Positions 1-64,000 of a DNA stretch of 64,000 nt are shown here, in pieces. The notes beneath the pieces were generated by a model. That model saw only the letters and a list, made by a program, of their open reading frames with translations. It was not told the DNA's origin and did no database searches. The number at the start of each line of letters is the position of its first letter. Within the stretch, counting starts at the first letter, position 1. A program made the position numbers and the translations under genes. Source of the DNA: a virus. The stretch is from the IMG/VR virus record IMGVR_UViG_3300035670_012166, positions 5,915 to 69,914 of that record. The stretch is one strand, 5' to 3'.

Positions 1-8
1 CTCAAGTA

Positions 9-371
9 TTGCCACCAGGAGATTTTGCTTCTATTTTCAAGAGAACCAAAATTTCACTAAGCTATACAGAATCAATTTTCGGACCTAATAATAGGCAAAG
101 AAAAGGTAGAATTTATGAAGTTGCTGCAACAGGTAGCTTCTTATTAACAACTCATCCTGAAGTTATGAAATACAGGAATAGCACTTGGTTCAATCTTGGT
201 GAGCATTTCGATTATATGGATGAATCTAACTGTGTTGATAAGGTTAGATATTATCTTGCGAATCCTGAAAAAAGAGAATCTATGGCAAATGCAATGCACC
301 AACATTTTATGGATACCTGTGCTCCTAAAATTTGGTGGGATAACATCTTTAAATGGGCAAAAGATAAATGA
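9..371 (+). CDS. Glycosyltransferase, CgeB/Glyco_trans_1_2-like, C-terminal part (5'-truncated by window edge)
   Basis: KGRIYEVAATGSFL...GEHF...YYLANPEKRESMA; paralogous to the C-terminus of 7477..8472. Confidence 0.7.
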   Translation: MPPGDFASIFKRTKISLSYTESIFGPNNRQRKGRIYEVAATGSFLLTTHPEVMKYRNSTWFNLGEHFDYMDESNCVDKVRYYLANPEKRESMANAMHQHFMDTCAPKIWWDNIFKWAKDK

Positions 372-1243
372 TAAATATTGATAATCTAATCAGAGAAGAA
401 TTAGGCATTGAAGATAAATCAAATACAAAATTATGTGTCGATGCTGAATTTAATAAAATCAACAAAATTAAAGTAAATAATATTGTCAATAATTTTATTG
501 CACCAATTCCTAATTCTCACAATATTGAAGATGAAAAATTCTTAAGTGAGAATGGTTATTGTCATCTTGGTAAATTATTTTCTGATGATGAAGTAAATGA
601 ATTACTTAATCTCATAAAAAATGAACCTGGCTATAATTACCATATAGCTGCAAATTCATATAATCGTGAAGCAAAAGTATTTACTGAAGATTTAGATTGG
701 AATGTACTAAGTTATGAACCTTCTGTGTTCTTAAGATCAAAAACTTTATTAGACAAAATTACAAAACCTGAAATTCTTTCTCTAGTGCAATCATATCTTG
801 GATGTTTTCCAACTATGTATTCTGTCAATTGTGTTTGGTCTAAATTTACTAATCAAGAGTTTAAGACACAACTAGTACATAGAGATTATGATGATTTTAA
901 ATTTGTTTCATTTTTTGTTTTTCTAACTGATATAGATGATAACAACGGTCCTCATATGTATTATCCAAAAACTCAAAATGGAGAAGATCAATCTGAAGAA
1001 CCAATTATTGTCAAAGGCGAAAAAGGAACAGCATTTTTAGCAGATGTATATGGATTGCATAATGGTGTCCCTTTGAAATCTGGAAATAGATGTCTGCTTT
1101 GGTGTAGATTTGGTTTGATGTTGAATAATATGCATTACAAAGACCAATGTAATTTGTTCGCAACAGATTCAGAAAATATTTTTGATAAAATTGAAGACAA
1201 TGAATACAACAGATATTTACTTAGAGGCTTTTTGAAAGACTAA
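368..1243 (+). CDS. PhyH-like 2OG-Fe(II) dioxygenase
   Basis: HxD (HRDYD), FLTD..NGPH and distal H (GLHNG) facial triad. Confidence 0.75.
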   Translation: MINIDNLIREELGIEDKSNTKLCVDAEFNKINKIKVNNIVNNFIAPIPNSHNIEDEKFLSENGYCHLGKLFSDDEVNELLNLIKNEPGYNYHIAANSYNREAKVFTEDLDWNVLSYEPSVFLRSKTLLDKITKPEILSLVQSYLGCFPTMYSVNCVWSKFTNQEFKTQLVHRDYDDFKFVSFFVFLTDIDDNNGPHMYYPKTQNGEDQSEEPIIVKGEKGTAFLADVYGLHNGVPLKSGNRCLLWCRFGLMLNNMHYKDQCNLFATDSENIFDKIEDNEYNRYLLRGFLKD

Positions 1244-1264
1244 GGTAGTTTCTGGATTAGAAGA

Positions 1265-1296
1265 AGCAACGTAAAATAAGATACGTTGCTTTTTTC
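1265..1296 (+). terminator. Rho-independent terminator
   Basis: Stem AGCAACGTA/TACGTTGCT followed by a T-tract. Confidence 0.7.
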
Positions 1297-1311
1297 TTTT
1301 ATAAAACTGAT

Positions 1312-2082
1312 ATGAATGAAGAATTAAAATCCATTGCAAAACAAACCAGATTAGAAGTTTTTAAGTTTAAAACTTCATCAGGTTCAGGTCATTTAGCAAG
1401 TTCATTATCTTGCGTTGATATCGTTACTTCTTTGTATTATGATAAAGAAGTAGAATTCAATCCTCATGAAGATTATTTGATTTTTAGTAAAGCACACGGA
1501 TCTCCAGCAGTTTACCCAATATTAGCTGATTTAGGATTTTATGATAAATCAGAGTTGGATAAGTATTGTAGACCAGGTGGAATTTTAAAACTTCATTCAG
1601 ATGCTTCAATTCCAGGATGTCACTTTGTAGGTGGATCTCTTGGTAATGGAATTGGATATGCAGCTGGACTGGCTTTAGGTAAAAGAGACAAAAAAGTTTT
1701 TGTTATCTTAGGTGATGCAGAATTATATGAAGGTTCAGTTTGGGAAACATTGATTTTTATTGCTCATCATAATCTCAAAAATGTTGTTTTGATTATTGAT
1801 AGAAATAAGTATGGAATTTTAGGAGCTACTGAAGAAATGCTCAAGTTGGAATCCCTTAAGGATAAATTTGATGCATTTGGATTTGACACTCTTGAAATTG
1901 ATGGACACGATTTTGATGATTTAAGATCTTCCTTAACTCATAAAAGTGATAAGCCTATTGCAATTATTGCAAAAACAATTAAGGGCAAAGGTGTTTCTTA
2001 TATGGAAGACAAGTACGAATATCACACAATTATTCCAAAAAGTGAATCTGATATTAAGCAAGGAATTGAGGAATTATCATGA
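1312..2082 (+). CDS. Transketolase-like, N-terminal ThDP-binding subunit
   Basis: GHLASSLS, SKAHG, GSLGNG, GDAELYEG...N ThDP motif, KGKGVS. Confidence 0.85.
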   Translation: MNEELKSIAKQTRLEVFKFKTSSGSGHLASSLSCVDIVTSLYYDKEVEFNPHEDYLIFSKAHGSPAVYPILADLGFYDKSELDKYCRPGGILKLHSDASIPGCHFVGGSLGNGIGYAAGLALGKRDKKVFVILGDAELYEGSVWETLIFIAHHNLKNVVLIIDRNKYGILGATEEMLKLESLKDKFDAFGFDTLEIDGHDFDDLRSSLTHKSDKPIAIIAKTIKGKGVSYMEDKYEYHTIIPKSESDIKQGIEELS

Positions 2083-3017
2083 CAGCACAAAGAGATGTAT
2101 TTATTCAAGCTCTTTATGAAAAAGCACTATTAGACAAGAACATTGTTTTTATTTCAGCTGATATGGGAGCTCCTACACTTGATCAATGGAAGTTTAATTT
2201 ACCAGAACAATTTATTGCTGCTGGAATTTCTGAACAAAATGCTATCAATGTAGCAGCTGGTTTAGCAGAATCTGGTAAAAAAGTCTTTGTTTATATAATG
2301 GCAAGCTGGTTTTCCCGATGTATTGAACAAGTGAGATATTCTTGTGCTATGGCCAATAATCCAATTACAATTTTAGGAAATGGAGTGGCTTTAGGATATG
2401 CACCTTCAGGACCAGCACACGAGCCAAATGAAGATATTGCTCTATCAAGATCTTTGTTGAATATTGAAGTTCATTCGCCTTCAAATGAAAGTTCAACATT
2501 TAATTTAGTTGATTTGTGTTTATCAGTTCCAAAGCTTAGATATATTCGCTTAGAGAGAAATTATGCAAAACAAATGCAAGTTTTTTCTTATGAACAAAAT
2601 GAATTTATCAAGACACTATATGAACATAATGCAGAAAGTAATGAAAAAATCACATTCCTTTCTAGTGGATATATGCTTGGAAGAACTTTAGATGTAGCTT
2701 CTCAATTAGATTCAAATAAAAATATTTCTGTAGTTGATATATCCAGAATAAAGCCTTTACAAAACGATATTTTATTATCATCTTTGTCAAACTCTACATA
2801 TGTAGTTACCATTGAAGAACAATCACTCGATGGTGGTTTTGGTTCAGCTATTTGTGAATTTATTTGTGATAATCAAATTTCTTGCAAAGTTTTGAGATTG
2901 GGCTTGCCAGATCATTACATCTTTGAAAATGGGTCTAGAGATTATCTTATTGACCAAAATGGATTATCAGTAGAAAATATCAAAAAGTTAGTTGTTGAAT
3001 TTATTGAAAATGAGTAA
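2079..3017 (+). CDS. Transketolase-like, C-terminal (pyrimidine-binding + C) subunit
   Basis: GISEQNA..AAGLA, EEQSLDGGFGS; ATGA overlap with the upstream subunit. Confidence 0.85.
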   Translation: MTAQRDVFIQALYEKALLDKNIVFISADMGAPTLDQWKFNLPEQFIAAGISEQNAINVAAGLAESGKKVFVYIMASWFSRCIEQVRYSCAMANNPITILGNGVALGYAPSGPAHEPNEDIALSRSLLNIEVHSPSNESSTFNLVDLCLSVPKLRYIRLERNYAKQMQVFSYEQNEFIKTLYEHNAESNEKITFLSSGYMLGRTLDVASQLDSNKNISVVDISRIKPLQNDILLSSLSNSTYVVTIEEQSLDGGFGSAICEFICDNQISCKVLRLGLPDHYIFENGSRDYLIDQNGLSVENIKKLVVEFIENE

Positions 3018-3498
3018 TAATTTTAAAATAAAAGATCTTAAAGAAATTAATTTAGATTTTTTCAAAGATCATCGTGGAGAAATTTACACCTTTTGGAATA
3101 GTTTTGATTTTGATGAAAAAATTATTTTCAATCATGATAAATTTACATACTCAAATAAAAATGTTTTCAGAGGCATACACGGAGATTTTGAATCGACAAA
3201 ATATGTAACTTGTGTTTCTGGAGAAGTGTTTTATGTATTTGTAGATAATAGAAAAGACTCAGATACATACAATCAGTTTGACATTGTAACTTTGTCACAA
3301 GAAAAAAAGAATGCAATAATTTTTCCTCCAGGTATTGCTTCAGGTGCATTAACTTTAAGTGATCATTCAGTGACAGCATATAAGCTTTCATATCCAAATA
3401 AATATCCTGATGTTGATAAGCAATTTTCTTTAAAATGGAATTCTTTTGATATAGATTGGCCAGTAAAAGATATGATTTTTTCAGAGAGAGATAAATAA
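3010..3498 (+). CDS. rmlC: dTDP-4-dehydrorhamnose 3,5-epimerase-like (RmlC cupin); start refined to ATG 3010
   Basis: FKDHRG, VFRGIHG, K.VTCVSGEV, DWP. Confidence 0.75.
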   Translation: MSNNFKIKDLKEINLDFFKDHRGEIYTFWNSFDFDEKIIFNHDKFTYSNKNVFRGIHGDFESTKYVTCVSGEVFYVFVDNRKDSDTYNQFDIVTLSQEKKNAIIFPPGIASGALTLSDHSVTAYKLSYPNKYPDVDKQFSLKWNSFDIDWPVKDMIFSERDK

Positions 3499-5028
3499 AT
3501 GAATAATTTAGATGTATTGTTTGTAAGCCCAGGTGGTTCTAACTTAGTTTATCAAGGATTGTCAGACAAAATTTCTGCAATTGAACCTCCTACTTGGGCT
3601 TTACTTTTAGCACAGTCAGTAAGATCAGTAGGACATAAAACTGCTATTCTTGATATGAATGCTGAAAAAATTTCATATGAAGAAGGATTGGAAAGAATCA
3701 AAAATTACAATCCTAGACTTATTTGTTTTGTAGTATATGGTCAAAATGTAAATTCAGGAACAGTTTCTATGTCTGGTGCTGTTCAATTTTCTGAGTTTAT
3801 CAAGGAAAGTGGAGTAGAATCCCCAATTGCATATGTTGGATCATATGTTCAAGCTCTTCCAAAAAAGACTTTGATTGATGAAAAATCTATTGACATTGTC
3901 TTTATGAATGAGGGTGTGTATGCTCTTAGAAATCTACTGAAACAAGAAATCAATCTTGAATCATTGGATAGTATCAATGGAATTGCTTGGCGGAAAAATG
4001 GTGAAGTAGTATTTAATGATCCTGAAATTGTTGTCCCTACTGAAAGAATGGATATAGACTTGCCAGGATATGCTTGGGACTTACTTCCATATAAAGAACG
4101 TCCATTAGATATGTATAGATCTCCATTGTGGCATGCTGAATATGATGAAAATAAAAGAAGTCCATATGCAGCACTACAAACTTCTTTAGGATGTAGATTT
4201 GGATGCTCTTTCTGTATGATCAATATCCTAAATAGAAACGATAATGAAGAAATTGGTGTTGCTGGAAATTATAGCAATATGAGATTTTGGTCACCAGAAT
4301 TTATTATTCAGGAATTTGACAAGCTTGTTGAAATGGGAGTGGAAACAATCAGAATTGTAGATGAAATGTTCCTCCTAAATAAAAAGTATTATGTACCTCT
4401 TTGTAATATGTTGAAAGAAAGAGGATATGGTGAAAAAGTCAGAATGTGGGCTTATTCCAGAGTTGATACCGTAACTAATCCTGATGTCTTGAAATTAGTA
4501 AGAGAAGCTGGAATTAAATGGCTTTGTTTAGGAATTGAAAGTTCTGAAAAGAAAGTACGTCTTGAAGTTTCTAAAGGTAAATTTGAAGATGTAGATATTG
4601 TAAAGGTAGTTAAACAAGTTGAAGAAGCTGGCATTGAAGTTTTAGCAAACTATATCTTTGGTCTTCCTGGAGAAGATATGGAAACTATGCAAAAAACACT
4701 TGATCTTGCATTAGAGCTAAATACTGCAGGATGGAATGCATATCCAGCTATTGCTTTGCCAGGAAGTCAACTTTATAAAGACTCTTATGATAATGGATAT
4801 GAATTACCAAAAACCTATGATCAATTTGGATTTCATGCTAAACGAACACTGCCTATGTTCAATCCTCAATTGACTAGAAGAGAAATTTTAGATTTTAGAG
4901 ATCAAGCATTTATCAAGTATCATTCAAATGAAAACTTCTTGAATATGATTGAATCAAAATTTGGAAAACCTGCTCGAGAGAATATTCTCAAGTCTTTAGA
5001 AATTCAAATTGTAAGAGAAGACCTATAA
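3499..5028 (+). CDS. Cobalamin-binding radical SAM protein (class B methyltransferase-like)
   Basis: N-terminal B12-binding-like region (EPPTWA); CxxxCxxC = GCRFGCSFC; LGIES; IFGLPGE. Confidence 0.85.
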   Translation: MNNLDVLFVSPGGSNLVYQGLSDKISAIEPPTWALLLAQSVRSVGHKTAILDMNAEKISYEEGLERIKNYNPRLICFVVYGQNVNSGTVSMSGAVQFSEFIKESGVESPIAYVGSYVQALPKKTLIDEKSIDIVFMNEGVYALRNLLKQEINLESLDSINGIAWRKNGEVVFNDPEIVVPTERMDIDLPGYAWDLLPYKERPLDMYRSPLWHAEYDENKRSPYAALQTSLGCRFGCSFCMINILNRNDNEEIGVAGNYSNMRFWSPEFIIQEFDKLVEMGVETIRIVDEMFLLNKKYYVPLCNMLKERGYGEKVRMWAYSRVDTVTNPDVLKLVREAGIKWLCLGIESSEKKVRLEVSKGKFEDVDIVKVVKQVEEAGIEVLANYIFGLPGEDMETMQKTLDLALELNTAGWNAYPAIALPGSQLYKDSYDNGYELPKTYDQFGFHAKRTLPMFNPQLTRREILDFRDQAFIKYHSNENFLNMIESKFGKPARENILKSLEIQIVREDL

Positions 5029-5035
5029 TAAAGAT

Positions 5036-6205
5036 ATGAATAATTTTTTCCTACCACTTATGAATGACAACATTGATAAGCAAGATATTAATGCTGTTGT
5101 AGATTTTTTATCTCAAGATTCTATACCAAAACTAACCAATGGACCAAAAGTAAAGGAATTTGAAAATGCTTGGGGTGATTGGCTAGGAACTAAATATAAT
5201 CTTTTTGTCAACTCTGGTGCTTCTGCTAATGAATTAACTATGTTGGCATTAGCTCAAATAGTAGGTGAGGGGGAGATAATTCTTCCCCCACTAACTTGGA
5301 TTTCTGATATATCTTCAGTATTGTTTTCTGGACATAAACTAGTTTTTGTAGATGTCAACTTTGAAAATTTATCATTTGATATTGATAAGCTTAAAGAAGC
5401 AATAACTCCTAATACTAAAGCTATTTTTCTAACTCACGTATTAGGAATCAATGGTCTTACAGATGAACTATTGAGCATTTGTAAAGAACAAAATATTTTA
5501 TTAATTGAAGATGTTTGCGAATCTCATGGAACTACTTTTCAAGGTATAAAAGTGGGAAATTTTGGTTTTGCAAGTAATTTCAGTTTTTATTTTGCTCATC
5601 ATATGTCAACTATCGAAGGTGGAATGATCTGTACTAATGATTGGAATTTCTATCAAGTTTGCAGAGCTTTAAGATCTCATGGAATGACTAGGGAAATGAC
5701 TGATGAATCAATGAGGCAGCAAATCATTGATGAAAATCCTGATCTTAATCCAGATTTTATTTTTCTAAGACCAGCTCATAATTTTAGAAGCACAGAAATC
5801 AATGCTGTAATTGGTCTATCTCAATTACCTAAACTTGATATTAAGAATCAAGAAAGAATAGATAATTTCAACTATTTTATGTCGAAATTAGATTCTGAAA
5901 AGTATCATACAAATATCAATATTGAAGGCAACTGTAATTATGCTTTCATTGTAATATTGAAAGAATCTAGTTTTGATAAAAGAAATGATTTAGAAAATAA
6001 ACTTAAAGAAAATAAGATTGAATTTAGAAGAGGATTGTCTGGTGGTGGAAATCAAATGAGACAACCTTTCTTCAAAACAATTTACACAGAATTTGAAAAT
6101 TTCTCAAACATAGAACATATTCACAATTTTTCTTGGTATATTGGAAATTATCCAGGGCTTGAAAGAGAAAAAATCGACAAGCTTATAGAGGTACTAAATG
6201 GCTAG
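5036..6205 (+). CDS. DegT/DnrJ/EryC1/StrS PLP-dependent aminotransferase/dehydratase
   Basis: NSGASAN, IEDVCESHG, SFYFAHHMSTIEGG (H instead of K, ColD/E1-type). Confidence 0.85.
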   Translation: MNNFFLPLMNDNIDKQDINAVVDFLSQDSIPKLTNGPKVKEFENAWGDWLGTKYNLFVNSGASANELTMLALAQIVGEGEIILPPLTWISDISSVLFSGHKLVFVDVNFENLSFDIDKLKEAITPNTKAIFLTHVLGINGLTDELLSICKEQNILLIEDVCESHGTTFQGIKVGNFGFASNFSFYFAHHMSTIEGGMICTNDWNFYQVCRALRSHGMTREMTDESMRQQIIDENPDLNPDFIFLRPAHNFRSTEINAVIGLSQLPKLDIKNQERIDNFNYFMSKLDSEKYHTNINIEGNCNYAFIVILKESSFDKRNDLENKLKENKIEFRRGLSGGGNQMRQPFFKTIYTEFENFSNIEHIHNFSWYIGNYPGLEREKIDKLIEVLNG

Positions 6206-6707
6206 AAAAGATGTTTTGAAAAATATTATAGTTTTAAATTATGATAGTTTTCAAGATCATCGTGGTCAATTGTATACCATATGGGAACAAAAACAATTTA
6301 AAGATCTGAATTTCAATCATGATAAAGTTGCTACATCTAAAAAAGGTGTCTTAAGAGGTTTACATACAGATAAATCTTGGAAACTCATTACTTGTATTTA
6401 TGGCAAAATACAATTAGTAGTGGCAAATTACATATCAGATAGTGATGAATATTTAGATCATATGGATATAACTGTAGATGCAGATTCACAAGATAAATTA
6501 AGTATTCTTGTTCCTCCAGGATTCTTAAATGGTCATTTGGTTTTAAGTGATTTTGCTGTTTTTCATTATAAATGGAGTTATGAAGGTAATTATCCAGATA
6601 TTGATGAGCAACAATCTGTGAACTGGGCTGAACCAAAATTGAATATAAATTGGATGTGCCAAAATCCAATTTTATCTAATAGGGATAAAAACACACCATT
6701 ATTATGA
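6198..6707 (+). CDS. rmlC: Second RmlC-like epimerase
   Basis: FQDHRG, VLRGLH, PPGFLNGH, LSNRD. Confidence 0.75.
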   Translation: MARKDVLKNIIVLNYDSFQDHRGQLYTIWEQKQFKDLNFNHDKVATSKKGVLRGLHTDKSWKLITCIYGKIQLVVANYISDSDEYLDHMDITVDADSQDKLSILVPPGFLNGHLVLSDFAVFHYKWSYEGNYPDIDEQQSVNWAEPKLNINWMCQNPILSNRDKNTPLL

Positions 6708-7474
6708 AAGATTTATATAAAGATATCAAGATTTTAATTATTGGAGATTCTTGTGAGGATAGTTTTGTATATGGTGATGTATTTAGATTAGCACCTGAAG
6801 GACCAGCTCCAATTTTCAATCCAGAACATACTAAATCTAATGGAGGTATGGCTCTTAATGTATTTGATAACATTAAAGCAATTGGAGCTTTTGCTAAGCT
6901 TATAACTCACAATGAAACAATTATCAAAACCAGATATGTAGATGAAAGAACAAATACACTTTTACTACGTGTTGATACAAATGATAAAGCTACACAAATA
7001 TCTGATGAATTATTAAACAATATTCAAAATAATATTTATGAAAATGTCAAATACGATGCAATAATCATTAGCGATTATTGTAAAGGTTTTTTATCTGAAG
7101 AAGATATCAAAACAATTGCTTACAGAAATGATAATGTATTTTTAGATACAAAGAAAATTTTAGGTGATTGGTGCGAAAATGTATCTTTCATAAAAATCAA
7201 TCATACCGAATATGATAGAACAAAACACACAATAGATTTCTTAGATCTTTATAAAAAAATGATTATCACAAGATCTGATGAAGGCTGTGAATATTGGCAT
7301 AAAATTTATCCTGTTGAAAAAGTAAACATTAAAGATGTTTCTGGTGCAGGAGACACTTTTATATCTGGTTTAGTTTGTGAATATGTAAGAACAAAAAACA
7401 TTGAAAAAGCAATATTGTTTGCTCAAGAATGTGCTACCAAAGTTGTTCAAAAAAAGGGTGTGTGTACTATATAA
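6704..7474 (+). CDS. PfkB-family sugar kinase, HldE/RfaE kinase-domain-like
   Basis: IIGDSCED..VYG...RLAPEGPAP, SDYCKG, DVSGAGDTF. Confidence 0.8.
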   Translation: MKDLYKDIKILIIGDSCEDSFVYGDVFRLAPEGPAPIFNPEHTKSNGGMALNVFDNIKAIGAFAKLITHNETIIKTRYVDERTNTLLLRVDTNDKATQISDELLNNIQNNIYENVKYDAIIISDYCKGFLSEEDIKTIAYRNDNVFLDTKKILGDWCENVSFIKINHTEYDRTKHTIDFLDLYKKMIITRSDEGCEYWHKIYPVEKVNIKDVSGAGDTFISGLVCEYVRTKNIEKAILFAQECATKVVQKKGVCTI

Positions 7475-7476
7475 TT

Positions 7477-8472
7477 ATGAAAATTTTATTTATCACTTCA
7501 AGATGGTTTTGCGGAGATAGAGTTGGAACACCCTGCCATACCAAAAATATTGTCAATTCCCTGGAAGCAACATTTAATAATGACCCTAATGTTGAATATG
7601 AAGTAAAATATATCTCACCATCAGAAATTTGGTCAAGAGAAGAATTATGTAAAGTTATGCTTGAAACTGAATGTGATTTGATTCTCTTAAGCCCAATCAA
7701 ACACGTTTTTGTTGATATGCCCACAGCTGAAAAACTTGGTAAAAAATTAAATATTATTGTTTGGGACACTCATAGCTTACATACAAAATTAAGATATGTA
7801 AATTTTAGATGTTTCTTAAAAAGAAAAAATGATATTGGTGTAATGAATTATGACATTCCATTGTGGGATTTATCTCAGCACTGCAATATTGTTTGTATAG
7901 ATACTGGTTATGGAGAAATGTTCCCAAATATTTATAGCACGTTTGAACCTATGGATACAAATGTGCTTTATCCAATACCAGAAGAAGAAAAAATTTATGA
8001 TGTATCTTTCATTGGATCAACTGAAGATTATGAAAGACAATTTTATAAATACAATTTAGACAAACTTGGACTTAAGATCAATTGGCTAGGAGGAAGAGGA
8101 CCTAATGATAAAAGACTTTCTCACGAAGAATGGGCAGAAGCTCATAGAAAATCTAAAATTGAACTTAATTTTAATGGCAATGCTTTCATAGGTAATAGAA
8201 AATCTAGAGTATGGGAAATTGCTGCTTGCGGAAATATGATGATTGCAACTCTTCCTGATGTTTATAAATTTCACACTGGAGAATGGTTCAAGGATGGAGA
8301 ACATTTTGCATCAATCAACGAAAACAATTTTGCATATGTAATTCAATATTACTTAGATCATAATGAAAAAAGAATTCAGATGGCAAAGAAAATGCACGAA
8401 TTATTTATGGAAAAATATACACCAAGAATATGGTGGGAAAATTTGATGAGATATTCAAACTTAAAGGATTAA
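7477..8472 (+). CDS. Glycosyltransferase, CgeB/Glyco_trans_1_2-like; start refined to ATG 7477
   Basis: YDVSFIGS, SKIELNF, KSRVWEIAACG; paralog of 9..371. Confidence 0.7.
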   Translation: MKILFITSRWFCGDRVGTPCHTKNIVNSLEATFNNDPNVEYEVKYISPSEIWSREELCKVMLETECDLILLSPIKHVFVDMPTAEKLGKKLNIIVWDTHSLHTKLRYVNFRCFLKRKNDIGVMNYDIPLWDLSQHCNIVCIDTGYGEMFPNIYSTFEPMDTNVLYPIPEEEKIYDVSFIGSTEDYERQFYKYNLDKLGLKINWLGGRGPNDKRLSHEEWAEAHRKSKIELNFNGNAFIGNRKSRVWEIAACGNMMIATLPDVYKFHTGEWFKDGEHFASINENNFAYVIQYYLDHNEKRIQMAKKMHELFMEKYTPRIWWENLMRYSNLKD

Positions 8473-8475
8473 AAT

Positions 8476-8766
8476 ATGAATATGAAAGAATATTATGAAA
8501 TGTATCTAACACTACATCAAAATAAAGTATGTAGAAGATTACACGTACTTGGACAATTTATGACAATTTTATGGGTTGCCCTATGTATCAAATTTGGTTA
8601 CTATTGGTTTCTTATCTTAACACCATTTATTGTTTATCCATTTGCTTGGTCTGGACATTATTTTTTCGAAAAGAATCAACCAGCTGCATTTAAAGATCCA
8701 GTGAAAGCAAAAATTAGTGATTGGATGATGCTTTGGGACATACTAAGAGGCAAAGTTCCATTCTAA
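8476..8766 (+). CDS. DUF962/Mpo1-like small membrane protein
   Basis: YLTLHQN..CRRLH.LG; GHYFFEKNQPA.F. Confidence 0.8.
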   Translation: MNMKEYYEMYLTLHQNKVCRRLHVLGQFMTILWVALCIKFGYYWFLILTPFIVYPFAWSGHYFFEKNQPAAFKDPVKAKISDWMMLWDILRGKVPF

Positions 8767-8793
8767 AAAAAGAGGCCATTTGGCCTCTTTTTT
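8765..8793. terminator. Bidirectional terminator between convergent genes
   Basis: A-tract, AGAGGCCA/TGGCCTCT stem, T-tract. Confidence 0.8.
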
Positions 8794-10102
8794 ATTTATC
8801 AAAAAAACTATCTAAAACTTCACCTATATAATGAATTTGTTCAGGTGTTATCACTGGAGATGTTCCTAAAAAGAATGTATCTGTAGTGACTTTTTTAGCT
8901 ACAGGAAAATCACTAAGATCCATATCACCAACTAAATGACTATAAGCTGGTTGCATCAAGATATTACCAGCAAAATATGGTCTAGTTTGAATTTTCTTCG
9001 ATTCAAAATACTGACAGATATCACTCCTCTTAAAAGGCGCATTATCTTTGATTGTTATAGGAAATGCAAACCAATTAACATCAGAATGCTTCTCTGCAAT
9101 TGGCAATACAAAATAATCTTCATACTTACTAAAAACATCAAAAAGCATCTTATAATTATTCTGTCGCAATCTTTTTATTTCTGACAACTTTTCAATTTGC
9201 GCTAATAACATACTTGCTTGAACTTCTATTGGCTTTAAGTTATATCCAATTTCCTCATAAACATACTTATGATCAAAAACTTCACCTGGAATACTTGGCA
9301 ACCACTCAGAAAATCTCTTATTACAAGCACCACACTCAGTTATATTTTGCTTACCAATACAAAAACAACCACGACCCCAATCTCTAATACTTCTAATTAC
9401 TTTTTCTAATTGTTCATCATTACAACAAACTAATCCACCCTCTCCACAAGTTATATGATGAGCAGGATAAAAAGAACAAGAAGACATTGTTCCAAAACTA
9501 CCTAAAGGATTACCATCAAATGTTGAACCTAAAGCATCACAGCAATCTTCTAATAGAATTAATCCATAATGATCAATAATATCTAAAAGCCTATACATAT
9601 CAGGAGGATTTCCCAATACATGAGCAAATGTAATTACTTTAATCTCTGGATCTGCTTGCAATGTAGCTTCAACATCATCTAGATTTAAATTCAAACCATC
9701 TAAAGAAATATCAACAAAAACAGGCTTGAATCCACATTGAAATATAGGATTTATTGTTGTAGGAAAACCAGCAATAGGAGTGAGAACCTTAGTGCCTTCA
9801 GGAAAATTTAAGTATCTTTTTGACTTTAAAGAAGACATCATCAATAAATTAGATGAACTACCAGAATTAGTCAATAATGCATAATTTTTTCCAAACAAAG
9901 AAGATAATTTTTTCTCAGCCTTATATGCCTCTGATCCTAAAACAAGCCAACCATCAAGAAGAGTGGAAATAGATCTTACAATTTCTTCATGATTAAAATA
10001 AGGCCCAGCATAATGAACATAATCTTTACCAGGCCTCCATTTTTTCTTAGATTCAGAATTTACATACTCTTCAACAATCTTAAGTAATTCTTCTTTTGTC
10101 AT
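8792..10102 (-). CDS. rfbH: CDP-4-keto-6-deoxy-D-glucose 3-dehydrase (RfbH/DdhC, E1)
   Basis: NSGSSSNL, FAHVLGNP, EDCCDALG, SFYPAHHITCGEGG, RDWGRGCFC Fe-S Cys cluster, DHKYVY. Confidence 0.85.
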   Translation of the reverse strand: MTKEELLKIVEEYVNSESKKKWRPGKDYVHYAGPYFNHEEIVRSISTLLDGWLVLGSEAYKAEKKLSSLFGKNYALLTNSGSSSNLLMMSSLKSKRYLNFPEGTKVLTPIAGFPTTINPIFQCGFKPVFVDISLDGLNLNLDDVEATLQADPEIKVITFAHVLGNPPDMYRLLDIIDHYGLILLEDCCDALGSTFDGNPLGSFGTMSSCSFYPAHHITCGEGGLVCCNDEQLEKVIRSIRDWGRGCFCIGKQNITECGACNKRFSEWLPSIPGEVFDHKYVYEEIGYNLKPIEVQASMLLAQIEKLSEIKRLRQNNYKMLFDVFSKYEDYFVLPIAEKHSDVNWFAFPITIKDNAPFKRSDICQYFESKKIQTRPYFAGNILMQPAYSHLVGDMDLSDFPVAKKVTTDTFFLGTSPVITPEQIHYIGEVLDSFFDK

Positions 10103-10109
10103 AAAATAA

Positions 10110-11477
10110 TTATACGTTCAAAGAATAATTCTTCAAGAAATATTCTAAATCTTCAGGAGTTCCAAGACCCCACATACCTGAAATGTCAAATGTTTTAATT
10201 TTCTTATTATCTAAAATTGCTTCATTAAACACTGGACAAACATAAAATTCATTATTCACTCTAATGTTCTTTTGAATCATATTTTCAGCATACTTGACAA
10301 AATCAGAACCGTGCTTCCAATAATAAACACCAACAGTGGCAATATCAGAAATAGGATTCTTTTCTGCTACTTCAACAACATAACCATCTTCATCAATTTT
10401 TGCATAAGACCATTTAGGATGAGTAGCTCTAAAAGAAACAATACCAGCATCTAAATTTTGCTCATTCATTTTATAGAAAAAATCTAAACTATTCCATTCA
10501 ATAAACTGATCAGAATTTGCAATAACTAAAGGTTCATCATTATCAATAAATTCCTTAGCCAACAGAACAGTACAAGCAGCACCTTCAGTAACTCCATCAA
10601 CTTCAACAATCTTGCAATTATTAGAAACAAGATTTAACATAGAATCTAAATTGTATTTTTCTCTGTGAGCTTTCTGAACTACAAAAATATAATTAGCTTC
10701 AACATTCAAATTTTCAACTACTACTTGAATCATTGGTTTACTATGTACTTCAATCAATGGTTTTGGAAAAGTATAACCAGCTTGAAGAAATCTACTACCA
10801 TTACCAGCCATAGGAATTAATACATTCATCTTTTTATCAACCCATCTTTCTATGTGTTTATTATTACAACTAAATGCATTATATATTTTTTCATAGTCAA
10901 AGTCATCAGTGTTGTTTACCCTCAATACTTTAGCTCCTGATCTATATGCAGAAGTAAGTCCAGTAGGTGAATCTTCTACTATCAATGTAGAATCTGGCAA
11001 TACACCAAAATATGACATAGCCTTCCAATATATTTCTGGATGAGGCTTAGCATATTTAACATCCTCATTAGAAAGCACTAAATCAAAATATTCTAAAATA
11101 CCAAGGTTAGATAAGGCTAAATTTACTGTGTTTTTTACAGAATTAGAGCAACAAGCAATAAGAAATCCATTAAGTTTTAAAGTTTCAAAAATATCGATAA
11201 ATTTGTAATTTTTTTGCAACTTAGATAATTCAATAAGTGTGTGCTCTTGTTTTTTATCAAATATATTTTTTTTAGTATCTTCTGACAATTTATGTTTTTT
11301 GGAAAGAAGATTTAATTTGTCATAAGTTTTCAACCCATCATAATATCTTAGGTGTTCTTCCCAACTAATTACTAAAGAAAGATCTATTTCTTGAAGAGCT
11401 GAATTCAATGAGTTAAAATGAATTTCCTTTGCTTCTACTAAAACTCCATCAAGATCAAACACAACTAATTTTGCCAT
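10110..11477 (-). CDS. HAD phosphatase - nucleotidyltransferase fusion
   Basis: N-terminal DLDGVL...KPHP...EDSP; C-terminal IPMAGNGSRF..GY..PKPLI...GLGTPEDL. Confidence 0.85.
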   Translation of the reverse strand: MAKLVVFDLDGVLVEAKEIHFNSLNSALQEIDLSLVISWEEHLRYYDGLKTYDKLNLLSKKHKLSEDTKKNIFDKKQEHTLIELSKLQKNYKFIDIFETLKLNGFLIACCSNSVKNTVNLALSNLGILEYFDLVLSNEDVKYAKPHPEIYWKAMSYFGVLPDSTLIVEDSPTGLTSAYRSGAKVLRVNNTDDFDYEKIYNAFSCNNKHIERWVDKKMNVLIPMAGNGSRFLQAGYTFPKPLIEVHSKPMIQVVVENLNVEANYIFVVQKAHREKYNLDSMLNLVSNNCKIVEVDGVTEGAACTVLLAKEFIDNDEPLVIANSDQFIEWNSLDFFYKMNEQNLDAGIVSFRATHPKWSYAKIDEDGYVVEVAEKNPISDIATVGVYYWKHGSDFVKYAENMIQKNIRVNNEFYVCPVFNEAILDNKKIKTFDISGMWGLGTPEDLEYFLKNYSLNV

Positions 11478-11594
11478 AAATATATTATAAATAAAGATTA
11501 TTTCCTTAACGCTTCATCAATCTTCATACCCAACTTCAATAACCTATAACGCAACTTCTGGTAATTAATCTCACAACGGATATCCTGAGACCAA

Positions 11595-12770
11595 TTATTT
11601 CCACCAAACAATTTCTTCTTTGCAGGTTCTATTTCCAATCAAGTCTAAATATCTTGATTTTGGAATATTGTGCTTTTCATAATTGCTTTTTCCTACAATT
11701 CCATTCTTATAATTATCACGAACAATTTTGGCAATTTTATAACTTTCTAAATCTTTTTCAGATTTTTGTTTTCCTAAATTAAGTCTTTTATCTGTAGAGA
11801 AAATTTGTTCAATAGATAATCCTTGTCTGTATCTTCTATCTAAAGTAGATTTCGGAATATCAACTTCTTTGCTCCAATCTGAAAGCGACAATGTTTTATC
11901 ATTGTATGTTAGATAAATTGTTTCTTGATTGGATTTTTGATATACATAATTTTCGTCAAACCAAGTACGATTTGATAAGACATCATAAATTGTTGAAAGG
12001 GGTGTATCTAGTTTTAAAGATATATCCTTAGCTGATAAAGTTTGATGCAAAGTTCTAATAGTATTGGCAACTTCCTGATCTATTTTTTGATTATTGTGAG
12101 GCTTTGGATCTTCACCAACATAATCAGCTAATTCTAAATATTTTTGATATTTTCTTGAAAGTCTTGTTTCTTCTGTCGAATCTTTGTAAAGCCAATCTAA
12201 AAATTTTTTTGCAACATACTTGCCACTAAAATAAAGGTTAGTGTATGTACCATTGTTTTTAATACTGCCTTCACAATTATTATTGTTTTCATTATAGAAT
12301 TTTTTTAATCCTGATAAAAAACTTTCAGTCCCTACGATTGATGCTGAATATTGTCCTTTTGAAGGGTTGAAATGAACACATCCATCACCATCAAAATATC
12401 CTCTAATAAAATTATTCATAAGTTCATTTGAAATATCTTTACACCAATTTAAATTATAAGTTTTATTATTAGTATTAAAATATTTATTTATATCTTTTTT
12501 AATTTGATTTGAACATATTCTGATAGCTGACTGATCTTGCCCATTTTTTTTGGGAGTAAAATAAATTTTTCCATTATAAGAAATATCTTTTTTAAATCTA
12601 TTTAAAATTTCTTCATCTGATTTGATAATGTTAATTATCAAATAATTCATTTTATTTTCAAAATTGGTTATATGACCATCCGCTGCAATAAAACCCAAAT
12701 AATAAGCTGATTTATCATTCAAGTTGGAAAAATAAAAATCATTCAAAGAGTAAGTTCGTTTATCAACCAT
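11595..12770 (-). mobile_element. Free-standing double-motif LAGLIDADG homing endonuclease with C-terminal HTH-like modules (start likely ATG 12770)
   Basis: YYLGFIAADG and FIRGYFDGDG motifs; TATAAT and GGAG upstream of ATG 12770. Confidence 0.8.
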
Positions 12771-12802
12771 TTTGGTTCTCCATATTAGATTATACATCAT
12801 AA

Positions 12803-12840
12803 ACAAAATAATAAGGGAAGATAATTCTTCCCTTATTATT
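12803..12840 (-). terminator. Terminator after the major capsid gene
   Basis: 15-bp inverted repeat AATAATAAGGGAAGA/TCTTCCCTTATTATT. Confidence 0.7.
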
Positions 12841-12854
12841 AAGAATTCAAATTT

Positions 12855-13709
12855 TTACGAAACTGTGATGCGACTTACAGCGTAATCATTTATCAAAGCG
12901 AATCCTAATTCTTCATACACAACCCAGCCTAATCTCAATCTCTTTGGATCGTCAGCTGGAAGAACGGTGATGTCTTGGCGAACTGGCATTGCACCAACGA
13001 ATTGGGCAGGTGCGAGAACGTAAACACTGTTCTTAGGAACCATTGTGCTGACGTGGATGTCTGCAGAGTAGATATGACCATAGAGACCAGTCATAAGAAT
13101 ATCTCTTTGAGTTGCCTCATCGAAGAATTCCTTACCCCAGTTTCTGATATCTTTGTATCTTTGTGGGTGAAGAACAACCTTAGCACCAATTAACTCATGC
13201 TCTTCAATGAGGGTCAACGCAAGGTTGACATTCTCAGGTTGGAGAGTACCAGAAACTGAAATAGCTTGGTCAGTTGGAACACCAGCATTGATGACCTTGA
13301 AGACTTCAGTATCTTCTTGTCTTTGGAGGGAGTCCTTAGCACGAACTTGAGCTCTATCGACAATGTAGAATCTTCTTTGGCGAATCTCATTGAGTCTGAT
13401 TTGTGGGTGTGCAGCTAACTCAACTGTAGGAACGAGAAGCTCTTCAGCCTCAACCTCAGCAGTAGGAACAGCACCTCTCTTAGGAATGACGTATGACTTT
13501 ACAGCAACGTCTCTCTCATAACGAGCAAGTGCGCCTTGTGGAAGCTCATCAACCATCAAAAGTTTGCGGCCAATTGCTTGATACATGAGGGAAGTCTTGA
13601 TTGGCTCAACCATTGCTTGTGCAAGGGCTGTGCGTCCCTCTGGAGTTTCAAGAGCCATTGCGATAATGGACTCTCTCTGCTCATTTGTGTTTCTCTTAAT
13701 CATTGACAT
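12855..13709 (-). CDS. Major capsid protein (HK97-fold inferred)
   Basis: Follows protease, scaffold and decoration genes; strong AGGAG RBS; higher-GC codon usage; P-domain-like C-terminus (LGWVVYEELGF). Confidence 0.8.
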   Translation of the reverse strand: MSMIKRNTNEQRESIIAMALETPEGRTALAQAMVEPIKTSLMYQAIGRKLLMVDELPQGALARYERDVAVKSYVIPKRGAVPTAEVEAEELLVPTVELAAHPQIRLNEIRQRRFYIVDRAQVRAKDSLQRQEDTEVFKVINAGVPTDQAISVSGTLQPENVNLALTLIEEHELIGAKVVLHPQRYKDIRNWGKEFFDEATQRDILMTGLYGHIYSADIHVSTMVPKNSVYVLAPAQFVGAMPVRQDITVLPADDPKRLRLGWVVYEELGFALINDYAVSRITVS

Positions 13710-13742
13710 TTGATTTTTTCTCCTTTAAAAATTCCTTACCGA

Positions 13743-14396
13743 TTAGACTCCACTAAGTTGGGTGAAGTAAAGAAGGCCAGCAGCAGAGTCATAACTATCA
13801 ACTCTACCAACAATAACGCCATCGGTTCCAACAGTGCCTAATTTACAAAGCTTACCAGCATTGCCAGAAGCAGCAGCAACTGTGAGAAGATCACCAACAG
13901 CAGGGGTCCAACCACCAGCAGCACCATCTTGGGTGACAGAAGTAGATGCAACACCAACGAATCTATCGGTAATAAATTGTGCGCCTGGGGTATTGAAAAC
14001 TCCAACACCTCTTCTTGGACCTTCATATCCTGAAGAACCAGCAGTTGGGTTTGTTACACCATTGACGTTTTCAGCCAAGAAGTCGCCAATAGCTCTCTTT
14101 GAAACAACATAGAAACCATTGTTGTTAGCTTGAAGAACACCATTGGAATCGGTGTAAGAAGAACCAACTGGATCAGCAAGAATCATGGTGTTGCCAGTTC
14201 TTGCAGTATCATCTGCAGAGAAACCAACAAATTTACCTAATTGTTGTTGAAGGGTTGTGAAACCTGTAGCAGCTCTGTAAGCAGCAGCAACAGTTCCGTC
14301 ACTCTGAAGGAAGAGTGCGTCACCTGCAAGCCATGAAGCAGAAGCAGCTGTGTTGTAGTTAGCAACTACAAGAGTGTTTAATGCACGAATAGCCAT
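13743..14396 (-). CDS. Putative head decoration/cement protein
   Basis: Gly/Ala-rich 217 aa between scaffold and capsid; GDLLTV...GKL and VGRV patterns; AGGAG RBS. Confidence 0.55.
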   Translation of the reverse strand: MAIRALNTLVVANYNTAASASWLAGDALFLQSDGTVAAAYRAATGFTTLQQQLGKFVGFSADDTARTGNTMILADPVGSSYTDSNGVLQANNNGFYVVSKRAIGDFLAENVNGVTNPTAGSSGYEGPRRGVGVFNTPGAQFITDRFVGVASTSVTQDGAAGGWTPAVGDLLTVAAASGNAGKLCKLGTVGTDGVIVGRVDSYDSAAGLLYFTQLSGV

Positions 14397-14428
14397 TATA
14401 TTTTCTCCTAAAATTTATTGTGAGGTGA

Positions 14429-16120
14429 TTAATCCTCGATTTTTGGCATTGTCCAAGTGCCTTTAAGAGCACTTTGGATGTCAAGAGCTGCACTGTTGTT
14501 GGAAAATCCACCAGACATTGCAGGAGATGTAGATACGCCTAATGTTGAAGCGGTTCTAGTACTCATTCTTTCAGCAGCTGCAGCAGCAACTCTTTCAGTT
14601 GATGATTGTGCAGACTTGAGTAAAAGTTTGGTTTGTCTGATCATAGAATCAGCTTTCAAACCATCGTTGAGCATTTGCTCAGCGTATGAATCAACTTCGT
14701 CAGAAGTGATAATTCCAGCTAAAGCTAATTTTGTTGCACAGCTATAAGAACACTTGATTCTTGCTGTATCAACAGAAGCTTTAAGTTCAGTAACAGTTGT
14801 AGCTTTGCCAGGAAGTTGAAATTCAGCGCCTGAAGGACCTTTACCAGTCAATTTAAGACCTTCTTCGTGAACAGGCTCTTGAATTTGCTCAGATTTTCTT
14901 TCCATATCTTCTGATTCTTCCTCATCAGACTTATCAGAAGCAGTTCTATTTGTTGGGCACTCTTTGTTTGCACAGCGAGTGTTGTCATCTTCCATCTCAG
15001 CTTCAGTCATAGACATTCTTGTACCACAAGCAGTGCATTCAACATCATGTTTGGAAGCACTAACAGATTTTGTTGATTTATGTGGCATAGCTGGCATTTG
15101 AGTTGGAACTTCAGGATGTTTAACATCTTCAAATCCTTCAGAAGGATTCTCTAATTTATCCCAATCAACTGTATACTCTAAAGAACCATCACCGGAACCT
15201 TCAAATTTCATAGGCTTTGTGACTGAAGGAAATTCCAAATGATCACCATTAACAGTTGGAACTTTTTGTTCAGCCCAAGTTGGATTTTGTTCCTTGAGTG
15301 AATTACCTTCACTACTTTGCATAGTCATAGAAGGATAATCTACTTCACCTTCCATATTGACTAAATCTTCGTTATATTTAAAAGAGGCTGACGCAGGATA
15401 AGTCTCTTCTTCAGATGCAATCTTCTTGAGAATTTCTTCTCTTTCTGCTCTTCTCATAAGGGCTTCTCTCTGTGCTTTGCGCTCAGCCAATGATTGTTTA
15501 TTCATTGATCTAACCTCGTTGCTTGTTTTCATAAGTTGTGTTTCATCATCTTCATCATCATCAGACATTGAATCTTCATCATCATCATTAAAATGAGTAA
15601 TTTCATCTTCATCATCTTCTGAATCAACATCTCCGCCAAGAAGATTATCTAGCGCCTCTTGCACAGCTTTTTGTGCTTGGTCAACCATATCAGCGGGAAC
15701 TTCAATCTCAAAAGTGGCGACATCATCACTATCTTCTACTTCGTCTTCGTCTTCCATATCGTCTGACATATCATCAGACATTTCTTCATTTTCATCATCT
15801 GAATCCTCATCACTCTCAAAGTGATGGAACTCTAAATCTTCATCATCATCGTCAGATTCATCTTTTGCGAAGTCAACAGTCTCTTTGCCATGATCAAGGT
15901 CCAAATTGGAGAAATCAAGACCAGCTTGTTTTGCAATATTTGGTAGATATTTTGCTCTAATTGCTTTTGCTACAACAATTGCTTCATTATTGTTTAATGA
16001 TGCAGTTTTCGTCATATCTGAAGCACAATTCAAAAGATCTTCCTTATCAGTTGCATTGATTTCAGCTAATCTCATTGCTGCAAATCTTCCCTGATTGGCT
16101 CTATTCGAATTTTTGTTCAT
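14429..16120 (-). CDS. Putative scaffolding protein (acidic, Zn-ribbon)
   Basis: Very Asp/Glu-rich; CTACG...CANKEC; directly upstream of decoration and capsid genes. Confidence 0.55.
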   Translation of the reverse strand: MNKNSNRANQGRFAAMRLAEINATDKEDLLNCASDMTKTASLNNNEAIVVAKAIRAKYLPNIAKQAGLDFSNLDLDHGKETVDFAKDESDDDDEDLEFHHFESDEDSDDENEEMSDDMSDDMEDEDEVEDSDDVATFEIEVPADMVDQAQKAVQEALDNLLGGDVDSEDDEDEITHFNDDDEDSMSDDDEDDETQLMKTSNEVRSMNKQSLAERKAQREALMRRAEREEILKKIASEEETYPASASFKYNEDLVNMEGEVDYPSMTMQSSEGNSLKEQNPTWAEQKVPTVNGDHLEFPSVTKPMKFEGSGDGSLEYTVDWDKLENPSEGFEDVKHPEVPTQMPAMPHKSTKSVSASKHDVECTACGTRMSMTEAEMEDDNTRCANKECPTNRTASDKSDEEESEDMERKSEQIQEPVHEEGLKLTGKGPSGAEFQLPGKATTVTELKASVDTARIKCSYSCATKLALAGIITSDEVDSYAEQMLNDGLKADSMIRQTKLLLKSAQSSTERVAAAAAERMSTRTASTLGVSTSPAMSGGFSNNSAALDIQSALKGTWTMPKIED

Positions 16121-16200
16121 TTTTTATGCTGCTTCCCTTAATAAAAATAAAATCTTTTATCAAAGAATCTATAAATTAGTTTTATAAACTTTTTTTTAAC

Positions 16201-16225
16201 TTCTAGATAAGTTGTTTTTACACCT
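16201..16225 (-). promoter_or_regulatory. Putative late promoter AGG-N18-AGAA
   Basis: AGG tgtaaaaacaacttatct AGAA; same spacing at three other head-gene intergenic sites. Confidence 0.6.
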
Positions 16226-16238
16226 TTTTTAAAGAAAA

Positions 16239-16266
16239 ATAAGTGAGGGAATTATCCCCCACTTAT
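16239..16266 (-). terminator. Imperfect hairpin after the protease gene
   Basis: ATAAGTG-a-GGGA/TCCC-c-CACTTAT; T-rich downstream on the minus strand. Confidence 0.45.
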
Positions 16267-16276
16267 CTATCAATTT

Positions 16277-19200
16277 TTAGTCAATCCAAGTGATTGTAAC
16301 ATCAAGCTTTGATGGATCATTCTTAGAAGCTTGTACAGATGTTCTAGAATAATTTCCACACTTGTAGCAGAATGTATTATTTTTTACTTTATGTGCTTCT
16401 CTATCACCGCAAGATGGGCAAACCATTCCAATTGGTAACATAGATTCTGCTTTTCTGTCAAATGCAGGTAAAGCAGTTTTCAAGTAAACATCTGAATCAA
16501 CAGTAGCAGAAAGTCTTACCATTGTTTTGATATCAGAAGCAACAGGTCCCATACCAGGAGCAGCTGGAGCAGGTGCAGGTGTTTCAGTAGGTGCAGTAGC
16601 TGCTCCTAAACCAGTATCTGGTCCAAGTCCCATTGGTTCTTCACCCATATCAGACTTGCCCTTATCTCCCATAGAAATAAGTTCAATTGATTGCATAATT
16701 TTGTATGTAGTGCCACAGCTTTGACAATCTGCATTAGACTCTGAAATATTTACATCATCAGAACCACAAACAGGACATACTGATCCCCAAGGTTTCTTTT
16801 CACCTGGTTCTGTCATTGCATCCATATCAGCAGATTCATTCATATCTGCTCCGCCAGTTAATGAAGAAATTCCTAAATCTCCACCAGCAGGAGCAGTAGC
16901 ACCTAAGCCTGGATCAACAGGACCAGCAGCAGGACCAGCAGGAGCTGGAGCACCCATTCCTGGCATTGCTTGAGCATATTTAGCTAAGACACTGTCTCTT
17001 CTTTCTTTTCTTGCGATTCTTGCAGTTTCTGTCATAATTACAGGAACATCTTCACCGCCTTCAATTACTTCTCCAACTTCACCAGATTCTGCTGAGTCTG
17101 TTTTGAATGTTTTAGAAGATGCAGTTGAAACAGTAGCTGTAACATCGCCATTTTCAGATACAAATAAATCAGTAAAAGAGAATGTTCCAGGATCTACTTG
17201 GAAACCGTGTCCTTGCAATACTTCAATAGCCTTTTGCTTGAATGTTTCATCAAAATTGCTATCTGATGGTTGAACACCATCTAAATCTTCAGCTCTGCAG
17301 ATAAATCTAATGCATTCTGATTTGCTTTGAGTAATTGTCATACCAGCAGTTCTTTCAGAAGCAACTACTGCTTTGGCAACTAATTTTTCTGCAACTTCAA
17401 ATTCTTCACAAAGTCTCTTAGCAGCCTTTGCAATTTTTCTTGTGCTAATGCCAAAATTTGTTGAATAATCTGCTAACCAACCAACAACATTATCAGAAAT
17501 GTTCTTTGTTGATGCAGTTTTAACACCCCAGAATTCTCTTCTTGCTCTTGCTCTTAATCTGCCATCAGTAGCAGTTGCAGTCTTTGCTTTATCAATAGCA
17601 GCCATCAATTGCTTTTCTGGCATAGCATCTACGGAATCTACTACTTCATCAGGAGTTGTTCCAGTTTCTTTCGAGGACATTGCCATAGCGGAAATTGCAG
17701 ATTTAAGATCATCTTTAGAGATAAGATCAGCATCAGCATCTACTGCAGACATAAGAGCTGATTTAAGTTCTTCATTTTTTGAAGGAGTGACATCAACATC
17801 TAATCCTTCTTCAGGAACAGCAGCATCTTTCATAAGTAATTCAGCAATTCTTGTGATGCCTTCTTTTGTAATTTCGCCTTCTTCAACTGCTACTGAAAGA
17901 GCATCAGAAAGATCTTTAGCTGTAATATCTGCAGAAACAGCAGCGCCTAATTGCTTAAGAATAGCTGCAACAGAATTATCAGGTTCCATTTCTTGATTGA
18001 AGAAATCTGCTCTTTCTGATTTATCAGATTCCATAGCAGAACCAGCAGCTGCTGTACCAATCATTTCTGGAAGCATTGGTTCATCAGACAATGTTTGTGC
18101 CACTCTAAGAATAGTTTTAGGAGTTTCATAAGAAGAAACTACAGCTCTTCCTAAAGCATTAATTGTAGCAGCCATAATTTCATGAGCACTTGCTGATCCT
18201 TCTGCTCTATGATTTGATAATTGCTCTTCAAGAATTCCAGTAGGTACACCGTGAGTAACTTCTTCAACAAGTTGAGTTAATGTTTCTCTTACAGCATCAT
18301 CCTTGACTCTTCTGCCATAAAGACCAGCATCACCAAGAAGAATCTCTTTGACTGCATCTTGACCTTCGCCAGTTTGCTTAGATTTGAGTTGTTCTTCTTT
18401 AGTGTTCTCATTAACTCCAGTGTTCTTACTCTTAACGCCATCAACTAAGTTGTCGTAAGATTCACCTTTTCTAACTTCATCAAGTTGCTTTTCTCTGTCA
18501 TCAAGTCTTTCTTTAACATCAAGCAATGCAGTTCTGACAAATTTAGAATAATCATTGAGTAATTCTGCAGCAACTCTTGTACCTTGTCCATTTTCCATCA
18601 AGTTTAATTGATTTTCATTAAGGATAGGTTCCCAAGCAGTTCTTTTGCCATTTGTGTAGCCTGTAATTGAACCATCAGTAGAAAGAACAACTCTATTGCC
18701 AGCATTGTCTTCGACTTTGAAATCGATTGTAACTGCAGCAGCAAGTTTTTTTCTTTGCTCTGATGCAATCTTTGCAAAGTGATCCATTTGATTTCTGCTC
18801 CCCGCCACGAAAGGCGTATTTGTTTTTATGTTTTTACTTCTTTCATTAGCAATTCTAATGACATTATCAATACTTTTTTGTACTTGCTTTTGATCATTTA
18901 AATTTTCTTTTAAATTTAAAATGCTCTTAGTTAAGTTTAAAAGTTTATTAGAAGATGAATTAGTTTGGGTACTTGCAAAAACTTCTCTTTTGCCATCTTT
19001 TGATGCCCATACTAAATTATTATAGCTAGAGGCTAAAGCTACGCCTCCTCCTATTTGTGGACCTTGGTTTTGATTTAATGATAAATCCATAATTTTTCCA
19101 ACAGAATCAGTTGGAGAATAATTAGCCAGTCCCACATTAGCTGCCATAGGAGAAGCTTGTTGTGCTTGACCTGGCTGACCTTGTTGTGCTTGAGGTTGAT

Positions 19201-20428
19201 TAATTTGTTGAGGTCTTTGTCCTGATCCAACATCTATGCCATCATCAATCATATCTTGCATAGTTGATTGTAATTCAGCCATAGATTTTGTAACTTTTCC
19301 AACGTGACCTAAATCAACATTGTCTTTTCTTGCAAACATATTCATCACAGCAACTTCTAAGAAATTAAGTGATAAATTAATCAAATCAAGAATATTTAAT
19401 CCAGAAGCAGGATCAATTCCAAGGGCTGATAACACTGCTTGAACAGTAGAATTTTGATTAGCTCCTTGTCCTGCTAATAAAGGACCTCCAACAAGTGTTC
19501 CAGCTTGTTGTGCTAATCTTATTGCTGTTTTAGCTGTGGAATTTGCAACCCTTAAGCAATTTTCATATTCTAATCTATCTTGTGTGTTATTAGGTAGATC
19601 TTGTAATGCTAAAACAATATTAGAAGAAATTTCATTAGCTTTCTTTTCTAAATTGGTGGCTGCATCTAGAACATCATCTACATCATAAATTTCTTGAATT
19701 TCGCAAGATTCAAAAGCACCATCACCTACACAGCTAAGTTCAATAAACTTAACTCCGTAGTTTTTTTCATAAGCTCTTTTGCCTGTTTCTGGATAAATTT
19801 TTCCTTTGTATTTCTTAAGGTGTTCACAATAATCTCTTTCTGTATATGCTTTATTACCGCAAACAGAACAAACACCCCATTCAACACTAGCTCCCATAGA
19901 AACATCATGAATTACACCAGTGCGAATATTTCTTGCAATATCTGGGTAAGCTTCTTCATCTACAAAGAAAGTACAGTAAACACAATTTTCTTTTTCATCC
20001 CACTCTGCATAAACAACCATACCTTTAGCTTGTTCAATATCATCGTTTTTATGGTTTGTGTAGATTGGAACGCCTTCGAAAGTTTTATATACTGGGATTT
20101 TTTCTCCCTTGATTTCTGTTTCTTTAAGTAATTCTTCTTTTGAAAACAAGTCACCATTAGCATTTACGACATCTGCATCTATAGCTCTGGCTCTTACCCA
20201 TAAAAGTTTAGCACCTTTACGAGCTTGCATTTCTTTAACAATGTCAAAATCTTTATATTTTTCCAGAACTTCTTTAGGATCAGCATAGAGAGATTGAAGA
20301 CCAATTTTAGCAGCTTCTCTCATATTAGTGGAAGCAGTTTTGATAATATATTCTCTTGCTATATTTCGGTCATTTTCGTTGAGAAAACTATTTATTGTAA
20401 TAGCTCCTCCTTTGGCAACCTTGTACAT
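16277..20428 (-). CDS. Prohead (capsid maturation) protease with long scaffold-like extension and Zn-ribbons
   Basis: N-terminal NANGD.F...NHK...G.V...DVSMGA...CSVCG...CEH...FIELSCV; C-terminal CxxC pairs. Confidence 0.7.
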   Translation of the reverse strand: MYKVAKGGAITINSFLNENDRNIAREYIIKTASTNMREAAKIGLQSLYADPKEVLEKYKDFDIVKEMQARKGAKLLWVRARAIDADVVNANGDLFSKEELLKETEIKGEKIPVYKTFEGVPIYTNHKNDDIEQAKGMVVYAEWDEKENCVYCTFFVDEEAYPDIARNIRTGVIHDVSMGASVEWGVCSVCGNKAYTERDYCEHLKKYKGKIYPETGKRAYEKNYGVKFIELSCVGDGAFESCEIQEIYDVDDVLDAATNLEKKANEISSNIVLALQDLPNNTQDRLEYENCLRVANSTAKTAIRLAQQAGTLVGGPLLAGQGANQNSTVQAVLSALGIDPASGLNILDLINLSLNFLEVAVMNMFARKDNVDLGHVGKVTKSMAELQSTMQDMIDDGIDVGSGQRPQQINQPQAQQGQPGQAQQASPMAANVGLANYSPTDSVGKIMDLSLNQNQGPQIGGGVALASSYNNLVWASKDGKREVFASTQTNSSSNKLLNLTKSILNLKENLNDQKQVQKSIDNVIRIANERSKNIKTNTPFVAGSRNQMDHFAKIASEQRKKLAAAVTIDFKVEDNAGNRVVLSTDGSITGYTNGKRTAWEPILNENQLNLMENGQGTRVAAELLNDYSKFVRTALLDVKERLDDREKQLDEVRKGESYDNLVDGVKSKNTGVNENTKEEQLKSKQTGEGQDAVKEILLGDAGLYGRRVKDDAVRETLTQLVEEVTHGVPTGILEEQLSNHRAEGSASAHEIMAATINALGRAVVSSYETPKTILRVAQTLSDEPMLPEMIGTAAAGSAMESDKSERADFFNQEMEPDNSVAAILKQLGAAVSADITAKDLSDALSVAVEEGEITKEGITRIAELLMKDAAVPEEGLDVDVTPSKNEELKSALMSAVDADADLISKDDLKSAISAMAMSSKETGTTPDEVVDSVDAMPEKQLMAAIDKAKTATATDGRLRARARREFWGVKTASTKNISDNVVGWLADYSTNFGISTRKIAKAAKRLCEEFEVAEKLVAKAVVASERTAGMTITQSKSECIRFICRAEDLDGVQPSDSNFDETFKQKAIEVLQGHGFQVDPGTFSFTDLFVSENGDVTATVSTASSKTFKTDSAESGEVGEVIEGGEDVPVIMTETARIARKERRDSVLAKYAQAMPGMGAPAPAGPAAGPVDPGLGATAPAGGDLGISSLTGGADMNESADMDAMTEPGEKKPWGSVCPVCGSDDVNISESNADCQSCGTTYKIMQSIELISMGDKGKSDMGEEPMGLGPDTGLGAATAPTETPAPAPAAPGMGPVASDIKTMVRLSATVDSDVYLKTALPAFDRKAESMLPIGMVCPSCGDREAHKVKNNTFCYKCGNYSRTSVQASKNDPSKLDVTITWID

Positions 20429-20468
20429 ATATTCAATCCTTAAAATTTAAAGTTTCTAATTCCTAATC

Positions 20469-20493
20469 TTCTGTCTAAAATAGATTTAAACCT
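20469..20493 (-). promoter_or_regulatory. Putative late promoter AGG-N18-AGAA
   Basis: AGG tttaaatctattttagac AGAA upstream of the protease gene. Confidence 0.6.
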
Positions 20494-20494
20494 G

Positions 20495-20530
20495 TAAAAA
20501 AATCTAAACCCGTCGAAATCGACGGGTTTA
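20495..20530 (-). terminator. Terminator after the portal gene
   Basis: TAAACCCGTCGA/TCGACGGGTTTA stem, then a T7 tract on the minus strand. Confidence 0.75.
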
Positions 20531-20554
20531 TTGTACAGAGACAAGTTGTTATCT

Positions 20555-22915
20555 TTAAAGATATTCAGATTCACCTTCTCCCATACCTGTTCTTTTTTTG
20601 ATAACATTAATTAAAACATTTAAACAATCTTGTGGATGGTCATTGATTTCTTTGTCTGTGAATCTAACAATAATCCATCCATTTGCAGCTAACTCAGAAT
20701 CTCTTCTTTTATCTTTTGCAATTTTGTCTGGATTGTTATGCCAAATTTCACCATCAGCTTCAATTCCAATCTTAAGATTTGGAATTGCTCCATCTAATTG
20801 ATAGTCCATACTAGGTCCAGCAGAATATTGAGCATAAAGTGGGTATGGCATATTCAATGACATCAATAATCCATATAGCTTTTTCTCAAGATTTGTAAAC
20901 ATTTTTGGTTGCTGTGCATTGTCTAATTTTTTTGCAGCAAATTTCTTAAAGTTCTCATTTTCAGATAAAACATATATTTCATTAAGCGCAAAATTATTCA
21001 ATGGATGAGAACTATTACCTCCAAGTAATGGTGTTTGTATAGGACCAAATAAACCATCATATTCATCTGCTAAAGGTCCAAGGGAACCTCTTCCAGTGAC
21101 AGGAGTTTGAGACATCAAAAAGCCTTCGTGAGCAGCTGACTTAATTTTTCTACTTGCTGTTTTTACATTAGAATTCTTTTTATCAATTCTTTCAGTCCAA
21201 ACATTGTTAATAATTGAACTGGCTAACTTGTAATTTTTAAGCATAGTTGATGCTGTAGGCATTGGGGCTGGCGCAGCTGGAGCAGGAGCAGCACCACCAG
21301 GAGCAGGAGTGCTTGCACCACCAACACCTAAATCTGGAGTAGGAGGAGCACTTTCAGCGGAAACCTCTCCAGTTCCACCAGTAAATCCTTGACCTGTAAC
21401 ACCACCACTTTGAAAACTTAATGAGATATTAGGTGTTCCAAAATTTTGATCATTTACAAAATTTGCACCTTGTTCAAATCTCAATCTTTCAATTTCTTGA
21501 TCAGAATCTAATCCGAAAGCTTCAATTAAAGAAACATTAGAGATAACACCATTTTGATTTGCTGTAACAAGCATTTGTAGTTTTCCAGTATCATCTCTTA
21601 ATTGTAAATCATCAAATTTGATTTTTGGATAAACTAATTCATCTTGTCCACGTTCGCCTTCAATAACAAAACCATTCCATTTTGCTACTGGCATAAAAAC
21701 ACATTGTTCAATCCAATGTGCCACTTCTCTTCTGAATGTCTCTAATCTTTGAGCCATAGCAAGAAGACCAACTTGAGCATTACCGTAAGTTGGACCCTCA
21801 CCATTAAGAAGAGCTTTATTAAGCATAACTCCATCTAAAATCTCTTGTTCAATTAATTCAAATTCACCAGTAAGAGGATGAATCTTACCTGTTGCTCCAT
21901 ACCATTCAAGATCAAAGTTGTGGTGTGTAACAAGAGTAAGGTTTGGATCATTAGCAATTGATGCTAATTCATCTTGAACATTGTCAATATCTTCTTGAGA
22001 TGCTGGACGAGTATCACTTCCAATCTTAACTACCTTGATTGGTAAAATAAGACGTTCAGCAATCATATATTGAGCTTGGCGTAGTTTATCTTTATATGTA
22101 AGAATTGGAAACAATGGTCTGATCATAGAAATTCCATAATCTTCCCAAGGGTTTGATCCATATTTAAAATGATGTATAGAAATAGGGTTTAATTTGATAG
22201 GATTACCCTGCATAATCATCTTTTTGATATCGTCAGGAATCTTGTCGTAGATTTCTTTAGGATGTCTTTCGTTGACAATTCTAATTTCTTCTGCAGATGG
22301 TCTGTATGCATAACTACCTGGTTGATCAATCATTCCTGGAGTTTTGATTACAGAATCAGGGTTTAAGATAGAAATCGATTTCCAAGTTGCACCATCATGC
22401 TCACATTCTTGATTTTTATCATCATCCCAGTTTGAACCGTGGCAATGTGGACAATCAAGTGAAAGTAAAACGAATGAATCTCCAAGTAAATGGTAAGTTT
22501 TGGAAATTTCTGGAAGCCACTTTTGAAAGTTTAAAGATTCAACTAGTTTTTCAAAATAATCTTTAACATAAGCTGAAGAACATTCTAATTTCCAACCAGA
22601 GAAAGGATAGTTGGTATAGAAATTTATGGCTGCAGCAATTTTAGGTTCATTATTTCTCCACCAGTTAGCCCAAAGATAAATCTCACGACGAGCATTTGGA
22701 ATTTGAAAAGATGATGGAGTGAGGAATGGCGAATAAAAATTTGGAGCTGTAGTAACGGTATTGATGCTAGCAGTTCTTGTTACGCTAGGTCCTAAACCTA
22801 AACCAATTCTACTACTTGCATAATTTTTATCTACAGGTGAATTAGGGGTGCTTGCTCCTGATACTTGTGTAGCTGCTGTTCTAATTGCAGAAGCCAAAGA
22901 TGTTCTATTTGCCAT
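20555..22915 (-). CDS. Portal protein with C-terminal DUF559/Vsr-like endonuclease domain
   Basis: Portal-like core (HHFKY..NPW..YG.S.IRP; PIKVVKIG; VPKIKFDDL-like); C-terminal LDGA...IEADGEIWH...DKRRD..L...GW.IVRF. Confidence 0.7.
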   Translation of the reverse strand: MANRTSLASAIRTAATQVSGASTPNSPVDKNYASSRIGLGLGPSVTRTASINTVTTAPNFYSPFLTPSSFQIPNARREIYLWANWWRNNEPKIAAAINFYTNYPFSGWKLECSSAYVKDYFEKLVESLNFQKWLPEISKTYHLLGDSFVLLSLDCPHCHGSNWDDDKNQECEHDGATWKSISILNPDSVIKTPGMIDQPGSYAYRPSAEEIRIVNERHPKEIYDKIPDDIKKMIMQGNPIKLNPISIHHFKYGSNPWEDYGISMIRPLFPILTYKDKLRQAQYMIAERLILPIKVVKIGSDTRPASQEDIDNVQDELASIANDPNLTLVTHHNFDLEWYGATGKIHPLTGEFELIEQEILDGVMLNKALLNGEGPTYGNAQVGLLAMAQRLETFRREVAHWIEQCVFMPVAKWNGFVIEGERGQDELVYPKIKFDDLQLRDDTGKLQMLVTANQNGVISNVSLIEAFGLDSDQEIERLRFEQGANFVNDQNFGTPNISLSFQSGGVTGQGFTGGTGEVSAESAPPTPDLGVGGASTPAPGGAAPAPAAPAPMPTASTMLKNYKLASSIINNVWTERIDKKNSNVKTASRKIKSAAHEGFLMSQTPVTGRGSLGPLADEYDGLFGPIQTPLLGGNSSHPLNNFALNEIYVLSENENFKKFAAKKLDNAQQPKMFTNLEKKLYGLLMSLNMPYPLYAQYSAGPSMDYQLDGAIPNLKIGIEADGEIWHNNPDKIAKDKRRDSELAANGWIIVRFTDKEINDHPQDCLNVLINVIKKRTGMGEGESEYL

Positions 22916-22948
22916 AACATATATTATACCGTTCTAAAAAAATAGAAC

Positions 22949-23476
22949 TTAAAACCAAGTTTGATTTGAGGGTTTATTTCCAAAAAGGATAGGATCTTGT
23001 TTTTTACTAGAAGCTTGATAATAACCTTCACCACTTTTAAAATGTTGAAAGCCTTGACCTTTTTCTCTTGATGCCATACTTTGAGGCTCTCTGTTATTGT
23101 TTTCTTGTTGAGATCCTCTAAGTTGTTCTTCCAAAGTAGTATTTTCTGGATTCTCATGATAAGGAGAATGTCTACGTGCTTCAATAGATGCAGATTGAGG
23201 AGAAACAATAAATTGACCATTATTGTCCATATTCATTCTGTGAGGACGATCTACTAGTAAATTCCAAATTTCTTTTTGTTGCTCTTGATTCATTTCATAA
23301 TATTCATCAAGAGTTTTACCCATTTTATCTAGAATGCCAGTTAGTTCATCATATAAACCTGCAGGTTTATTATCAACATCCTGTATGTCATCAATTTCAG
23401 AATAATTGTCTTCAGAATCTTCTGGTGACCAATTAATTCCACCACCTAATTGAGCAAGAATTTGTTTATACCACAT
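22949..23476 (-). CDS. Hypothetical head-cluster protein with MWY leader
   Basis: 175-aa ORF starting MWYKQILAQ. Confidence 0.6.
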   Translation of the reverse strand: MWYKQILAQLGGGINWSPEDSEDNYSEIDDIQDVDNKPAGLYDELTGILDKMGKTLDEYYEMNQEQQKEIWNLLVDRPHRMNMDNNGQFIVSPQSASIEARRHSPYHENPENTTLEEQLRGSQQENNNREPQSMASREKGQGFQHFKSGEGYYQASSKKQDPILFGNKPSNQTWF

Positions 23477-25121
23477 CGTCGTATTCTTCTCTTTTAGATT
23501 CTAAAACATAATCTAAGCCAAGTTCATCTGCAAATTTCTTCAAATCTTCATCAGAAAATTGATGTCCAAAACTATCTTCATCTTCCTCGCCTAATAAGGT
23601 TTCGATATTGACTTTATGTTTGTCATTTTTTCTTCTATCTTCAAGTTGTTCATCTTTAGGAACATCAACAACATTTTCTTTTCTTGAGGAATCTAAAATT
23701 TCTTCTTTAGTTAATTCTTTTTTAGAAGCAGTGATGTTTTTATCTAATTGATGAATAATAGAATCTTTTGGCTCATCTTTATCTTTATTTAATTCATCTC
23801 TGTAATTGATAGGATCTTCATCAGTTTCATTTAATTGTTCAGAATAAGATTCTTCCATTTCACCACGATGAGTATAAAGTTCTTTTTTATCTAATTGATT
23901 TTCTCTTACTTCATCAGTATCAGATTCTTTGTTATTAAGTCTTCTAAGTAAATCTTCAAGATAAGACATACCTTTTTGACCTTCTCTTGGAAGTTGTGAA
24001 TCAATTGTTTTAGAAGAATCTGTTTGTGCTTGTTTAGGTCTCATAACAGGTTTATCACCTTGTTGATGACCATATTGTGCTTGTTTAGAATCAGATAATT
24101 GTTTTTCTCTAGAATCTTCGTAATTTTGTTTACCACGAACTTTATTAGCACCACGATCTGAATTTTCAAATCTAGCTTCATATCCAACTTCACCATCTGT
24201 AAGTTTTTTGGATCTTTCGCCTTCTTTTAATTCAAGTGCATTAGCTTCATTATCAGGATGTTTATGTACATCTAATCTTGCCATAACTTCATCATGAGAT
24301 TGGAATGCAACTTTCAACCAATCTTGATATGCACAAGTTACATGACCTTCTTTATCTACTCTGGAATCAATGCAGTTTTCTCTACATTTTGAAATTTCCA
24401 TAGGAATTGGAGCTTTATAACCTTGGAATTTACCTTTAGGACATAGTAAAAAAGGTTCATTCATTTGAGTAGAAAGAGTTGTATATGCCACTCTTCTATT
24501 TTCTTTTGGGGTAATTTCTGAATACCAATTATGAATAAAATTGGCTACTTTCAATGTAGTTTTTTTGTTATCAGCAAGAATAATTTCTCTAGCTGAATTA
24601 ACTTTTGATAATTTTTCAGATGTATTTGCAAATTGTTTTAATTTGTCTAATGCATTAATTGATTCGATTTGCCAATATCCTGATGATTTTTCTTCAGTTT
24701 TATAAGCTACTCTTTCAAACTTTGCTGCAGAATTATTTTTATCAAAATAATTTTGTAAAGCCATATAGGCATATCTTAATGTATTTCTTTCTTCTGCTAA
24801 TCTGATATTATTTAATGTTTTATGTGCTTCATGAAGTTTTGAGTGACAATCATCTTTAGGTAGTGCCATAATCTTAACTACATTGTCAAGACCACCCATA
24901 TTTTTGAAAGCAGAAATAATTGGATCATCACCAAAATCATCCATACTTAAAACGTGAAATGGAGAAGAATGTGGCATAGAATCACCATCAAAATTTGAAA
25001 GTGTATCTTGTAACATTCCTAGTAAGCCATCTCCACCAATTTTAGGATGGCTTAAAATTTTTTCTATTTTTTCAGGATCGTGTGTCTTGTAGGTTGATTT
25101 TATTTTGTATCCTTTTTCCAT
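23466..25121 (-). CDS. Hypothetical acidic head-cluster protein with E-x-Q-L repeats and a Cys cluster
   Basis: 551-aa ORF; C-P-K...C...C...C; repeated EKQL/ENQL/DEQL. Confidence 0.6.
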   Translation of the reverse strand: MEKGYKIKSTYKTHDPEKIEKILSHPKIGGDGLLGMLQDTLSNFDGDSMPHSSPFHVLSMDDFGDDPIISAFKNMGGLDNVVKIMALPKDDCHSKLHEAHKTLNNIRLAEERNTLRYAYMALQNYFDKNNSAAKFERVAYKTEEKSSGYWQIESINALDKLKQFANTSEKLSKVNSAREIILADNKKTTLKVANFIHNWYSEITPKENRRVAYTTLSTQMNEPFLLCPKGKFQGYKAPIPMEISKCRENCIDSRVDKEGHVTCAYQDWLKVAFQSHDEVMARLDVHKHPDNEANALELKEGERSKKLTDGEVGYEARFENSDRGANKVRGKQNYEDSREKQLSDSKQAQYGHQQGDKPVMRPKQAQTDSSKTIDSQLPREGQKGMSYLEDLLRRLNNKESDTDEVRENQLDKKELYTHRGEMEESYSEQLNETDEDPINYRDELNKDKDEPKDSIIHQLDKNITASKKELTKEEILDSSRKENVVDVPKDEQLEDRRKNDKHKVNIETLLGEEDEDSFGHQFSDEDLKKFADELGLDYVLESKREEYDDVV

Positions 25122-25123
25122 AG

Positions 25124-25990
25124 TTATTTACCCAATCCTAAATTTGATAATTCTTCGTTATCAAAGCCTCTATCTTTTAATGCAGCTTTGATTTGTTTTA
25201 GTTCTTCAGACACGCCTTTTTTGTCAGCAGCATCTTTGAAATCCCCTTGTTTTGTTGTTTTAGAATAATCTTGAAGATCCATTAAAAAACAAGCTCTCAT
25301 AATTAATTCAGGGGTGGATCTTTTTAAGAAATCTGGTTTCTTATCATAATCAATAGCTGCAGTTTTGATTGAATTTTCAGAAACTCCAGCTTCTTTTTCT
25401 TTAGCAGGTTTATCTTGTTCTAGTTTTTTGTTATAATCTCTTACAATATCGATGGCTCTTTCAATTGTTTCTTTATTCCAATATTTGAGTTTAGAGATGT
25501 ATCTAACAATGTCATTTTTTTCAACACCGTGATCGAGCAATTTACCCACTTTACCCATCAAAACACGGAATGGATTGCCTCTAGTCTTTTTTTTCTTTTT
25601 AACTTGTGCTACTTTTGAATTGTTGTACACGTTCTTAGCCTCTTGTAAATAAGTTGATTCAATCTTATTTGCTATATCTGTATAGCTAGGATCCAATTTT
25701 TTAGTAATTGGATCTTTAGTTCTTGTTCTGCCATCATTTGACATTAATAAGGCTTTAGATAATTTATATAAATCTTGCCTTAAATTACTATCTTGTACTC
25801 TGTCAGCAATTATTACAACTTCATTTGATAATTCTGTATAGTTTAAAGAATTTGATTGTAATTTTTTAAGTAATTGTCTCAATTCATCTTTTGTGACACC
25901 TTCAACTTCATTACCATTAAGGGGAATATTGTTTATCCCATTGGCAGGATTAGAAGCAAGAGGTGGTTCTGATTGAGATAATTTTTTCAT
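25124..25990 (-). CDS. Hypothetical head-cluster protein
   Basis: 288-aa ORF in operon. Confidence 0.6.
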   Translation of the reverse strand: MKKLSQSEPPLASNPANGINNIPLNGNEVEGVTKDELRQLLKKLQSNSLNYTELSNEVVIIADRVQDSNLRQDLYKLSKALLMSNDGRTRTKDPITKKLDPSYTDIANKIESTYLQEAKNVYNNSKVAQVKKKKKTRGNPFRVLMGKVGKLLDHGVEKNDIVRYISKLKYWNKETIERAIDIVRDYNKKLEQDKPAKEKEAGVSENSIKTAAIDYDKKPDFLKRSTPELIMRACFLMDLQDYSKTTKQGDFKDAADKKGVSEELKQIKAALKDRGFDNEELSNLGLGK

Positions 25991-26805
25991 TAGTCAATAT
26001 CATCAAAATTTAAATCAATGCTATTATAAATTTCATTAATTGTTTTAGCTCTTGATTGTGCTTTGTTGTTAAAATCTTCTTGTGCTGATTTCTTGATTGC
26101 AAGTCTTTCAGTTCTGATTTTTTCTTGATTAGCAATTCTTCTTGATTCACGATCGTCCAGAGCAGATGGATCAATCATTCCAAATGTCGAATTGAATTCA
26201 TTATCAGCTGAAGTTCTTAGAATGCTATGTGCTCTGGAGGAAACTACAGAAGATTGTCTAAGACCTTGAAGTTTCTTTTCTTCCCAGGTTTGATGTCTAG
26301 ATGCTTTAGCTTCTCTGGATTTTTGTTGTTCAACGATAGATTGCTCACTTGAACTTGCTTGAGAATTTAAGAATTCTTCTGAAATAGCAATCATATCTGG
26401 ATTGAATATAGATGCAGAACGTGAAAGCATTGCGTTCATATATTCATCGGCAGAAAATGCTTTTAAACCACTAGTTGTTGTTCTGGCATTATCACCTTCG
26501 TCATAGCTACTACCAGCACGTCTGATAGCACCAAAATCTTGAGATAAAATTCTTTCTTCTAAGCTTGATTCTCTTAAATCTTGATAAGATGAAGCTCCTT
26601 GAATTTTTTCCCAAGATTTGCTTAATGTATTAGCTTCTTTTGTGAATCCAATATTTTGTTTAGAAATAGTTTGTCTATTAGCTGTAGAATTTCTTCTTAA
26701 CTCCGCATAAGGGTCTTCGTCGATTTCTACTTGAGCACCAATAAATTTTTTCTCTAAAAAAGATGGAATATTTTCAGTTTCTGAAACTTTTTTAAATCTG
26801 CTCAT
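25990..26805 (-). CDS. Hypothetical head-cluster protein
   Basis: 271-aa ORF; AGGA RBS. Confidence 0.6.
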   Translation of the reverse strand: MSRFKKVSETENIPSFLEKKFIGAQVEIDEDPYAELRRNSTANRQTISKQNIGFTKEANTLSKSWEKIQGASSYQDLRESSLEERILSQDFGAIRRAGSSYDEGDNARTTTSGLKAFSADEYMNAMLSRSASIFNPDMIAISEEFLNSQASSSEQSIVEQQKSREAKASRHQTWEEKKLQGLRQSSVVSSRAHSILRTSADNEFNSTFGMIDPSALDDRESRRIANQEKIRTERLAIKKSAQEDFNNKAQSRAKTINEIYNSIDLNFDDID

Positions 26806-26836
26806 TATTAAATTTCCTATTATCGTTCTTCAAGAA

Positions 26837-26862
26837 TGTCCCAGGGCTTATGCCCTGGGACA
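26837..26862. terminator. GC-rich perfect hairpin (terminator or stabiliser)
   Basis: TGTCCCAGGGC-ttat-GCCCTGGGACA. Confidence 0.6.
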
Positions 26863-26888
26863 ATTTCTCTTGAGGATTTAGATTAGTT

Positions 26889-27956
26889 CTACTTGTCGTA
26901 CTCTTTTGTGAATAATTTGTCAATCCACTCTTGATCGCCATATCCAAGTTCATTTTTCCAATAATCAATGAGTCTTGAATAATCTGCGTCTGAAAGAGTT
27001 GCGGTTTTGATCATTGAAGATGCAGCTGCAATCTTGACATTTGATTCTAATTCAGAAGCTAAAACGCTTTTGATTTCTACTAAATTATCTGCAGGAGCTG
27101 GAGTTGTTTCACCTAATCTTGCATTGATATATTCGATTGGGAAACCTTCAGCCAATGCTTTAGCTGCAAATGCTTTTCTAGCAGCATTGGAGAATGCTTT
27201 AGCTTCTTTCATCTCTGTATCATCAGATGCATTGCAAGCTTCGCACCCTTTACCTGCACATTTGCTGCATTCTTTGTCCATTGAAGCATCTTTCTCTTCT
27301 TTAGCTGCTTCAACAACTTTTTCAACTAATGCTTCTCTGTAAGCTTTTCTTTGAGCAAGCTTGACATTTGCTTCTTCTTGAGCCTTTACTTGGCGCTCAA
27401 TCTTACCTGCAAGTCTTACTCTTCTTTCATGACGAGCTGCAAGGATAGCATTCTTGAGATCTTCATCTCCAGATGCAATTGCTGCTTCTACAGCTTCAGC
27501 TGATAATTGTGATGGGTGATTGAAATGAAATGCCTTCTTTTCAGACTTATTCTTAGGACCTTTTCTCTTCATAGGACCTTTTTCATCACATTCGCAAGGA
27601 TCGCAATCACACTCTGGGCATTTTTCTGACTTGTCATCATCGTCATCAGATTCTGCTTTCTTGCCTTTGCCATTCTCTTCCATCCACTTTTTCAAACCTT
27701 CTGGAAGACCCTTTTTAGCCCATCTAGAACCAGCTTCATGCTCCATATCATCATCCATAGAGCCTGCTTCTGCTTGCATTCTATCTACTTCTTCATCGCC
27801 AATAGCATCAATAAGAGCTTTGAGGCCTTTATTCTCTTTAGGCTCTTTTGCTTCAGCTAATCTTTGGTTAAAGTTGTCCCAATCAATTCCTTGGAAAACC
27901 AAGTCAGAATCAAGAGGATCTTCTTGAAATCTGTTTGGGAAAATTCTATCTGCCAT
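26889..27956 (-). CDS. Hypothetical head-cluster protein (Cys-rich acidic linkers, coiled coil)
   Basis: 355 aa; CPECDCDPCEC; AGGAG RBS; higher-GC codon usage. Confidence 0.6.
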   Translation of the reverse strand: MADRIFPNRFQEDPLDSDLVFQGIDWDNFNQRLAEAKEPKENKGLKALIDAIGDEEVDRMQAEAGSMDDDMEHEAGSRWAKKGLPEGLKKWMEENGKGKKAESDDDDDKSEKCPECDCDPCECDEKGPMKRKGPKNKSEKKAFHFNHPSQLSAEAVEAAIASGDEDLKNAILAARHERRVRLAGKIERQVKAQEEANVKLAQRKAYREALVEKVVEAAKEEKDASMDKECSKCAGKGCEACNASDDTEMKEAKAFSNAARKAFAAKALAEGFPIEYINARLGETTPAPADNLVEIKSVLASELESNVKIAAASSMIKTATLSDADYSRLIDYWKNELGYGDQEWIDKLFTKEYDK

Positions 27957-27995
27957 AATTAATTTTTCTCCTCAAGAAAAAATACATTAAGAAAT

Positions 27996-28020
27996 TTCTA
28001 AATTTAATGCTTAAAATCCT
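27996..28020 (-). promoter_or_regulatory. Putative late promoter AGG-N18-AGAA
   Basis: AGG attttaagcattaaattt AGAA. Confidence 0.6.
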
Positions 28021-28033
28021 TTAATGCATCCAT

Positions 28034-28414
28034 TTATGTTTTTTTACTTAAAATAAGTTTTTTGCCCTTCAAGAGCAATTTGTCACCAATCTTAATTCCA
28101 AGCTTATCAAACAATCCCTTATTTGCTTCTACAACAAATACAATATCATTTGATTTTGGAGATACTGATTTTGGATCATCAGCCTCCATATCTTTAAAAT
28201 CAACAATTTCCGAATCTTTATTTAGAAATGCAAGTGTTAAAGCAAATGAAACATTTTTATTCCAAAAAGAATAATTATCAGGATAATCAAAAACAAAAAA
28301 TGCTACTTCGTAATCATCTAATGGCTCTGCATCCATCAATCCTTTTACTCTAAGCTTGTCATTATCAGCAATAAATCTAACATCAAATTCATCACGGAAT
28401 TTAGATGCAGTGAG
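28034..28414 (-). CDS. DUF192 domain; the frame continues upstream to the in-frame TGA of the preceding ORF (readthrough or disrupted gene)
   Basis: IADNDKLRVKGLM...FFVF....SFWNKNV.F.L..AF....VVEAN.G; no ATG/GTG/TTG between 28414 and 28340. Confidence 0.7.
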   Translation of the reverse strand, partial: LTASKFRDEFDVRFIADNDKLRVKGLMDAEPLDDYEVAFFVFDYPDNYSFWNKNVSFALTLAFLNKDSEIVDFKDMEADDPKSVSPKSNDIVFVVEANKGLFDKLGIKIGDKLLLKGKKLILSKKT

Positions 28415-28906
28415 TCAAGAACCAACTTTCTTAAATTTATTTGAAGAGGCTTTTACACTTCTTGCTTCTTCCAAATCAAATCTGTCTTTTGTTCTTTGTT
28501 TTCTAAATTCATTTACATTATCAGTTGAAAGATAATGATCTCTCAATGCAAGTTTAGCTCTGTCAGTAAGCTCAACTGATCTACCATAACCTGTGAGAAG
28601 TCCAGCAGTTTTTAATGCTAATAAATCATTGTCAGAAATATCACTAGGAACTCCACATATTTTTCCATCTTTATTTAATGCTAAATGACTTGCAGCTGTG
28701 ACTAAGGCATCTGTATTTGCATCAATAGTCTTAAGCATTTCTAAATATCTATCACTTAATTTAGCTGCTTCAATTTTCTTAGGAGCTTGTGAAACACCCA
28801 AAAGTTGAATTTGAATATCAGAAAGTCCTAAACCCTCCATTGAAGGTCCGTCAAATAATTCTGCGTGTAAATCTAATGAATGAACTGGTTTAATTGGTAT
28901 TGGCAT
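28415..28906 (-). CDS. Hypothetical protein, N-terminal partner of the DUF192 frame
   Basis: 163 aa ending in TGA at 28415-28417; AGGA RBS. Confidence 0.6.
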   Translation of the reverse strand: MPIPIKPVHSLDLHAELFDGPSMEGLGLSDIQIQLLGVSQAPKKIEAAKLSDRYLEMLKTIDANTDALVTAASHLALNKDGKICGVPSDISDNDLLALKTAGLLTGYGRSVELTDRAKLALRDHYLSTDNVNEFRKQRTKDRFDLEEARSVKASSNKFKKVGS

Positions 28907-28917
28907 TGTAATTTTCC

Positions 28918-29367
28918 TTATCTGTATGGTAATCTATTTTTCCAAGCATTTCCTTCGTCAACATTCTTTTGATAAGTTTCATCCCAAGAAAACTTATCAT
29001 CAATATCTTCACCTTTAGAAATAGCCATTGATGGGCTTGAAGCTGGATTGCCTGGATCTACATATGCAGGACCAGGAACATTGTCGGGACCATGTAATTG
29101 TCCTTCTATATTTTGTCCATCATCCTCTCCACCTAAATCACGATATTCTGGCACTCTTTTTCTAGGATTGATTTTTTGTCGCCAGTAATCATTATTTTCA
29201 TATTCTTCTTCTAGTTCTTCATAAGGAACTAAAGAAACATTAGGAACTTGAGTGACTGATGTTTGCGGATAATATTGAGCAATCTTTTCAAATAATTTAT
29301 CTGATTCCTTAACAAATCCACTATTATCTAAAATAGAACACACCTTAATTATGGAATTAAGTTTCAT
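28918..29367 (-). CDS. Hypothetical protein with LDxxG-type leader
   Basis: MKLNSIIKVCSILDNSGFVKESDKLFEKIAQ. Confidence 0.6.
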   Translation of the reverse strand: MKLNSIIKVCSILDNSGFVKESDKLFEKIAQYYPQTSVTQVPNVSLVPYEELEEEYENNDYWRQKINPRKRVPEYRDLGGEDDGQNIEGQLHGPDNVPGPAYVDPGNPASSPSMAISKGEDIDDKFSWDETYQKNVDEGNAWKNRLPYR

Positions 29368-30356
29368 AATGAATGTCCGCCAATTCCATAAAATGTTGAT
29401 CCATCGTAAGCTTCTTCAACACCTTTATCTTCTTTTTGATTAGAATCAATGTAATCATAATAAGAAGTAAATGTTCTATTAGGATGCATTTGTTTTTCTA
29501 GGGATGAATTAGGATCTATTTCTTTCAAAGATTGTGGTTTTGGAGCAATATCTTCAGGAGCATAAACATTAGATTTTCCATCAGGATTACCTTCTGTCAA
29601 TACTGTGTCTTTTAATAAATATTCTTGAAATCCATCATAATCAGGAGTGTTGACATTCATTAAGTCTTGTAAATAAGTGTCAAATTCTTCTCCTTCTGTC
29701 AATACTGGAGTTTTGCCCAAAGAAGGTTTGGTAAATTGAGCTTTATCAAATTCATTTCTTTCTTCAGGATATTCTTTAGTAAGTCTATTTCTTCTAGCAA
29801 CTTCATAATCTTCTGCAATACGATTAATAGAAGATTCATTAATAGCAAAATGTAATCTAGAGGGTTTATCTGGATCTTTGTAATCTTCTCTAGGATATTT
29901 AAATTCTTTATTATATTTGTGTCTATTTTCTAAAGATTGCTCCATTGTCATAATATGTTCTGGTTTAGGAGCATAATGAGTTTTGATATATTCTGGGCTG
30001 TTTTTAATTAAATCACTGACCGCATTTTCTAAAGATTGTTTGTAATTATGAAGTTGTGCTCTGAATTTAGCTCTCATTCTCTCTTCAGGAGTAAGTTCAT
30101 AAGCAATCAAATCTTCGTAATTTTTATGTTGAGGAGAAAGTCTTGTTTCTATATTTACATCTCTTGTATCTGGCTCGATGTGAGTTCTTCTTAATAACTT
30201 ATCAAAACTTGCATCTTCATCAACATATAAATTTATATCATTACCGCCTCTATTGGATCCACCTCTACCAATAGGACTACCACCTGGTTGATAAGGAGAG
30301 CCATTACCTCCGCCTCCAACGCCACCAAATTGAGCAGTACGAATATTCTTAGACAT
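29364..30356 (-). CDS. Hypothetical head-cluster protein
   Basis: 330 aa; MSKNIRTAQ followed by a Gly-rich stretch. Confidence 0.6.
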   Translation of the reverse strand: MSKNIRTAQFGGVGGGGNGSPYQPGGSPIGRGGSNRGGNDINLYVDEDASFDKLLRRTHIEPDTRDVNIETRLSPQHKNYEDLIAYELTPEERMRAKFRAQLHNYKQSLENAVSDLIKNSPEYIKTHYAPKPEHIMTMEQSLENRHKYNKEFKYPREDYKDPDKPSRLHFAINESSINRIAEDYEVARRNRLTKEYPEERNEFDKAQFTKPSLGKTPVLTEGEEFDTYLQDLMNVNTPDYDGFQEYLLKDTVLTEGNPDGKSNVYAPEDIAPKPQSLKEIDPNSSLEKQMHPNRTFTSYYDYIDSNQKEDKGVEEAYDGSTFYGIGGHSL

Positions 30357-30365
30357 AATGATTTG

Positions 30366-30390
30366 TTCTCAAGAAAATATTTTTTTACCT
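30366..30390 (-). promoter_or_regulatory. Putative late promoter AGG-N18-AGAA
   Basis: AGG taaaaaaatattttcttg AGAA. Confidence 0.6.
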
Positions 30391-32502
30391 TTACCTTCTA
30401 TTCAAATTAACCATTTTTGCTCTAGGTAATCTCACAGCAATTTTAGATGTTAAACATTCATATGAAACAGCAGCAACAGCATCACAAATATCATCTTTGT
30501 AGCCAGACAAAGCTTCGATATAATATCTTTTGCCTTTCCATTTTTTTTGCAAGAATAAAAACTGAATTTTAGCTTCTTGTATTTCATTTAATGGTTGCAA
30601 GGTATTGTTCAAGTCATAGTAAGATCCACCTGAAAGATCATAAATATCTATCCTGTCATCTCTTATCAATTGAGCAAGTTCTGTGTAAATTTTTTCTTTA
30701 TATTCTTTGTTGAATTGTCTTTCAACAATTGGAATCCTCATAGATTGCAATTTAATTAAAGAGGATTGTGAATTCCATTGATCAATACTTACTTGTTTGA
30801 ATTTAAATCTCTGATGAAGATCAATTACATAATCTTCGATATCTTTTTCTTGAACTGGTTGATTTTTAGTTTTTGGATTCCAAAAATGAATGTGATCAAT
30901 TACCACTCTTTTCAATGGTTTAAAGTCAGGGCCAATTTCACCATACATATTTTCTGTATGAGCTATAACAAGAGCGTAATAATCAGAAGTTCTTGCTGGA
31001 TCTAAATGGCAGAAATATTCAAAATGACCATCAGCAAATTCTTTTCTTTTTACCATAGACATTGATGTAAACATTCTCTCAATGTCTTCTGCAGAGAAGA
31101 TAGGATCTGAAGAAGAAGCACCAAATTCAGCTCCATATTGCATTTGAAATTCTTGAGGGTCTTTTTTCTTTTGTCCATCAAGCCAATCTTTATCAATATT
31201 AGGATTTGTAAGCCAAGTGGGAAGTCTCATAACAAGAGTGGTAGGATCTTCTTGTCTGTTTTCATGCAAATCATAAAGTAATCCAATAGGTCCTTTAGGG
31301 TTGGAAAGCATCATCATCTTTCCATCTTTACCAAATGTTGCAAGAGATGGTTTTAATTCATCATATAAGGCATAATCCACACCACTATCTGGATTATCAC
31401 CAGCCATAGCAGCTACCTCGTCCATAATTATTGACCAACAAGTTAAACCAACAAGGCCAGACGCATTACTAGAACCACACCTTAATACTAAAGATCCAGC
31501 AAATAAATTAATACCTTGATCAGATCTTCTTACATTTTCTTCTCTATCGTGTTCTGTGTAAAACCTCATTTCAAGTTCTGTATCTTTGCCAATATAAGGA
31601 GCAAAAAATGGAGAGGCTAAAACTGTTTGCTTGATTTTAGAGAAGATTGCCTTTTTAGCCTGTTCTTCATTACGAGCAACATTCAATAGAACAATCTCAT
31701 CGAATTCCATCAAGCCATATCTTGCTTGAGGATGACCCATAGAAATTAATCTGTAAAGTTCATATAGAGCCATAGCAGAAACAAGAAATGATTTTCCAGA
31801 ACGTCTACCTAGTACTAAAACAAGTTCTTCAAACTTAAATCTTTGCTTTGATTTTTGTTCTACTTGCATTCTGAGTTTAGGATCAAACTCTTCAGAATAA
31901 AGTAAATCATTTTCTGATTGATATCCATCAATTATAGGTCTAGCTTCTAAATTTTCTACTTGTCTTTCAGCATCAGGGTTAGTAGCTTCTTGTCTTGCAT
32001 ATTCATATCTAGCTTTTCTTACATCATTGTTAAGTCTAGAACATTGCAAACAAGGAGAATTAACTACATTGAAAATTGTTTTGAAATTTCTCTCTTCTTT
32101 TCTAGCTTTCAAAAAATCATTTTCATTTTTTTGAATATAGTTCCAAACACAACCTTGGCAATCAACTTCATTTTCTGTATTGTCAATTACAAGATTGGTA
32201 TTTCCTTCTTGTCCCATATAAAAACATTTTAAGATAAGTTTTTGCCAAGGATAAGGCTTAAGATTACAGAAAAAAGGGTGTTCAATAAAAGTGATAATAT
32301 CTACAATTTGATCAGGATTAAATCTATCTTTTGGTGGTTTTACAGGTGGAGCAACTTCTTGTCTAGTGGCAGGAGCAATTTCTTCATCAAAATCTCTGGC
32401 GTAAATTGTATCCTTGAAAAGCTCTTTTACTGAGTTTGCTTGTTGTAGTAATTGACTTTTTAACTCATTTGAACTTTTATTGACTTGAACTGGTTTTCTC
32501 AT
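30391..32502 (-). CDS. Terminase large subunit
   Basis: PYPWQ, Walker A GRRSGKS, Walker B IIMDE, LSNP, RNase H-like HLDPA...DDICDA. Confidence 0.9.
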   Translation of the reverse strand: MRKPVQVNKSSNELKSQLLQQANSVKELFKDTIYARDFDEEIAPATRQEVAPPVKPPKDRFNPDQIVDIITFIEHPFFCNLKPYPWQKLILKCFYMGQEGNTNLVIDNTENEVDCQGCVWNYIQKNENDFLKARKEERNFKTIFNVVNSPCLQCSRLNNDVRKARYEYARQEATNPDAERQVENLEARPIIDGYQSENDLLYSEEFDPKLRMQVEQKSKQRFKFEELVLVLGRRSGKSFLVSAMALYELYRLISMGHPQARYGLMEFDEIVLLNVARNEEQAKKAIFSKIKQTVLASPFFAPYIGKDTELEMRFYTEHDREENVRRSDQGINLFAGSLVLRCGSSNASGLVGLTCWSIIMDEVAAMAGDNPDSGVDYALYDELKPSLATFGKDGKMMMLSNPKGPIGLLYDLHENRQEDPTTLVMRLPTWLTNPNIDKDWLDGQKKKDPQEFQMQYGAEFGASSSDPIFSAEDIERMFTSMSMVKRKEFADGHFEYFCHLDPARTSDYYALVIAHTENMYGEIGPDFKPLKRVVIDHIHFWNPKTKNQPVQEKDIEDYVIDLHQRFKFKQVSIDQWNSQSSLIKLQSMRIPIVERQFNKEYKEKIYTELAQLIRDDRIDIYDLSGGSYYDLNNTLQPLNEIQEAKIQFLFLQKKWKGKRYYIEALSGYKDDICDAVAAVSYECLTSKIAVRLPRAKMVNLNRR

Positions 32503-33182
32503 TAGTTATCTTGTTGAATTTTGTTGCGAAGTATTACTATTTCATCTCTTATAATTTTTTTATCTGCTTCACTTACCATTTTTTCGTGTAAGTTAGCTAA
32601 AATTTCAAATATATTTAAATTAAAAATGCCTTGGTTGTCTCTTGAATCTTTGACTGCTAATATTTTGGTAATCAATTTTTCAACCATAGCAGCTCTTCTT
32701 AATTTCATATCAGAGTTTTTAGAACAATCAATTCCTCTCACATCATCTAATTCAACAAGCAATGCAGTAAGAGCAAGATGATGTTCTCTAAAAATCCAAG
32801 GAGCAATTAATTCTTCTCTCTGTTCATAGTTCTTAAGTCCAGATGTTGAAATTTTCTTAAGATCACAATGTTGTTCCATATGAGTGTTAATTTGCATCCA
32901 GTTAAGTTGTGCATCAAAATACTCGTGGAAGAATCTAATTACAGCTTGATTTTTTCTACCTGATTCAAGATATACGTGTTCTAATAAATCACGAAAAGGA
33001 GAAATACATAGGGAACATCTTGGTTCGATAAATTGAGGATAAGAAATATCACTCATATTATCAGGAGGAAGAGGCTTTAATGGCTTGTCTGTTTCTTTTA
33101 AATCTCTAAAATATCTTGATGGTTTTGTAGGACCTTCATTAGGAACAATTAGAGCATCAACAGTTTCTTTTTTGTCATCCAT
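32502..33182 (-). CDS. Putative terminase small subunit or Zn-binding protein
   Basis: Coupled to TerL (1-nt overlap); CxxC...H..QHC; helical C-terminus. Confidence 0.4.
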   Translation of the reverse strand: MDDKKETVDALIVPNEGPTKPSRYFRDLKETDKPLKPLPPDNMSDISYPQFIEPRCSLCISPFRDLLEHVYLESGRKNQAVIRFFHEYFDAQLNWMQINTHMEQHCDLKKISTSGLKNYEQREELIAPWIFREHHLALTALLVELDDVRGIDCSKNSDMKLRRAAMVEKLITKILAVKDSRDNQGIFNLNIFEILANLHEKMVSEADKKIIRDEIVILRNKIQQDN

Positions 33183-33200
33183 TTTTATAGTTATACAAAA

Positions 33201-33232
33201 TAAACAAGCCGCATATTATTGCGGCTTGTTTA
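33201..33232 (-). terminator. Terminator
   Basis: TAAACAAGCCGCA/TGCGGCTTGTTTA. Confidence 0.75.
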
Positions 33233-33248
33233 TTATAAAATAGAATAA

Positions 33249-33962
33249 TTAGTCAGTCAAAGCTCTTTTAAGTCTCTGATAAGGAGAAACTGTATCAGCT
33301 GCTTTTACTAAATATTCGTCAGCAAGACCAAAGTCTGCATAATTTCCTTGAATATATTTTTCACTATCAGAAGAAGCTGATGATAAATCTACTACAGCAC
33401 TTCCTCTTTTCATAGATACAACATATTTATTTTTTGAAGCTGTTTTAATTTCTGCAGTTTGTGCTTCAGCAATCAATACATTATTAAGTAAAGTTTCTTC
33501 AATAAATGGCTTTAAAGCTACGTGAAGATTATCCATACCTACTCTTGAAGATTTTGCAAGTTCAGCCCATCTTTGCCATTGGGACAAGCCTTTTTCATCT
33601 GTCTTGATTACAGAATGAGGTCCTGTACATAATCTCTTCACAAATTCTTTAGAAGATAATTTTGTCAATGTTTTTTCAATGATAGGAGCACAATCAGAAT
33701 ATCTTGTTGGAACCACTGCTACTTCAACTGCGGTATTTTCAACAGAACTTTCAACACTGTCAAATAATTTAGAAGCCACTCTGTTAGCAATTTCTAAATC
33801 AAAATTATCAGCTGCGAGTAATTCTACAACTTCAGATTTATCGAAACCTTGATTTTTATATTTTGTAGCTTGACTTTGAGCAACAACGACGACACCATCA
33901 TTATGTGATTTCAACTCGTTGCGCCAGTTGTAAATCATGTCATTTGTGTTATTTTCAGACAA
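33249..33962 (-). CDS. Hypothetical protein (possibly virion)
   Basis: 237 aa, TTG start with purine-rich RBS; RVAS and KTAS motifs. Confidence 0.55.
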   Translation of the reverse strand: MSENNTNDMIYNWRNELKSHNDGVVVVAQSQATKYKNQGFDKSEVVELLAADNFDLEIANRVASKLFDSVESSVENTAVEVAVVPTRYSDCAPIIEKTLTKLSSKEFVKRLCTGPHSVIKTDEKGLSQWQRWAELAKSSRVGMDNLHVALKPFIEETLLNNVLIAEAQTAEIKTASKNKYVVSMKRGSAVVDLSSASSDSEKYIQGNYADFGLADEYLVKAADTVSPYQRLKRALTD

Positions 33963-34022
33963 TTTCTCTTCTCCCCTTAGATTTTTTTGATCCCTACTAA
34001 CGAAAGGGCTTAATTAAATAAT

Positions 34023-34060
34023 AAAACTCCCAGACACACTTATAATGTCTTAGGAGTTTT
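34023..34060 (-). terminator. Terminator after the sigma factor gene
   Basis: AAAACTCC..AGACA/TGTCT..GGAGTTTT. Confidence 0.55.
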
Positions 34061-34107
34061 TGTGGAACATATAAATATAATACAAAAAACTTTAAAATAT
34101 ATTCCTA

Positions 34108-34671
34108 CTAAAATAAGAAGTCATCACCAAGATGTTTTTTTAACTTTTCAAGAGCTTTAGATAATCTTTTACTTAGAGCTCCTTGTGTAATATTTAATAT
34201 TTTTGCAGCTTCTTTTTGATCTATTCCATCAAAAAAATACATTTGAATTATTTGTTTATGATTATCATCTAATTGATTTATTGCATCGTGTAAACATATA
34301 ACATTTTCAATTTTATTAAATGGATCGTAGCTTTGCTCAGTAAATTTTATTTCTTCAGAATATTCTTCTTTATTCGAATATTTATCACTTACTAATCTAA
34401 ATAAAGTGATGTCTATTCTTGTTGATAAAAAATAAGAAAAATATGAGAGTTTAGGATCATATTGGTCAATTAATTTCTTGAGTGCAAAGATGCAGTCTGA
34501 TAATAGATCTTCTTTATGAGATGCAAAAGATAAATCTTTCGCCACAATTCTTTTTATTGATGATAAAAAAAGTGGCTTATAAAACTCATATAAATCAAAC
34601 AAAGCCTCTTCGTTACCAGCTTTATATTTGTGTATTAATTTGTCAATTTCTTGATATTGATCTGAAGACAT
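34108..34671 (-). CDS. Sigma-70 family RNA polymerase sigma factor (regions 2 and 4)
   Basis: YKAGNEEALFDL...DLL.....L...YDP..FSYF; LDDNHKQII.MYFFDG..QKEAAKIL.ITQGALSKRL. Confidence 0.8.
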   Translation of the reverse strand: MSSDQYQEIDKLIHKYKAGNEEALFDLYEFYKPLFLSSIKRIVAKDLSFASHKEDLLSDCIFALKKLIDQYDPKLSYFSYFLSTRIDITLFRLVSDKYSNKEEYSEEIKFTEQSYDPFNKIENVICLHDAINQLDDNHKQIIQMYFFDGIDQKEAAKILNITQGALSKRLSKALEKLKKHLGDDFLF

Positions 34672-34678
34672 ACTCTAG

Positions 34679-35677
34679 TTATACAAAGCGAGTTTTACTT
34701 ATCAATAGAGGAATACTCGTAGATGCATTTCCAGATGTTCTCAGATCTACAATTGTATCAACAACATTTTTTATAATTGTTAAGATTTGCTTTGAACTCA
34801 TTGCATTTGGTTTTGAAAGTTCGATTTTTATTCTAACTGGATTTTGATTTTTTATTGTATATTCAGGAACAATGTAATCTTCATTTAAATATTTACCCAA
34901 CAGATCTTTACATTCAACAATTTCTTGAACTTTATCTGGTTGAATAATGTTTTTCTCTTTGCAATCATATAGTACAAACAGGAATTGCAATTGAGAAAGT
35001 AATACTAATAAAAATCCTTGTTCACCCATAGAATTTATTAATATATTTATTTTTTCCAAGCAATATTCTAAATTGCGCTCTAAAAGATTATTGATAAAAG
35101 TGAATATATCAACTTCTTCATTAAATACTGAATCTTGTAAATCACTAACAAAGATTTTATCCCTATAAGATAAAATCTTTTCTAATTCCTTGAACAGTAA
35201 ATCAATGTCATAACAAATAATTTCTTTTTTACTATTTGCTTGTTTACTTTTAATTCTATAAAGTGGGCAAATATTTATAAGAAAATTAATTGCTTGAGAA
35301 TCTATGTTGCTATTATGCAAAAAGAGAAAGTTATTAACTAGCCTTCTCAATTTGTTATCATCTCCAAGCAAAGGATAGCTGCAGTCAAATATCAAATCAT
35401 TCTTTTTAGCTTTAGAAACTAAAGAGAGTCTTCCATCAAAACTATCATCTTCAAAAAGCAAGATGTGTTTTGTTTCTTTAGACTTTTCAGATATAAATTT
35501 GATGTTTTCGTTTGATATATTGGTGTGAATGTAAATATTTTTATTATCAAAGAAAACAGAATAATTATTGATGATTTTTTCAACATTATTATCTAAGACA
35601 AGAATTTTATCTGGAAATTCTTGTCTTATTTTTTCCATAGCTAAAGTGAAAGAACCAAAGTATATTCTTGGAAACAT
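34679..35677 (-). CDS. holA: DNA polymerase III delta-like clamp-loader subunit (start likely ATG 35677)
   Basis: Degenerate AAA+ organisation (I...A..FL...C...L..ELEKILSY; VDIFTFIN.LL...L); adjacent to the beta clamp. Confidence 0.55.
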   Translation of the reverse strand: MFPRIYFGSFTLAMEKIRQEFPDKILVLDNNVEKIINNYSVFFDNKNIYIHTNISNENIKFISEKSKETKHILLFEDDSFDGRLSLVSKAKKNDLIFDCSYPLLGDDNKLRRLVNNFLFLHNSNIDSQAINFLINICPLYRIKSKQANSKKEIICYDIDLLFKELEKILSYRDKIFVSDLQDSVFNEEVDIFTFINNLLERNLEYCLEKINILINSMGEQGFLLVLLSQLQFLFVLYDCKEKNIIQPDKVQEIVECKDLLGKYLNEDYIVPEYTIKNQNPVRIKIELSKPNAMSSKQILTIIKNVVDTIVDLRTSGNASTSIPLLISKTRFV

Positions 35678-35679
35678 AA

Positions 35680-36723
35680 TTAAACCGTAGGAAAGATTAA
35701 GTGGTTGAAACTTGAATCTTGAACTATACAAATTGTGAAGCTATTGTATAGGAAAAAATTCAAAGTAACAACATCACTAGAAATCAATTCTAGAGCTTTT
35801 AGAAAATGACTTATCACATAAGATGATTCTATTTCTGGAACACTTTCACTTAAGTCAATTCTATCAGCCACAATACCTTTATCATTGTTTGAAGCAGACA
35901 AAACATACACTGTGTCTTGAGTGGTTATATTAAAAAAATGTGAGCTTGTTGTTCCACTAATATATTTTAAGGATTTTATAAATTCATTTTTATTAATTTC
36001 AAATCCACCAATAAGTTCAATTTCTTTGAAGAATGTTTTGAAATTATTAAACACGCTTTGAAATGTATTCTTTTCCAAATTGGTGCAGAAAAAATCTTCC
36101 TCTGATTTTAGGATTAATTTATTCTTGTGAATTGTGAAAATAGTATGGTCATTTAAGAAATTCAAAGAAAGTTCTGCTTGTAATTTGGTGATTAAATAGG
36201 AAGTTTGATCTTTGTAATTTTTGCCATACACACTAATCCTATGCTTGTCTGAAGATTGAGCATTAAATTTATCATTTTCAATAAAGAACATAATTGAAGA
36301 ATATGGATGTTCTTCAAAATCAGGAGCACAAGAAAATGAAGTGTATTTGATAGCTTTTAGATAAGATGATTTATCCCAGTGATTGTATTCAACTTCTTCA
36401 TTTGTGAAAAATTCTTTGGATACTTTTTGTGAAATATTATCAGTGGCAAAAGTTTTTAAAGAAACACGAGTTTTCTTATTACCAAAGATTAATTGATTAT
36501 TCTCTTGATCAAATACCAATTGAACTTCATCAGATGGAAAATTAGAAAAAGCATTGATGAAATTACTTCCATCTATGGCAAAATCAATAAAGTCATTAGA
36601 AATATTACAAAGAAATATTTTAGCTGAAGATATGCCATTAGAGCTGAAAAGAAATAATTTTTCATTTTCAGCGTAAAAAACAAGACTATCATCGTTGATA
36701 ATCTTGTTCTCACGAGTTGTCAT
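35680..36723 (-). CDS. dnaN: DNA polymerase III beta sliding clamp (start refined to ATG 36723)
   Basis: About 347 aa with three-domain size; F..A......Y......SSDKHRIS, equivalent to ATDGHRLA; C-terminal LIFP. Confidence 0.7.
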   Translation of the reverse strand: MTTRENKIINDDSLVFYAENEKLFLFSSNGISSAKIFLCNISNDFIDFAIDGSNFINAFSNFPSDEVQLVFDQENNQLIFGNKKTRVSLKTFATDNISQKVSKEFFTNEEVEYNHWDKSSYLKAIKYTSFSCAPDFEEHPYSSIMFFIENDKFNAQSSDKHRISVYGKNYKDQTSYLITKLQAELSLNFLNDHTIFTIHKNKLILKSEEDFFCTNLEKNTFQSVFNNFKTFFKEIELIGGFEINKNEFIKSLKYISGTTSSHFFNITTQDTVYVLSASNNDKGIVADRIDLSESVPEIESSYVISHFLKALELISSDVVTLNFFLYNSFTICIVQDSSFNHLIFPTV

Positions 36724-36791
36724 TTTCAGCTTTTCAATCTTTCCTAACAATTGAAATTTATGAAGATGATCGGATTTATTTAACTTAAATT

Positions 36792-37787
36792 TCAATGTAG
36801 TTGCCCTTGGAATTGGATATGTACACCAGGGAGTACCATTCCAACTTCTTTCCAAATATTAGAAACAAATGTATCTTCATTTGCACAAGAAATCAACATA
36901 TTGTTTTCATAATAATTCCAAGCACTGTCAACTTGTCGAAGAACATCCATTTTGTTGACAATAAGCTTTGTGACACCATTCATTTGACAAGCAGTAATCA
37001 CTTCATTAAGATTTAACCAGTCGATTTGTCTTGGTCGCCCTGTTGTTGCACCATACTCTTGACCAATTTCTCTGAGTTGCTCAAATCGCTCGTCATCTTT
37101 TTGGTATCCTTTAGCTCCAACATAGGTAGAATAACACTTGATGACCCCGACAACATCCCGTACTTGCATAAAATTGAAACCATTATTTAATACTGCTCCT
37201 ACACCAGTGTTTGAAGAAGTGACATAAGGATAATCACCAAAGTCAACATCAAGCCAATATCCTTGAGCACCTTCAGCTAAAAACTTCTTCGGTTCTGAAT
37301 GAATTAGATCGTGCATATTGACAAGATAGGGTGCTAACTCAGGTACATCTTTGGCACGAATTCCTGTACGGGCCACTTTGTCTCTATAACAAGGGCCATT
37401 ACCAGTGCGAGTTGTTCCAATAGTTGTATCTTTGGAATCTTCGTCAATATGTTCTTTGGTAATTATATGGGCGTTTTCTGCAATCTTTAGAATCGATGTG
37501 TCAAATCCAAATCCTTCAAGATACTCAAGTTCGTCAAATAATTTTTGCGTATTGATAACACAACCATTACCGATGACACTAGGAACACCATGCAGAATGC
37601 CGCAAGGAACAAGGTGTGTAACAATTTTCTCTCCATTGAGGTAAATTGTATGACCAGCATTTCCTCCACCATTAAAGCGGAAGACATAATCATAATTACC
37701 AGTACTTACCATTTGATTGGCAATTTTTCCTTTGCCTTCATCTCCATACTGCATACCAATAACTACATCAACAATTGAAGTTTCCAT
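36792..37787 (-). CDS. purA: Adenylosuccinate synthetase, short form
   Basis: GMQYGDEGKGK, GGGNAGHT, IGTTRTGNGP, EGAQG, YPYVTSS, EYGATTGRPR. Confidence 0.9.
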   Translation of the reverse strand: METSIVDVVIGMQYGDEGKGKIANQMVSTGNYDYVFRFNGGGNAGHTIYLNGEKIVTHLVPCGILHGVPSVIGNGCVINTQKLFDELEYLEGFGFDTSILKIAENAHIITKEHIDEDSKDTTIGTTRTGNGPCYRDKVARTGIRAKDVPELAPYLVNMHDLIHSEPKKFLAEGAQGYWLDVDFGDYPYVTSSNTGVGAVLNNGFNFMQVRDVVGVIKCYSTYVGAKGYQKDDERFEQLREIGQEYGATTGRPRQIDWLNLNEVITACQMNGVTKLIVNKMDVLRQVDSAWNYYENNMLISCANEDTFVSNIWKEVGMVLPGVHIQFQGQLH

Positions 37788-37856
37788 ATAATAATCTTAC
37801 CAGTAGATGTCTCTCAAATCAAGGGTCAATAGGGATAAATGTAAAATATAAACTGT

Positions 37857-40571
37857 ATGTGGTACTCAAGAATTATCGAATCAGCAACAGCCTGGGATGT
37901 CCTTTCAACTAAAGAAGTTGCTTGGAGTGGCTCTTTTTCTAGAACTTTCAAAGATTTTTCGTTTTATGGCACAAACAATTTGCCTACTATGACAGCTATG
38001 CTTAAATTAATAGCTGAGATAGAAAAAGGTAAAAACAATGATTCTATAATTGATAAATATTTTGAAGAAGCAAAACAAAGTTCTAGTGTTTTAGCAGACA
38101 TTGTTTATTTTGCTGGTTGTTTATCAAAATTTATTGATGCTGAAATGAAAAAACAAGGTAGTTCTGCCAATACAGATATGATGAAAGTTCTTGATTTTTT
38201 AGGCAAATTAAATAGTTTTGCAAAATCTCAAGGACAAAAGGGAAATAAATTAGGAGACACGATTCCTGACCCTGAAAAGGCTAAAGCTTATGTTAATGCT
38301 ACTCTCGGCATAGGTTTTACTACACTTAATTTATTAGTCAGAAAAGGAACAGAAATCAGTAATTCTTTAGCTTTATTTATGCTCCGTGGTGATGACAAAG
38401 CATTATTAGGAGTACCTGATTCTGAACAAAGAGATTTATTACTTGAACAATTGAAAGAACAGAAGCCTGATTTAAGAAAATTTGAAAGCTACGATGCTGC
38501 AATTACAACAATTTGGAGTGGTGAAATAAAAAATCACATACCTTTGTTGAAAGATTTTCTTCTTTCAGGAATTGATCCGCCTCAAGTATTGCATATGATT
38601 ATTCAATTACTTAATCAACCAGATATTGAACAAAAAAATGTTGTCGATATGGTAATACCTTTACCCATAACAACTTTGATTGATGTACTTGATAATTTAG
38701 AGCAGCATTCCAAATATGATCCATTTTCTTCATATTTAGCAGAAAGATTATATGGTCAAATAAGTGATTATGAACTAGATACAAATCCTTTGCTTGTTGG
38801 AAAATTAAGAAGAAGTAAAAAATTTAAAGCATTTGTAGACTCCAAAGGCGATAATTGTGAGCCTTTATATATAATAAAGGGAATTGCAAAACCTGAAGTC
38901 ATAATTAGATATTTGGAAAAAAACCCAGAAGATTTTGATAAATTTGATATCAATCTCTTAAATAGTTTAGGCGATGAAATCAAAAATAAGATTATTGCTC
39001 GTGGAACTGCAGCAAAAGCAAAAATTCAATCTGATGGTTTAGCTTTGTTAGAAAAAGCTGCACAACAAAATATAATTTCAATCACAAAAGCAACAGATAC
39101 TTCTTTCAATTATGCATATGGAAAAGGTCCAAAAAACGATTTTAAACCAGAAAATATGTCTGAAAGTGAATGGAGACAAAAAAGCAAATCAGACGAAGTT
39201 TTTGAAAAATTTTATCAATCTTATGAAGATCGTATGAAGCAAGAGGCTCCTTTTGCTGGTGTCAGTGAAGAAGACATTAAAACATATGCTGATCAAATGG
39301 TCATCATAGAATTTGGTACTTACAACTTAAAAAGTTTTTTAGCAGAAAACAACGCACCAAAAATGAAAATTGGTCCTGTTGATATGCTTGATGAAAAATG
39401 GGGTGGGCTGTTTGTGCCTAGATTTCCAACAAAAGATAGAGGTCCAATTCCAGCCATATTGATCAAAACTGATATATGGAATCAACTTTCATATCACCAA
39501 GCGTTAGCACAGAACATTGGTATGAGTGATCAGCATTATGTTGAAGCTACAAGAAGACACGAAGTTGCTCACGCATTACAATATTTACAATCTGGTGATA
39601 TAACAATGCAAGATTCTATTGCATTAAATCCTGAATTAACACCAGAAGAAGCATATATTTCAAATCCATCAGAACTTTATGCAAGAATTCACGGAGATAT
39701 TCCTTATCTTGCTAAAATATTTGATGCTCATATTGGCAACTTGATGTCAGATAGAAAAATTTATCAAGCAGCCAAAGAACAATGGATTTTAGATATTCAA
39801 GATGAATTAATTCACTTGATGTCAGGTGGTACTAATGCGACCAGATTACTTGCTGATATGGAAGCTGGAAGATTTGGAACATTCACTACTGATTCTGGTC
39901 AAACAATAAAATTAACAGACCCACTTGAAGCAATTAACAAAAAATTACAGCGTCAAAGAAATAGACTTGAGATGATTTTTCACGAAACATTTCAAATTCA
40001 GGGCAGAAGAGATTTCAGAAGAGGCTTGATCAGTAAGAAAAATCAACTCCAACAACAAATACAATCTACCCCAATTTATTCTCCAGAAAGAACACATCTT
40101 GAAGAAGAATTGAAAGATGTTGAAATCAAATTGGTAGAATCAGGAAAAATGTTAATCTTTGATGTGAAAGATGTATCTGAAGCTGTAGTTGAAGGATATA
40201 TGTCTGATTACTATTCAAAGATTGCAGAAGCTGTAGCTAATGGCTTACTTACTACAGATATTGTCAATCCAGAGGGCGAAGATAGAAGATTGGAAAATGA
40301 GCAATTAAAAGAACAAGCTAAAAAGCAAGAACCTCCAACAGCTCAAGATATTAGACAACATTCTAGATTTCAAATTCAACAAACTGAACCAATTCCAAGT
40401 GGTAGAAAAATTGATGTCATTATTCCAAGATATAAGGGACCAGGAAGACCACCAGGCAATTTTCCAGGTTTTGATGATGCAGAACAAGATGAAACACAAG
40501 TTGATCTTTCTATAGAGAGAGATGAAGATAAAACTGCTAAGGTTTATAATTTGAGAAAAAGTTTAGGTTAA
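37857..40571 (+). CDS. Large MWY-leader protein with a zincin HExxH motif (putative virion cargo)
   Basis: MWYSRIIESA; RHEVAHALQ and downstream Y..NP.ELYAR. Confidence 0.55.
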   Translation: MWYSRIIESATAWDVLSTKEVAWSGSFSRTFKDFSFYGTNNLPTMTAMLKLIAEIEKGKNNDSIIDKYFEEAKQSSSVLADIVYFAGCLSKFIDAEMKKQGSSANTDMMKVLDFLGKLNSFAKSQGQKGNKLGDTIPDPEKAKAYVNATLGIGFTTLNLLVRKGTEISNSLALFMLRGDDKALLGVPDSEQRDLLLEQLKEQKPDLRKFESYDAAITTIWSGEIKNHIPLLKDFLLSGIDPPQVLHMIIQLLNQPDIEQKNVVDMVIPLPITTLIDVLDNLEQHSKYDPFSSYLAERLYGQISDYELDTNPLLVGKLRRSKKFKAFVDSKGDNCEPLYIIKGIAKPEVIIRYLEKNPEDFDKFDINLLNSLGDEIKNKIIARGTAAKAKIQSDGLALLEKAAQQNIISITKATDTSFNYAYGKGPKNDFKPENMSESEWRQKSKSDEVFEKFYQSYEDRMKQEAPFAGVSEEDIKTYADQMVIIEFGTYNLKSFLAENNAPKMKIGPVDMLDEKWGGLFVPRFPTKDRGPIPAILIKTDIWNQLSYHQALAQNIGMSDQHYVEATRRHEVAHALQYLQSGDITMQDSIALNPELTPEEAYISNPSELYARIHGDIPYLAKIFDAHIGNLMSDRKIYQAAKEQWILDIQDELIHLMSGGTNATRLLADMEAGRFGTFTTDSGQTIKLTDPLEAINKKLQRQRNRLEMIFHETFQIQGRRDFRRGLISKKNQLQQQIQSTPIYSPERTHLEEELKDVEIKLVESGKMLIFDVKDVSEAVVEGYMSDYYSKIAEAVANGLLTTDIVNPEGEDRRLENEQLKEQAKKQEPPTAQDIRQHSRFQIQQTEPIPSGRKIDVIIPRYKGPGRPPGNFPGFDDAEQDETQVDLSIERDEDKTAKVYNLRKSLG

Positions 40572-41189
40572 GTCTATATCTTTATCTTCATCATAAAATT
40601 CCCTGTCATCCACACCATTCATTTGATAATCAATGTGGGCATCAGGGAATTTTTGTCTTATTTTACTTATTGCTTCGTCTTTGCTATAATCCTCTAGTGG
40701 TAGATTAGTGGTGAAAACAACATGATGACGAATCTCTTCTGCATCTTCTTCATCACTATATAATTCTTCCAATCCAGGAATAGATAATTGATCTGTGATT
40801 AATTTGCCTTCTTTGTCAGACCCTGCTCTTAATGCCTTAAATGACAAAGGATCCATAAAGAAGAATTTCCAAACACCATTTTCAGGAAATAATAAAATTT
40901 GTGGATAAAGCTCAAAATGTTTTCTTGTGCCTTTATGTTTATCAGCAATTTGTTCAACAGGATCTTTTGAAGGATCAAAAATAAATTTATCATCACCTAA
41001 AACTTCGACAGGATCTTTGCCTTCTTTTCTTGCTCTAGTTAATGCAAAATCAGAAAATGTTTCAGGATTCTTATATACTTGGTCAAAATCTAAATCAGAA
41101 GCGTCAATAGCTACTTTGGTAAATTTATCTGCTAGTCTAAAACATCCTAAATTATCCAAAATAGATGCTGTACGAAGAAAGTTAAACAT
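40563..41189 (-). CDS. Hypothetical protein with LDxxG-type leader
   Basis: MFNFLRTASILDNLGCFRLADKFTKVA. Confidence 0.6.
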   Translation of the reverse strand: MFNFLRTASILDNLGCFRLADKFTKVAIDASDLDFDQVYKNPETFSDFALTRARKEGKDPVEVLGDDKFIFDPSKDPVEQIADKHKGTRKHFELYPQILLFPENGVWKFFFMDPLSFKALRAGSDKEGKLITDQLSIPGLEELYSDEEDAEEIRHHVVFTTNLPLEDYSKDEAISKIRQKFPDAHIDYQMNGVDDREFYDEDKDIDLT

Positions 41190-41191
41190 AC

Positions 41192-41875
41192 TTACTTCTT
41201 TGGCATTTTGTGAGAGGCATCCTTTTTCTCATCATCTTTGAATTGAACATAAACTTCGGATGCTTTTTTTCTAATTCTGGTGAGAGCATTATCAACACAT
41301 TTTGCTGGAACATTCAATGTGTAAGAAATTTCTTTATATGATGAATTGTGTCCATACTCTACAAAAATATCTGCTTCAAGAGGTGTTAATCTATCTAAAA
41401 GCATTTCAGAATTTATTTCTAATTCTTCTCTAACAATTATATCTTCTACCAAATTAACTTCAGGTGATTCATCATAAGGATTTTTCTTATCAGGAATATA
41501 ATCTCCTAAAGAATGAAAATTACCATCATCATTCAATATGAAAGGAGCATCTAAAGAAATAGAATCATTCAACGCTGAATTCTTCATTCTTTTAGCAGAA
41601 GCGATAGCAGTGGCAAGATGTCTTTTGCAAACTAAATTAACACAAAAGTTTTTGAATGTTGTGTCTTTAGTACAATCGTAGGAATTAACTGCCTTAAATA
41701 CACCTAATCTCAATTCTTGCATAACATCTTCTTTGTCTCCACCAACAATAAAGAAGTGAGGTGCAATTTTCTTGAGATCAGGTTCTACCATCTTAAGAAG
41801 TTTCTTAAATGCTACTTCGTTACCAGCTTTTGCTTTGTTTACTAATCTTACTATCTTAATATCTTCGGTTGCCAT
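41192..41875 (-). CDS. sigH: SigH-like RNA polymerase sigma factor (start likely ATG 41875)
   Basis: GGDKEDVMQE..LGVFKAV..YD....FKNF..L...R...TAI.SA.R.K...LN..ISLD; SYKEIS..L....K.VDNALTRIRKK. Confidence 0.75.
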   Translation of the reverse strand: MATEDIKIVRLVNKAKAGNEVAFKKLLKMVEPDLKKIAPHFFIVGGDKEDVMQELRLGVFKAVNSYDCTKDTTFKNFCVNLVCKRHLATAIASAKRMKNSALNDSISLDAPFILNDDGNFHSLGDYIPDKKNPYDESPEVNLVEDIIVREELEINSEMLLDRLTPLEADIFVEYGHNSSYKEISYTLNVPAKCVDNALTRIRKKASEVYVQFKDDEKKDASHKMPKK

Positions 41876-41912
41876 CAAAACTCCCGAAGGCACAAATCAT
41901 CTAAAAATCTTC

Positions 41913-42971
41913 TTACGCTGATTCCCTATTAGCGTATCTTTCTATAATTTTGAGAACACCTGTAGTTGCAACAATGTCCTCAGAAACAGTTTGCCTTATA
42001 TCTTTTGAAATCTTATACAGTTGTTCTGCGATATCTATAAGCAACATTGTATCGACAGACTTAGCTATTTGTTCTATATCCTCATCTCTATCAACCTTTT
42101 TGGTCTTAGTAACACAATATCTAAATGCTGTTATGAATACTTGAGAAGATTCTAATAATAAATTTCCTAAATTTCTTCCTTCTAAATAAGAAGATTGTAT
42201 TAATCTAAAAGCTAAATTGTAATCTTCTTGACAAATTGAAAAACTAAGATCAATAGCCAACTGCTTTGGAGATTTATCAAGTAATTCTCTAATGTTATTT
42301 TCACTTATTTCTACTAAAGAAGCTTGTTCTAAAATTGATAAAGCTGTTCTTGCACTACCATCTGCTTCAAGAGCAATCATTTCAAGAGCAGTGTCTTCAA
42401 AAACAAGATTTTCTTTAAGACAAACAGATTGAAGTAAATTAACCAGATTAATTTTGGATAACTTCTTCATAATAAATGTTTGACAGCGAGTGTGAATTGC
42501 TCTTAAGATTTTATGTGGGTCAGTAGTACAAAAGAAAAACTTAACAAACTCAGGTGGTTCTTCCGTAAGTTTAATTAATGAAGTTTGAGCTTGGGTAGTT
42601 AACATTTGCGCTTCATCAAGAATGAAAATTTTGTATTTACTTAAAGTTGGAGCTAACCTTGAAATTTGAACAACATTTTCCCTGATGTGATCAACACCAT
42701 TGTTGACAGCACAATTTATTTCATAAACATCAGGATGATTGTCATTCAATACCATATCAATTGCATTTTCATCACCATCACAAAGTAAATGAGCAGATGC
42801 AACACGAGCAAGTGTAGTTTTACCAGTACCAGGAGGGCCAGATAAAATGTAGGCGTGAGTAGTTTTATTATTCTTGACCTGCATTTCAAGAATTTCTGCA
42901 GATTTACTCCCAAGAATATCTGAGAAAGTTTTAGGACGATACTTGTTATAAAAACTTTGACTAATCATCAT
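41913..42971 (-). CDS. dnaX: DNA polymerase III gamma/tau clamp-loader ATPase (start likely about 42971)
   Basis: KYRPKTF, HAYILSGPPGTGKTT, IFILDEAQML, EEPP, SRC-like TRCQ, GSARTAL. Confidence 0.9.
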   Translation of the reverse strand: MMISQSFYNKYRPKTFSDILGSKSAEILEMQVKNNKTTHAYILSGPPGTGKTTLARVASAHLLCDGDENAIDMVLNDNHPDVYEINCAVNNGVDHIRENVVQISRLAPTLSKYKIFILDEAQMLTTQAQTSLIKLTEEPPEFVKFFFCTTDPHKILRAIHTRCQTFIMKKLSKINLVNLLQSVCLKENLVFEDTALEMIALEADGSARTALSILEQASLVEISENNIRELLDKSPKQLAIDLSFSICQEDYNLAFRLIQSSYLEGRNLGNLLLESSQVFITAFRYCVTKTKKVDRDEDIEQIAKSVDTMLLIDIAEQLYKISKDIRQTVSEDIVATTGVLKIIERYANRESA

Positions 42972-43440
42972 CTTCCATTGGCAAAATAAGCGGTAAAACA
43001 TCTGGGCCTAATAATGATGGTAAATTATCTTTTAGCATCCAATAAGGTCCCAAACCAACACGAACAAAGTATTCTACAATAAACCCATAATCTTGAACAT
43101 CGAATGATCTGATTTTACCATCTAATGCGGGACTTATTGAATACAAGCATCTAAAAACAATCCATTCTTTTTTAGATTGTTCTAGCTCTTCCCAAAGATC
43201 AGACCAAACACCAAGACAATAAATTTTTCCATTCCCTAAGGATTGTAAAATTCCCCTAGCCCAAGATTGAGTCAACCCCGACATAATATATGGCGGGGCA
43301 TTCTTACCTTTATATCCATCCATCTCAACAAAATGAACTAAATTTAAATCTACATATCCAATAAATGGGTAATATCTAGATATTAATTTTTCAGCTAATT
43401 CACGACATTCTGTTGATTCAATAAATTCTGGATCACTCAT
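42961..43440 (-). CDS. Phage metallopeptidase-like protein lacking HExxH (probably inactive)
   Basis: Architecture ...W..L......LxxHELxH...HDVEEF is present as W..L.....WIVFRCLYSI...FDVQDY. Confidence 0.45.
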   Translation of the reverse strand: MSDPEFIESTECRELAEKLISRYYPFIGYVDLNLVHFVEMDGYKGKNAPPYIMSGLTQSWARGILQSLGNGKIYCLGVWSDLWEELEQSKKEWIVFRCLYSISPALDGKIRSFDVQDYGFIVEYFVRVGLGPYWMLKDNLPSLLGPDVLPLILPMEDDD

Positions 43441-43772
43441 AATGATAATTGAGTCACTGCAACTACTTGACCATTCTCATTTCTTACAGCAGAAGGGCCT
43501 GTATCAACACAGTATACATCCTCACGATCAAATGGAATAAAGTCCATTGAGACTCTACTTACAATGTAATAAACACCCTCTTCAGGATCAGGCAAATTTA
43601 CAATCTTTTCAAAATGTGTTTCAGCTATAGGGATATTTGCAACTTTACCAATTATTCTTTGTTTGGTTTCTACAAAGCAAGGTTTCTCTGCTTTTGGCAA
43701 AGTTCCATAACCTGATATTGTAATATCGTGTCCAATTAGATTTACAAATTTTTTAAATTCTGAATACATCAT
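43437..43772 (-). CDS. Hypothetical phage protein
   Basis: LPDPEEGVYYIVS...REDV...VRNENGQVVA pattern, which I recall from phage hypotheticals. Confidence 0.6.
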   Translation of the reverse strand: MMYSEFKKFVNLIGHDITISGYGTLPKAEKPCFVETKQRIIGKVANIPIAETHFEKIVNLPDPEEGVYYIVSRVSMDFIPFDREDVYCVDTGPSAVRNENGQVVAVTQLSL

Positions 43773-44146
43773 AAATCTATACCTGCAATCCCTTCATTAC
43801 GTGATGGTTGGAAAACAAAAGCAGATTTATCTCCATTTGCTCTCAAGTCATTGATGAGAACTCTTGAACCACCACCAATGCCCATTACTAGTTGATCATA
43901 AACAATTCCAGCATAAGAAAGCTGCTTGACTGTAACATCACGCAAACTTTCTTTTCTGCCAGTGGTGAGAATAATCTTATAGCCTTTACTATCCCATTCA
44001 CGAATCTTATCTACAGTTCCATGAATAATTTTAGGTTGATATCCAGGCTTGGCAATTTCAGTTGGATCACCTTGTTCCCAAAGTGTTCCATCTAGATCAC
44101 AAAAAATAGTGTAATTTTTTGTTGCTTGATCAATATTGTGTTCCAT
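43769..44146 (-). CDS. HAD-family phosphatase
   Basis: FCDLDGTL, LTTGR, IND. Confidence 0.75.
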   Translation of the reverse strand: MEHNIDQATKNYTIFCDLDGTLWEQGDPTEIAKPGYQPKIIHGTVDKIREWDSKGYKIILTTGRKESLRDVTVKQLSYAGIVYDQLVMGIGGGSRVLINDLRANGDKSAFVFQPSRNEGIAGIDL

Positions 44147-44625
44147 TACTTGCCTGTACTACCTAAACCACCCTTACGAGAGGTTTTATCAGTCTTACCA
44201 AATTCTTCAACTTCAACTAGTTCGTGAGCAGCTAACTTTGCCACAACCATTTGAGCAATTCGATCACCGTGTTTGATAGAGAATGGAATCTTATTGTGAT
44301 TGATTAAAATTACCTTAAGTTCAAAATCTTCTCCATCACCACAATAATCACTATCAATAGTGCCTGGAGTATTAAGAACAGTAACACCAAACTTAGCAGC
44401 CAAACCAGATCGAGGGCGAATTTGAATTTCGTAACCATTTGGAATATTTACATTTAGACCAGTGGGAACAATCATAGTCGAATGAGGAGCAATCAAAGTT
44501 TGCTCATCGTAAGAATCCTTCAGCCAAGCACAAAGATCATAACCTGCTGCACTTTCTGTAGCTTTCTTGGGAACAATTGCACCCTCACGAAAAGCTTTAA
44601 CTTCAACCTTTGCAACAATATCCAT
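44146..44625 (-). CDS. dut: Trimeric dUTPase
   Basis: AGYDL, RPRSGLA, GTIDSDY, GDRIAQ, RKGGLGSTG. Confidence 0.95.
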   Translation of the reverse strand: MDIVAKVEVKAFREGAIVPKKATESAAGYDLCAWLKDSYDEQTLIAPHSTMIVPTGLNVNIPNGYEIQIRPRSGLAAKFGVTVLNTPGTIDSDYCGDGEDFELKVILINHNKIPFSIKHGDRIAQMVVAKLAAHELVEVEEFGKTDKTSRKGGLGSTGK

Positions 44626-44627
44626 AA

Positions 44628-44945
44628 CTAAATACCTTCCTCATTCTTTATCATATCAAAAGTAATTTCCTCAGCATCCGGGTTGAATACTAAAGATAAT
44701 GGATGCTCACGATTCTTAAGAGCAACAGTAAAATTGATTAATTCTCGACCTTCCAGATACCTATCCATTTTAGTAAGATCTTTAATATCGTCTAATGACA
44801 ATGCTGCAGTATATACTCTTTCAGATTTTGTATCTTGTAACTGTAACCAAATATATTGAATAATTTTTGGGTCATCTTCAGTTCCCTCATCTTCTCGCAA
44901 TACAGCATCTAATATCTTAACTTCTCTTACTACAGATTTACTCAT
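44628..44945 (-). CDS. Hypothetical protein
   Basis: 105-aa ORF; TG-n-TAAAAT 6 nt upstream of the ATG. Confidence 0.6.
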   Translation of the reverse strand: MSKSVVREVKILDAVLREDEGTEDDPKIIQYIWLQLQDTKSERVYTAALSLDDIKDLTKMDRYLEGRELINFTVALKNREHPLSLVFNPDAEEITFDMIKNEEGI

Positions 44946-44982
44946 ACAAGGATTTTACCACAACATAAAGTAAAAGTAAATT

Positions 44983-46548
44983 ATGTGGTACAAAACTGCT
45001 CTTACTACAATCGACCCAACAGGACAAATTAATTTTCCTGATATGGGTGGGCATAAATTCAACCTAAATGATTTAAAATTTAAAGTTAATGTTAAAGATT
45101 ATATTAACACAAAAAGAGTTATAATTTTTGCTTTTATTCCTGCGATCAAAAATTCAATAGGAACACTCGAGTTTATATACGATAAAGACAAAAATTACAT
45201 TGATATTGATGGTGTATTAGTTAAAAAAATAGGAAAAATACCCCTAGAAAAATTACAACAACAACACGATGATCAAGTGCAATTAAAAACAACTGGAATT
45301 GGAATTGGAAAAAAACTTTATGAAAAGTTTTTAGAAGTTGTTCAAAACGATGAAGAATTGTCTAAAGCAGATTTTGTAAGAGGGGACGTTCATTCACAGC
45401 AAGCTTATAAAGCAAAGAATAATGCATTGGGCAAACCATTTGAAGCTAGAAGTAAATTTAATACATCTGAAAATAATCAAGCAATTAGAAATAAAATTAT
45501 TGATTTAGAAAATGAACTTTACGATCCTGATATAACTTATATTAGAAAAAATCAAATATTACAATTAATCAACACACTTACATTTGAATTAGAAAAATCT
45601 GTACCCGTTACACACGAACAGTCTATGGATATTTTAGTTCCTGCTAGTTGGTCTAAAGATGGCACTTATGTAGATAATCTTTATAATTATCCAAGTGTTG
45701 AAACAAAACATAGAATTCCTGCTAAAAGTGAAGATAGACCGAAGAGAAGACTACAAGATCCAAATCAATTAAGTTTAGATGTAGCTGCTAGTCAAAAACA
45801 TTACAAGATTGCTATAACTCAAGTTGATCCTTCTGGGCAAATTAATATGGATTTTCCAGGAATTAGACCTAAACCATTCAATATAGACAAAGATGTAGAT
45901 TTTAAAATAAAATATGATCAATTTTGGAAATCTTATACCATCACTGCTTACTTGAAAAATGGTAGAGATCTAGGACATATCTCAATGGAAGTTCCTGAAG
46001 GTATGAACACAGCAAAGATTGAGTTTGTTACCTTAAATGAATATCCAAATAGTGCAGGAACAGAGGAATGGGAAAAGCCCAAAAATCCTGAAGATAGATT
46101 AAGACCTGACTTAATGAAAGAATTAAAACAGGCTGGATATGAAGTTGATGAAAATTCCTATACTAGATTGAAATGGGGCATAGGCAAAAGACTCTACGAA
46201 GAAGCTAAAAAGTTCTTACAAAAAAATAAACCAGATGTTGAATTTGTTGAAGGAACTGTTCATAGCAGAGATGCATATAATAGCAGAAATTCAGTATTTG
46301 GATTGCCTAATTCTGCATACGATCCAGATGGAAGTACTTGGTATAGAATTCATCAAGATCATTCTCCTGAAGAACGTGAAGAATTATCAAAAAAAATCTC
46401 ATATGAATTATTTCCATCTAGATTCCAAAACTCTGGCGAATCTGAAATTCCACCTAGTATGTTTTATGTAAAGCATAAAATAAATAAATTACCAACCAAA
46501 AAGGTCAACCAAGATCAATCTGAAGGATTATTCGACGATGTGGTATAG
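44983..46548 (+). CDS. MWY-leader protein with two tandem GNAT-like modules
   Basis: Internal duplication: DP(T/S)GQIN..., GIG(IG)K.LYE, (D/E)FV.G.VHS..AY..(K/R)N...G. Confidence 0.55.
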   Translation: MWYKTALTTIDPTGQINFPDMGGHKFNLNDLKFKVNVKDYINTKRVIIFAFIPAIKNSIGTLEFIYDKDKNYIDIDGVLVKKIGKIPLEKLQQQHDDQVQLKTTGIGIGKKLYEKFLEVVQNDEELSKADFVRGDVHSQQAYKAKNNALGKPFEARSKFNTSENNQAIRNKIIDLENELYDPDITYIRKNQILQLINTLTFELEKSVPVTHEQSMDILVPASWSKDGTYVDNLYNYPSVETKHRIPAKSEDRPKRRLQDPNQLSLDVAASQKHYKIAITQVDPSGQINMDFPGIRPKPFNIDKDVDFKIKYDQFWKSYTITAYLKNGRDLGHISMEVPEGMNTAKIEFVTLNEYPNSAGTEEWEKPKNPEDRLRPDLMKELKQAGYEVDENSYTRLKWGIGKRLYEEAKKFLQKNKPDVEFVEGTVHSRDAYNSRNSVFGLPNSAYDPDGSTWYRIHQDHSPEEREELSKKISYELFPSRFQNSGESEIPPSMFYVKHKINKLPTKKVNQDQSEGLFDDVV

Positions 46549-47005
46549 ATTTGCACAAATATTTGGTATACATCCAAAAGAAAAAGAAGCATTGGAATTT
46601 TATGGTGAAACAGATGATCCTGTTAAGGCTGGTTATGTACTAAGCACTGGAAAATTTCTAGATTATTCTGAAGGTGGGTACGAGAGATCATTAGATCATA
46701 GAAACATTGAATATATTATGGATGAGCCAGAAGAATCTAAAGGAAGTAGATATTCTGATTATGTTGTTCCTTTTATGTCTTTAACTGGCGCAATTAGAGT
46801 TTCAAATTATGGTGAATGGAGTGTCGATATACATTCTCCTCCTACTCCTGAACAAATTACAGCTATAGCAAGAAATCATATAAATGGAAAAGATTTTCAT
46901 TATGATGTAGATCCTCTTGGAATTAGTGAAACATTACCAAGAGCTTCTCAGGAAGCAGTAGCTAATAAATTGAGAGAAATTAGAAGACAATTAATGGGCC
47001 AATAA
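46538..47005 (+). CDS. Hypothetical MWY-leader protein
   Basis: MWYRFAQ; AGY...G..LD.S...R..DHR.I...GAIR. Confidence 0.6.
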   Translation: MWYRFAQIFGIHPKEKEALEFYGETDDPVKAGYVLSTGKFLDYSEGGYERSLDHRNIEYIMDEPEESKGSRYSDYVVPFMSLTGAIRVSNYGEWSVDIHSPPTPEQITAIARNHINGKDFHYDVDPLGISETLPRASQEAVANKLREIRRQLMGQ

Positions 47006-47036
47006 AAAAGAGGGGATTTCTCCCCTCTTTTTTATT
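47001..47036. terminator. Bidirectional terminator
   Basis: AATAAAAAAGAGGGGA/TCCCCTCTTTTTTATT. Confidence 0.85.
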
Positions 47037-49477
47037 CAACTGCCACAAACAAGACAGTCCGGATCATCAAGTCTGCATTGTGGAACATCATCAGCAAATT
47101 CTAAAGGTTTCATTTGCTCTACTTCTTTAGGTTTTTCTACCTCTTGGATAGATGCACTTGAAAGATCAATTCCAAGTCCCTTCAATGCTTGTGCTTTAGG
47201 CTTGACACGAAGATAATACATACCTGTCTTCAACCCTAATTTCCAACCATACATATGAGCAGAAGATAATTTAGATGCAGTTGGTTCAGCCATAAACATA
47301 TTCAATGATTGTGATTGGTCAATGAAGTATGAACGATCACGAGCCATTTCAAGAATTGACTTACCCTTCATCTCCCAAACTGTCTTGTAAACTTCTTTGA
47401 TGTCAGTAGGAATTTCAGGAATGTTTTGAACTGAACCATTCTCATTGAATAACTTCAATCTAACATTGTCATTCCAGATACCAAGATTGACAAGATCTTC
47501 TACTAGATGCTTATTAATAACAGCATATTCACCACTCAAAGTATTACGCTTATAAAGATTGGTAGTGAAAGGCTCAAAACACTCGTTATTTCCAAGAATT
47601 TGTGCGGTTGAAGCTGTAGGCATTGGTGCAACAAGTAAAGAATTTCTCAAACCAAATTCTTTGATTTCTTCTTTGAGTGATGCAAAATCCCACATACCGG
47701 AAAGATCATTCTCGTTAAGTCCCCATAAGTCATATTGTAATAAACCTTGAGATGCTGGAGATCCTTCAAAAGACGCATAAGAGCCATATTTCTTTGCCAA
47801 ATCCTTAGATGCAGTAAGAGCAGCAAAATAAATTGTTTCAAAGATATCCCTATTCAATTTACGTGCTTCATCTGATTCAAATGGAAGACCCATAAGAACA
47901 AAAGTATCTGCCAAACCTTGAACACCTAAACCAATAGGACGATGCTTAAGATTTGATGCTTTTGTTTCTGGTGTTGGATAGTAATTTACATCAATGACCT
48001 GATTTAAATTGATTGTTGCTTGATAAACTACATCGAACAAGAATTTAAAGTCATACTTGCGTAATTTTTTATCCTTCTCACGAACCTTGCCAGATGGGAT
48101 TACTACATACTTTGGCAATGCAATAGAAGCAAGATTACATACAGCAATCTCGTTTTTGTCCGTATATTCTAGGATTTCTGTACACAAATTTGAAGACTTG
48201 ATTGTTCCAAGATTCTTCTGATTTGACTTATAATTACATGAATCCTTGTAAAGCATATAAGGAGTGCCTGTTTCAACTTGTGAATCAAGGACTTTTTCCC
48301 ACAATTCACGAGCTTTGATGGTTTTTAATGCCTTGCCTTCAGCTTCATACTTCTCATAAAGTTCAGTAAAAACTTTCTTGTCTGGAGAATCATAAGCATC
48401 AATTAATCCCGGAACTTGGTCAGGTGAGAATAAAGACCAATTACCATCAGATTCAACACGCTTCATAAATAGGTCTGGAATCCAAAGAGCTAAGAACAAA
48501 TCTCTAGCACGTAATTCTTCCTTTCCTTGATTCTTACGAAGCTCAAGAAATTCAAAGATATCACCATGCCAAGGCTCAAGATAAACAGCAATGGAGCCTT
48601 TACGCTTCCCGCCACCCTGATCTACATACCTAGCTGTTTCATTGAATACTTTGAGCATTGGAATAATTCCATTAGAATATCCATTAGTACCCTTGATATA
48701 GCTGCCTTTTGCACGAATCTTGTGAATGTTGATACCAATTCCACCAGCAGATTGAGAAATTAAAGCACAATCTGAAAGTGTTTTGTAAATTCCTGGAATA
48801 CTATCATCATCAATATCTAATAAAAAACAGGATGACAATTGAGGACGATTGGTAGAAGCATTGAAAAGAGTTGGAGTGGCGTGGGTAAAAAGACCTTGAG
48901 AAAGCATATCATATGTCTTTTGAACCATCTCTAAATTATCACGCCAAATCCCAACAGACACACGCATATAGAGATGTTGAGGTGTTTCTGCTGCTTCACC
49001 ATCAACCTTAAGTAAATAAGACTTACGCAATGTCATAAAGCCGAAATAATCAAAATTGAAATCTCGATCGTGAACAATCATTGCATCAAGCTCATTAGAA
49101 TACTTCTGGATGACAGCATATACTTCATCAGAGATCATTCCAGCTTTTTCACCAGTCTTTGGATTGATGTAATTGTAAAGTGTATTAGCAACTGTTGAAA
49201 AATCCTTTGGAACATTCTTGTAAAGAGCTGTAATTGCAATACGAGCAGCAAGTTTTCCAAAGTCAGGATGGACAGTGACCATAGATGCAGCAGTTTCAGC
49301 ACTCAATTGATCTAATTCAGCACTTGAAACACCATCATAAAGACCAGACACAACTTTAGTACTTACAATGTCTGGATCTACACGTTCATTTAAGCCATAT
49401 GTAAGCTTCTTGATACGTGAGGAAATCTTTTCTAACTTCAATGGTTCTGTAGTACCATTACGCTTTAAAATATCCAT
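47036..49477 (-). CDS. nrdA: Ribonucleotide reductase class Ia, alpha subunit with ATP cone
   Basis: ATPTLFN, QLSSCFL, SNLCTEI, VCNLAS, APMPTAST, KTGMYYLR, C-terminal CxxC. Confidence 0.97.
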   Translation of the reverse strand: MDILKRNGTTEPLKLEKISSRIKKLTYGLNERVDPDIVSTKVVSGLYDGVSSAELDQLSAETAASMVTVHPDFGKLAARIAITALYKNVPKDFSTVANTLYNYINPKTGEKAGMISDEVYAVIQKYSNELDAMIVHDRDFNFDYFGFMTLRKSYLLKVDGEAAETPQHLYMRVSVGIWRDNLEMVQKTYDMLSQGLFTHATPTLFNASTNRPQLSSCFLLDIDDDSIPGIYKTLSDCALISQSAGGIGINIHKIRAKGSYIKGTNGYSNGIIPMLKVFNETARYVDQGGGKRKGSIAVYLEPWHGDIFEFLELRKNQGKEELRARDLFLALWIPDLFMKRVESDGNWSLFSPDQVPGLIDAYDSPDKKVFTELYEKYEAEGKALKTIKARELWEKVLDSQVETGTPYMLYKDSCNYKSNQKNLGTIKSSNLCTEILEYTDKNEIAVCNLASIALPKYVVIPSGKVREKDKKLRKYDFKFLFDVVYQATINLNQVIDVNYYPTPETKASNLKHRPIGLGVQGLADTFVLMGLPFESDEARKLNRDIFETIYFAALTASKDLAKKYGSYASFEGSPASQGLLQYDLWGLNENDLSGMWDFASLKEEIKEFGLRNSLLVAPMPTASTAQILGNNECFEPFTTNLYKRNTLSGEYAVINKHLVEDLVNLGIWNDNVRLKLFNENGSVQNIPEIPTDIKEVYKTVWEMKGKSILEMARDRSYFIDQSQSLNMFMAEPTASKLSSAHMYGWKLGLKTGMYYLRVKPKAQALKGLGIDLSSASIQEVEKPKEVEQMKPLEFADDVPQCRLDDPDCLVCGS

Positions 49478-49479
49478 AA

Positions 49480-50436
49480 CTAAAAGTCCTCATCGAATGA
49501 AATTTGCTCTTGAACTTCACCAACACCACTCTTTACATAATCTGCAACACGCTTCTCAAAGAAGTTGGTCTTGTTCTGCAAAGCAATATTAGCCATAAAG
49601 TCAAAAGGGTTCTCTGTATTATATACTTTTCCTACGCCTAAGTCCATCAAAAGGCGATCAGAAACATACTCAAGATATTGTTTCATCAATTCAGAATTCA
49701 TACCAATTAAGGAAACTGGCAGTGCTTCGGTGATAAATTCTTTTTCAATTACAAGAGCAGAGTCAATAATTTCAAGAATGCGCTCACGAGAAAGCTTATT
49801 CTCAATATGATTTTTGTAGAGATGAACTGCAAAGTCTGTATGCAATCCTTCATCACGAGAAATTAATTCATTAGAGAATGAAAGACCTGGCATCAATCCA
49901 CGCTTCTTGAGCCAGAAGATACTACAGAATGAACCAGAAAAGAAAATTCCCTCTACAGCAGCAAAAGCAATAAGACGCTCCACAAATGATTCAGAGCCAA
50001 TCCACTTAAGAGCCCACTCTGCCTTCTTTTGAACAGCTGGAACTGTGTCAATGGCGTTGAAAAGATGGTTTTGCTCTTCTTTGTCTTTGATATAAGTGTC
50101 AATAAGAAGGGAGTATGTCTCGGAGTGAATATTCTCCATCATAATCTGGAAACCATAGAAGAATTTAGCTTCTGTATACTGCACTTCAGCAACAAAGTTT
50201 TCTGCTAAATTCTCATTTACAATTCCATCAGATGCAGCAAAAAAAGCTAGTACATGCTTTACAAAATGCTGTTCACCCTCGTTTAATTTTGCCCAGTCAG
50301 TAAGGTCTTGTGCTAAATCAATTTCTTCAGCAGTCCAAAAAACTTGCTGTGCTTTTTTGTAATAATCCCAAATATCGTGATGTTCAATTGGGAATAAAAC
50401 AAATCTATTTTTGTTCTCTTGTAATATTTTTTCCAT
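49480..50436 (-). CDS. nrdB: Ribonucleotide reductase class Ia, beta subunit
   Basis: [37 protein letters not shown]. Confidence 0.97.
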
Positions 50437-50518
50437 AATTTTTTGACAATAAAAAATACCTGAAAGAAATCAATCAGATATTTTTTATCCCTTCCTTTAA
50501 TAGTATGAGGTATTTGTT

Positions 50519-50956
50519 CTAATTAAGCAACTCTATCGGATCTAAATTTTTCAACTTTTTTACTAAATCTTCAAGCCTCTTTTTATATAATCTTTGAGCA
50601 ATTATATAATCCAATAATTTTTCTTTTAATAAATCTAAATCATCTTCGTTATTTTCGGCATAATCAAACACTTCATTAATTTTTTTTAAAAATGCAGCAT
50701 CAATTATGTCTTGTGCCTTTGGATTATCTGCTCGAAATCCAGACACATTAACATCCAATGAAGATAACACAAGGGATGTATTTAAGTTCCTTGAGCAGTC
50801 CAATAAAGTTTGCCAAGAATCTTTTTTGCTGATTATTTTATTCTCTTTTTCTTTGAGATTTTCCTGACTTTTGAACTTAATAATTCCATCATTTTTCTTT
50901 GAAAAATAATCTGATAAAAATTGTTTTTTCTCTTGAAGCCAACTCGTTTTGTTCAT
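50519..50956 (-). CDS. Hypothetical protein
   Basis: 145-aa ORF in operon. Confidence 0.55.
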   Translation of the reverse strand: MNKTSWLQEKKQFLSDYFSKKNDGIIKFKSQENLKEKENKIISKKDSWQTLLDCSRNLNTSLVLSSLDVNVSGFRADNPKAQDIIDAAFLKKINEVFDYAENNEDDLDLLKEKLLDYIIAQRLYKKRLEDLVKKLKNLDPIELLN

Positions 50957-50958
50957 CT

Positions 50959-51345
50959 TTATAATGCAAACTTAATATCAATAGCAAAAATTCTTGTCGA
51001 AATACCTTTAGTTTTCTTACCAGCAACATCAGCATTGTATTCTGATTGGCGGCAAACTAAAACAGAACCATTTGTTAAGCTTTCAACTTCTCGAGAAGCT
51101 AATCTAAAAGCTGTCATTGTAGCATTTAAAGCAGTAGGGCCAACAGATAAAATTCTAACATATTCGTGATCTTTAAGTACATGCAAAATACTTCTACTCA
51201 AACCTACTGGATCTGTTGGACGTTTAGTAGGATCTTCAGCATTAGGATCTCCACCTCTAGCCTTTAAGATCCTTGGGTCATTAGTGGGGTTCTTTGGTTT
51301 TTCTTTTGTAGCAATTGTGCTTACAGGTTCGTCATTTAATTCCAT
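50959..51345 (-). CDS. spoVS: SpoVS family protein
   Basis: LSRSILHVL...VRILSVGPTALNATMTAFRLA...LVC...ADVAGKKTKGI matches the SpoVS pattern (AGAIA...IQAIGAGAVNQAVKAIAIA). Confidence 0.7.
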   Translation of the reverse strand: MELNDEPVSTIATKEKPKNPTNDPRILKARGGDPNAEDPTKRPTDPVGLSRSILHVLKDHEYVRILSVGPTALNATMTAFRLASREVESLTNGSVLVCRQSEYNADVAGKKTKGISTRIFAIDIKFAL

Positions 51346-51346
51346 T

Positions 51347-52324
51347 TTAATTTTCCTCTATTCCAATCAAAGACATTTTCGTCTTTATATTTTCTACAGC
51401 CTTATTGAAATCTGTCAAGCTGCAATTGTATGTTTTTGAGTCATATTTCAATTTCGATGAACCATTTAAAATATTTGAAATAATTTTATTTTCTACATCT
51501 GATAAACTTAAATTCATAAGATTATTTATTTTATTTTCATCAGTCAAACTGTCATAGTAACAAACATCTTCATTATCATCTTCTTCAGACATATAAACAC
51601 TTAATGCTCTTGGAGAAACTGTTTGATAATCTGGATATAATTCATTAAACTTTTGAAACAACATAGAAGAATGTTTGGATAAAATGTGCTTCTTGATTAT
51701 TTCAGTTCTTTTCTTAACAATACAAATTTCACAACCACCATCTTTTGGGTTCGTGCAATCAATTTCGCATTCATAGCTTCTTGGCATTTTATGAGATTTG
51801 CAAAAACCACATCTTTCTAATTGCTCAAGAATTACACCTGTACTAACAAGATGATCCCAAAGAATATGATTATGATGATTTAAGATATGTGTTGATAGTG
51901 GATTTACCCATTTTTCACAAATTGGGCATTTTTGAGATGGATTTCTTTTACCAGCATTATCAGCTTTGACTAAATTAATATAGTTATGCTGTAATGCACC
52001 GATAAAATAATTCTTGAATTCCCCACTTCCTCCATAACGAGATACTTTTCTCGTATTGCGGGGTTTCCAATTTGATAAGACATTGCAGAAAATCTTTATA
52101 TAATCTGATGCAAAATCTTCTTGAGAATCATACAAGTAATGATATTGATTCCACCATTCTTGCATATGTAAATAAGGCGGATAAAGCTTACATACTTCTT
52201 TGTAATTACGATCTATCCGCCATTTATTTCCAGACAGTAAAGCTTCTTGATAACGTAGAATTGCCTTTTCTAAGTTCTCTTGAGTCTTAAGCTTATTCAA
52301 TCTTGTAATATCATCATTCAACAT
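51347..52324 (-). CDS. Sigma-factor-like protein with C2H2 Zn-finger insert (start likely ATG 52324)
   Basis: Region-2-like EDF......C.VL..W.P....FKNYF...L...YIN...KRN; CPIC..H...H and C..C...H....H. Confidence 0.45.
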   Translation of the reverse strand: MLNDDITRLNKLKTQENLEKAILRYQEALLSGNKWRIDRNYKEVCKLYPPYLHMQEWWNQYHYLYDSQEDFASDYIKIFCNVLSNWKPRNTRKVSRYGGSGEFKNYFIGALQHNYINLVKADNAGKRNPSQKCPICEKWVNPLSTHILNHHNHILWDHLVSTGVILEQLERCGFCKSHKMPRSYECEIDCTNPKDGGCEICIVKKRTEIIKKHILSKHSSMLFQKFNELYPDYQTVSPRALSVYMSEEDDNEDVCYYDSLTDENKINNLMNLSLSDVENKIISNILNGSSKLKYDSKTYNCSLTDFNKAVENIKTKMSLIGIEEN

Positions 52325-52374
52325 AGGTCCCTCTTTGATATTACAATTATATGAACAGTTTTTAAAATTAGAAA

Positions 52375-54171
52375 TCAAGTTGCATGTTTTATATCTTCAA
52401 TTATTAAAATAAGATTATTGTTGCCAGACCAATTGTCAAGTTCAATAGTATATATAACATCAACTTTGTCACCAACATTAAATTCTTTGCAAATATAACC
52501 TTTTCTCCAAGCATTAGCAGGAACCCAAGTTTTCTCACCATTTGATAATTTGAGTTTTGCATGTTTGCCTTGAGTTAATGGCTTTGCTTCAACTAATGTC
52601 ATATTTTTAGTTATGAATATAGGATTATGATTACCAGAACCAAATGGAGATAATTTGGATAAATGCACAAATGTTTTAATATTCAAATCACCAAACAACA
52701 TTCTGGCATCAACTTCAATTAATTTTTCAGAAGAAGGTTCACCCAATTTATCTTTAGCATATTCATTCAAGGCTTTTCTCATTGCTGGAATATTATCTAT
52801 GGCAAGCTCAAAACCAGCAGCAAAAGCATGACCACCACAAACAGTAGAACCGTCTGCTCTTTTCTTGAATAACTTCCAAGCTTCTTCTGACTTGAGAGCA
52901 TCCAAAATATTAAAATCACGAGTTGAACGACAAGAACCTTTAGCATATCCATCATTTTTATAATTACACACCAAAGTTGGTTTATTGTACATTTCAGCAA
53001 TTTTTCCAGCTATGAGACCAATTAAGCCTGGATGCCAATTAGGATCACCAAGTACAAGTATATGTTCATCTTCTAAGTTGAAATTCTGTTCAACAAAAGC
53101 AATAGCATCTTGTGTAGCTTTCTCTTGTTGTTCTTGTCTTTTAGCATTAGCATTATTTAATTGACGTGCTAAATTTGCTGCTGTTATATCGTCTTTTGCA
53201 AGCATTAAACTCAAAGCAGTACCAGCATCAGCAAGCCTACCTATAGCATTAATCCTTGGGCCAATTTGAAAGCCAATTGTAGTAGGAGTGACATCTTTTA
53301 CACCTGCTATTCTAAGTAATTCTTTGATTCCAGGTTTTCTACTATTAGACAAAATAGAACAACCATAATTTACGATTACTCTGTTCTCGTCTAACATAGG
53401 GGCAACATCAGCTACAGTCCCAAGAGCAGCAAATTCAATAAGATCATCAATGAAATCAAATAAATCTAATTCTCTGGTTTTAGCTAAAGCAAGCATTAAT
53501 TTAAAAGCAATTCCGCAACCAGCTAAAGCATCAAATGGATATCTTTTAAAATCTTCTTTAGCTAAATGCTCAAAATGTTCTCCAGGATAATTAGGGTCAT
53601 CTCTATTTGGGTTAACAACACCTATACAGTCAGGAATTTTTCCATCATCAGAAGGATGGTGGTGATCAGTTACAATCAAATCTAATCCACATTGTTTTGC
53701 ATATGTAGCAGTTTCAAAAGCAACAATTCCACAGTCAACACTCATCAACAATTTGGCATTTCTGCTTAATGCTTCATCAACAGAATGTACTTTGATGTCA
53801 TAACCATCTTCCATTCTATGAGGAACCTTATATTCAAAATTAGCTCCCATCTTTTCTAATGCTGTAACAACAATTGCGGTTGATGTAATTCCATCAACAT
53901 CGTAGTCACCCCATACAAAGATTTTTTCCTGATTGTCTATTGCTTTGTTTAGCCTGTTAACTACAACATCAACATCAGGCAAAGAAAATGGATTATGAAG
54001 TTTATTGATGTTAAGATTTAAAAAATTCTTAGCCTTTTTCTTATCATCAATACCTCTAGTAATCATCACTTGGGCAACAGGAATAGGTACTTCCAAATCA
54101 CAGGCAAGCTCTTTAACTTCCTGCATATTACAATCACGCATTTTCCAAATTGTTTCTAATCTATCCATCAA
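52375..54171 (-). CDS. recJ: ssDNA 5'-3' exonuclease RecJ (DHH)
   Basis: GDYDVDG, PHRMEDGY, SVDCGI, TDHHH, GTVADV, GSCRS, GGHAFAAG, PFG.GN..P.F. Confidence 0.92.
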   Translation of the reverse strand: MMDRLETIWKMRDCNMQEVKELACDLEVPIPVAQVMITRGIDDKKKAKNFLNLNINKLHNPFSLPDVDVVVNRLNKAIDNQEKIFVWGDYDVDGITSTAIVVTALEKMGANFEYKVPHRMEDGYDIKVHSVDEALSRNAKLLMSVDCGIVAFETATYAKQCGLDLIVTDHHHPSDDGKIPDCIGVVNPNRDDPNYPGEHFEHLAKEDFKRYPFDALAGCGIAFKLMLALAKTRELDLFDFIDDLIEFAALGTVADVAPMLDENRVIVNYGCSILSNSRKPGIKELLRIAGVKDVTPTTIGFQIGPRINAIGRLADAGTALSLMLAKDDITAANLARQLNNANAKRQEQQEKATQDAIAFVEQNFNLEDEHILVLGDPNWHPGLIGLIAGKIAEMYNKPTLVCNYKNDGYAKGSCRSTRDFNILDALKSEEAWKLFKKRADGSTVCGGHAFAAGFELAIDNIPAMRKALNEYAKDKLGEPSSEKLIEVDARMLFGDLNIKTFVHLSKLSPFGSGNHNPIFITKNMTLVEAKPLTQGKHAKLKLSNGEKTWVPANAWRKGYICKEFNVGDKVDVIYTIELDNWSGNNNLILIIEDIKHAT

Positions 54172-54926
54172 TATGCCCTTATAACCAGTTTTTTCTTATT
54201 ATTCGCAATCAAATTCTGTATCGTTTCATCTAAGAAAGATACATCATATTTTTGAGCAAAATCATCAGGATCTAAGCCTTGTGGCAAAATTATCCTTATA
54301 GCATTCAGTCCTAGATCTTCTATCTTACTAATGATTTTTTCTGAAGCAATTTTTCCAGCATCATCACTGTCCATTAATACCACGAGATTATCGCAAAATC
54401 TTGAAGCTAAAGCTACTTGATGTTCAGAAATAGCAGTTCCACACAAAGCTGCAACATTTTCTAGTCCATTATCATAAAGTGAATAAACATCAAAATAGCC
54501 TTCAGTAAGAATAAGATAATTCTTTTCTCTTGCCATTGTTTTTGCTACATCAAGAAAAAATAAATTTTTGTTTTTATGGTAAGGTTCATTTATCCATTTA
54601 CCTTTATTCCATTTATTTATTCTGTCTGAGCATTTAGCAGGTTCATGTCCATAAAGATCCCAAAATGCTTGCACTGTATGTTCTTTTAATTCTGGAATTT
54701 GCCTACCAGCTAATGCCAAAAAATTACCGTGAACATCTTTGATTGGAACTATTAATCTGCCTTTCAATAATGGAAATTCATATCTAGAATAAACTGGGCA
54801 AAAACCAATCAGATTGTTTTCAATTATTTTATTAGACAAATTTCTAGTTTTAAAATATTCTTGAACAGTATGATTATCTTTGAAGTTTCTTAAGAATTGA
54901 TTGTAGTTTATTTCAAAGCTGTTCAT
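54168..54926 (-). CDS. dnaG: DNA primase catalytic core (DnaG Toprim) lacking the Zn-binding domain
   Basis: GRLIVPI.D..G....AGR, K.IN, TEGYFDV, A..GTA, MDSDDAG. Confidence 0.85.
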   Translation of the reverse strand: MNSFEINYNQFLRNFKDNHTVQEYFKTRNLSNKIIENNLIGFCPVYSRYEFPLLKGRLIVPIKDVHGNFLALAGRQIPELKEHTVQAFWDLYGHEPAKCSDRINKWNKGKWINEPYHKNKNLFFLDVAKTMAREKNYLILTEGYFDVYSLYDNGLENVAALCGTAISEHQVALASRFCDNLVVLMDSDDAGKIASEKIISKIEDLGLNAIRIILPQGLDPDDFAQKYDVSFLDETIQNLIANNKKKLVIRAY

Positions 54927-55003
54927 TTGAATAATTGTATCATTAAAGGGGGATTTGCAGAAACATAGGAAAAAAATACTATCCTTTTTTATGCAGGTAT
55001 TTT

Positions 55004-55876
55004 ATGAAGAAAAATTTGTTAGATCAATTAAATGCTGAAATTACGTTATTAGAAAATTATGGCTATTACAAATCAGCAAGTATTCTTCATAAAAAATTTA
55101 TTCGAGAAGCACAAGTAGACCCTATATCTTATGACAAAGAACCTAGAGGAGATACTTATAAAAAGTATTTCTATAATCTTTTAAATTCTGCACAAAAAGC
55201 ACAAGATATAGAAGCAGCTAAAAATGCTATCAGAAGAGATGGTTTTTTATTAGAAGAAGATAAACAACAACTTATCGGTATGCTGCCTCAAAGTGTCCAA
55301 GCTAAACCTAACACTACTCCTGTTGCTACTACTGCTAATCCTGCTACTCCTACAAATCAGTCTACAGTAACACCAACAAATACTACAGAAATCGTAGAAC
55401 TAGCAAATGTTACACCAATAACAAGCCAACCTCAACAACCTCAACAACAATTGGCAGATCCTTCGCAAAATTTATTCAACAAATTATTGAATGAAGCAAA
55501 GTATTATCTTTCAATAAATGATTTTAATAATGCAGCTACTATAAGACAACAAGCAGCAGAATCTGAGATGTACCAAAACCAAAAAATTGCTTGGGAACAA
55601 CAATACAATATACTTGTTCAAAATTATTCTGGCACTGCTCCAAATAACCAAGCAAGCCCTCAGTACAATGCTCAAAATCAAGCTCAAAGTGATATATATA
55701 ATGCTGCAAAATCTATCGGGCTTGAGTATATCACTCCTGCAAATATTGCTTTTAGGGAACAACAAATTAGGCAAAAACTTTATCAATCAGGTAAGTTGAA
55801 CGCTAATACTCAGCAACTATTAAGACAAATTTCTCTTTCAGCTTACTATATTTCCAACCCCCAATCAAAAAAATAA
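55004..55876 (+). CDS. Hypothetical Q/T/P-rich protein with LDxxG-type leader
   Basis: ...LLENYGYYKSASILHKKFIREAQ. Confidence 0.6.
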   Translation: MKKNLLDQLNAEITLLENYGYYKSASILHKKFIREAQVDPISYDKEPRGDTYKKYFYNLLNSAQKAQDIEAAKNAIRRDGFLLEEDKQQLIGMLPQSVQAKPNTTPVATTANPATPTNQSTVTPTNTTEIVELANVTPITSQPQQPQQQLADPSQNLFNKLLNEAKYYLSINDFNNAATIRQQAAESEMYQNQKIAWEQQYNILVQNYSGTAPNNQASPQYNAQNQAQSDIYNAAKSIGLEYITPANIAFREQQIRQKLYQSGKLNANTQQLLRQISLSAYYISNPQSKK

Positions 55877-55899
55877 TCCCCTCAAAAAAGGGGATTATT
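55872..55899. terminator. Terminator between convergent genes
   Basis: AATAATCCCCT/AGGGGATTATT. Confidence 0.7.
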
Positions 55900-55902
55900 A
55901 GT

Positions 55903-57111
55903 TTAATCTAACATTTGTTTTGCAGCTTCATCAAATGAAATACCGTTATCATCATCGTCATCATCTTCATCAGATTCAGGACCTTTTTTGATAGCTTCTA
56001 AAAGATCATCAAGAACTTTTCCAACAATTTTCATTCTTCCACATATAAATTCAAAAGCTGTAGTTGAATTATCATTGCGAGTTCTCTTGACTGGTGCTGG
56101 CTGATTCATTAATAACTTACAGAATTCATATGGATCCTTGGATTCCACTACTTCACCAGTGTCAGCATTCAGATAGCTGAATTTCTTACGAACTTCTTTG
56201 ATATATTCAAAGCCTTTAGCTTTTGCCTTATAAAGAAATTCATCAACAGGATTAGTGGTTTCATCATCTGTAAACATAATTTTGAATTCACCAGTCAATC
56301 CAGGTTGACCATATCTAGTCTTCATCACAAGAACTTTAGATTTACCACCAATGACAACATCTTTACCTTCAGCATCTTTTTTGGTAACTTGTCCAGCTGC
56401 ACCATTGATTTTATTGATCCAAAGACGCATATGGGTAAAATAATTCATAGCATTACCACCAGAGGCAGTTTTAACCATAGAACCAGGCATTGCACCAGCA
56501 CCCATATAAAGTTGGTTAATTAAAACAACAATTGTACCTGAAGCTGCTGTTTTTGCAGTTAAATCTTTGGTTAATCGCTTTACAAATCTTGCATGAAGAC
56601 CAATTGTTTGAACTTGCTCCAAAGATTTTTCCATTTCATCATTTGGAATCATAGCTGAAACAGAGTCCACAACAATTACAGCGTAATCTCCAGACTCGAC
56701 CATAAACTTCAGGAGTTCGCCATATTTCTCTGCAGATCCAACGTTTTCAATTAGAAGAAGCTGTGCAGTATTAACACCACAAGAAATAGCTCTTAATGGA
56801 TAGTATGAATTTTCAATATTGAAGAAAACACACTTCTTGCCTTGCTTTTGAGCTTCAGCAATTAGTTTATATCCAAGCCAAGTTTTTCCAGATTGAGATT
56901 CACCACAGAATTCAATCAAAGTTCCAGTAGGAATACCCATACCAGAACCTAAAATTGAGTCTACCTCAAAAACTCCAGTTGGGATGAATTCAATTTGTTC
57001 AACATCACCAGTCTTGATACATTTTTCATCAACTCCAAGAGACTTCAGTTTTTGCTGAAGAAGTCTTTGTTGATCTTTATTTATAATTTCACTTAAATCT
57101 TTACTTGCCAT
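55903..57111 (-). CDS. recA: RecA/UvsX-like recombinase
   Basis: IPTG...D..LG.G.GIP.G...EF.G.SQSGKT, VVDSV, INQL, SGG.A. Confidence 0.9.
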   Translation of the reverse strand: MASKDLSEIINKDQQRLLQQKLKSLGVDEKCIKTGDVEQIEFIPTGVFEVDSILGSGMGIPTGTLIEFCGESQSGKTWLGYKLIAEAQKQGKKCVFFNIENSYYPLRAISCGVNTAQLLLIENVGSAEKYGELLKFMVESGDYAVIVVDSVSAMIPNDEMEKSLEQVQTIGLHARFVKRLTKDLTAKTAASGTIVVLINQLYMGAGAMPGSMVKTASGGNAMNYFTHMRLWINKINGAAGQVTKKDAEGKDVVIGGKSKVLVMKTRYGQPGLTGEFKIMFTDDETTNPVDEFLYKAKAKGFEYIKEVRKKFSYLNADTGEVVESKDPYEFCKLLMNQPAPVKRTRNDNSTTAFEFICGRMKIVGKVLDDLLEAIKKGPESDEDDDDDDNGISFDEAAKQMLD

Positions 57112-57123
57112 ATTATGCTCCTA

Positions 57124-57149
57124 AAAAGGGGTCAATTAAGACCCCTTTT
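57124..57149 (-). terminator. Hairpin terminator between the SSB-like gene and recA
   Basis: AAAAGGGGTC/GACCCCTTTT. Confidence 0.65.
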
Positions 57150-57154
57150 CATAT

Positions 57155-58162
57155 CTACTTCTTTCCCATCCATCCTAAAGAAACTTCATCATCATCATCG
57201 TCGTCTTCATCATCTTCGAAGACAGGCTTAGCAACTGGTTTCTTTTTTGGTGCTGGAGCAGGAACAAATTCTTCTTCATCATCTTCATCATCAGTAACAA
57301 CTGGTGCTGGCTTAGATGCAACCTTAGGAGACTCAACTGGTGGAGAAACCTTGTATGATGCAGAAACTACCTCTTCTTCAGCATTCTTTGGAGCAGAGAA
57401 CTTGAAAAGTTTAGTCAAAGGATAACCATAAGCAAAGAAATCTTCCCACTCTGGCATGTTAGGATCTTCTTCTCGATCAGACTCATAATTTGAACGCTCA
57501 CGAGTAAGATCTTCTGCAGATGGCTCACCAGCCTTACGAAGAAGCTCAATCATCTCATCAGTGATTGTTGTTGGCTTACCCTCAAAATAAAGAGTATATT
57601 CCACAGACTTAGGCGCTGGCATTCCAGTAGCAGTAGCAGTAATCTTGATGCAAGGAGCATTGCGAGTACCATAATGGCGACCATCACCATCTTCATTTTC
57701 TTCGTCTTCATAATTCTGAACAGTTTGCTCAGCAATGCGTCCAAAGATGCTCTTACCCTTCTTCAATACCTTTACTTGCCAGGAACCATCCTCTTGCTTT
57801 TCAAGAACATTTTGAGCATAAGTGGTAGAACCAATGTAACCCATTTTCTTCCAAGGACATTGAGATGGATCTTCATGACCAATACGAACAAAAGACTTGT
57901 TCAATTCAGCATCAGGGAATGGTACACGTTGAGTCTTGCCACGAAGAGCAGGATCATTGGTTGGGTTAGGAACATATACTTTATCAGTGTACTCAATAAA
58001 GGAAATTGGATCACCAATAAGTCTCATACGACGAACAACCTTTGGGCTGTCCTTTACAGACAAGTTTACAAGAATATCTTGAAAACGAGGAAAGTTTGTA
58101 CGAGGGGTGTTGGATGCTGGCTGAGCAGCAACCATCTTTGAAGCAGAAACACGTCGAATCAT
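57155..58162 (-). CDS. Putative gp32-like ssDNA-binding protein (start likely ATG 58162)
   Basis: RLIGDP...CP....Y...V....G..K......F core; Pro/Ala linker and acidic tail; GGAG RBS; next to recA. Confidence 0.55.
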   Translation of the reverse strand: MIRRVSASKMVAAQPASNTPRTNFPRFQDILVNLSVKDSPKVVRRMRLIGDPISFIEYTDKVYVPNPTNDPALRGKTQRVPFPDAELNKSFVRIGHEDPSQCPWKKMGYIGSTTYAQNVLEKQEDGSWQVKVLKKGKSIFGRIAEQTVQNYEDEENEDGDGRHYGTRNAPCIKITATATGMPAPKSVEYTLYFEGKPTTITDEMIELLRKAGEPSAEDLTRERSNYESDREEDPNMPEWEDFFAYGYPLTKLFKFSAPKNAEEEVVSASYKVSPPVESPKVASKPAPVVTDDEDDEEEFVPAPAPKKKPVAKPVFEDDEDDDDDDEVSLGWMGKK

Positions 58163-58250
58163 TTTATTTTCTCCAATTGGGCTCTTCCGTCCCACAATTT
58201 GTAGTTTACTGTATGTTTTGTGCTTGAGCAATAAGAATTTCTAAATATTT

Positions 58251-59009
58251 TCACAATCTAGAATTTCTTGTTTTCACTATAGCATTTCCCTTATTCATAG
58301 GAGTTTTATCTTTCGTGTAAAGATTTGACATACCCTCTGTATTAAAGGATTGATTAATTCTGGATAAAGCTTGATGCTCACGCAAAATCCTATCCATTTG
58401 TGATGCTGCAAATTCAATGTTTTTGAGGCATTGTTCCAAATATGTTAGCAGCCTTTTGGAATTTGTCATCGGAATGACAAATGGGTGTACAGTAAAAGCA
58501 GCATTAGCTTCTTTGTCTTTTGCTGTTCCTGTAGATAATCTTATAGCCATTTCTCTCAAGTTTTTATGAGCTTGAGAAATCATTTCAAAATGAGCATAGA
58601 CAACAGAAATTATTTCTGTCAATCTATTCCTGTATTGTACTTGTAAAGCATATGCAGCAGAAAAGGATTCAAAGGCATATTCATCTTTACTTGGAATAGA
58701 AATATCCCATTGTCTTATTTCAGTTCTTATTGCAATTTCGTCATACATAGGAAGTAAGCTAATTGCATCTTGCCAGTTTTGTACTTCATCAGTGAAAGAC
58801 TCTTCACTTATACCTTTTAATCGACTAACTAAATTCTTTGAAAAATTAGGATCTTGCCACGAAACTGTTTCAGGCATAGGAGCCCAATCTAGTTGTGCTA
58901 GTAGTAAAGAGTTTTCCTCATCAAAGTCATCATCATCTTCAGTTTTTATTTCAAAACTTGGATCGTCATATTCTTCGTAATCATCATAAATAGACATAAT
59001 ATTTATCAA
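58251..59009 (-). CDS. Hypothetical coiled-coil protein (possibly a UvsY-like mediator)
   Basis: Helical heptad pattern; lies between dnaE and SSB/recA. Confidence 0.35.
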   Translation of the reverse strand: MINIMSIYDDYEEYDDPSFEIKTEDDDDFDEENSLLLAQLDWAPMPETVSWQDPNFSKNLVSRLKGISEESFTDEVQNWQDAISLLPMYDEIAIRTEIRQWDISIPSKDEYAFESFSAAYALQVQYRNRLTEIISVVYAHFEMISQAHKNLREMAIRLSTGTAKDKEANAAFTVHPFVIPMTNSKRLLTYLEQCLKNIEFAASQMDRILREHQALSRINQSFNTEGMSNLYTKDKTPMNKGNAIVKTRNSRL

Positions 59010-62000
59010 TCAAACAATTCATCACTCAATAAAGATTTGATGGATGATGAAGTAATTTTTGTTTGTCTTTCTTTCTTGTTAATTATATCATCAAATGAAA
59101 CAGAATTTTTTTCAGCTAATTTTGCAAGCCTTAAATTATTCTTTTCTTCTTTTGTTCTTTCAGCAACAATATTGTCCCAGTATTCCATAAAATCTTCTAC
59201 AACATCAAATTGCAAAGTATCAGGCAAACAACTTAAGGCATCGTGTTCAGCCAAAAAAGCTACCATACCCCTGTTTGGTCTTGCTCTGTATGCTAAATCT
59301 TTACAGTCTTCAAAAGGCTGATGCTGAACAATGTCAATTGCTCTAGAGCCTACTCCCTTGATAGATGAGAGTGGAAGAAAAATTTCACCCTTTTTATTTA
59401 CAGTAGTTTCAACACCAGATTCATTAACATTTGCTGGTCTAACAGGTATCTTGTCAAAACTACATTCTTTCAACAACACTGCTAATTTATCTTCATCATC
59501 TTTATCAATTTGAATACAAGCAGCTAGCCATTCAGAAGGATAATAATAACGCAGAAAAGCTGTGTAATATGAAAGTAAAGCATATGAACAAGCGTGAGAC
59601 CTATTGAATGCATATCCTCCAAATTTAGCCATTAATGCTAATACTTCATCAATAACTTCTTCAGGTATTCCACGTTCTTTACTCTTGGTAGCAAAAAGAT
59701 TACATACATCATCAAAATCTTTACCAGACTTCTTTGAAATTGCTTTGCGTAATTTATCCACTTGTTGCCAGGTAAAACCAGCCATATCACGAGCTAAAAA
59801 CATTGCTTGCTCTTGATAAACCATAATTCCATATGTAACAGAAAGATGTTTTTCAATAATTGGGTGAGCATACTTTACAGAAGTGGGATTTCTTTTACCT
59901 TCAGCATATTGAGGTATATAATCCATTGGGCCTGGTCGATAAAGAGCAGCCACAGCAATTAGATCTTCAATATTAGAAGCATTAACATCTCTCAGAGCTT
60001 GTTGCATACCTTTAGATGCAAATTGGAAAACAGAAGCAGTCTTTCCTTTGGCATAAATATTATTGAAAATTTTTGAATCTTCAAGGTTAATCTTTTTAAA
60101 ATCAATCTCTTTATTGTGCAATCTTTTTATATGCTCTAAGCATAAAGCTACTTGATGAAATGCTGCTAGTCCAAGAAAGTCATATTTTACAAGACCTACT
60201 CTTTCTACATTCTTCATATCATAAGCAGAACACAAGTTGCCCTTAGAATTTTCAATAGGAGCGTGAAGATACAATGGTTCAGAAGATACTAAAACTCCTG
60301 AAGCGTGAACACCAAAGTTAGAATATGTGCCTACTAATTGAATAGCATTATCTAACTCTTCTTTCCATTGTTGATAATAATGTCTAAATTCATCATTTTC
60401 TTTAATAGTTTCTTCAATAGTAGTGCCTGGTTTTTTAGAAATACAGGCTGAAATTCTAAGAGCTTGATTGTGAAAATCATTAGGATATTTGTCTTGAAAT
60501 CTAGTGGATGCTTTCAAACAACCTACTACAGAGTTTTTAGCAGCATATTTACCCCAAGTTCCAATTTGAGCTACGTGATCATCTCCAAATCTTTCTTTAG
60601 TCCAATCAATAACTTCAGAACGACGAGAATCATCAATATCTGTATCAACGTCAGGAAGGGCAGCAACTTTAGATACAACTAATCCATCAGAGGGTTGTTC
60701 TTCTGTAATTCCCAAAATATGAGCAGTCCAAAGTTGAGATTCATTCTTCTTTGACTTAATACCCATTTTTGCAAGATTAAATACATAAGAAGATAGACCC
60801 TGATTTTCTAAAACCCAAATTTCTTTCTCAATTTCTGGTTCGTGTTTTCGCATCTCAGGAAACACTTCTAGCCATTTTTGAGCATATTTTCTTATTTTTT
60901 TGGTATAGGCAGTTTGATCCATTTCTCCATATTCACTTAAGAATTGAGAAACAGGCAATTCAGATATATTTACCTTGTATTGGGTACCACGACCAGGATT
61001 TAAGAATCTTTCAAACATTAGGTTCCATCGAATAGGATCAACATTACAAACTTCAAGACAGAAGTTTACTAGTGACCCAACACCTGAACCACGAATGCCA
61101 AAATGAATATCTTTGTCTTTAAGAAATTCAACAAGTTCTCTTTGGATTAAGAAGTAGTCTGTTACTCCCATATACCAAATTTGCCTTAATTCACTATCAA
61201 GACGAGCAAGATATTTATTAGAAAACAATCCAGCATTTCTCAAGCCCTTAATGCACAAGAATGCTAAGTATGCTTCATTTGGCTTATGGTAAGGAAGTTT
61301 AGAATGATAGAAATTATTAAACTCTTCATTATTCTTTGGTATACGAGCAGATGGAAGAAGGTGAGGAACATCCAATTTAAAGAAATCCTCAACCATTTCA
61401 GATATAAGAACAGAATTCTTTAAGGCTTCAGGCACACTTGACCCAAAAATCTTATGCATATCATCATAAGGCTTTAGATAAAACTGATGACTGCCATAAG
61501 CTTCTTTCTTGCCATTCTTCTTATCAGTTCGACTATCTCTTTGATCACGCATTTGAATTAAGACATCGTGAATTTTCCAGTCTAATTTATCAAGATAATG
61601 CACATCATTAGAAGCAACCACTGGAATATCATATTTATTTGCTAGATCTAACAAATAAGGCATATTGTGAGCTTGTTCATCAATTCCGTGATGTTGCAAT
61701 TCAATAAAGTATCGGTCTTGAAATACATTCTTAAATCTATTGACAACACTATTGGCAGTGTCAACATCATCTTTCATCAATGATTGATTTAATTCAGAAG
61801 CAAGACAACCAGATAGAGCAATTACACCTTCAGAATGTTTTTCAATACATCCCCAGTCAACACGAGGGGAATAATAAAAAGCATCTGGATCATTTCCTAA
61901 AGCTGATAATGTTAAGAGATTTTTGTATCCTGTTTCATTTTGAGCAAGAAGAGTAAGATGATTTAATTTTCTTCTGCGACCATCTTCTGTTTTGGATTTA

Positions 62001-62266
62001 TCAAAACGATCTTCACAGGTATACACTTCAATGCCAATGATAGGCTTGATAGGTTCATAATTGCTGTAAGAACGACAATATTCAACAAATTCAACAGCAC
62101 CACCCATTTTTCCGTGGTCTGTAATTGCTGCAGCTCTAAAGCCCATTTCACGAGCTTTTAATGCATATTTAGCAGGGGTTGGCAAAGCATCTTGAATAGA
62201 GAAATGAGTATGGGCGTGAAGATGCACGAAATCTTTATTAGAACTACACATAATTACCTCAAACAA
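59006..62266 (-). CDS. dnaE: DNA polymerase III alpha subunit (DnaE) with insertion and short C-terminus
   Basis: PHP HLHAHT/TDHG/NDVHY; RGSG.GS; FERFLNP; PDVDTD; HASGV; KYDFLGL; YAFNRSHA. Confidence 0.95.
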   Translation of the reverse strand: MFEVIMCSSNKDFVHLHAHTHFSIQDALPTPAKYALKAREMGFRAAAITDHGKMGGAVEFVEYCRSYSNYEPIKPIIGIEVYTCEDRFDKSKTEDGRRRKLNHLTLLAQNETGYKNLLTLSALGNDPDAFYYSPRVDWGCIEKHSEGVIALSGCLASELNQSLMKDDVDTANSVVNRFKNVFQDRYFIELQHHGIDEQAHNMPYLLDLANKYDIPVVASNDVHYLDKLDWKIHDVLIQMRDQRDSRTDKKNGKKEAYGSHQFYLKPYDDMHKIFGSSVPEALKNSVLISEMVEDFFKLDVPHLLPSARIPKNNEEFNNFYHSKLPYHKPNEAYLAFLCIKGLRNAGLFSNKYLARLDSELRQIWYMGVTDYFLIQRELVEFLKDKDIHFGIRGSGVGSLVNFCLEVCNVDPIRWNLMFERFLNPGRGTQYKVNISELPVSQFLSEYGEMDQTAYTKKIRKYAQKWLEVFPEMRKHEPEIEKEIWVLENQGLSSYVFNLAKMGIKSKKNESQLWTAHILGITEEQPSDGLVVSKVAALPDVDTDIDDSRRSEVIDWTKERFGDDHVAQIGTWGKYAAKNSVVGCLKASTRFQDKYPNDFHNQALRISACISKKPGTTIEETIKENDEFRHYYQQWKEELDNAIQLVGTYSNFGVHASGVLVSSEPLYLHAPIENSKGNLCSAYDMKNVERVGLVKYDFLGLAAFHQVALCLEHIKRLHNKEIDFKKINLEDSKIFNNIYAKGKTASVFQFASKGMQQALRDVNASNIEDLIAVAALYRPGPMDYIPQYAEGKRNPTSVKYAHPIIEKHLSVTYGIMVYQEQAMFLARDMAGFTWQQVDKLRKAISKKSGKDFDDVCNLFATKSKERGIPEEVIDEVLALMAKFGGYAFNRSHACSYALLSYYTAFLRYYYPSEWLAACIQIDKDDEDKLAVLLKECSFDKIPVRPANVNESGVETTVNKKGEIFLPLSSIKGVGSRAIDIVQHQPFEDCKDLAYRARPNRGMVAFLAEHDALSCLPDTLQFDVVEDFMEYWDNIVAERTKEEKNNLRLAKLAEKNSVSFDDIINKKERQTKITSSSIKSLLSDELFD

Positions 62267-62297
62267 GCGCCATCAAAGATAGTCATTCACTTGTTGC

Positions 62298-63104
62298 TTA
62301 TAGTATTGTTTTATTGTGAACTGAATAAAGTTTACCACCTTTTTGGTGATAATGCCTGGGAACTAGCTCTGTTAATATCTTCTTGTCTATGATCTTAAGA
62401 GCTTTAGGTCTAGTCTTTAGGGGCAGTCTGTCAAGTTCCAATAATTTATATGAATTTGGTATTTGCTTGCAGATTGAATATGAATAATTTCTTGGAATGA
62501 GTTTGAGTTTTTTAAAATCTTCTTTTTGTTGTTCATTGAGAAGAAGCTTGGATTTTTTTGTAGTTTTACTAACAAGCTCAAAATTTTCTTTTGTGCTTAT
62601 ATATTTACAATTTTTGATTGCATTTCTAATAGTAGATTCACTTTGACCAGTGTACATACAAATTGTTTCTAAGCTCACTGGCCTATCATCTTCATATCGA
62701 GCAGCAAAAATACAAATGAATAATTCTTTGATTGATTTTAAGCTTTGAGATTGAAGAAATGATATGGGTATTGATACAGGCTTAGATCTAGTCACATTAG
62801 GATTTAATCTCTCAACAACTTTGTTGATGCCAAATAAACAAATCTTTTTATCCCCATAGTCTCCTGATGGGGCTGTCCAATATAAACCAATACCCTTTTT
62901 TATTTTTTCATATACAAAAGTGGATTTGAAATTGAACACTTTTTCGGCAATATTAATCACTTCTTTGAGTTGTATTATTCCATTGCCAGATATATCAATT
63001 TTTTTAGAAATTGACCATAGAATGAAGACATCTACTTCATTTTGTTCAAGTACTTTGGCTATAACTTCAGGGTTGACTATTATTGTGTTCATCATTGCTA
63101 GCAA
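62298..63104 (-). CDS. Hypothetical basic DNA-binding protein (HTH-like)
   Basis: VSLETICMYTGQSESTIRNAIK; Lys-rich. Confidence 0.4.
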   Translation of the reverse strand: MLAMMNTIIVNPEVIAKVLEQNEVDVFILWSISKKIDISGNGIIQLKEVINIAEKVFNFKSTFVYEKIKKGIGLYWTAPSGDYGDKKICLFGINKVVERLNPNVTRSKPVSIPISFLQSQSLKSIKELFICIFAARYEDDRPVSLETICMYTGQSESTIRNAIKNCKYISTKENFELVSKTTKKSKLLLNEQQKEDFKKLKLIPRNYSYSICKQIPNSYKLLELDRLPLKTRPKALKIIDKKILTELVPRHYHQKGGKLYSVHNKTIL

Positions 63105-63312
63105 GATCTTCTAGAATTTTATTAGTACCACACCAAAAAATGTACTTATAAATTTCCTCTTCAGTATATCCTGTATTATCTGCTAGCATCAGTTGTTGAA
63201 TGAAATTTGTTTTCTTTGCTAAATTACCATTGATTAAAAAATTTATTGGTATTTCCTCTGGGGCATTTTCAAAATTAAGTTTAAGTTTTTCTATAATTTC
63301 ATTGCTGTTCAT
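63067..63312 (-). CDS. Small hypothetical protein
   Basis: 81-aa ORF overlapping both neighbours in the operon. Confidence 0.5.
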   Translation of the reverse strand: MNSNEIIEKLKLNFENAPEEIPINFLINGNLAKKTNFIQQLMLADNTGYTEEEIYKYIFWCGTNKILEDLASNDEHNNSQP

Positions 63313-63931
63313 TTTTGATTTCCTCCATCTTGATTTTTGCCTGACTAATAAAATTTTTCCACAATAACTTTAGATTTTTAAAATTTTCTTTTTGTAAGCT
63401 CTCATCAATTTGCTTGTAATATTCATCAGTCCAATTTGTAAATCTAGAATCATATTGAGCTAATTTCTCATAGCGTTTTATCTTTTCAGAAAATGCTAAC
63501 AAAAATTCTATCTCACTTAATCCACCTGGATAATTTGAAATTATTTCCTTTTCAAAATATTTATCAATGGTGTTAGATAATTCTTTCATTAAATATTTAG
63601 TGTCAAAATCAACAATTTCAACATCTATTTGAGCGTAATTAGCAAGCCTTTGAATTGATTCTAAAAAATTGTATCCTTCAACTTCTTGGACTAATTTTAT
63701 AATATCTCCCGTAGCACCACAACCAAAACAGTTGTAAGTATTAGTTTGAGAATTCACTCCAAAGGAAGGATTGCTATCATCGTGATTAGGCATTGGGCAT
63801 CTTGTATTAGCCCAAGAACTATGTTTTTGATTAATGAAATCCGAATCATAGCAATCTTCCATAAACTGCATAATGTCTATGGAAGATTTTAAATGTTCTA
63901 TGAATTTCTTTGTTATTTTGGTATTAGTCAT
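63299..63931 (-). CDS. Stand-alone primase CHC2 zinc-binding domain protein
   Basis: CPMPNHDDSNPSF......YNCFGCGATGDII..V......F..S...LA. Confidence 0.85.
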   Translation of the reverse strand: MTNTKITKKFIEHLKSSIDIMQFMEDCYDSDFINQKHSSWANTRCPMPNHDDSNPSFGVNSQTNTYNCFGCGATGDIIKLVQEVEGYNFLESIQRLANYAQIDVEIVDFDTKYLMKELSNTIDKYFEKEIISNYPGGLSEIEFLLAFSEKIKRYEKLAQYDSRFTNWTDEYYKQIDESLQKENFKNLKLLWKNFISQAKIKMEEIKNEQQ

Positions 63932-63998
63932 AACACATATAAGAAGGGATATTTAATTCAGTTTCATCATCAAAATCAATAATTTCAATTTCTTCTGT
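63924..63998 (-). CDS. C-terminal end of a gene truncated by the window edge
   Basis: Open frame TEEIEIIDFDDETELNIPSYMCYD* overlapping the ATG at 63931. Confidence 0.4.
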   Translation of the reverse strand, partial: TEEIEIIDFDDETELNIPSYMCYD

Positions 63999-64000
63999 AT

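Follow-up and report, generated by a model that had tools for sequence, protein, structure and literature searches.

Few phage machines are as conserved and as well studied as the portal. In T4, Endo VII is said to bind gp20, an observation attributed to Golz and Kemper and dated to 1999. This pair, together with the nuclease gp4 (PMC7824862), represents the case of an extra, non-terminase nuclease that assists at the portal vertex while the head is being filled or completed. Both T4 enzymes are separate proteins acting from outside the head (gp4 is TnsA-like), and their folds and families differ from that of the nuclease domain described here, which is predicted to lie inside. The T4 portal exposes stem, wing and crown within the capsid, and a folded C-terminal GFP domain of ~27 kDa, tolerated on up to about half of its subunits, is carried into functional proheads (PMC9958956). 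This fusion is artificial and has no enzymatic role. The MuF (SPP1 gp7-like) polymorphic toxins of temperate phages place a C-terminal nuclease or toxin domain on a portal-bound head protein; nuclease domains occur in over half of these toxins, and co-delivery with the DNA has been proposed (PMC5576092). MuF itself is not part of the portal protein; one or two copies are present, and an immunity gene usually lies downstream.

The locus presented here differs from all of these in that an apparent enzyme is part of the portal subunit itself, encoded naturally by the one portal gene that each complete relative in the comparison has. Our literature search found no description of portal subunits that naturally bear an enzyme at the end facing the capsid interior. 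The window analysed comprises 64,000 nucleotides (positions 5,915 to 69,914 of IMG/VR record IMGVR_UViG_3300035670_012166); all coordinates below refer to it, and all features are located on the minus strand. The record is a 120-kb piece of the genome of an uncultivated giant phage, estimated at ~350 kb in total, with a distantly phage G-like head module. The portal gene (20555-22915) is a single ORF of 786 amino acids, supported by Pfam and PHROG matches and 348 homologues, in which core, tether, middle module and nuclease all share one frame. The initial annotation had given the span 20555-21300, which takes in the nuclease domain and the middle module and reaches into the last part of the linker. 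All the sequence strings it quoted (PTAS, YKLASS, KTAS, KKFAAK, LDGA and IEADGEIWH) are present.

According to the conservation profile, the N-terminal region (residues 1-54; 22754-22915) is variable and is followed by the portal core (residues 55-485; 21461-22753). Membership in the portal family is indicated by Pfam Portal_Mu (PF06074) on residues 232-467 (33.3 bits, cut-off 23.9) and by phrog_16240 on residues 57-421 (E = 3.4e-32). The core is homologous to gp14 of phage G (Donellivirus gee, Bacillus/Lysinibacillus), with 28% identity over residues 1-486 (E = 2e-69), and the portal family profile weakly matched the dodecameric SPbeta YonE (chain 9pha, E = 0.0014). The head-module context fits a portal as well, with TerL upstream and a protease-scaffold gene immediately downstream. 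In both the portal described here and gp14, a long Pro/Gly-rich low-complexity tail follows the crown. The phage G protein (648 aa), however, lacks the DUF559 domain, the middle module and a zinc-knuckle-like CCCH insert (22397-22453) within the core. The CxxC insert noticed earlier in the core (DCPHCHG) belongs to this element and is genuine: C155, C158, C171 and H173 are invariant among 41 homologues, and the segment represents a 17-residue insertion at a gap in the alignment with the phage G portal.

The C-terminal nuclease domain comprises residues 672-777 (20585-20902). It matches DUF559 (PF04480) with 27.8 bits, above the Pfam cut-off of 20.6, and MTES_1575 on residues 703-771, whereas PF18741 stays slightly under its cut-off (36 versus 38.2 bits). 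VIA-align comparison of the AF2 model (pLDDT 87) yielded the DUF559 protein NGO0050 (3hrl; Z 9.9, rmsd 1.9 over 93 of 94 residues), the homing endonuclease I-Bth0305I (3r3p; Z 9.7) and E. coli Vsr (1cw0/1vsr; Z 8.4 with 1cw0), and Foldseek returned the same three structures as top matches. Holliday-junction resolvases score lower on the same fold (Hjc Z 4.5, RecU-like Z 4.0). The catalytic set of the Vsr/EDxHD type (E677, D708, E719, D721, H726 and D735) is invariant in 110 close homologues and, truncated ends aside, retained with one or two exceptions by 67 distant cluster representatives; the further domain residues Q696, R738, D739, W747 and R751 are likewise invariant or nearly so. Alignment together with published data (PMC3239194) equates E25, D51, H64, H69 and D97 of Vsr with E677, D708, D721, H726 and D735 of the portal; E719 is an extra acidic residue at the position of Vsr F62. 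The domain is apparently a working enzyme, since its catalytic residues are (nearly) invariant and map onto those of I-Bth0305I and Vsr, and since its predicted fold matches Vsr-like nucleases. The complete PD-(D/E)xK-like DUF559 domain postulated by the initial annotation is thus borne out, and a non-nuclease fold can be dismissed on the AF2 model. A Vsr mismatch endonuclease proper was considered and rejected (TIGR00632: 20.6 versus a cut-off of 97.85 bits, with only the last ~25 profile positions matching), and neither the zinc site nor the intercalating-Trp segment of Vsr could be identified in the domain. As far as sequence and model allow, the domain is Vsr-like in fold and chemistry, not a Vsr orthologue. 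While I-Bth0305I, NGO0050 and Vsr are free enzymes or NUMOD/HTH fusions, the portal nuclease forms the C-terminus of a structural ring protein.

Core and nuclease are encoded in one frame at 66 of 67 independent IMG/VR loci. All full-length homologues, down to 40% core identity, carry both parts, and those without the nuclease domain are all cut by contig ends, which rules out a lost stop codon or a misassembly as the origin of the fusion. Of the 150 best-matching cluster representatives found with the module, 67 contain the portal core; most of the short remaining ones begin inside the Gly/Met/Pro linker and are fragments. The identities of core and nuclease co-vary (r = 0.93, 595 pairs), and the conservation profile indicates that the nuclease domain evolves as slowly as the core. 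We are therefore highly confident that the fusion is real and ancient and includes an intact Vsr-like nuclease; judged from these comparisons, it is passed on jointly with the core and under purifying selection. That a nuclease on a portal is unusual, as first assumed, holds for cultured phages, with no portal carrying the fusion in 50,697 GenBank phage records, but not for this large clade of environmental giant phages, where it is the rule. The only interrupted case seen (L069) has an in-frame TGA in the tether, explained perhaps by a sequencing error or by a leaky stop. Candidates for naturally split forms are short proteins, P0127 and P0133 for instance, that begin close to the boundary of the module; scans of viral and metagenome sequences did not recover them.

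The Pro-rich linker proposed between core and nuclease proved to be a variable, indel-rich tether rich in Gly, Pro and Ala (residues 486-558; 21242-21460), with an identity of 0.31-0.54 and gaps of up to 46% in the homologue profile. Its last motif is PTAS, and distant fusions have equivalent Gly/Met/Pro linkers. Between tether and nuclease we found a conserved middle module of ~110 aa (residues 559-671; 20903-21241), which begins with NYKLAS, is modelled by AF2 as four helices and contains the invariant residues Y562, A565, G608, R609 and A643. Fold searches with this module were uninformative (ESM Atlas gave noise, and the VIA rows barely cover it), and within the same limits no NUMOD or HTH DNA-binding module was detected here. 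In the most distant fusions the middle module is missing or very short; tether and nuclease are retained.

The gene adjoining the portal (16277-20428) codes for a protein of 1383 aa with a prohead protease domain at residues ~52-243, a scaffold-like region, Pro/Ala/Gly linkers and zinc ribbons. Its assignment is based on phrog_18299 (head maturation protease) and phrog_2774, and its product is presumed to be the processing enzyme for the portal. In three adjacent head genes, the motif [KR][TVI]A[SAQ], which was defined after viewing the sequences, occurs 14 times versus ~1 expected; five of these sites fall into the 1383-aa protease gene (0.63 expected). In the portal, the conserved candidate sites are R585-x-A587-S588 and P553-x-A555. 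The PTAS motif at the end of the tether (21248-21259) has P553 and A555 conserved, and KTAS (21152-21163) is located in the loop between helices 1 and 2 of the middle module, which is prone to indels and has the lowest pLDDT. Two further motifs, RTAA (residues 12-15) and RTAS (residues 47-50; 22766-22777), lie in the N-terminal region, the second of them only a few residues ahead of the conserved core and with R-x-A-Q as the homologue consensus. The cleavage sites suggested initially are hence supported in part, by the motif enrichment, the two conserved sites and the flexible position of KTAS, whereas KKFAAK is poorly conserved.

A large terminase (TerL, 703 aa; 30391-32502) with ATPase and nuclease domains was identified by phrog_2 (E = 2.7e-30). 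It was not recovered with Terminase_6N, Terminase_6C, Terminase_3 or phage G gp1, and a sequence-profile search of the PDB gave nothing, yet its AF2 model matches full TerLs as well as isolated TerL nuclease domains. D501, D574, D670, D671 and D674 are invariant. The family PF27249 is pre-annotated on TerL homologues. Each of five large relatives encodes RusA or Endo VII, and RuvC is absent from the five. The portal nuclease thus replaces neither the terminase nuclease nor a resolvase, because TerL has kept its own nuclease domain and the relatives encode RusA or Endo VII; both its role as substitute for a missing terminase nuclease and that as the only junction resolvase were discarded on these grounds.

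Where would the nuclease be located? Since established portal architecture puts the C-terminal crown in the capsid, we infer by analogy that crown and nuclease modules lie inside, with ~12 nucleases per prohead at the inner mouth of the DNA channel. We tentatively favour, at somewhat less than an even chance, a capsid-internal nuclease that is carried by the portal, freed by the prohead protease and delivered with the DNA. In this scheme, every head would receive a set amount of nuclease by way of the portal. Cleavage by the protease from the neighbouring gene would take place at conserved motifs of the form P-x-A-S or [KR]-x-A-S, one where the tether ends and one in the module's first loop, with release probable at the [KR]-x-A-S type. 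The freed nuclease of ~23-26 kDa would exit with the DNA at infection and might act on host or rival DNA, or on the ends of the incoming genome. More doubtful is the further-reaching proposal that the portal serves as a stoichiometric vehicle for twelve latent nucleases, unlocked by the maturation protease and injected before or together with the genome as a ready-made weapon that targets the DNA of host or competitor. MuF toxins offer a precedent for cargo linked to the portal, but the resemblance is functional only: the portal ORF gave no MuF family match, it is the portal itself that bears the domain (hence about 12 copies), and the phage is giant and probably virulent. No immunity gene was identified, the downstream gene being that of the protease-scaffold protein.

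A tethered, non-released role inside the head comes as a close second to cargo release. In the most distant fusions, tether and nuclease are the only part kept and little or nothing is left of the middle module and its motifs, an observation that suits a tethered role no less than release; moreover, the tether of 40-100 residues exceeds what a cleavage site needs, which counts against release, and its length and flexibility suggest reach instead. One such role, possible but on balance unlikely, is that of a packaging or maturation nuclease that remains attached to the portal and works on the phage's DNA at the vertex, where it might trim or nick an end, remove stalled or branched DNA, or assist cutting by the terminase. 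It would amount to a covalently attached counterpart of T4 Endo VII on gp20, of the T4 head-completion nuclease gp4 or of the HNH helper of HK97-type phages. The fold shared with Holliday-junction resolvases fits this role, as does the requirement of T4-like and group 2 jumbo phages for the virion-associated, REase-fold gp4 in morphogenesis (PMC7824862). The predicted position of the portal C-terminus, however, is inside the head, away from the terminase and from branches stalling outside, and the invariant acidic residues of the TerL nuclease domain as well as RusA or Endo VII in all five large relatives speak against a need for it. A PD-(D/E)xK fold need not cut at all, many of them having been recruited as binding modules. 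Crown and wing of the T4 portal contact packaged DNA (PMC9958956), so a plug that only binds DNA, holding the first-packaged end or organising the spool near the crown, is conceivable. We consider it very improbable, as near-invariance of the six catalytic positions and of Q696, R738 and D739 across 110 close and 67 distant sequences would be unexpected if chemistry were dispensable.

Another origin of the domain would be a homing endonuclease, domesticated or still selfish, whose EDxHD-type gene became joined in frame to the 3' end of that for the portal and which serves competition between co-infecting phages (for example marker exclusion or cutting of rival portal alleles) and not the virion. 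I-Bth0305I is among the closest solved relatives, the PADLOC model 'HEase' matches, and stand-alone relatives carry zinc-ribbon DNA-binding regions (L100), as homing enzymes do. Furthermore, the portal and TerL genes of the clade are intein hot spots, and a LAGLIDADG+HNH gene resides within the head cluster. The distribution of the domain points the other way: no full-length portal of at least 40% core identity is without it, so no target alleles for homing were seen, and a homing element would be sporadic, whereas this domain is universal in the clade, co-diverges with the core at the same slow pace and lies outside any intein. Nor did the middle region yield a NUMOD or HTH module in the searches described above. 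We therefore regard this explanation as improbable, more so than a tethered nuclease. Of the three functions offered by the initial annotation (cargo, packaging or end-processing, domesticated mobile nuclease), two specific packaging versions are weakened by the TerL nuclease and the separate resolvases, and ongoing homing is argued against.

If portal-carried release is correct, it would constitute a new route of loading cargo into capsids, distinct from scaffold-targeting leaders and MuF adaptors. Independently of its role, the fusion provides a natural design for bringing proteins into capsids at fixed copy number and raises the questions whether portals can be cargo carriers, how a DNase stays harmless beside 350-480 kb of tightly packed DNA, and whether a further nuclease at the portal vertex is a requirement of giant phages. 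Palindrome avoidance was compared in two relatives: G000 avoids CATG, CGCG and CACGTG, and in G002 avoidance concerns CCGG and a dozen 6-mers. There is no avoidance of CCWGG, and the two have no avoided palindrome in common, which gives no hint of a shared recognition site. The NY[KR]LAS sequence of the middle module resembles the MWY[KR] N-terminal leaders of six proteins; the likeness extends over four positions only and is to be taken as a lead.

The portal ORF (20555..22915, minus strand) encodes 786 residues and lies on a source record of 120 kb with a completeness of ~34% (CheckV, IMG/VR virus record). Its portal core (residues 55-485) scores above threshold with Pfam Portal_Mu and matches phrog_16240 'portal protein' (E 3.4e-32). 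The closest cultured relative of the core is gp14 of phage G (28% identity, residues 1-486, E 2e-69), and with the portal family profile the dodecameric SPbeta YonE chain 9pha comes up too, as a weak match (E 0.0014). Compared with phage G, 17 extra residues are inserted in the core, and C155, C158, C171 and H173 among them are invariant, bearing out the CxxC insert recorded in the initial annotation, whose quoted motifs and coordinates were all confirmed by translation. The crown-like end of the core (...DQEIERLRFEQ) is followed by four segments on the same strand: a Gly/Pro/Ala-rich tether (residues 486-558), which is less conserved than any other part of the portal, with gaps of up to 46%, a conserved middle module (559-671), a Vsr-like nuclease domain (672-777) and a short, variable tail after residue 777. 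Structure comparisons revealed no recognisable relatives of the middle module.

The proposed DUF559/Vsr nuclease fold is upheld by an AF2 model of residues 559-786 (pLDDT 87, pTM 0.84). Residues 672-777 superimpose on the DUF559 protein NGO0050 (Z 9.9, rmsd 1.9 Å, 93 of 94 residues), on the homing endonuclease I-Bth0305I (catalytic domain, Z 9.7) and on DNA-bound Vsr (Z 8.4), consistent with the top Foldseek matches. According to a phmmer alignment to 3r3p combined with the residue table of Taylor et al. 2011 (PMC3239194), the catalytic positions are kept: E677 corresponds to Vsr E25, D708 to D51, H726 to H69 and D735 to D97, while D721 occupies the position of Vsr H64 and E719 is the additional acidic residue of the EDxHD enzymes. 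None of the six varies in 110 close homologues and, truncated ends aside, they are lost in only one or two of 67 representatives (50%-identity clusters), among which Q696 is invariant and R738, D739, W747 and R751 nearly so. With 20.6 bits against a cut-off of 97.85 for the Vsr equivalog model, the domain is, as judged from model and sequence, Vsr-like but no Vsr orthologue.

Sequence comparisons show that the fusion itself is real. A search of 5.8 billion proteins yielded 348 relatives of the portal, and all those of full length combine Portal_Mu with DUF559 or MTES_1575, down to an identity of 50%; this answers the question of conservation raised at the outset. A lost stop codon or misassembly is ruled out, since 66 of the 67 IMG/VR loci holding both core and nuclease have a single uninterrupted frame, and the few nuclease-less relatives all stop mid-sequence on short contigs. 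The sole exception, L069 (IMGVR_UViG_3300012000_000088), has a lone in-frame TGA, followed by G, within the tether (7681-7683), past which the frame runs on into the nuclease module; it may stem from a sequencing error, mark a genuine split or be a leaky stop. When the C-terminal 228 residues were used as query against 1.84 billion cluster representatives, 192 matched at E <= 1e-10. Among the best 150 of these, 67 have a recognisable portal core and 82 are short; most of the latter are taken as fragments of the same fusion because they start within the Gly/Met/Pro linker.

Pairwise identities of core and nuclease co-vary (Pearson 0.93 over 595 pairs, not to be read as a probability since the sequences are related) while core identity falls from 97% to 40%, and the nuclease domain matches the core in its degree of conservation (mean identity 0.75-0.83). 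The co-variation shows that the two parts descended vertically together and were not captured repeatedly. None of 50,697 GenBank phage records holds a portal with this module, no description of such a fusion was found in the literature searched, nor does one feature in the survey of jumbo phages by Iyer et al. The C-terminus of the phage G portal (7300-7869 of its locus) likewise has a Pro/Gly-rich low-complexity tail of ~110 residues and then a short peptide with KIAS, but no nuclease, so the tether may be older than the fusion.

That the nuclease is an active homing element, as its structural proximity to I-Bth0305I and the abundance of inteins in the portal and terminase genes of the clade might suggest, is unlikely, given that every full-length portal of the clade has it and that it co-diverges with the core. 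The inteins (LAGLIDADG_3, Hint, Intein_splicing), often one to three per portal (P0126, P0129, P0161, P0164 and others), explain why many of the 67 core-bearing representatives span 1100-2013 aa; LAGLIDADG inserts also occur in TerL homologues of 1070 aa (P0289, P0328 etc.). The head gene cluster contains a free-standing 403-aa endonuclease with LAGLIDADG and HNH regions (11595-12806, minus strand). In the comparison locus L100 (867-1664), a stand-alone 265-aa protein with several CxxC pairs and a DUF559 domain, flanked on both sides by near-duplicate ParB-like/methyltransferase ORFs, looks by sequence like a free-standing homing-type insertion.

The adjacent downstream gene (16277-20428, minus strand) encodes a fusion of the prohead protease with a scaffold-like polyprotein. 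The candidate cleavage motif [KR][TVI]A[SAQ] occurs 14 times in three adjacent minus-strand head genes, where composition predicts about one: four times in the portal gene (20555-22915; 0.21 expected), five times in the protease-scaffold gene (0.63 expected) and five times in a 563-aa protein without a family match (14429-16120; 0.16 expected). Most non-structural genes lack it; the test was not blind, as the motif had been proposed after the sequences were seen. R47-TAS sits ahead of the conserved core, P553-x-A555 at the end of the tether, and the conserved R585-x-A587-S588 in the one loop of the modelled module that is prone to indels and of low confidence. Phage prohead proteases are related to herpesvirus assemblin, whose preference a cut between Ala and Ser would resemble. 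Six proteins of the source record start with MWY[KRN], three of them in the window (22949-23476, minus; 44983-46548 and 46538-47005, plus); the gene directly upstream of the portal starts this way in the window and in the loci L069 and L079, and the NY[KR]LAS start of the middle module bears a faint likeness to it.

Solved portals have the clip pointing outward and stem, wing and crown within the head, and a GFP attached to the C-terminus of the T4 portal is taken into working proheads (PMC9958956). By homology to these portals and the T4 architecture, twelve C-terminal modules should reside inside the capsid on tethers of 40-100 residues. Given the motif evidence and the adjacent protease, we tentatively favour a possible cargo role, in which the portal would bring the nuclease into the head, the prohead protease would release it, and the freed enzyme would exit together with the DNA. 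The nearest precedent is provided by portal-bound MuF toxins, more than half of which have nuclease domains (PMC5576092); no immunity gene is apparent for the portal nuclease. A nuclease that stays tethered at the vertex and, much like T4 gp4 (PMC7824862), acts on DNA of the phage itself is a close second to the cargo role, and the loss of the middle module and its motifs in distant members speaks in its favour; core, low-complexity linker and nuclease are the one constant, also in the most distant fusions.

No recognition site can be inferred because the palindromes avoided by two relatives, the source record and G002, do not overlap at all. Avoidance is extreme in both: G002 lacks CCGG (~1039 expected) and twelve 6-base palindromes, while in the source record CATG is at 0.19 of expectation and CGCG and CACGTG are absent.

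A role as the phage's only junction resolvase is ruled out by a RusA-like gene in four of five large relatives and Endo VII in the fifth. Nor does the nuclease stand in for a lost terminase nuclease, as TerL (30391..32502, minus strand; phrog_2) keeps its own nuclease domain. Pfam Terminase_6N, 6C, Terminase_3 and phage G gp1 did not pick up this protein; its AF2 model matches the full-length terminases of D6E, HK97, T4 and Sf6 as well as the isolated nuclease domains of G20c (TM 0.76) and P74-26 (TM 0.75), and the acidic residues D501, D574, D670, D671 and D674 are invariant. TerL also has an N-terminal extension of ~210 residues (1-210) ahead of the Walker A motif, in which the invariant C115, C118, C151 and C154 look like a zinc ribbon.

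Follow-up and report, generated by a model that had tools for sequence, protein, structure and literature searches.

Why should proteins that share nothing else begin with the same few residues? The window (the whole 64,000-nt stretch of viral DNA analysed here) is part of a 120,181-bp contig, a fragment of a jumbo phage genome of ∼350 kb. A first-pass annotation had singled out four proteins in it that start with MWY and had read this start as a leader that loads enzymes into the phage head, in the manner of the T4 capsid-targeting sequence (CTS), and is then removed by a gp21-type protease. All four ORFs are real and start as described, and three of them are indeed plus-strand genes within a long run of minus-strand genes (Table 1). 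The count of four was too low, with five more tagged genes in the contig outside the window. The bodies, which for the four had been said to show no other similarity, are unrelated apart from two paralogue pairs; the 155-aa protein is a distant paralogue of the 281-aa protein.

Table 1. Tagged genes and head-module features (window coordinates, except positions prefixed L001 or L002, which lie outside the window)
Feature	Position	Strand	Remarks
Major capsid protein	12855-13709	-	48% identical to Bacillus phage G gp27
Polyprotein, 1383 aa	16277-20428	-	Starts MYKVAKGG; five E-x-Q-L motifs; conserved in all relatives
Predicted prohead-protease domain	19769-20206	-	About residues 75-220 of the polyprotein
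Portal protein	20555-22915	-	C-terminal DUF559/Vsr-like nuclease domain
Tagged acidic protein, 175 aa (P0001 family)	22949-23476	-	Starts MWYKQILAQ; 33 nt upstream of portal gene
LEEQL motif of 175-aa protein	23120-23134	-	Example of the E-x-Q-L motif of the head cluster
Tag codons 1-7 (MWYKQIL) of 175-aa protein	23456-23476	-	Followed by a GGG linker
Tagged protein, 904 aa	37857-40571	+	Starts MWYSRIIESA; no family assignment
HEVAH motif of 904-aa protein	39558-39572	+	
Tagged protein, 521 aa	44983-46548	+	Starts MWYKTALT; two GNAT-fold modules
Decayed internal tag KHYKIAIT	45796-45819	+	Start of second GNAT-like module; Y-K-x-A retained, M/W lost
Tagged protein, 155 aa	46538-47005	+	Starts MWYRFAQ; overlaps preceding gene by 11 nt
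Tagged gene	L001:8725-9102	+	
Tagged gene	L001:10714-11796	+	PF18760 ART-PolyVal
Tagged gene	L001:12174-14024	+	
Tagged gene	L001:14025-15776	+	
Tagged gene, 281 aa	L002:9587-10432	-	

The tag marks gene starts in a clade of jumbo phages

The sequence ATGTGGTAY occurs four times in the window, compared with 0.57 ± 0.84 times in dinucleotide shuffles, and nine times in the whole contig. All nine sites start ORFs, of 125–904 aa, and because just 3.3% of the contig's ATGs form the 5′ end of an ORF of this kind, the chance of this outcome is ∼4e-14. Similarly, only 0.08 MWY starts would be expected among the contig's 141 genes (Poisson P ∼3e-16). The search of N-termini that the annotation had suggested gave the same picture in relatives' loci, where 128 of 130 and 56 of 64 ATGTGGTAY sites start ORFs. 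The closest isolate, Bacillus phage G (497 kb), has five such sites, which is the control level, and lacks the tag. Because phage G has a related capsid, this indicates a system specific to the lineage rather than an effect of composition. The phages that bear the tag form an uncultivated freshwater clade of jumbo myophages with genomes of about 350 kb.

In this clade the tag is carried by at least 26 unrelated body families, which bears out the idea of a common short leader well beyond the window. They include ART-PolyVal, NUDIX, PcfJ, GNAT-fold and J-domain proteins, a CCA-adding enzyme and many bodies of no known function. The tagged genes behave like cassettes, being found in tandem arrays and in-frame fusions and being gained or lost among relatives; locus L166, for example, has an additional tagged gene of 120 aa. 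A literature search returned no paper linking MWY to phages.

The product of L001:10714-11796 matches the ART-PolyVal profile with 47.3 bits against a cut-off of 31.2. Its orthologues also share an invariant L-E-T-Q-K island at residues 34–39, which could be a cleavage site in this single family. The 521-aa protein, earlier called a GNAT enzyme, keeps that name at the level of predicted fold only, with no Pfam match: its model has a pLDDT of 72, GNAT or histone acetyltransferases make up almost all of its 50 best Foldseek matches in the PDB (best E 1.6e-3; probability as high as 1.0), and G-I-G-x-x-L-Y is conserved. In the AlphaFold model its residues 1–24 are unstructured (pLDDT 24–32) beside a confident domain, suggesting that the fold does not include the tag. 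The protein has no match in the phage database, and single-sequence patterns found no direct relatives of it or of the 616-aa protein in IMG/VR. For the 904-aa protein, the proposed Zn-peptidase activity retains its HExxH motif, but no Pfam, NCBIfam or PHROG match stands behind it, and the only lead is an atlas assignment to the polyvalent domain LPD23 (0.90). The atlas gave nothing for the 281-aa protein, and Pfam (E up to 10), NCBIfam and PHROGs gave nothing usable for the tagged bodies that lack an assignment. No multi-effector polypeptide or MuF/portal fusion was seen; tagged proteins have one or two domains, with no Pfam or NCBIfam match to MuF.

The tag is a selected heptapeptide that needs the N-terminus

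Alignment across families gave the consensus M-W-Y-[KR]-[LFI]-[AS]-x, with R or K at 89% in position 4 and A or S at 81% in position 6; cross-family information is confined to positions 1–7 and falls to background from position 8. The earlier motif, MWY-(K/R)-x(1-5)-A, thus described a real leader too loosely, since the tag has a fixed length of seven residues and its Ala/Ser stands at position 6 in about 80% of families. Among ART orthologues, 40 of 42 start with MWY[KR], down to 40% identity. Residues 1–8 are the top-conserved segment in eight of the ten families tested and lie within 0.01 of the top in the other two, and the tag is kept down to body identities of 14–40%. The third codon positions of the tag vary (TAT 83, TAC 29; third base of the Ala codon A 59, T 42), and upstream of tagged starts we found no conserved RNA motif besides a weak purine-rich Shine-Dalgarno. 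The tag is under purifying selection as a peptide, and it is modular.

It also depends on its N-terminal position. In fused modules the internal copies have decayed to KHYKIA, KKYAQL or KIYSSY, with M and W gone, and the proteins of the contig nowhere contain W-Y-[KR]-x-[AS] internally; the fast decay of internal copies indicates active selection at the N-terminus. The tag probably forms one short amphipathic helical turn that needs a free N-terminus. Inspection of all the N-termini gave no Sec, Tat or lipoprotein signal peptide, as there is no h-region and the sequence is polar or charged from positions 7–12. A proposed second class of leader came down to a single weak pair (39% over 28 aa, E 0.008).

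The ancestral carrier lies beside the portal

The 175-aa protein is encoded next to the portal gene, its own gene overlapping the upstream gene by 11 nt, and W2 and LEEQL are the only invariant features of its family (P0001). A tagged ORF lies at most 2.3 kb upstream of the portal gene in 59 of 59 relatives' loci, and in one of them (L140) a tagged CCA-adding enzyme is inserted between the P0001-family gene and the portal. In outgroup lineages, whose portal is about 50% identical, the P0001-family protein starts with MSWY[KR]LAKDY or MSWWKF. Moreover, in a complete outgroup genome of 347 kb (G005) it is the sole tagged ORF, all other sites of the variants MSWY, MSWW, MWY and W-Y-K/R-x-A/S being non-coding noise. 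A P0001 profile search of 1.84 billion proteins returned just 43 members, nearly all of which start with M(x)WY. Synteny and phylogeny tie the tag to the head module, and the 175-aa protein is the ancestral tag carrier. On sequence evidence it is also a core head-module gene beside the portal, which is new.

Shared transcription signals were a further candidate. AGG-N18-AGAA stands upstream of head genes in the contig; 7 of its 14 occurrences lie within 80 nt of a start, compared with 1–4 for other spacings. We rejected it as a promoter common to tagged and head genes, because it precedes 11 of 145 tagged genes of relatives versus 10% of control ORFs; at one tagged operon, its AGG belongs to a terminator stem. 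A scan for sigma-70 promoters and terminators around the plus-strand cassettes was not above shuffles.

Loading into the head is the favoured reading

A candidate for the gp21-type protease that the annotation had postulated is present, and starts with MYKVAK as it had said. Its domain is encoded directly after the portal, and the region matches phrog_18299 'head maturation protease' (5e-21) and phage G gp19 (38% identity over 158 aa), with His126 and Ser177 invariant in 15 relatives. The top three Foldseek matches are T4 gp21 (5jbl), at E 0.014 for a weak model (pLDDT 59); the protease region gave no match when its sequence was compared with the PDB. The N-terminus of the 1383-aa protein is accordingly described here as a predicted T4 gp21-like prohead protease domain. 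Removal of the leader after Ala is not supported: neither position-wise information nor family alignments gave a conserved cleavage site behind the tag. Of two candidate motifs, L/I-x-E does not have raised density in head proteins, and E-x-Q-L, which is specific to the head cluster and the best candidate protease site, is missing from most tagged cargo.

We tentatively favour, at somewhat short of even confidence, the reading of the MWY tag as a head-loading address by analogy with the T4 CTS, in which docking, encapsidation and injection would follow one another. [quoted passage not shown] It is possible, and we hold this with more reserve, that the tag suffices to load a changing set of at least 10 enzymes per genome for co-injection and is thus a general cargo-loading system; if so, it may, with similar reserve, mimic the N-terminus of a core prohead protein beside the portal.

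The T4 CTS, found on IPI, IPII and IPIII, which are internal proteins, and on Alt (Mullaney and Black 1996; PMC9026906, PMC3012670, PMC10229621), remains the right analogy, now with the link to the head module added. In both systems a short N-terminal peptide (∼10 residues in T4, seven here) is found on unrelated, fast-evolving accessory proteins that include an ADP-ribosyltransferase, and the genes for these carriers are dispersed over the genome; the gp21-type prohead protease of T4 has a predicted counterpart here. T-even internal proteins are likewise 'diverse ... with only a conserved CTS' (PMC3012670; PMC9026906). T4 Alt is a packaged ART, and the ART-PolyVal domain occurs in proteins predicted to be DNA-delivered (PMC5512222); because the domain is typical of such proteins, ART-PolyVal cargo supports head loading. 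The likeness to the T4 CTS is one of concept, with no demonstrated sequence relation, and the capsid lineage here is phage G-like. The cargo families are far more numerous and larger (at least 26, with enzymes of up to 904 aa), no L/I-x-E-type site closes the tag, and a conserved portal-adjacent head-module protein is tagged as well.

Other systems resemble this one in part. In P1, an N-terminal signal sends the large anti-defence enzyme DarB into the head, and incorporation depends on other small head proteins, but P1 Dar proteins have no common consensus and need >9 residues (PMC9024508), whereas here a strict seven-residue consensus stands on many proteins. SPN3US and phiKZ are jumbo phages too, rich in head proteins that are internal or ejected and equipped with a gp21-like protease, and the paralogues gp53 and gp54 retain identical N-termini; the N-terminal propeptides of their ejection proteins, however, are 20–130 residues long, do not form one short tag common to all, and have A/S-x-E ends verified by mass spectrometry (PMC5694885). 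Polyvalent proteins, and effectors fused to MuF or the portal (Iyer et al. 2017, PMC5512222), share ART-PolyVal and presumed early co-delivery with DNA, but their domains are linked covalently, to one another or to MuF/portal, in place of the stand-alone or two-domain proteins with a common tag seen here. Another huge uncultivated phage is reported to have an N-terminal tag of different sequence, MNRYDIALGKKPPP, the first 12–14 residues being common to many of its unrelated proteins. In encapsulins, short terminal peptides of unrelated enzymes bind the inner face of an HK97-fold shell; these are usually C-terminal, differ in sequence and serve cellular nanocompartments, whereas the present tag is N-terminal and viral.

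Several observations count against head loading. Eight of the nine tagged contig genes lie outside the head module, several of them as separate units on the opposite strand; J-domain proteins, CCA-adding enzyme and NUDIX would work equally well in the cytoplasm; behind the tag there is no conserved cleavage site, and most cargo lacks E-x-Q-L; seven residues are short beside the >9 of the DarB signal (PMC9024508); and AGG-N18-AGAA is not enriched at the tagged genes of relatives.

Alternative roles of the tag

Some of these observations would suit a docking or localisation peptide with a target other than the capsid interior, such as the cytoplasmic membrane (at which T4-type proheads initiate), a replication or assembly compartment, or a hub protein of host or phage. 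We consider this unlikely, as we do its corollary that the portal-adjacent protein localises likewise and the enzymes act in the infection that produces them. The location of most tagged genes outside structural modules, the obvious intracellular roles of the J-domain protein and the CCA-adding enzyme, and the lack of a cleavage site all fit such a role, and an aromatic W-Y, then K/R, together with a hydrophobic face is typical of an interfacial amphipathic helix. However, seven residues make at most two helical turns and a weak membrane anchor, the one protein that is tagged throughout comes from a head-module gene coupled to the portal, and members of the ART-PolyVal family are typically placed among the proteins co-delivered with DNA.

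A stability or turnover signal is improbable. As a degron or a protection read by AAA+ proteases (ClpXP-type N-motifs) or by an N-terminal modifying enzyme, the tag would, no less improbably, time the lifespan of potentially toxic take-over enzymes. The need for a free N-terminus suits degron logic, ART and NUDIX cargo could be toxic if long-lived, and relatives encode a ClpP-like protease; but ClpP is also found in phage G and in the outgroup G005, which lacks the tag expansion, and so does not co-vary with the tag. Methionine aminopeptidase does not remove Met preceding Trp, so that no classical N-end-rule residue would be exposed, and it is difficult to see why a conserved head-module protein should carry a degron.

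It is very improbable that the start acts as nucleic acid, be it a translation-initiation enhancer or a short recombination site of the cassettes, with the amino acids as a by-product. The cassette-like habit of tagged genes would agree with this, as would the −10-like box that many genes of the phage have 6–9 nt ahead of the ATG. Yet the amino acids stay constant while synonymous positions vary, K and R interchange at position 4, the outgroups insert a Ser codon (MSWY) and still retain W-Y-K/R-L-A, highly expressed structural genes do not use this start, and homologous recombination would need more than nine fixed bases. Least probable is a functionless relic, an ancestral N-terminus that stayed in place as the domains behind it were exchanged: tagged genes often show domain shuffling and fusion, but the tag is the best- or joint-best-conserved segment in all ten families tested despite the divergence of their bodies, and its quick decay once internal speaks for active selection at the N-terminus.

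Significance

No sorting signal is known to have been described in the virus group that carries the MWY tag. Even with a partner other than the capsid, a seven-residue address found on 26 families and derived from a head-module protein would be a clean and testable sorting signal, and it yields a candidate list in which most families are of no known function. If head loading is the role of the tag, it would be the second clear consensus capsid-targeting peptide after that of T4 and the first in the phage G-like jumbo lineage, with a cargo set that is much larger and richer in enzymes, and it would provide a very short natural tag for packaging foreign proteins into large capsids. The repertoire of take-over and anti-defence effectors that uncultivated giant phages inject would then be readable from sequence alone.

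MWY starts in the phage clade

The 120-kb record, a single contig of 120,181 bp in which the window spans bases 5915–69914, is a fragment of a jumbo phage and covers only about one-third of a genome, because contigs of this kind are estimated at ∼1/3 of a genome and relatives reach 300–358 kb at 84–99% completeness (IMG/VR-type estimates). It belongs to a freshwater jumbo-phage clade; freshwater metagenomes and IMG/VR are rich in close relatives, and its major capsid protein and portal are 48 and 28% identical to gp27 and the portal of Bacillus phage G, respectively. A ClpP-like protease gene is present in relatives and also in phage G.

MWY starts are more frequent than chance. The four ORFs that the first-pass annotation named as starting with MWY are all present, each with MWY at its start, and ATGTGGTAY occurs four times in the window compared with 0.57 expected. 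All nine ATGTGGTAY sites in the contig are starts of ORFs of 125–904 aa; as 3.3% of contig ATGs open such an ORF, the chance of nine out of nine is about 4e-14, and of the contig's 141 genes just 0.08 would be expected to start with MWY. In relatives, too, the sites are mostly ORF starts: 128 of 130 open ORFs in the loci (830 kb) that surround the orthologues of a single tagged gene, and ORFs begin at 56 of 64 in 1.1 Mb of portal loci. Loci with an ART protein of ≤32% identity contained three sites in about 320 kb and no credible tagged gene, and phage G contained five sites in 497 kb, which is the control level.

Anatomy of the tag and selection on it

The consensus was averaged over 26 families of bodies (the remainder of each tagged protein), with positions 1–3 (M, W and Y) set by the search pattern. 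Position 4 is R (50%) or K (39%), position 5 is L/F/I (60%), position 6 is A (68%) or S (13%) and position 7 is Q/A/I/L; from position 8 onward the composition is background. A rarer form is MWY-[S/N/Y/T]-R-x-x-x-A, and outgroup lineages allow one extra residue ahead of W (MSWY, MLWY, MTWY). What follows the tag varies by family, and may be a GGG linker, a variable K/E/P-rich linker (ART and 230-aa families) or directly the first strand of the domain (NUDIX). In the AlphaFold model of the GNAT protein, residues 1–24 have a pLDDT of 24–32 beside a confident domain.

Sequence comparison indicates that selection acts at the peptide level. MWY[KR][LIY][AS] is kept in 40 of 42 ART orthologues with identities down to 40%, the exceptions being one truncated call and one protein of 30% identity; residues 1–8 rank first in conservation in eight of the 10 families examined and come within 0.01 of first place in the other two. 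Third positions of the tag codons are variable, and no conserved RNA element was found upstream of tagged genes except a weak Shine-Dalgarno, rich in purines, between −12 and −9. In fusions of two tagged genes, some internal copies are intact, and others, the decayed copies KHYKIA, KKYAQL and KIYSSY, retain Y-K-x-A without M and W. Tag function therefore requires a free N-terminus. The intact copies are in in-frame fusions of the tagged ART gene to the next tagged gene, of the 278-aa family, in one sub-lineage; these are presumably recent. A stop codon may have been lost lately, or the fusions may reflect internal initiation or a polyprotein.

ART orthologues (L001:10714–11796 and others) also have an invariant L-E-T-Q-K island at residues 34–39, where the variable K/E/P-rich linker gives way to the catalytic domain; the island may serve for processing or docking. 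Two otherwise unrelated window proteins have the N-terminal stretch ...[SA]ILDN[SL]G... in common (39% over 28 aa, E 0.008), possibly a second, weaker shared N-terminus.

The 175-aa protein and the head module

The gene for the 175-aa tagged protein is not accessory. All 59 relatives' loci have a tagged ORF ≤2.3 kb upstream of the portal, and in all but one it is an orthologous small acidic protein with an MWY[KR]...GGG start. In lineages with a portal only about 50% identical, its orthologue begins MSWY[KR]LAKDY or MSWWKFSKDY. Searching 1.84 billion representatives with a profile recovered 43 family members, nearly all beginning M(x)WY. Members may share as little as 14% identity, and just two columns of the family are invariant: W2 and the T-L-E-E-Q-L Leu. 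In the complete 347-kb outgroup genome, from that lineage, only the 175-aa orthologue is tagged, all other MWY, MSWY and W-Y-K/R-x-A/S sites being non-coding noise; the 175-aa protein is therefore the tag's ancestral carrier, and enzymes acquired it later.

The gene after the portal encodes a 1383-aa protein, with an MYKVAKGG start in most relatives, that carries a probable N-terminal prohead-protease domain. Its N-terminus matches the PHROG 'head maturation protease' (5e-21), the protease region is 38% identical to phage G gp19, His126 and Ser177 are invariant, and the top three Foldseek matches, from a weak model, are T4 gp21. Past this domain the protein extends for roughly 1100 aa, rich in Ala/Asp/Ser, which may be scaffold or core; its C-terminus has two CxxC...CxxC zinc-ribbon-like pairs with Pro/Ala/Gly-rich linkers between them. 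The portal C-terminus has a DUF559/REase_MTES_1575 (Vsr-like) nuclease domain (Pfam 2.4e-6 and 7.5e-9).

Of the 14 occurrences of AGG-N18-AGAA in the contig, seven precede a gene start by ≤80 nt, compared with 1–4 for other spacings, and four of these seven genes are head genes; one of the two phage sigma-like proteins may use the motif as a late promoter. A TATAAT-like box just 6–9 nt ahead of the ATG in many genes suggests leaderless or nearly leaderless transcripts.

Locations of features (window coordinates unless prefixed; L, loci of the contig or relatives; G, relatives' genomes, G005 being the outgroup)
Feature	Location	Detail
Tagged 175-aa protein	22949–23476 (−)	E-x-Q-L at 23120–23134
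Tagged tandem GNAT fold, 521 aa	44983–46548 (+)	KHYKIA at 45796–45819
Tagged 904-aa protein	37857–40571 (+)
Tagged NUDIX		PF00293, 1.8e-16
Tagged ART-PolyVal		PF18760, exceeds cut-off
Tagged PcfJ-like proteins		two
Tagged DnaJ J-domain protein, 169 aa, in relatives	L161:4319–4825	HPD motif; Pfam 8.2e-11
Tagged CCA-adding/poly(A)-polymerase + HD enzyme, distant relative	L140:8199–9914
ART–278-aa fusions	L031:726–2624; L033:408–2306; L035:10001–11914; L040:1981 onward	junction ...KKKANY-MWYTRLKTAISK...
Head cluster	12855–30356
1383-aa protease polyprotein	16277–20428 (−)	zinc-ribbon-like pairs, 16277–17000
Portal	20555–22915 (−)	nuclease domain, 20555–21300
Phage sigma-like proteins	34108–34671; 41192–41893
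AGG-N18-AGAA sites	16120–30400; genome 79240, 84160
TATAAT-like boxes, examples	22916–22948; 33183–33248
ILDN-sharing proteins	28918–29367; 40563–41189
ClpP-like protease	G003:104600–105025; G004:294202–294627; G005:324810–325346

Cargo and cleavage

The majority of tagged families are without annotation, and the 904-aa protein offers nothing beyond an HEVAH motif and, as an atlas lead, a polyvalent-protein domain. In a distant relative (L140), the CCA-adding/poly(A)-polymerase + HD enzyme is inside the head operon, with the small tagged protein on one side and the portal on the other. The set of tagged genes varies among close relatives, and tandem arrangement is frequent; one 84%-complete relative has 10 tagged ORFs and one MENWYK variant, and L166, a relative's locus, has an additional 120-aa tagged gene behind the orthologue of 46538–47005.

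The first-pass annotation had the leader removed after the Ala, and this gained no support: no residue past position 7 is conserved, and no common motif lies behind the tag. The head cluster contains 11 copies of E-x-Q-L compared with 1.75 ± 1.33 in shuffles (none of 1000 reached 11), and there are six outside it compared with 7.3 expected. Because the protease polyprotein has five copies and the 175-aa protein an invariant one, E-x-Q-L is a candidate maturation/prohead-protease site or assembly motif. Among the contig's other tagged proteins only one PcfJ-like protein has it. If loading takes place, the cargo may well retain its tag.

Possible function of the tag

The best-supported reading, which we hold tentatively and by analogy, is that the tag would be a docking signal to the assembling prohead, comparable to the T4 capsid targeting sequence. 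It is favored by synteny, by phylogeny, by the kind of cargo and by the predicted prohead protease, all of which are circumstantial. In T4, varied internal proteins and the ART Alt have in common only a 10-residue N-terminal peptide, and the carriers go in together with the scaffolding core, after which gp21 trims them (PMC3012670, PMC9026906, PMC10229621). The main rival, that the tag docks to another partner or place such as a membrane, compartment or hub protein, is possible but rather doubtful. A role as a degron is improbable, as ClpP co-occurrence gives it no support; nucleic-acid-level explanations, contradicted by synonymous variation and the MSWY form, are very improbable, and a functionless relic, contradicted by the conservation pattern, is the least probable of all.

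Our literature search found no published link of MWY to phages. Besides the T4 sequence, known analogues of a prohead-docking tag are the P1 DarB packaging signal, with no consensus common to Dar proteins (PMC9024508), and the long propeptides of SPN3US and phiKZ (PMC5694885). Compared with these, the MWY tag would be new in its sequence and lineage, its strict 7-residue consensus, its far more numerous cargo families and its origin from a head-module protein.

Follow-up and report, generated by a model that had tools for sequence, protein, structure and literature searches.

Programmed stop-codon readthrough is textbook biology for bacteriophage Q-beta and for eukaryotic viruses, and tailed dsDNA phages extend their late proteins by frameshifting. 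At the coat/A1 gene of Q-beta (Qubevirus), an abundant short protein terminates at a leaky UGA, and readthrough by the host tRNA-Trp adds a folded C-terminal domain. The frameshifts that yield lambda G/GT and T7 10A/10B produce a minor, C-terminally extended late protein at a fixed ratio, and the autoregulatory site of prfB, CUU UGA C, directs a +1 frameshift on the slippery CUU. In-frame stops are also known from the late genes of large uncultured phages (crAss-like, Lak, and other recoded phages), which recode a stop across many genes, usually with a suppressor tRNA. Full-text literature searches turned up no description of conserved readthrough in a jumbo phage, nor of any such site with DUF192, a protein family that is mentioned always in passing and for which the titles and abstract openings of the literature that mentions it describe no function. 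Here, we describe an in-frame UGA in the head/packaging module of an uncultured jumbo phage at which, judging from sequence comparisons, programmed readthrough probably gives a short and a long product from one gene; we put the probability of this reading at roughly 0.72.

The DNA analyzed (hereafter the window) is a 64,000-nucleotide stretch of the IMG/VR virus record IMGVR_UViG_3300035670_012166. The whole record comprises 120,181 bases and is estimated to be 34% complete, whereas a 358-kb relative (G001) is estimated at 89%; taken together, these values imply a genome of roughly 400 kb, and the lineage is an uncultured, AT-rich jumbo phage with a GC content of 32%, one of a widespread group of such phages from water. 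Its TerL is at most 24% identical to that of any cultured phage, so the lineage has no close cultured relative, and among cultured phages we obtained one weak DUF192 match, in an unannotated faecal phage record. The ORF1-DUF192 gene is located in a late minus-strand head/packaging operon, between the gene for the large terminase and those for the portal and the protease (Table 1). We note that the portal carries a DUF559/REase_MTES_1575-like nuclease domain at its C terminus (residues ~703-771) and that the first ~250 residues of the 1383-aa protein match head-maturation protease families, the other ~1100 residues being without a family match. In relatives, a UDP-galactopyranose mutase-like gene (GLF/NAD_binding_8) occurs two genes upstream of ORF1 within the terminase-to-portal module, as seen at L077:1413-2522 and on a 204-kb contig.

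The first-pass annotation of the window had pointed out that the 163-aa ORF ends ...KKVGS-TGA and that the same frame goes on beyond the stop. This is indeed the case: the frame stays open for 126 codons before it reaches a TAA, and the chance of an open frame of this length in DNA with 32% GC is ~5e-5, as estimated from base composition. Reading the sequence also bore out the absence of any ATG, GTG, or TTG from the first 25 codons after the TGA; the codon that ends this run, the TTG at 28339-28337 (residue 190), encodes the Leu of a conserved KGLM motif. The TAS motif reported just after the stop is present in the window but is private to it, as the relatives have LTSK, LTNK, LNLS, and others in its place.

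Table 1. Positions of the ORF1-DUF192 gene, its recoding site, and neighboring genes, in window coordinates
Feature	Position	Strand	Remarks
Protease	16277-20428	-	1383-aa protein
Portal	20555-22915	-	Mu-like portal, PHROG portal families
TAA, true end of the long frame	28034-28036	-	126 codons past the TGA
Readthrough extension (proposed), 126 codons, without a start of its own before the domain begins	28037-28414	-	
DUF192 (PF02643) match	28076-28372	-	Pfam, PDB profiles, Foldseek
TTG, first canonical start-type codon after the TGA	28337-28339	-	Inside conserved KGLM
Hairpin, 6-bp stem, 6-nt loop CGUGAU	28385-28402	-	Starts 12 nt after the UGA
Codon after the stop, CTC (Leu), giving the UGA-C context	28412-28414	-	Homologue alignment
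In-frame UGA, leaky stop and proposed readthrough site	28415-28417	-	TGA in 67/67 distinct genes
ORF1, 163-aa short product, ATG start	28418-28906	-	Ends ...KKVGS-TGA
Shine-Dalgarno-like AAGGA	28915-28919	-	8 nt 5' of the ORF1 ATG; direct sequence reading
Large terminase	30391-32502		Late minus-strand operon

A TGA within a gene could simply be a sense codon throughout the phage or its host, either under code 4 or 25 or by late recoding with a suppressor tRNA, and gene callers have picked code 4 on many short AT-rich contigs. However, TGA ends 23 of the 103 long ORFs, in some cases as part of an ATGA overlap (e.g. 29364-29367), Trp is encoded by TGG 374 times, genes of up to 1383 codons hold no internal TGA, and the 120-kb record contains no second mid-ORF TGA like the one at the junction. 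This record encodes only tRNA-Glu and tRNA-Gln, and none of the nine tRNAs of the 89%-complete relative is a suppressor; in these two genomes, both of them incomplete, we detected no tRNA-Trp, no suppressor tRNA or tRNA with a UCA anticodon, and no SelB. The genetic code is standard, with no genome-wide recoding of TGA, and we consider a sense TGA extremely improbable. The public protein catalogues nevertheless give a different picture of the junction. A protein search recovered ~90 "fused" proteins of 278-293 aa, all from short contigs and all with a W at the junction, alongside ~30 shorter ones (162-180 aa) that stop just short of it. The fused proteins that were examined (P0034, P0017, P0081, and, on seven contigs, P0014) all need TGA to be read as W. 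The public fused proteins are code-4 gene calls and not TGG alleles, the spurious W having arisen because callers chose the Mycoplasma code (code 4) for short, AT-rich contigs. When the contig is long, the gene is annotated as a protein of 162-180 aa. At least ~90 cluster representatives, with hundreds of members, carry the spurious Trp in public catalogues, and the correct annotation would be that of a recoded gene with two products.

As the alternative to readthrough, it had been suggested at the outset that the TGA is a recent change from TGG or an assembly error, which the reads and the homologous loci should reveal. Two IMG/VR scans gave 149 junction-spanning loci, corresponding to 67 distinct full-length gene sequences, among which pairwise protein identity reaches down to 47%. 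The junction codon is TGA in 67/67 of these genes and TGG in none, and two short binned (MAG) contigs from GTDB genomes have the junction TGA as well. A search of GTDB genomes for the host gave these two contigs only, and they were uninformative. Further, in Logan contigs from four independent studies (subsurface, aquatic, marine, and estuary), which are assembled contigs and not raw reads, positions 28415-28417 are unchanged amid synonymous differences nearby. With all homologues and the independent assemblies of four studies in agreement, the likelihood of a sequencing or assembly error, or of a private nonsense mutation, is negligible.

The codon that follows the TGA is always Leu, encoded by CTC in 41, CTG in 25, and CTA in 1 of the 67 genes and never by TTA or TTG. 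In this genome, TTA accounts for 44% and TTG for 17% of Leu codons, compared with 3.8% for CTC, 2.2% for CTG, and 13% for CTC, CTG, and CTA together. With one of these rare Leu codons (CTC, CTG, or CTA) in 67/67 genes, UGA-C, the weakest stop context in bacteria, is invariant as a four-base signal. Where TGA serves as an ordinary stop in this genome, the next base is A (11 cases) or T (5 cases) and only once C. Bacteria terminate poorly when the base at +4 is C, above all at UGA (PMC5289835), and for UGA-C as a weak bacterial termination signal, PMC5289835 cites Poole, Brown and Tate 1995. Two other stops at the same loci, which serve as internal controls, have drifted: the final stop of the long frame is TAA in 56 relatives, TAG in 10, and TGA in 1, and the stop of the upstream gene is TAA in 37 and TAG in 29. 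The codon before the UGA also varies among the relatives (TCT, TCA, GGC, ACT, AAA, ATA, and others). Stop-hopping and frameshifting were considered and rejected, as take-off and landing codons do not match, a slippery site is lacking, and the frame is unchanged.

We then compared the extension with known domains and structures. Pfam places DUF192 on extension residues 15-113, covering profile positions 5-94 of 96 with an E value of 3e-19 and a score of 69.4 bits, which is above the gathering cut-off of 27, and PDB profiles match the extension with E values of 8.8e-9 (3pjy) and 3.7e-7 (3m7a). In an AF2 model of the read-through protein, residues 173-287 are folded (pLDDT ~80-87), and Foldseek aligns the model with 3m7a and 3pjy at TM scores of 0.66-0.75 (target-normalised) and an rmsd of 1.1-1.3 Å, the structural match beginning at residue 173, nine residues past the TGA. 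By profile and by model, the extension encodes a complete DUF192 domain. Residues 160-166, at the junction, are modeled as a disordered linker (pLDDT <50), so any inserted residue would be tolerated there. Because the first strand and helix of the domain are encoded before the TTG, a product started at this codon would lack strand 173-180 and helix 183-188 and would be truncated; the first-pass annotation was thus right to place the N terminus of DUF192 upstream of the first TTG or ATG.

At a dS of ~1.2, pairwise comparisons yield a dN/dS of 0.17 in ORF1 and of 0.215 in the extension; the value for the first 18 codons after the UGA is 0.35, with a dS of 0.72 compared with ~1.2 elsewhere. Between the TGA and KGLM, the entropies at the three codon positions are 0.88, 0.50, and 1.16, a profile typical of coding sequence that the rest of the gene shares, and the same stretch contains an invariant Arg that uses five codons and an invariant Ala that uses three. 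These patterns argue that the extension is translated sequence under purifying selection. No canonical start is conserved before the first strand of the domain, and 27 of the 67 genes are without any ATG, GTG, or TTG ahead of the Met of KGLM. In the absence of a conserved start in this stretch, ribosomes must enter the frame from upstream, across the UGA. A non-canonical start upstream of the domain, such as ATT or GTT, had been raised as an observation that would speak against readthrough, but the codon at the position of the ATT sits inside the first strand of the domain and varies among the relatives (GTA, ATA, TTA, ATT, GTT, CTT, and one ATG). It is also conceivable that the short protein is the only functional product and that DUF192 either decays as a remnant or is made in truncated form, starting at the ATG inside KGLM. 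In every sequence, the KGLM codons, AAA GGN YTN ATG, do provide an ATG together with a Shine-Dalgarno-like element (AAAGG, a chance match). However, the 26 codons before this ATG are under purifying selection and periodic, with invariant residues encoded by several codons, and they encode the strand and helix with which the DUF192 fold begins; further, a remnant would be expected to decay, whereas the frame is open in 67/67 genes at a dS above 1. We consider both versions of this explanation most unlikely. The comparison with Q-beta A1 made in the first-pass annotation is supported by the invariant UGA-C, the purifying selection, and the coding periodicity, from which we infer the long product.

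The short product has a conserved N terminus, MP(L/I)PI, a winged-helix-like core at residues ~49-130, and a basic tail that ends in the family-wide C-terminal motif KF(K/R)(K/R)(V/I)x0-3. The AF2 model of ORF1 has a pLDDT of 75. When residues 49-130 were compared with MarR-type winged helices, VIA-align returned Z scores of 6-7, which are below the tool's caution line of 8; its top matches are all winged helices, and the best Foldseek E value is only 0.04. The modeled core may thus bear a weak resemblance to the MarR-type winged helix. PHROGs contained no matching family for ORF1, the DUF192 part, or the fusion, and none of the ESM Atlas features for ORF1 was above 0.88. An ORF1 profile search gave 93 representative proteins. 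Most of them stand alone, are 150-180 aa long, and finish with this C-terminal motif, and these stand-alone relatives terminate at strong stops (TAA, TAATAA). The UGA thus coincides with the point at which a complete protein naturally ends. We note that the motif, in the form (S/N)KF(K/R)(K/R)(V/I), is kept even after long insertions (e.g. P0132 and P0136) and that, at the level of sequence, the extreme C-terminal motif looks like a docking peptide. Several members of the ORF1 family bear C-terminal extensions of other, unrelated kinds in which a TGA plays no part. The residues K-(V/I)-(A/G)-(S/T) before the stop were considered as a prohead-protease site that would free DUF192, and this idea was rejected, as in distant members of the clade the stop directly follows KK(T/V/I).

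Relatives with other gene arrangements show DUF192 as a gene of its own. On an outgroup contig of 1.6 kb (L174), the ORF1 of which is 61% identical, ORF1 ends in TAG, and a gene of its own, in another frame, encodes DUF192 (126 aa); from its ATG onward, this gene shares 7 nt with the end of ORF1. The overlap, ATGCTAG at L174:742-748, combines the DUF192 start ATG with the ORF1 stop TAG in a classic coupled arrangement. A more distant contig also has DUF192 apart, in a gene ~2.5 kb downstream. Judging by gene content, DUF192 is a recurrent companion of the ORF1 protein in the same module; the separate-gene outgroup is a single short contig, and either arrangement may have come first. The outgroup also bears on the possibility that ribosomes terminate at the UGA and restart on the adjacent CUG or CUC, in which case DUF192 would be made as a separate protein: its coupled DUF192 gene begins with Met-Leu, which aligns within two codons of the UGA-Leu of the clade, and the codon after the stop is CUG in 25 of the 67 genes. 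However, this codon is CUC in 41 genes and CUA in one, and neither is a known bacterial start codon. At a dS above 1, selection should have fixed AUG, GUG, or UUG, and none is conserved; there is no Shine-Dalgarno-like element just upstream beyond the Lys codons, and restarting would leave unexplained why UGA is kept in 67/67 genes while other stops drift. Termination followed by reinitiation is, in our view, unlikely.

Downstream of the UGA, a hairpin is seen in the main subclade (Table 1). Among the 35 distinct indel-free sequences of this subclade, 96% of cells are paired, and two compensatory changes occur, from G-C to A-U in 9 sequences and from U-A to C-G in 8. The covariation score was reached by 0/500 shuffles and was far lower in slid controls, although each of the two compensatory changes may have happened only once on the tree. 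Codon usage near the hairpin is biased, the first Phe being TTC in 72% of sequences compared with 24% in the genome and Arg being CGT in 37/37 compared with 12%. The 48-54 nt after the UGA fold at -8.8 kcal/mol compared with a gene average of -5.5 kcal/mol, and this stretch ranks first of 112 windows along the gene by its least stable cluster representative and about seventh by the mean; the signal is at most suggestive, with a Z score of about -1 relative to shuffles, and similar stability is seen elsewhere in the gene. RNAalifold, applied to the codon alignment of all 67 sequences, found no family-wide consensus structure after the UGA, and a covariance model (R1) built from the main-subclade hairpin aligned no hairpin in the other subclades, which show different hairpins at roughly the same place. 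A search of 28250-28520 against Rfam gave chance-level matches only. The hairpin is probably a local modifier in the main subclade. A larger role, in which hairpin-assisted decoding (by a readthrough stimulator or a SECIS-like element for selenocysteine) forms a tunable switch that has replaced a separate, coupled DUF192 gene, is rather doubtful, and we found no report of a hairpin that stimulates readthrough in bacteria or their dsDNA phages.

If the hairpin were a bacterial SECIS, the UGA would be decoded as selenocysteine with the tRNA-Sec and SelB of the host. In the minimal E. coli SECIS, the spacing is 11 nt, and the main-subclade hairpin, with its conserved loop CGUGAU, begins at a comparable distance from the UGA. 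However, the site is a disordered linker with variable neighbors and no redox motif. Selenoprotein families nearly always have Cys homologs, and Cys (TGT or TGC) occupies the site in 0/67 genes. Further, the site coincides with the natural C terminus of the stand-alone ORF1 relatives and lies near the DUF192 start of the outgroup, the hairpin is not carried into other subclades and belongs to no Rfam family, and no tRNA-Sec, SelB, SelA, or SelD was found in the phage records. We regard selenocysteine insertion as very unlikely. One candidate tRNA-Sec in G001 (C1:172659-172744) was rejected: it scored 47.7 bits against RF01852, for which the threshold is 47 bits, and ARAGORN identifies it as a tRNA-Ser with the anticodon tga. 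Such borderline RF01852 scores on tRNA-Ser(tga) are a trap for automated selenocysteine calls in phage genomes.

Under programmed readthrough, which remains our preferred reading, translation would mostly end at the UGA, yielding the 163-aa winged-helix-like protein. Termination would be weak owing to the C that follows the UGA (UGA-CUS), to which the hairpin may add in the main subclade, and a fraction of the ribosomes would accept a near-cognate tRNA of the host (most likely tRNA-Trp) at the UGA and translate the 126 codons that follow. The resulting 290-aa product would consist of the short protein and a complete DUF192 domain tethered to it by a disordered linker, and one gene would thus supply two proteins at a fixed ratio. 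We infer the occurrence and efficiency of readthrough, the residue inserted, and the role of the long form, which would be to tether DUF192 to the winged-helix-like protein at low stoichiometry late in infection. The locus offers a clean comparative case, with 67 diverged sequences that carry UGA-C, control stops that drift, and one outgroup contig with separate genes, and could serve as a natural bacterial-type readthrough cassette for testing the effects of context and of the hairpin. Further, the DUF192 family gains a concrete partner in the winged-helix-like protein of the packaging/head module.

How, then, does the locus compare with the systems described above? With the prfB site it shares the four-base signal UGA-C, which is present in all 67 sequences, and it differs from prfB in that the preceding codon varies and the downstream frame is frame 0, which implies readthrough and not a shift. 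Similarly, the logic of lambda G/GT and T7 10A/10B, a minor extended form of a late protein, would be achieved here by readthrough of a frame-0 stop and without a slippery heptamer. The crAss-like, Lak, and other recoded phages resemble this lineage in having in-frame stops in late genes of large uncultured phages, but theirs extend over many genes, whereas here there is one site, for which no suppressor tRNA was found. With Q-beta A1, this gene would share two products from one gene at a set ratio. However, Q-beta is a 4-kb ssRNA phage and the present lineage a dsDNA jumbo phage of roughly 400 kb; the short product of Q-beta is the coat protein, whereas here it is a winged-helix-like protein of the packaging/head module; and, unlike in A1, the part that would be added belongs to a cellular domain family, DUF192, that is a separate gene in one related contig. 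Finally, the phage domain has the sequence and the predicted fold of the DUF192/COG1430 proteins 3m7a and 3pjy, the latter named "hypothetical signal peptide protein" by its depositors, but it is without a signal peptide and would be reached only via the UGA.

Follow-up and report, generated by a model that had tools for sequence, protein, structure and literature searches.

What do three otherwise dissimilar proteins of an uncultured giant phage gain from beginning with similar stretches of about 30 residues? The proteins are encoded in a stretch of 64,000 nucleotides (positions 5,915 to 69,914 of viral record IMGVR_UViG_3300035670_012166), referred to here as the window. A sequence-only reading had proposed that they share a leader, folded as a helical hairpin and ending in a cleavage site, followed by unrelated sequence. 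All three open reading frames are present with the N-termini it quoted, K/R-x-A occurs near the end of each leader, and BLASTP with the leader masked found no similarity among the proteins, which fall into separate clusters. In window coordinates, the proteins and their hairpins are as follows.

28918 to 29367, minus strand: P0001, 149 aa, N-terminal hairpin module, then an acidic Gly/Pro-rich body.
29275 to 29358, minus strand: hairpin module of P0001, about residues 4-31, ending K-I-A-Q, from HMM matches and AlphaFold2.
40563 to 41189, minus strand: P0002, 208 aa, N-terminal hairpin module and a highly conserved acidic body.
41106 to 41189, minus strand: hairpin module of P0002, residues 1-28, from profile matches and the family consensus.
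55004 to 55876, plus strand: P0003, 290 aa, N-terminal sister-class hairpin and a Q/N/P/T-rich body, between the primase and UvsX genes.
55010 to 55114, plus strand: sister-class ("P3") hairpin of P0003, residues 3-37, ending R-E-A-Q, of a class that recurs in relatives G001 and G004.

The proposal of one N-terminus common to all three proteins holds for P0001 and P0002, whose resemblance exceeds chance in profile searches. These two share a module of about 30 residues with the approximate pattern h-h-K-(I/V)-A-x-x-L-D-x-x-G-x-Y-x-x-(A/S)-D-K-h-x-K-h-A-Q. A profile built from leaders of the P0002 family only, searched against the 511 open reading frames of the 120-kb genome, ranked P0002 first; directly after it came C-terminal matches in two other proteins (E 0.009 and 0.016) and the N-terminus of P0001 (E 0.047). 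The P0002 family comprises 270 homologues, with 73-94% identity over the full length among the 120 matches listed, and its module has the consensus M-x-x-F-L-R-T-A-S-I-L-D-n-L-G-c-F-K-L-A-D-k-F-T-K-V-A-I, ending K-V-A-I-D without the Q. P0003 is a weaker case. It was undetected by every main-class profile tried, and hhalign of the P3 class against the main class gave P 0.0009-0.0015 at a probability of 17-23%. P0003 is thus described as belonging to a sister class with the same layout rather than as a proven member, and the sequence comparison weakly supports homology between the classes. A related-loci scan with UvsX gave nothing informative, being largely an Asp-run pattern.

The predicted fold agrees with the proposed hairpin. 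AlphaFold2 modeled residues 1-34 of P0001 alone with a pLDDT of 89.9 as two helices (3-15 and 19-32), which corresponds to the helix-turn-helix unit of about 34 residues found in tetratricopeptide repeats (TPRs). The full-length model of P0002 also placed helices at 4-13 and 17-29, but its mean pLDDT was 48, a confidence insufficient for fold searching. The module profile matches P0131 and P0166, true TPR_10/TPR_12 proteins, of which P0131 scores TPR_10 at E 4.6e-34. Fungal NB-ARC/TPR_10 proteins are among its matches, which places the similarity to bona fide TPRs at the profile level, and one carrier has sub-threshold TPR_1/2/7/8 matches located on its module. Because the profile cross-matches true TPR_10/12 repeats, the module is read as a single TPR-like hairpin. 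It shares with the TPR_10/TPR_12 repeats of the kinesin-light-chain type the pattern h-x-x-L-A-x-x-L-D-x-x-G-x-Y-x-E-A and a predicted helix-turn-helix, but those repeats normally form arrays of three or more, whereas a phage carrier has a single terminal module, sometimes two, and lacks the tandem array of at least three repeats that makes a TPR superhelix. No Pfam TPR match at E≤0.001 was found in the 96 carriers examined, none of which reaches a TPR gathering score, and P0001-P0003 were assigned to no Pfam family. Foldseek with the 34-residue model returned nothing significant, the top non-significant matches being TPR/PPR proteins. When the PDB was searched by sequence, using the module profile and P0002 as queries, a chance match of 12 residues to yeast Rsc2 was all that appeared. 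ESM Atlas searches with P0002 and with a 933-aa carrier gave no usable match, and literature searches turned up no description of the tag. TPR hairpins are protein-binding units.

Beyond the window, the module proved far more widespread than the three proteins suggested. In the same genome it lies at the C-termini of two large proteins, and across five related records at least 19 carrier families lack BLAST similarity to each other once the module is masked. Six-frame searches of relatives gave module-profile E-values down to 1e-14, and in a search of 1.84 billion representatives a profile of 24 modules matched 350 protein clusters at E≤0.001, so the view of a portable module on dissimilar proteins is strongly supported. 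Relatives of 316-358 kb hold 10-25 copies each, and a second giant-phage lineage of different GC content holds at least 20. In the near-complete relative G001 the tag occurs on 25 of 411 called genes (about 6%), scattered over 56-299 kb. This phage and its relatives form a clade of uncultured giant phages, abundant in freshwater samples, whose capsid protein links it to Bacillus phage G. Phage G itself gave no match to the module, a tblastn search of 50,697 cultured-phage records with two carriers turned up nothing relevant, and the region had no megablast match among cultured phages.

The position of the module is mostly terminal. Among the top single-copy representatives it lies within the first 15 residues in 83 of 101 and at the C-terminus in 16. 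Three proteins (P0171, P0190, and P0244) have it at both ends, P0218 has it in tandem, and elsewhere it sits between fused units; a 511-aa open reading frame of G001 with two modules corresponds to two separate genes (218 and 216 aa) in G004. The cargo is mostly small and strongly acidic, with no known domains. Pfam and PHROGs searches of the three proteins, their neighbors, the two large C-terminal carriers, and 10 plus 96 further carriers yielded no informative family, and none of the carriers is known as a virion protein. In orthologous families, conservation is about 50-64% for the module (counted by eye) compared with 69-77% for the cargo. Taken as established are the module, its predicted fold, its portability, and its terminal position; the tag is a self-contained helix-turn-helix of about 30 residues with the pattern of one TPR repeat. 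The first reading is amended to this extent: the tag is a TPR-like portable domain that goes beyond a leader, and the third example stands in a sister class. Several other functions were considered and dropped: a membrane anchor or signal, as the cargo lacks hydrophobic segments; a 5′ element acting at the nucleic-acid level, as C-terminal copies exist and conservation is at the protein level; and a type VII secretion-like Y-x-x-x-D signal, a resemblance with no supporting context.

Three further genes give context.

30391 to 32502, minus strand: large terminase gene (TerL), first gene of the operon containing P0001.
41192 to 41893, minus strand: sigma-70-family factor gene, the same-strand neighbor just upstream of P0002.
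16277 to 20428, minus strand: gene for a 1383-aa protein with an N-terminal head-maturation protease domain and five [KR]-h-A-[QS] motifs.

In all relatives P0001 keeps its position in the TerL/head operon, two genes downstream of TerL. It begins where the preceding gene (29364-30356) stops, the two overlapping, and on that basis it is probably co-transcribed with the TerL operon.

The preferred reading, a tentative one, is that the hairpin is a docking tag on diverse cargo, with the head interior as the likeliest partner and trimming of many carriers by the head protease. The clade would attach the hairpin to one end of many unrelated, mostly small acidic proteins, and the hairpin would bring this different cargo to one common partner, most likely the inside of the assembling head, that is, the scaffold/protease polyprotein, the coat (12855-13709), or the portal (20555-22915). 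Procapsid assembly would then take up the tagged proteins, and the head protease may cut many of them at K-h-A-Q/S motifs that lie inside the tag and at its end. Addressing to the capsid is plausible, and the 1383-aa protease-domain protein is a candidate source of any trimming activity. Counted in favor of a head destination are the fixed place of P0001 in the TerL/head operon, the usual (A/S)-Q ending of the tag, and the likeness of the arrays of small variable tagged genes to the internal-protein locus of T4. The motif [KR][ILVTM]A[QS] occurs 33 times in this genome against 7.7 expected, a 4-fold over-representation, and is concentrated in the protease polyprotein (five sites, P 1e-5), a neighboring 563-aa head protein encoded at 14429-16120 (four), and the portal (three), with P-values that are optimistic because it was in these very proteins that the motif was first noticed. 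The concentration is repeated in G001, and the sites are conserved. The likeness of the K-h-A-Q ending to this motif of the head protease polyprotein and portal may be counted, at the level of sequence, as indirect support for head loading and trimming.

The proposed cleavage site at the leader end fits in part. In its favor, an (A/S)-Q ending is found in 52 of the 83 top representatives with a single N-terminal copy, and the related motif is concentrated in head proteins as described; on the other side stand the C-terminal, both-end, tandem, and between-unit copies and the P0002 family ending. In G001 the strict motif falls within the first 45 residues in only 7 of 25 carriers. The C-terminal, both-end, tandem, and internal copies are easier to reconcile with a docking domain that is kept than with a leader that is cleaved off. 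Also counted against head loading are these observations: the carriers include no known virion protein and by tblastn no cultured phage has the tag, so that proteomic support is lacking; carriers occur genome-wide, with P0002 beside a sigma factor and P0003 beside replication genes, and most cargo is strongly acidic, whereas the internal proteins of T4 are basic.

Known head-targeting systems offer partial parallels. The capsid targeting sequence (CTS) of T4 is about 10 residues long, strictly N-terminal, and removed at L/I-x-E, the site of the gp21 protease. It alone is conserved in the T4 internal-protein locus (PMC3012670) and, on IPI-III and Alt, resembles the module as a short terminal tag common to unrelated fast-evolving small proteins, some in variable arrays, in being their sole conserved part, and in having a protease-type motif at its end (PMC3012670). 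The module is likewise found as an N-terminal tag on unrelated proteins, but at about 30 residues and with an ending of K-h-A-Q or variants it departs from the T4 type; it is also a TPR-like hairpin that occurs C-terminally, in duplicate, and internally, and it has no sequence similarity to the CTS. In the P22 scaffolding protein, a C-terminal helix-turn-helix of about 30 residues binds coat inside the procapsid and can carry foreign cargo. This domain resembles the module in size, in terminal position, and in the predicted hairpin of two helices, but in P22 it is on one protein only and has no sequence similarity to the module. Foldseek did return P22 procapsid chain 8i1v_H, at a non-significant E of 5.2 that any helical hairpin would give. 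In the giant phages SPN3US and phiKZ many head-internal proteins are reported to be processed by the prohead protease at a short consensus motif (PMC5694885, PMC10052503). Their propeptides are not known to be one shared folded unit, and their cleavage motif, S/A/G-x-E, differs from that of the module.

Quite possibly, if somewhat doubtful on balance, the hairpin is instead retained as a docking or oligomerization domain for a hub outside the capsid. A complex of the phage or the host that serves transcription, replication, or host takeover could be such a hub, or different carriers might bind one another through their hairpins. The TPR-like fold is in keeping with this, as are the copies at C-termini, at both ends, in tandem, and between units, which give bivalent or multivalent proteins. 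So too are the co-transcription of P0002 with the sigma factor, the place of P0003 between primase and UvsX, the dispersal of carriers and their occurrence in arrays typical of accessory genes, acidic or disordered cargo without enzyme domains, and rare 12-14-mers shared upstream of some carriers, which suggest co-regulation. A non-capsid hub leaves unexplained the recurrent (A/S)-Q ending and its likeness to the head-protein motif, and P0001 is fixed in the head/packaging operon.

A broader proposal, which is unlikely, is that the phage encodes an intracellular sorting system to which the hairpin is the key. In each genome about 25 different proteins, some of them bivalent, would each plug one TPR-like hairpin into a common receptor or into one another, and K-h-A-Q/S would allow release by the head protease. 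The dedicated assembly built or populated in this way might be the interior of the capsid, or else a compartment or scaffold outside it.

It is improbable that the carriers have no common partner and that the hairpin is a small stabilizing or solubilizing cap, or a self-dimerizing handle, spread by duplication and recombination of gene 5′ cassettes. Carriers do sit in tandem arrays, some with shared upstream sequence, which shows cassette duplication, and within orthologous families the module is conserved no better than its cargo. Yet the positions L-D, G, Y, and A/S-D are kept across at least 19 families, two lineages, and 350 clusters, which points to a constraint acting on all of them, for example a binding surface in common, and 5′ cassettes cannot explain the C-terminal copies. 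Chance resemblance, or descent as three simple paralogues, is scarcely credible and already refuted for P0001 and P0002: the lack of P0003 detection by main-class profiles favors it, but the HMM matches reach far beyond the three proteins at the E-values and cluster numbers given above, the module's place at protein ends departs strongly from randomness, and the homology stops short of the full length, with no similarity remaining outside the module.

Giant phages encode hundreds of genes with no assigned function, and one tag groups a large block of them into one functional class. The tag also points to one partner that could be fished with a bait of 30 residues. If it loads the head, it would mark which proteins enter the host along with the DNA and provide a handle for loading chosen cargo; if it docks elsewhere, it would reveal an organizing hub of giant-phage infection. 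Should the sorting-system proposal be true, the tag could address arbitrary cargo in giant phages.

The virus contig, of which the window takes up bases 5915-69914, is 120,181 bp long; the window itself has ~32% G+C and no tRNA genes were found in it. Besides two sigma factors, a primase and a UvsX-type recombinase, it encodes the following head genes and the three proteins at issue.

Head genes and module-bearing proteins in the window
12855-13709, minus strand, major head protein, 284 aa
16277-20428, minus strand, 1383-aa protein with an N-terminal head-protease domain (protease polyprotein)
20555-22915, minus strand, portal
28918-29367, minus strand, P0001, 149 aa
30391-32502, minus strand, large terminase (TerL)
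40563-41189, minus strand, P0002, 208 aa
55004-55876, plus strand, P0003, 290 aa

The major head protein shares 48% identity with gp27 of Bacillus phage G, and DNA-level comparison with cultured phages gave no close match. IMG/VR relatives are many, among them 316- and 358-kb contigs (88-89% complete); given such large, near-complete relatives and no close cultured phage, the contig is part of the genome of an uncultured giant phage. G001, the 358-kb relative, has a major head protein (40449-41300 there) with 99% identity to the window's, whereas identity for the same genome pair is only 69-77% for P0001 and P0002 and 85% for TerL, a contrast due to mosaicism or, alternatively, to a coat under very strong constraint. 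Directly adjoining the major head protein gene is that of a 403-aa endonuclease/HNH protein (11595-12806), possibly a homing endonuclease.

The three proteins carry exactly the N-termini quoted in the sequence-only reading. Six instances of the strict pattern [ILVM][LIVM][DE]-N-x-G are present in the genome's 511 ORFs, and three of them begin at residues 10-15 of P0001, P0002, and P0003. Unrelated sequence was said to follow the leader, and with leaders masked the three indeed form separate BLASTP clusters, which excludes paralogy. P0002 has 270 homologues, and the 120 listed share 73-94% full-length identity and all keep the leader. A profile from P0002-family leaders alone was searched against all ORFs of the genome. 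Behind P0002 itself, its best matches were to two neighbouring large proteins close to the end of the contig, at their C-termini (E 0.009 and 0.016), and to P0001, at its N-terminus (E 0.047); P0003 was not matched.

Carriers with a C-terminal module, outside the window
Genome 115779-120174 (L001:10780-15181), two proteins, one of 933 aa and one of >533 aa that is truncated where the contig ends

Both copies come after an acidic linker and have the core K-I-A-Q-K-L-D...Y-x-L-A-D-K-h-T. The 933-aa carrier starts with M-F-N-N-R-I-V-I-A-Q, a short leader of the other ('MWY') class, and relatives have two or three similar genes in tandem (~910-1010 aa).

Profile searches, proposed as a check on the three leaders, extended the module far beyond them. 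A 12-sequence profile run in six frames on five related records (E<=1) gave 16, 10, 4, 7, and 1 matches, nearly all at the extreme start or end of an ORF, and the masked carriers comprise at least 19 families without BLAST similarity to one another. A 24-sequence alignment reads M-x-(K/N)-h-h-K-(I/V/L)-(A/C)-x-x-L-D-x-x-G-x-Y-x-x-(A/S)-D-K-h-x-K-h, and 350 clusters out of 1.84 billion representatives match its profile (E<=0.001).

Arrangement of the module in the best 150 of the 350 matching clusters
83, one copy within the first 15 residues
16, one copy at the C-terminus
2, one internal copy
32, several copies 75-440 residues apart
16, closely spaced copies

Some multi-copy proteins are bracketed, with a module at either end. 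In G001, read completely, 25 of the 411 called genes are carriers, eight of which form an array within a run of successive genes at 145.5-151.7 kb. The 12-mer AGTAGAATAWAT is present three times in the 358 kb of G001 (192751, 195216, 208981), always 17-34 bp upstream of a carrier start, and TTGTAAAAATAAAT twice (146835, 198775), both upstream of carriers; these repeats may reflect a common promoter or duplication of a 5' cassette. The module is also found, in at least 20 copies, in G006, a second giant-phage lineage (223 kb; ~44% G+C over the 20 kb that were read), where no homologue of the window's major head protein could be detected. Twelve small minus-strand carrier genes form one ~9-kb array there (L157, G006:46000-65999), each starting M-(I/L)-x-E-L-I-K-L-A-x-x-L-D-x-K-G-L-x-K-E-A-D-Y-L-D. 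No module was found in phage G, nor did tblastn with two carriers find anything in cultured phages.

Ten carriers tested against Pfam and PHROG matched no family, and 96 carriers from the representative search matched only seven, one protein each (AP2 domain, ferritin-like domain, zinc ribbons, and weak others). No membrane-type hydrophobic segment occurs in the G001 cargo parts; pI is below 6 in 17 of the 25 carriers' cargo, and Asp+Glu reaches 25-41% in some.

The suggested helical hairpin is supported by AlphaFold2, which places helices at residues 3-15 and 19-32 of P0001 (residues 1-34, 24-sequence alignment; mean pLDDT 89.9); whole P0002 folds poorly (pLDDT 48), yet the same two helices are visible. 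Closely spaced profile matches include fungal NB-ARC proteins with Pfam TPR_10/TPR_12 repeats reading ...N-N-L-A-x-V-L-D-S-Q-G-K-Y-E-E-A-E...; one protein of this type, P0131, matches TPR_10 at E 4.6e-34. On one phage carrier TPR_1/2/7/8 match the module, all sub-threshold, and TPR and PPR proteins head the Foldseek list for the hairpin model, none significant. By the predicted hairpin and the TPR cross-matches, the module is a single TPR-like hairpin which, unlike a TPR domain, scores below the Pfam threshold and stands without an array of repeats.

P0003 is treated as carrying a sister class of the same layout, K-L-x-Q-L-N-x-x-I-x-L-L-E-x-x-G-x-x-K-A-A-E-x-L-H-K-K-F-I-K-E-A-Q, which recurs in relatives between primase and UvsX. 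A 511-aa ORF of G001 (L116:1321-2856) has two such modules, the relative G004 (L113:1354-2663) has one each in a pair of neighbouring genes (218 and 216 aa), and P0003 retains just one plus a C-terminal domain, so that tag-plus-cargo units fuse, split, and reshuffle among relatives. At the position of P0003, two other relatives have a gene with a main-class module on a Q/G/P-rich body without BLAST similarity to P0003. Weak G001 matches mix features of both classes, and profile-profile comparison gives P 0.0009-0.0015 and a probability of 17-23%; the two classes are likely homologous.

A leader ending in a cleavage site had also been proposed, and this stands only in part. An (A/S)-Q ending is found in 52 of 83 single N-terminal copies, most commonly D-K-L-F-K-I-A-Q, after which sequences diverge; helix 1 too usually has (K/R)-(I/T/V)-A-(S/Q). 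The motif [KR][ILVTM]A[QS], originally read off these very proteins, occurs 33 times in the genome against 7.7 expected, a 4-fold excess, with seven sites in proteins' first 40 residues against 1.1 expected.

Sites of [KR][ILVTM]A[QS]
16277-20428, protease polyprotein, 5 sites (Poisson P 1e-5)
Within 14429-22915, 563-aa head protein adjoining the polyprotein, 4 sites
20555-22915, portal, 3 sites
33249-33962, 237-aa protein just upstream of the TerL operon, 2 sites

G001 follows the same trend (69 against 24 expected; six in the polyprotein), and 12 of 14 sites are conserved or conservatively varied between the two genomes. The motif is thus a candidate prohead-protease site, and its excess fits one common to head proteins and tags, indirectly supporting capsid loading. 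Against a general leader, the P0002-family module ends K-V-A-I-D, and no simple leader can account for copies that are C-terminal, double, or internal; in G001 the strict motif lies within the first 45 residues of only 7 of the 25 carriers. Head-cluster proteins at 29364-30356 and 22949-23476 start M-S-K-N-I-R-T-A-Q and M-W-Y-K-Q-I-L-A-Q, resembling the hairpin's first helix (h-h-K/R-h-A-S/Q); short leaders and hairpin tag may have one common recognition motif.

Head loading with partial trimming is ranked first, tentatively, because P0001 lies in the head operon and because of the motif statistics and analogies with P22 and T4. The P22 scaffold protein bears a hairpin, which would be closely analogous to the module as a head-loading tag. 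The capsid targeting sequence is the sole conserved part at the T4 internal-protein locus (PMC3012670), a close analogy to a tag on differing cargo, by which packaging may be supposed here. Nearly as likely, though also short of an even chance, the hairpin would be a retained docking or self-association domain for a non-capsid hub, given the bivalent and multi-unit carriers, their dispersal over the genome, the acidic cargo, and the transcription and replication genes to which P0002 and P0003 are linked.

Several points are new here: the TPR-like identity, the setting apart of P0003, motif statistics for the whole genome, copies that sit C-terminally, at both protein ends, or where units are fused, and the second lineage with the module. 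Within orthologous families cargo is conserved at least as well as the module (69% against ~50% identity, the latter counted by eye, for P0001 and its G001 orthologue); across families, the conserved element is the module pattern, which sequence and structure prediction show as a portable TPR-like hairpin with a putative docking role.
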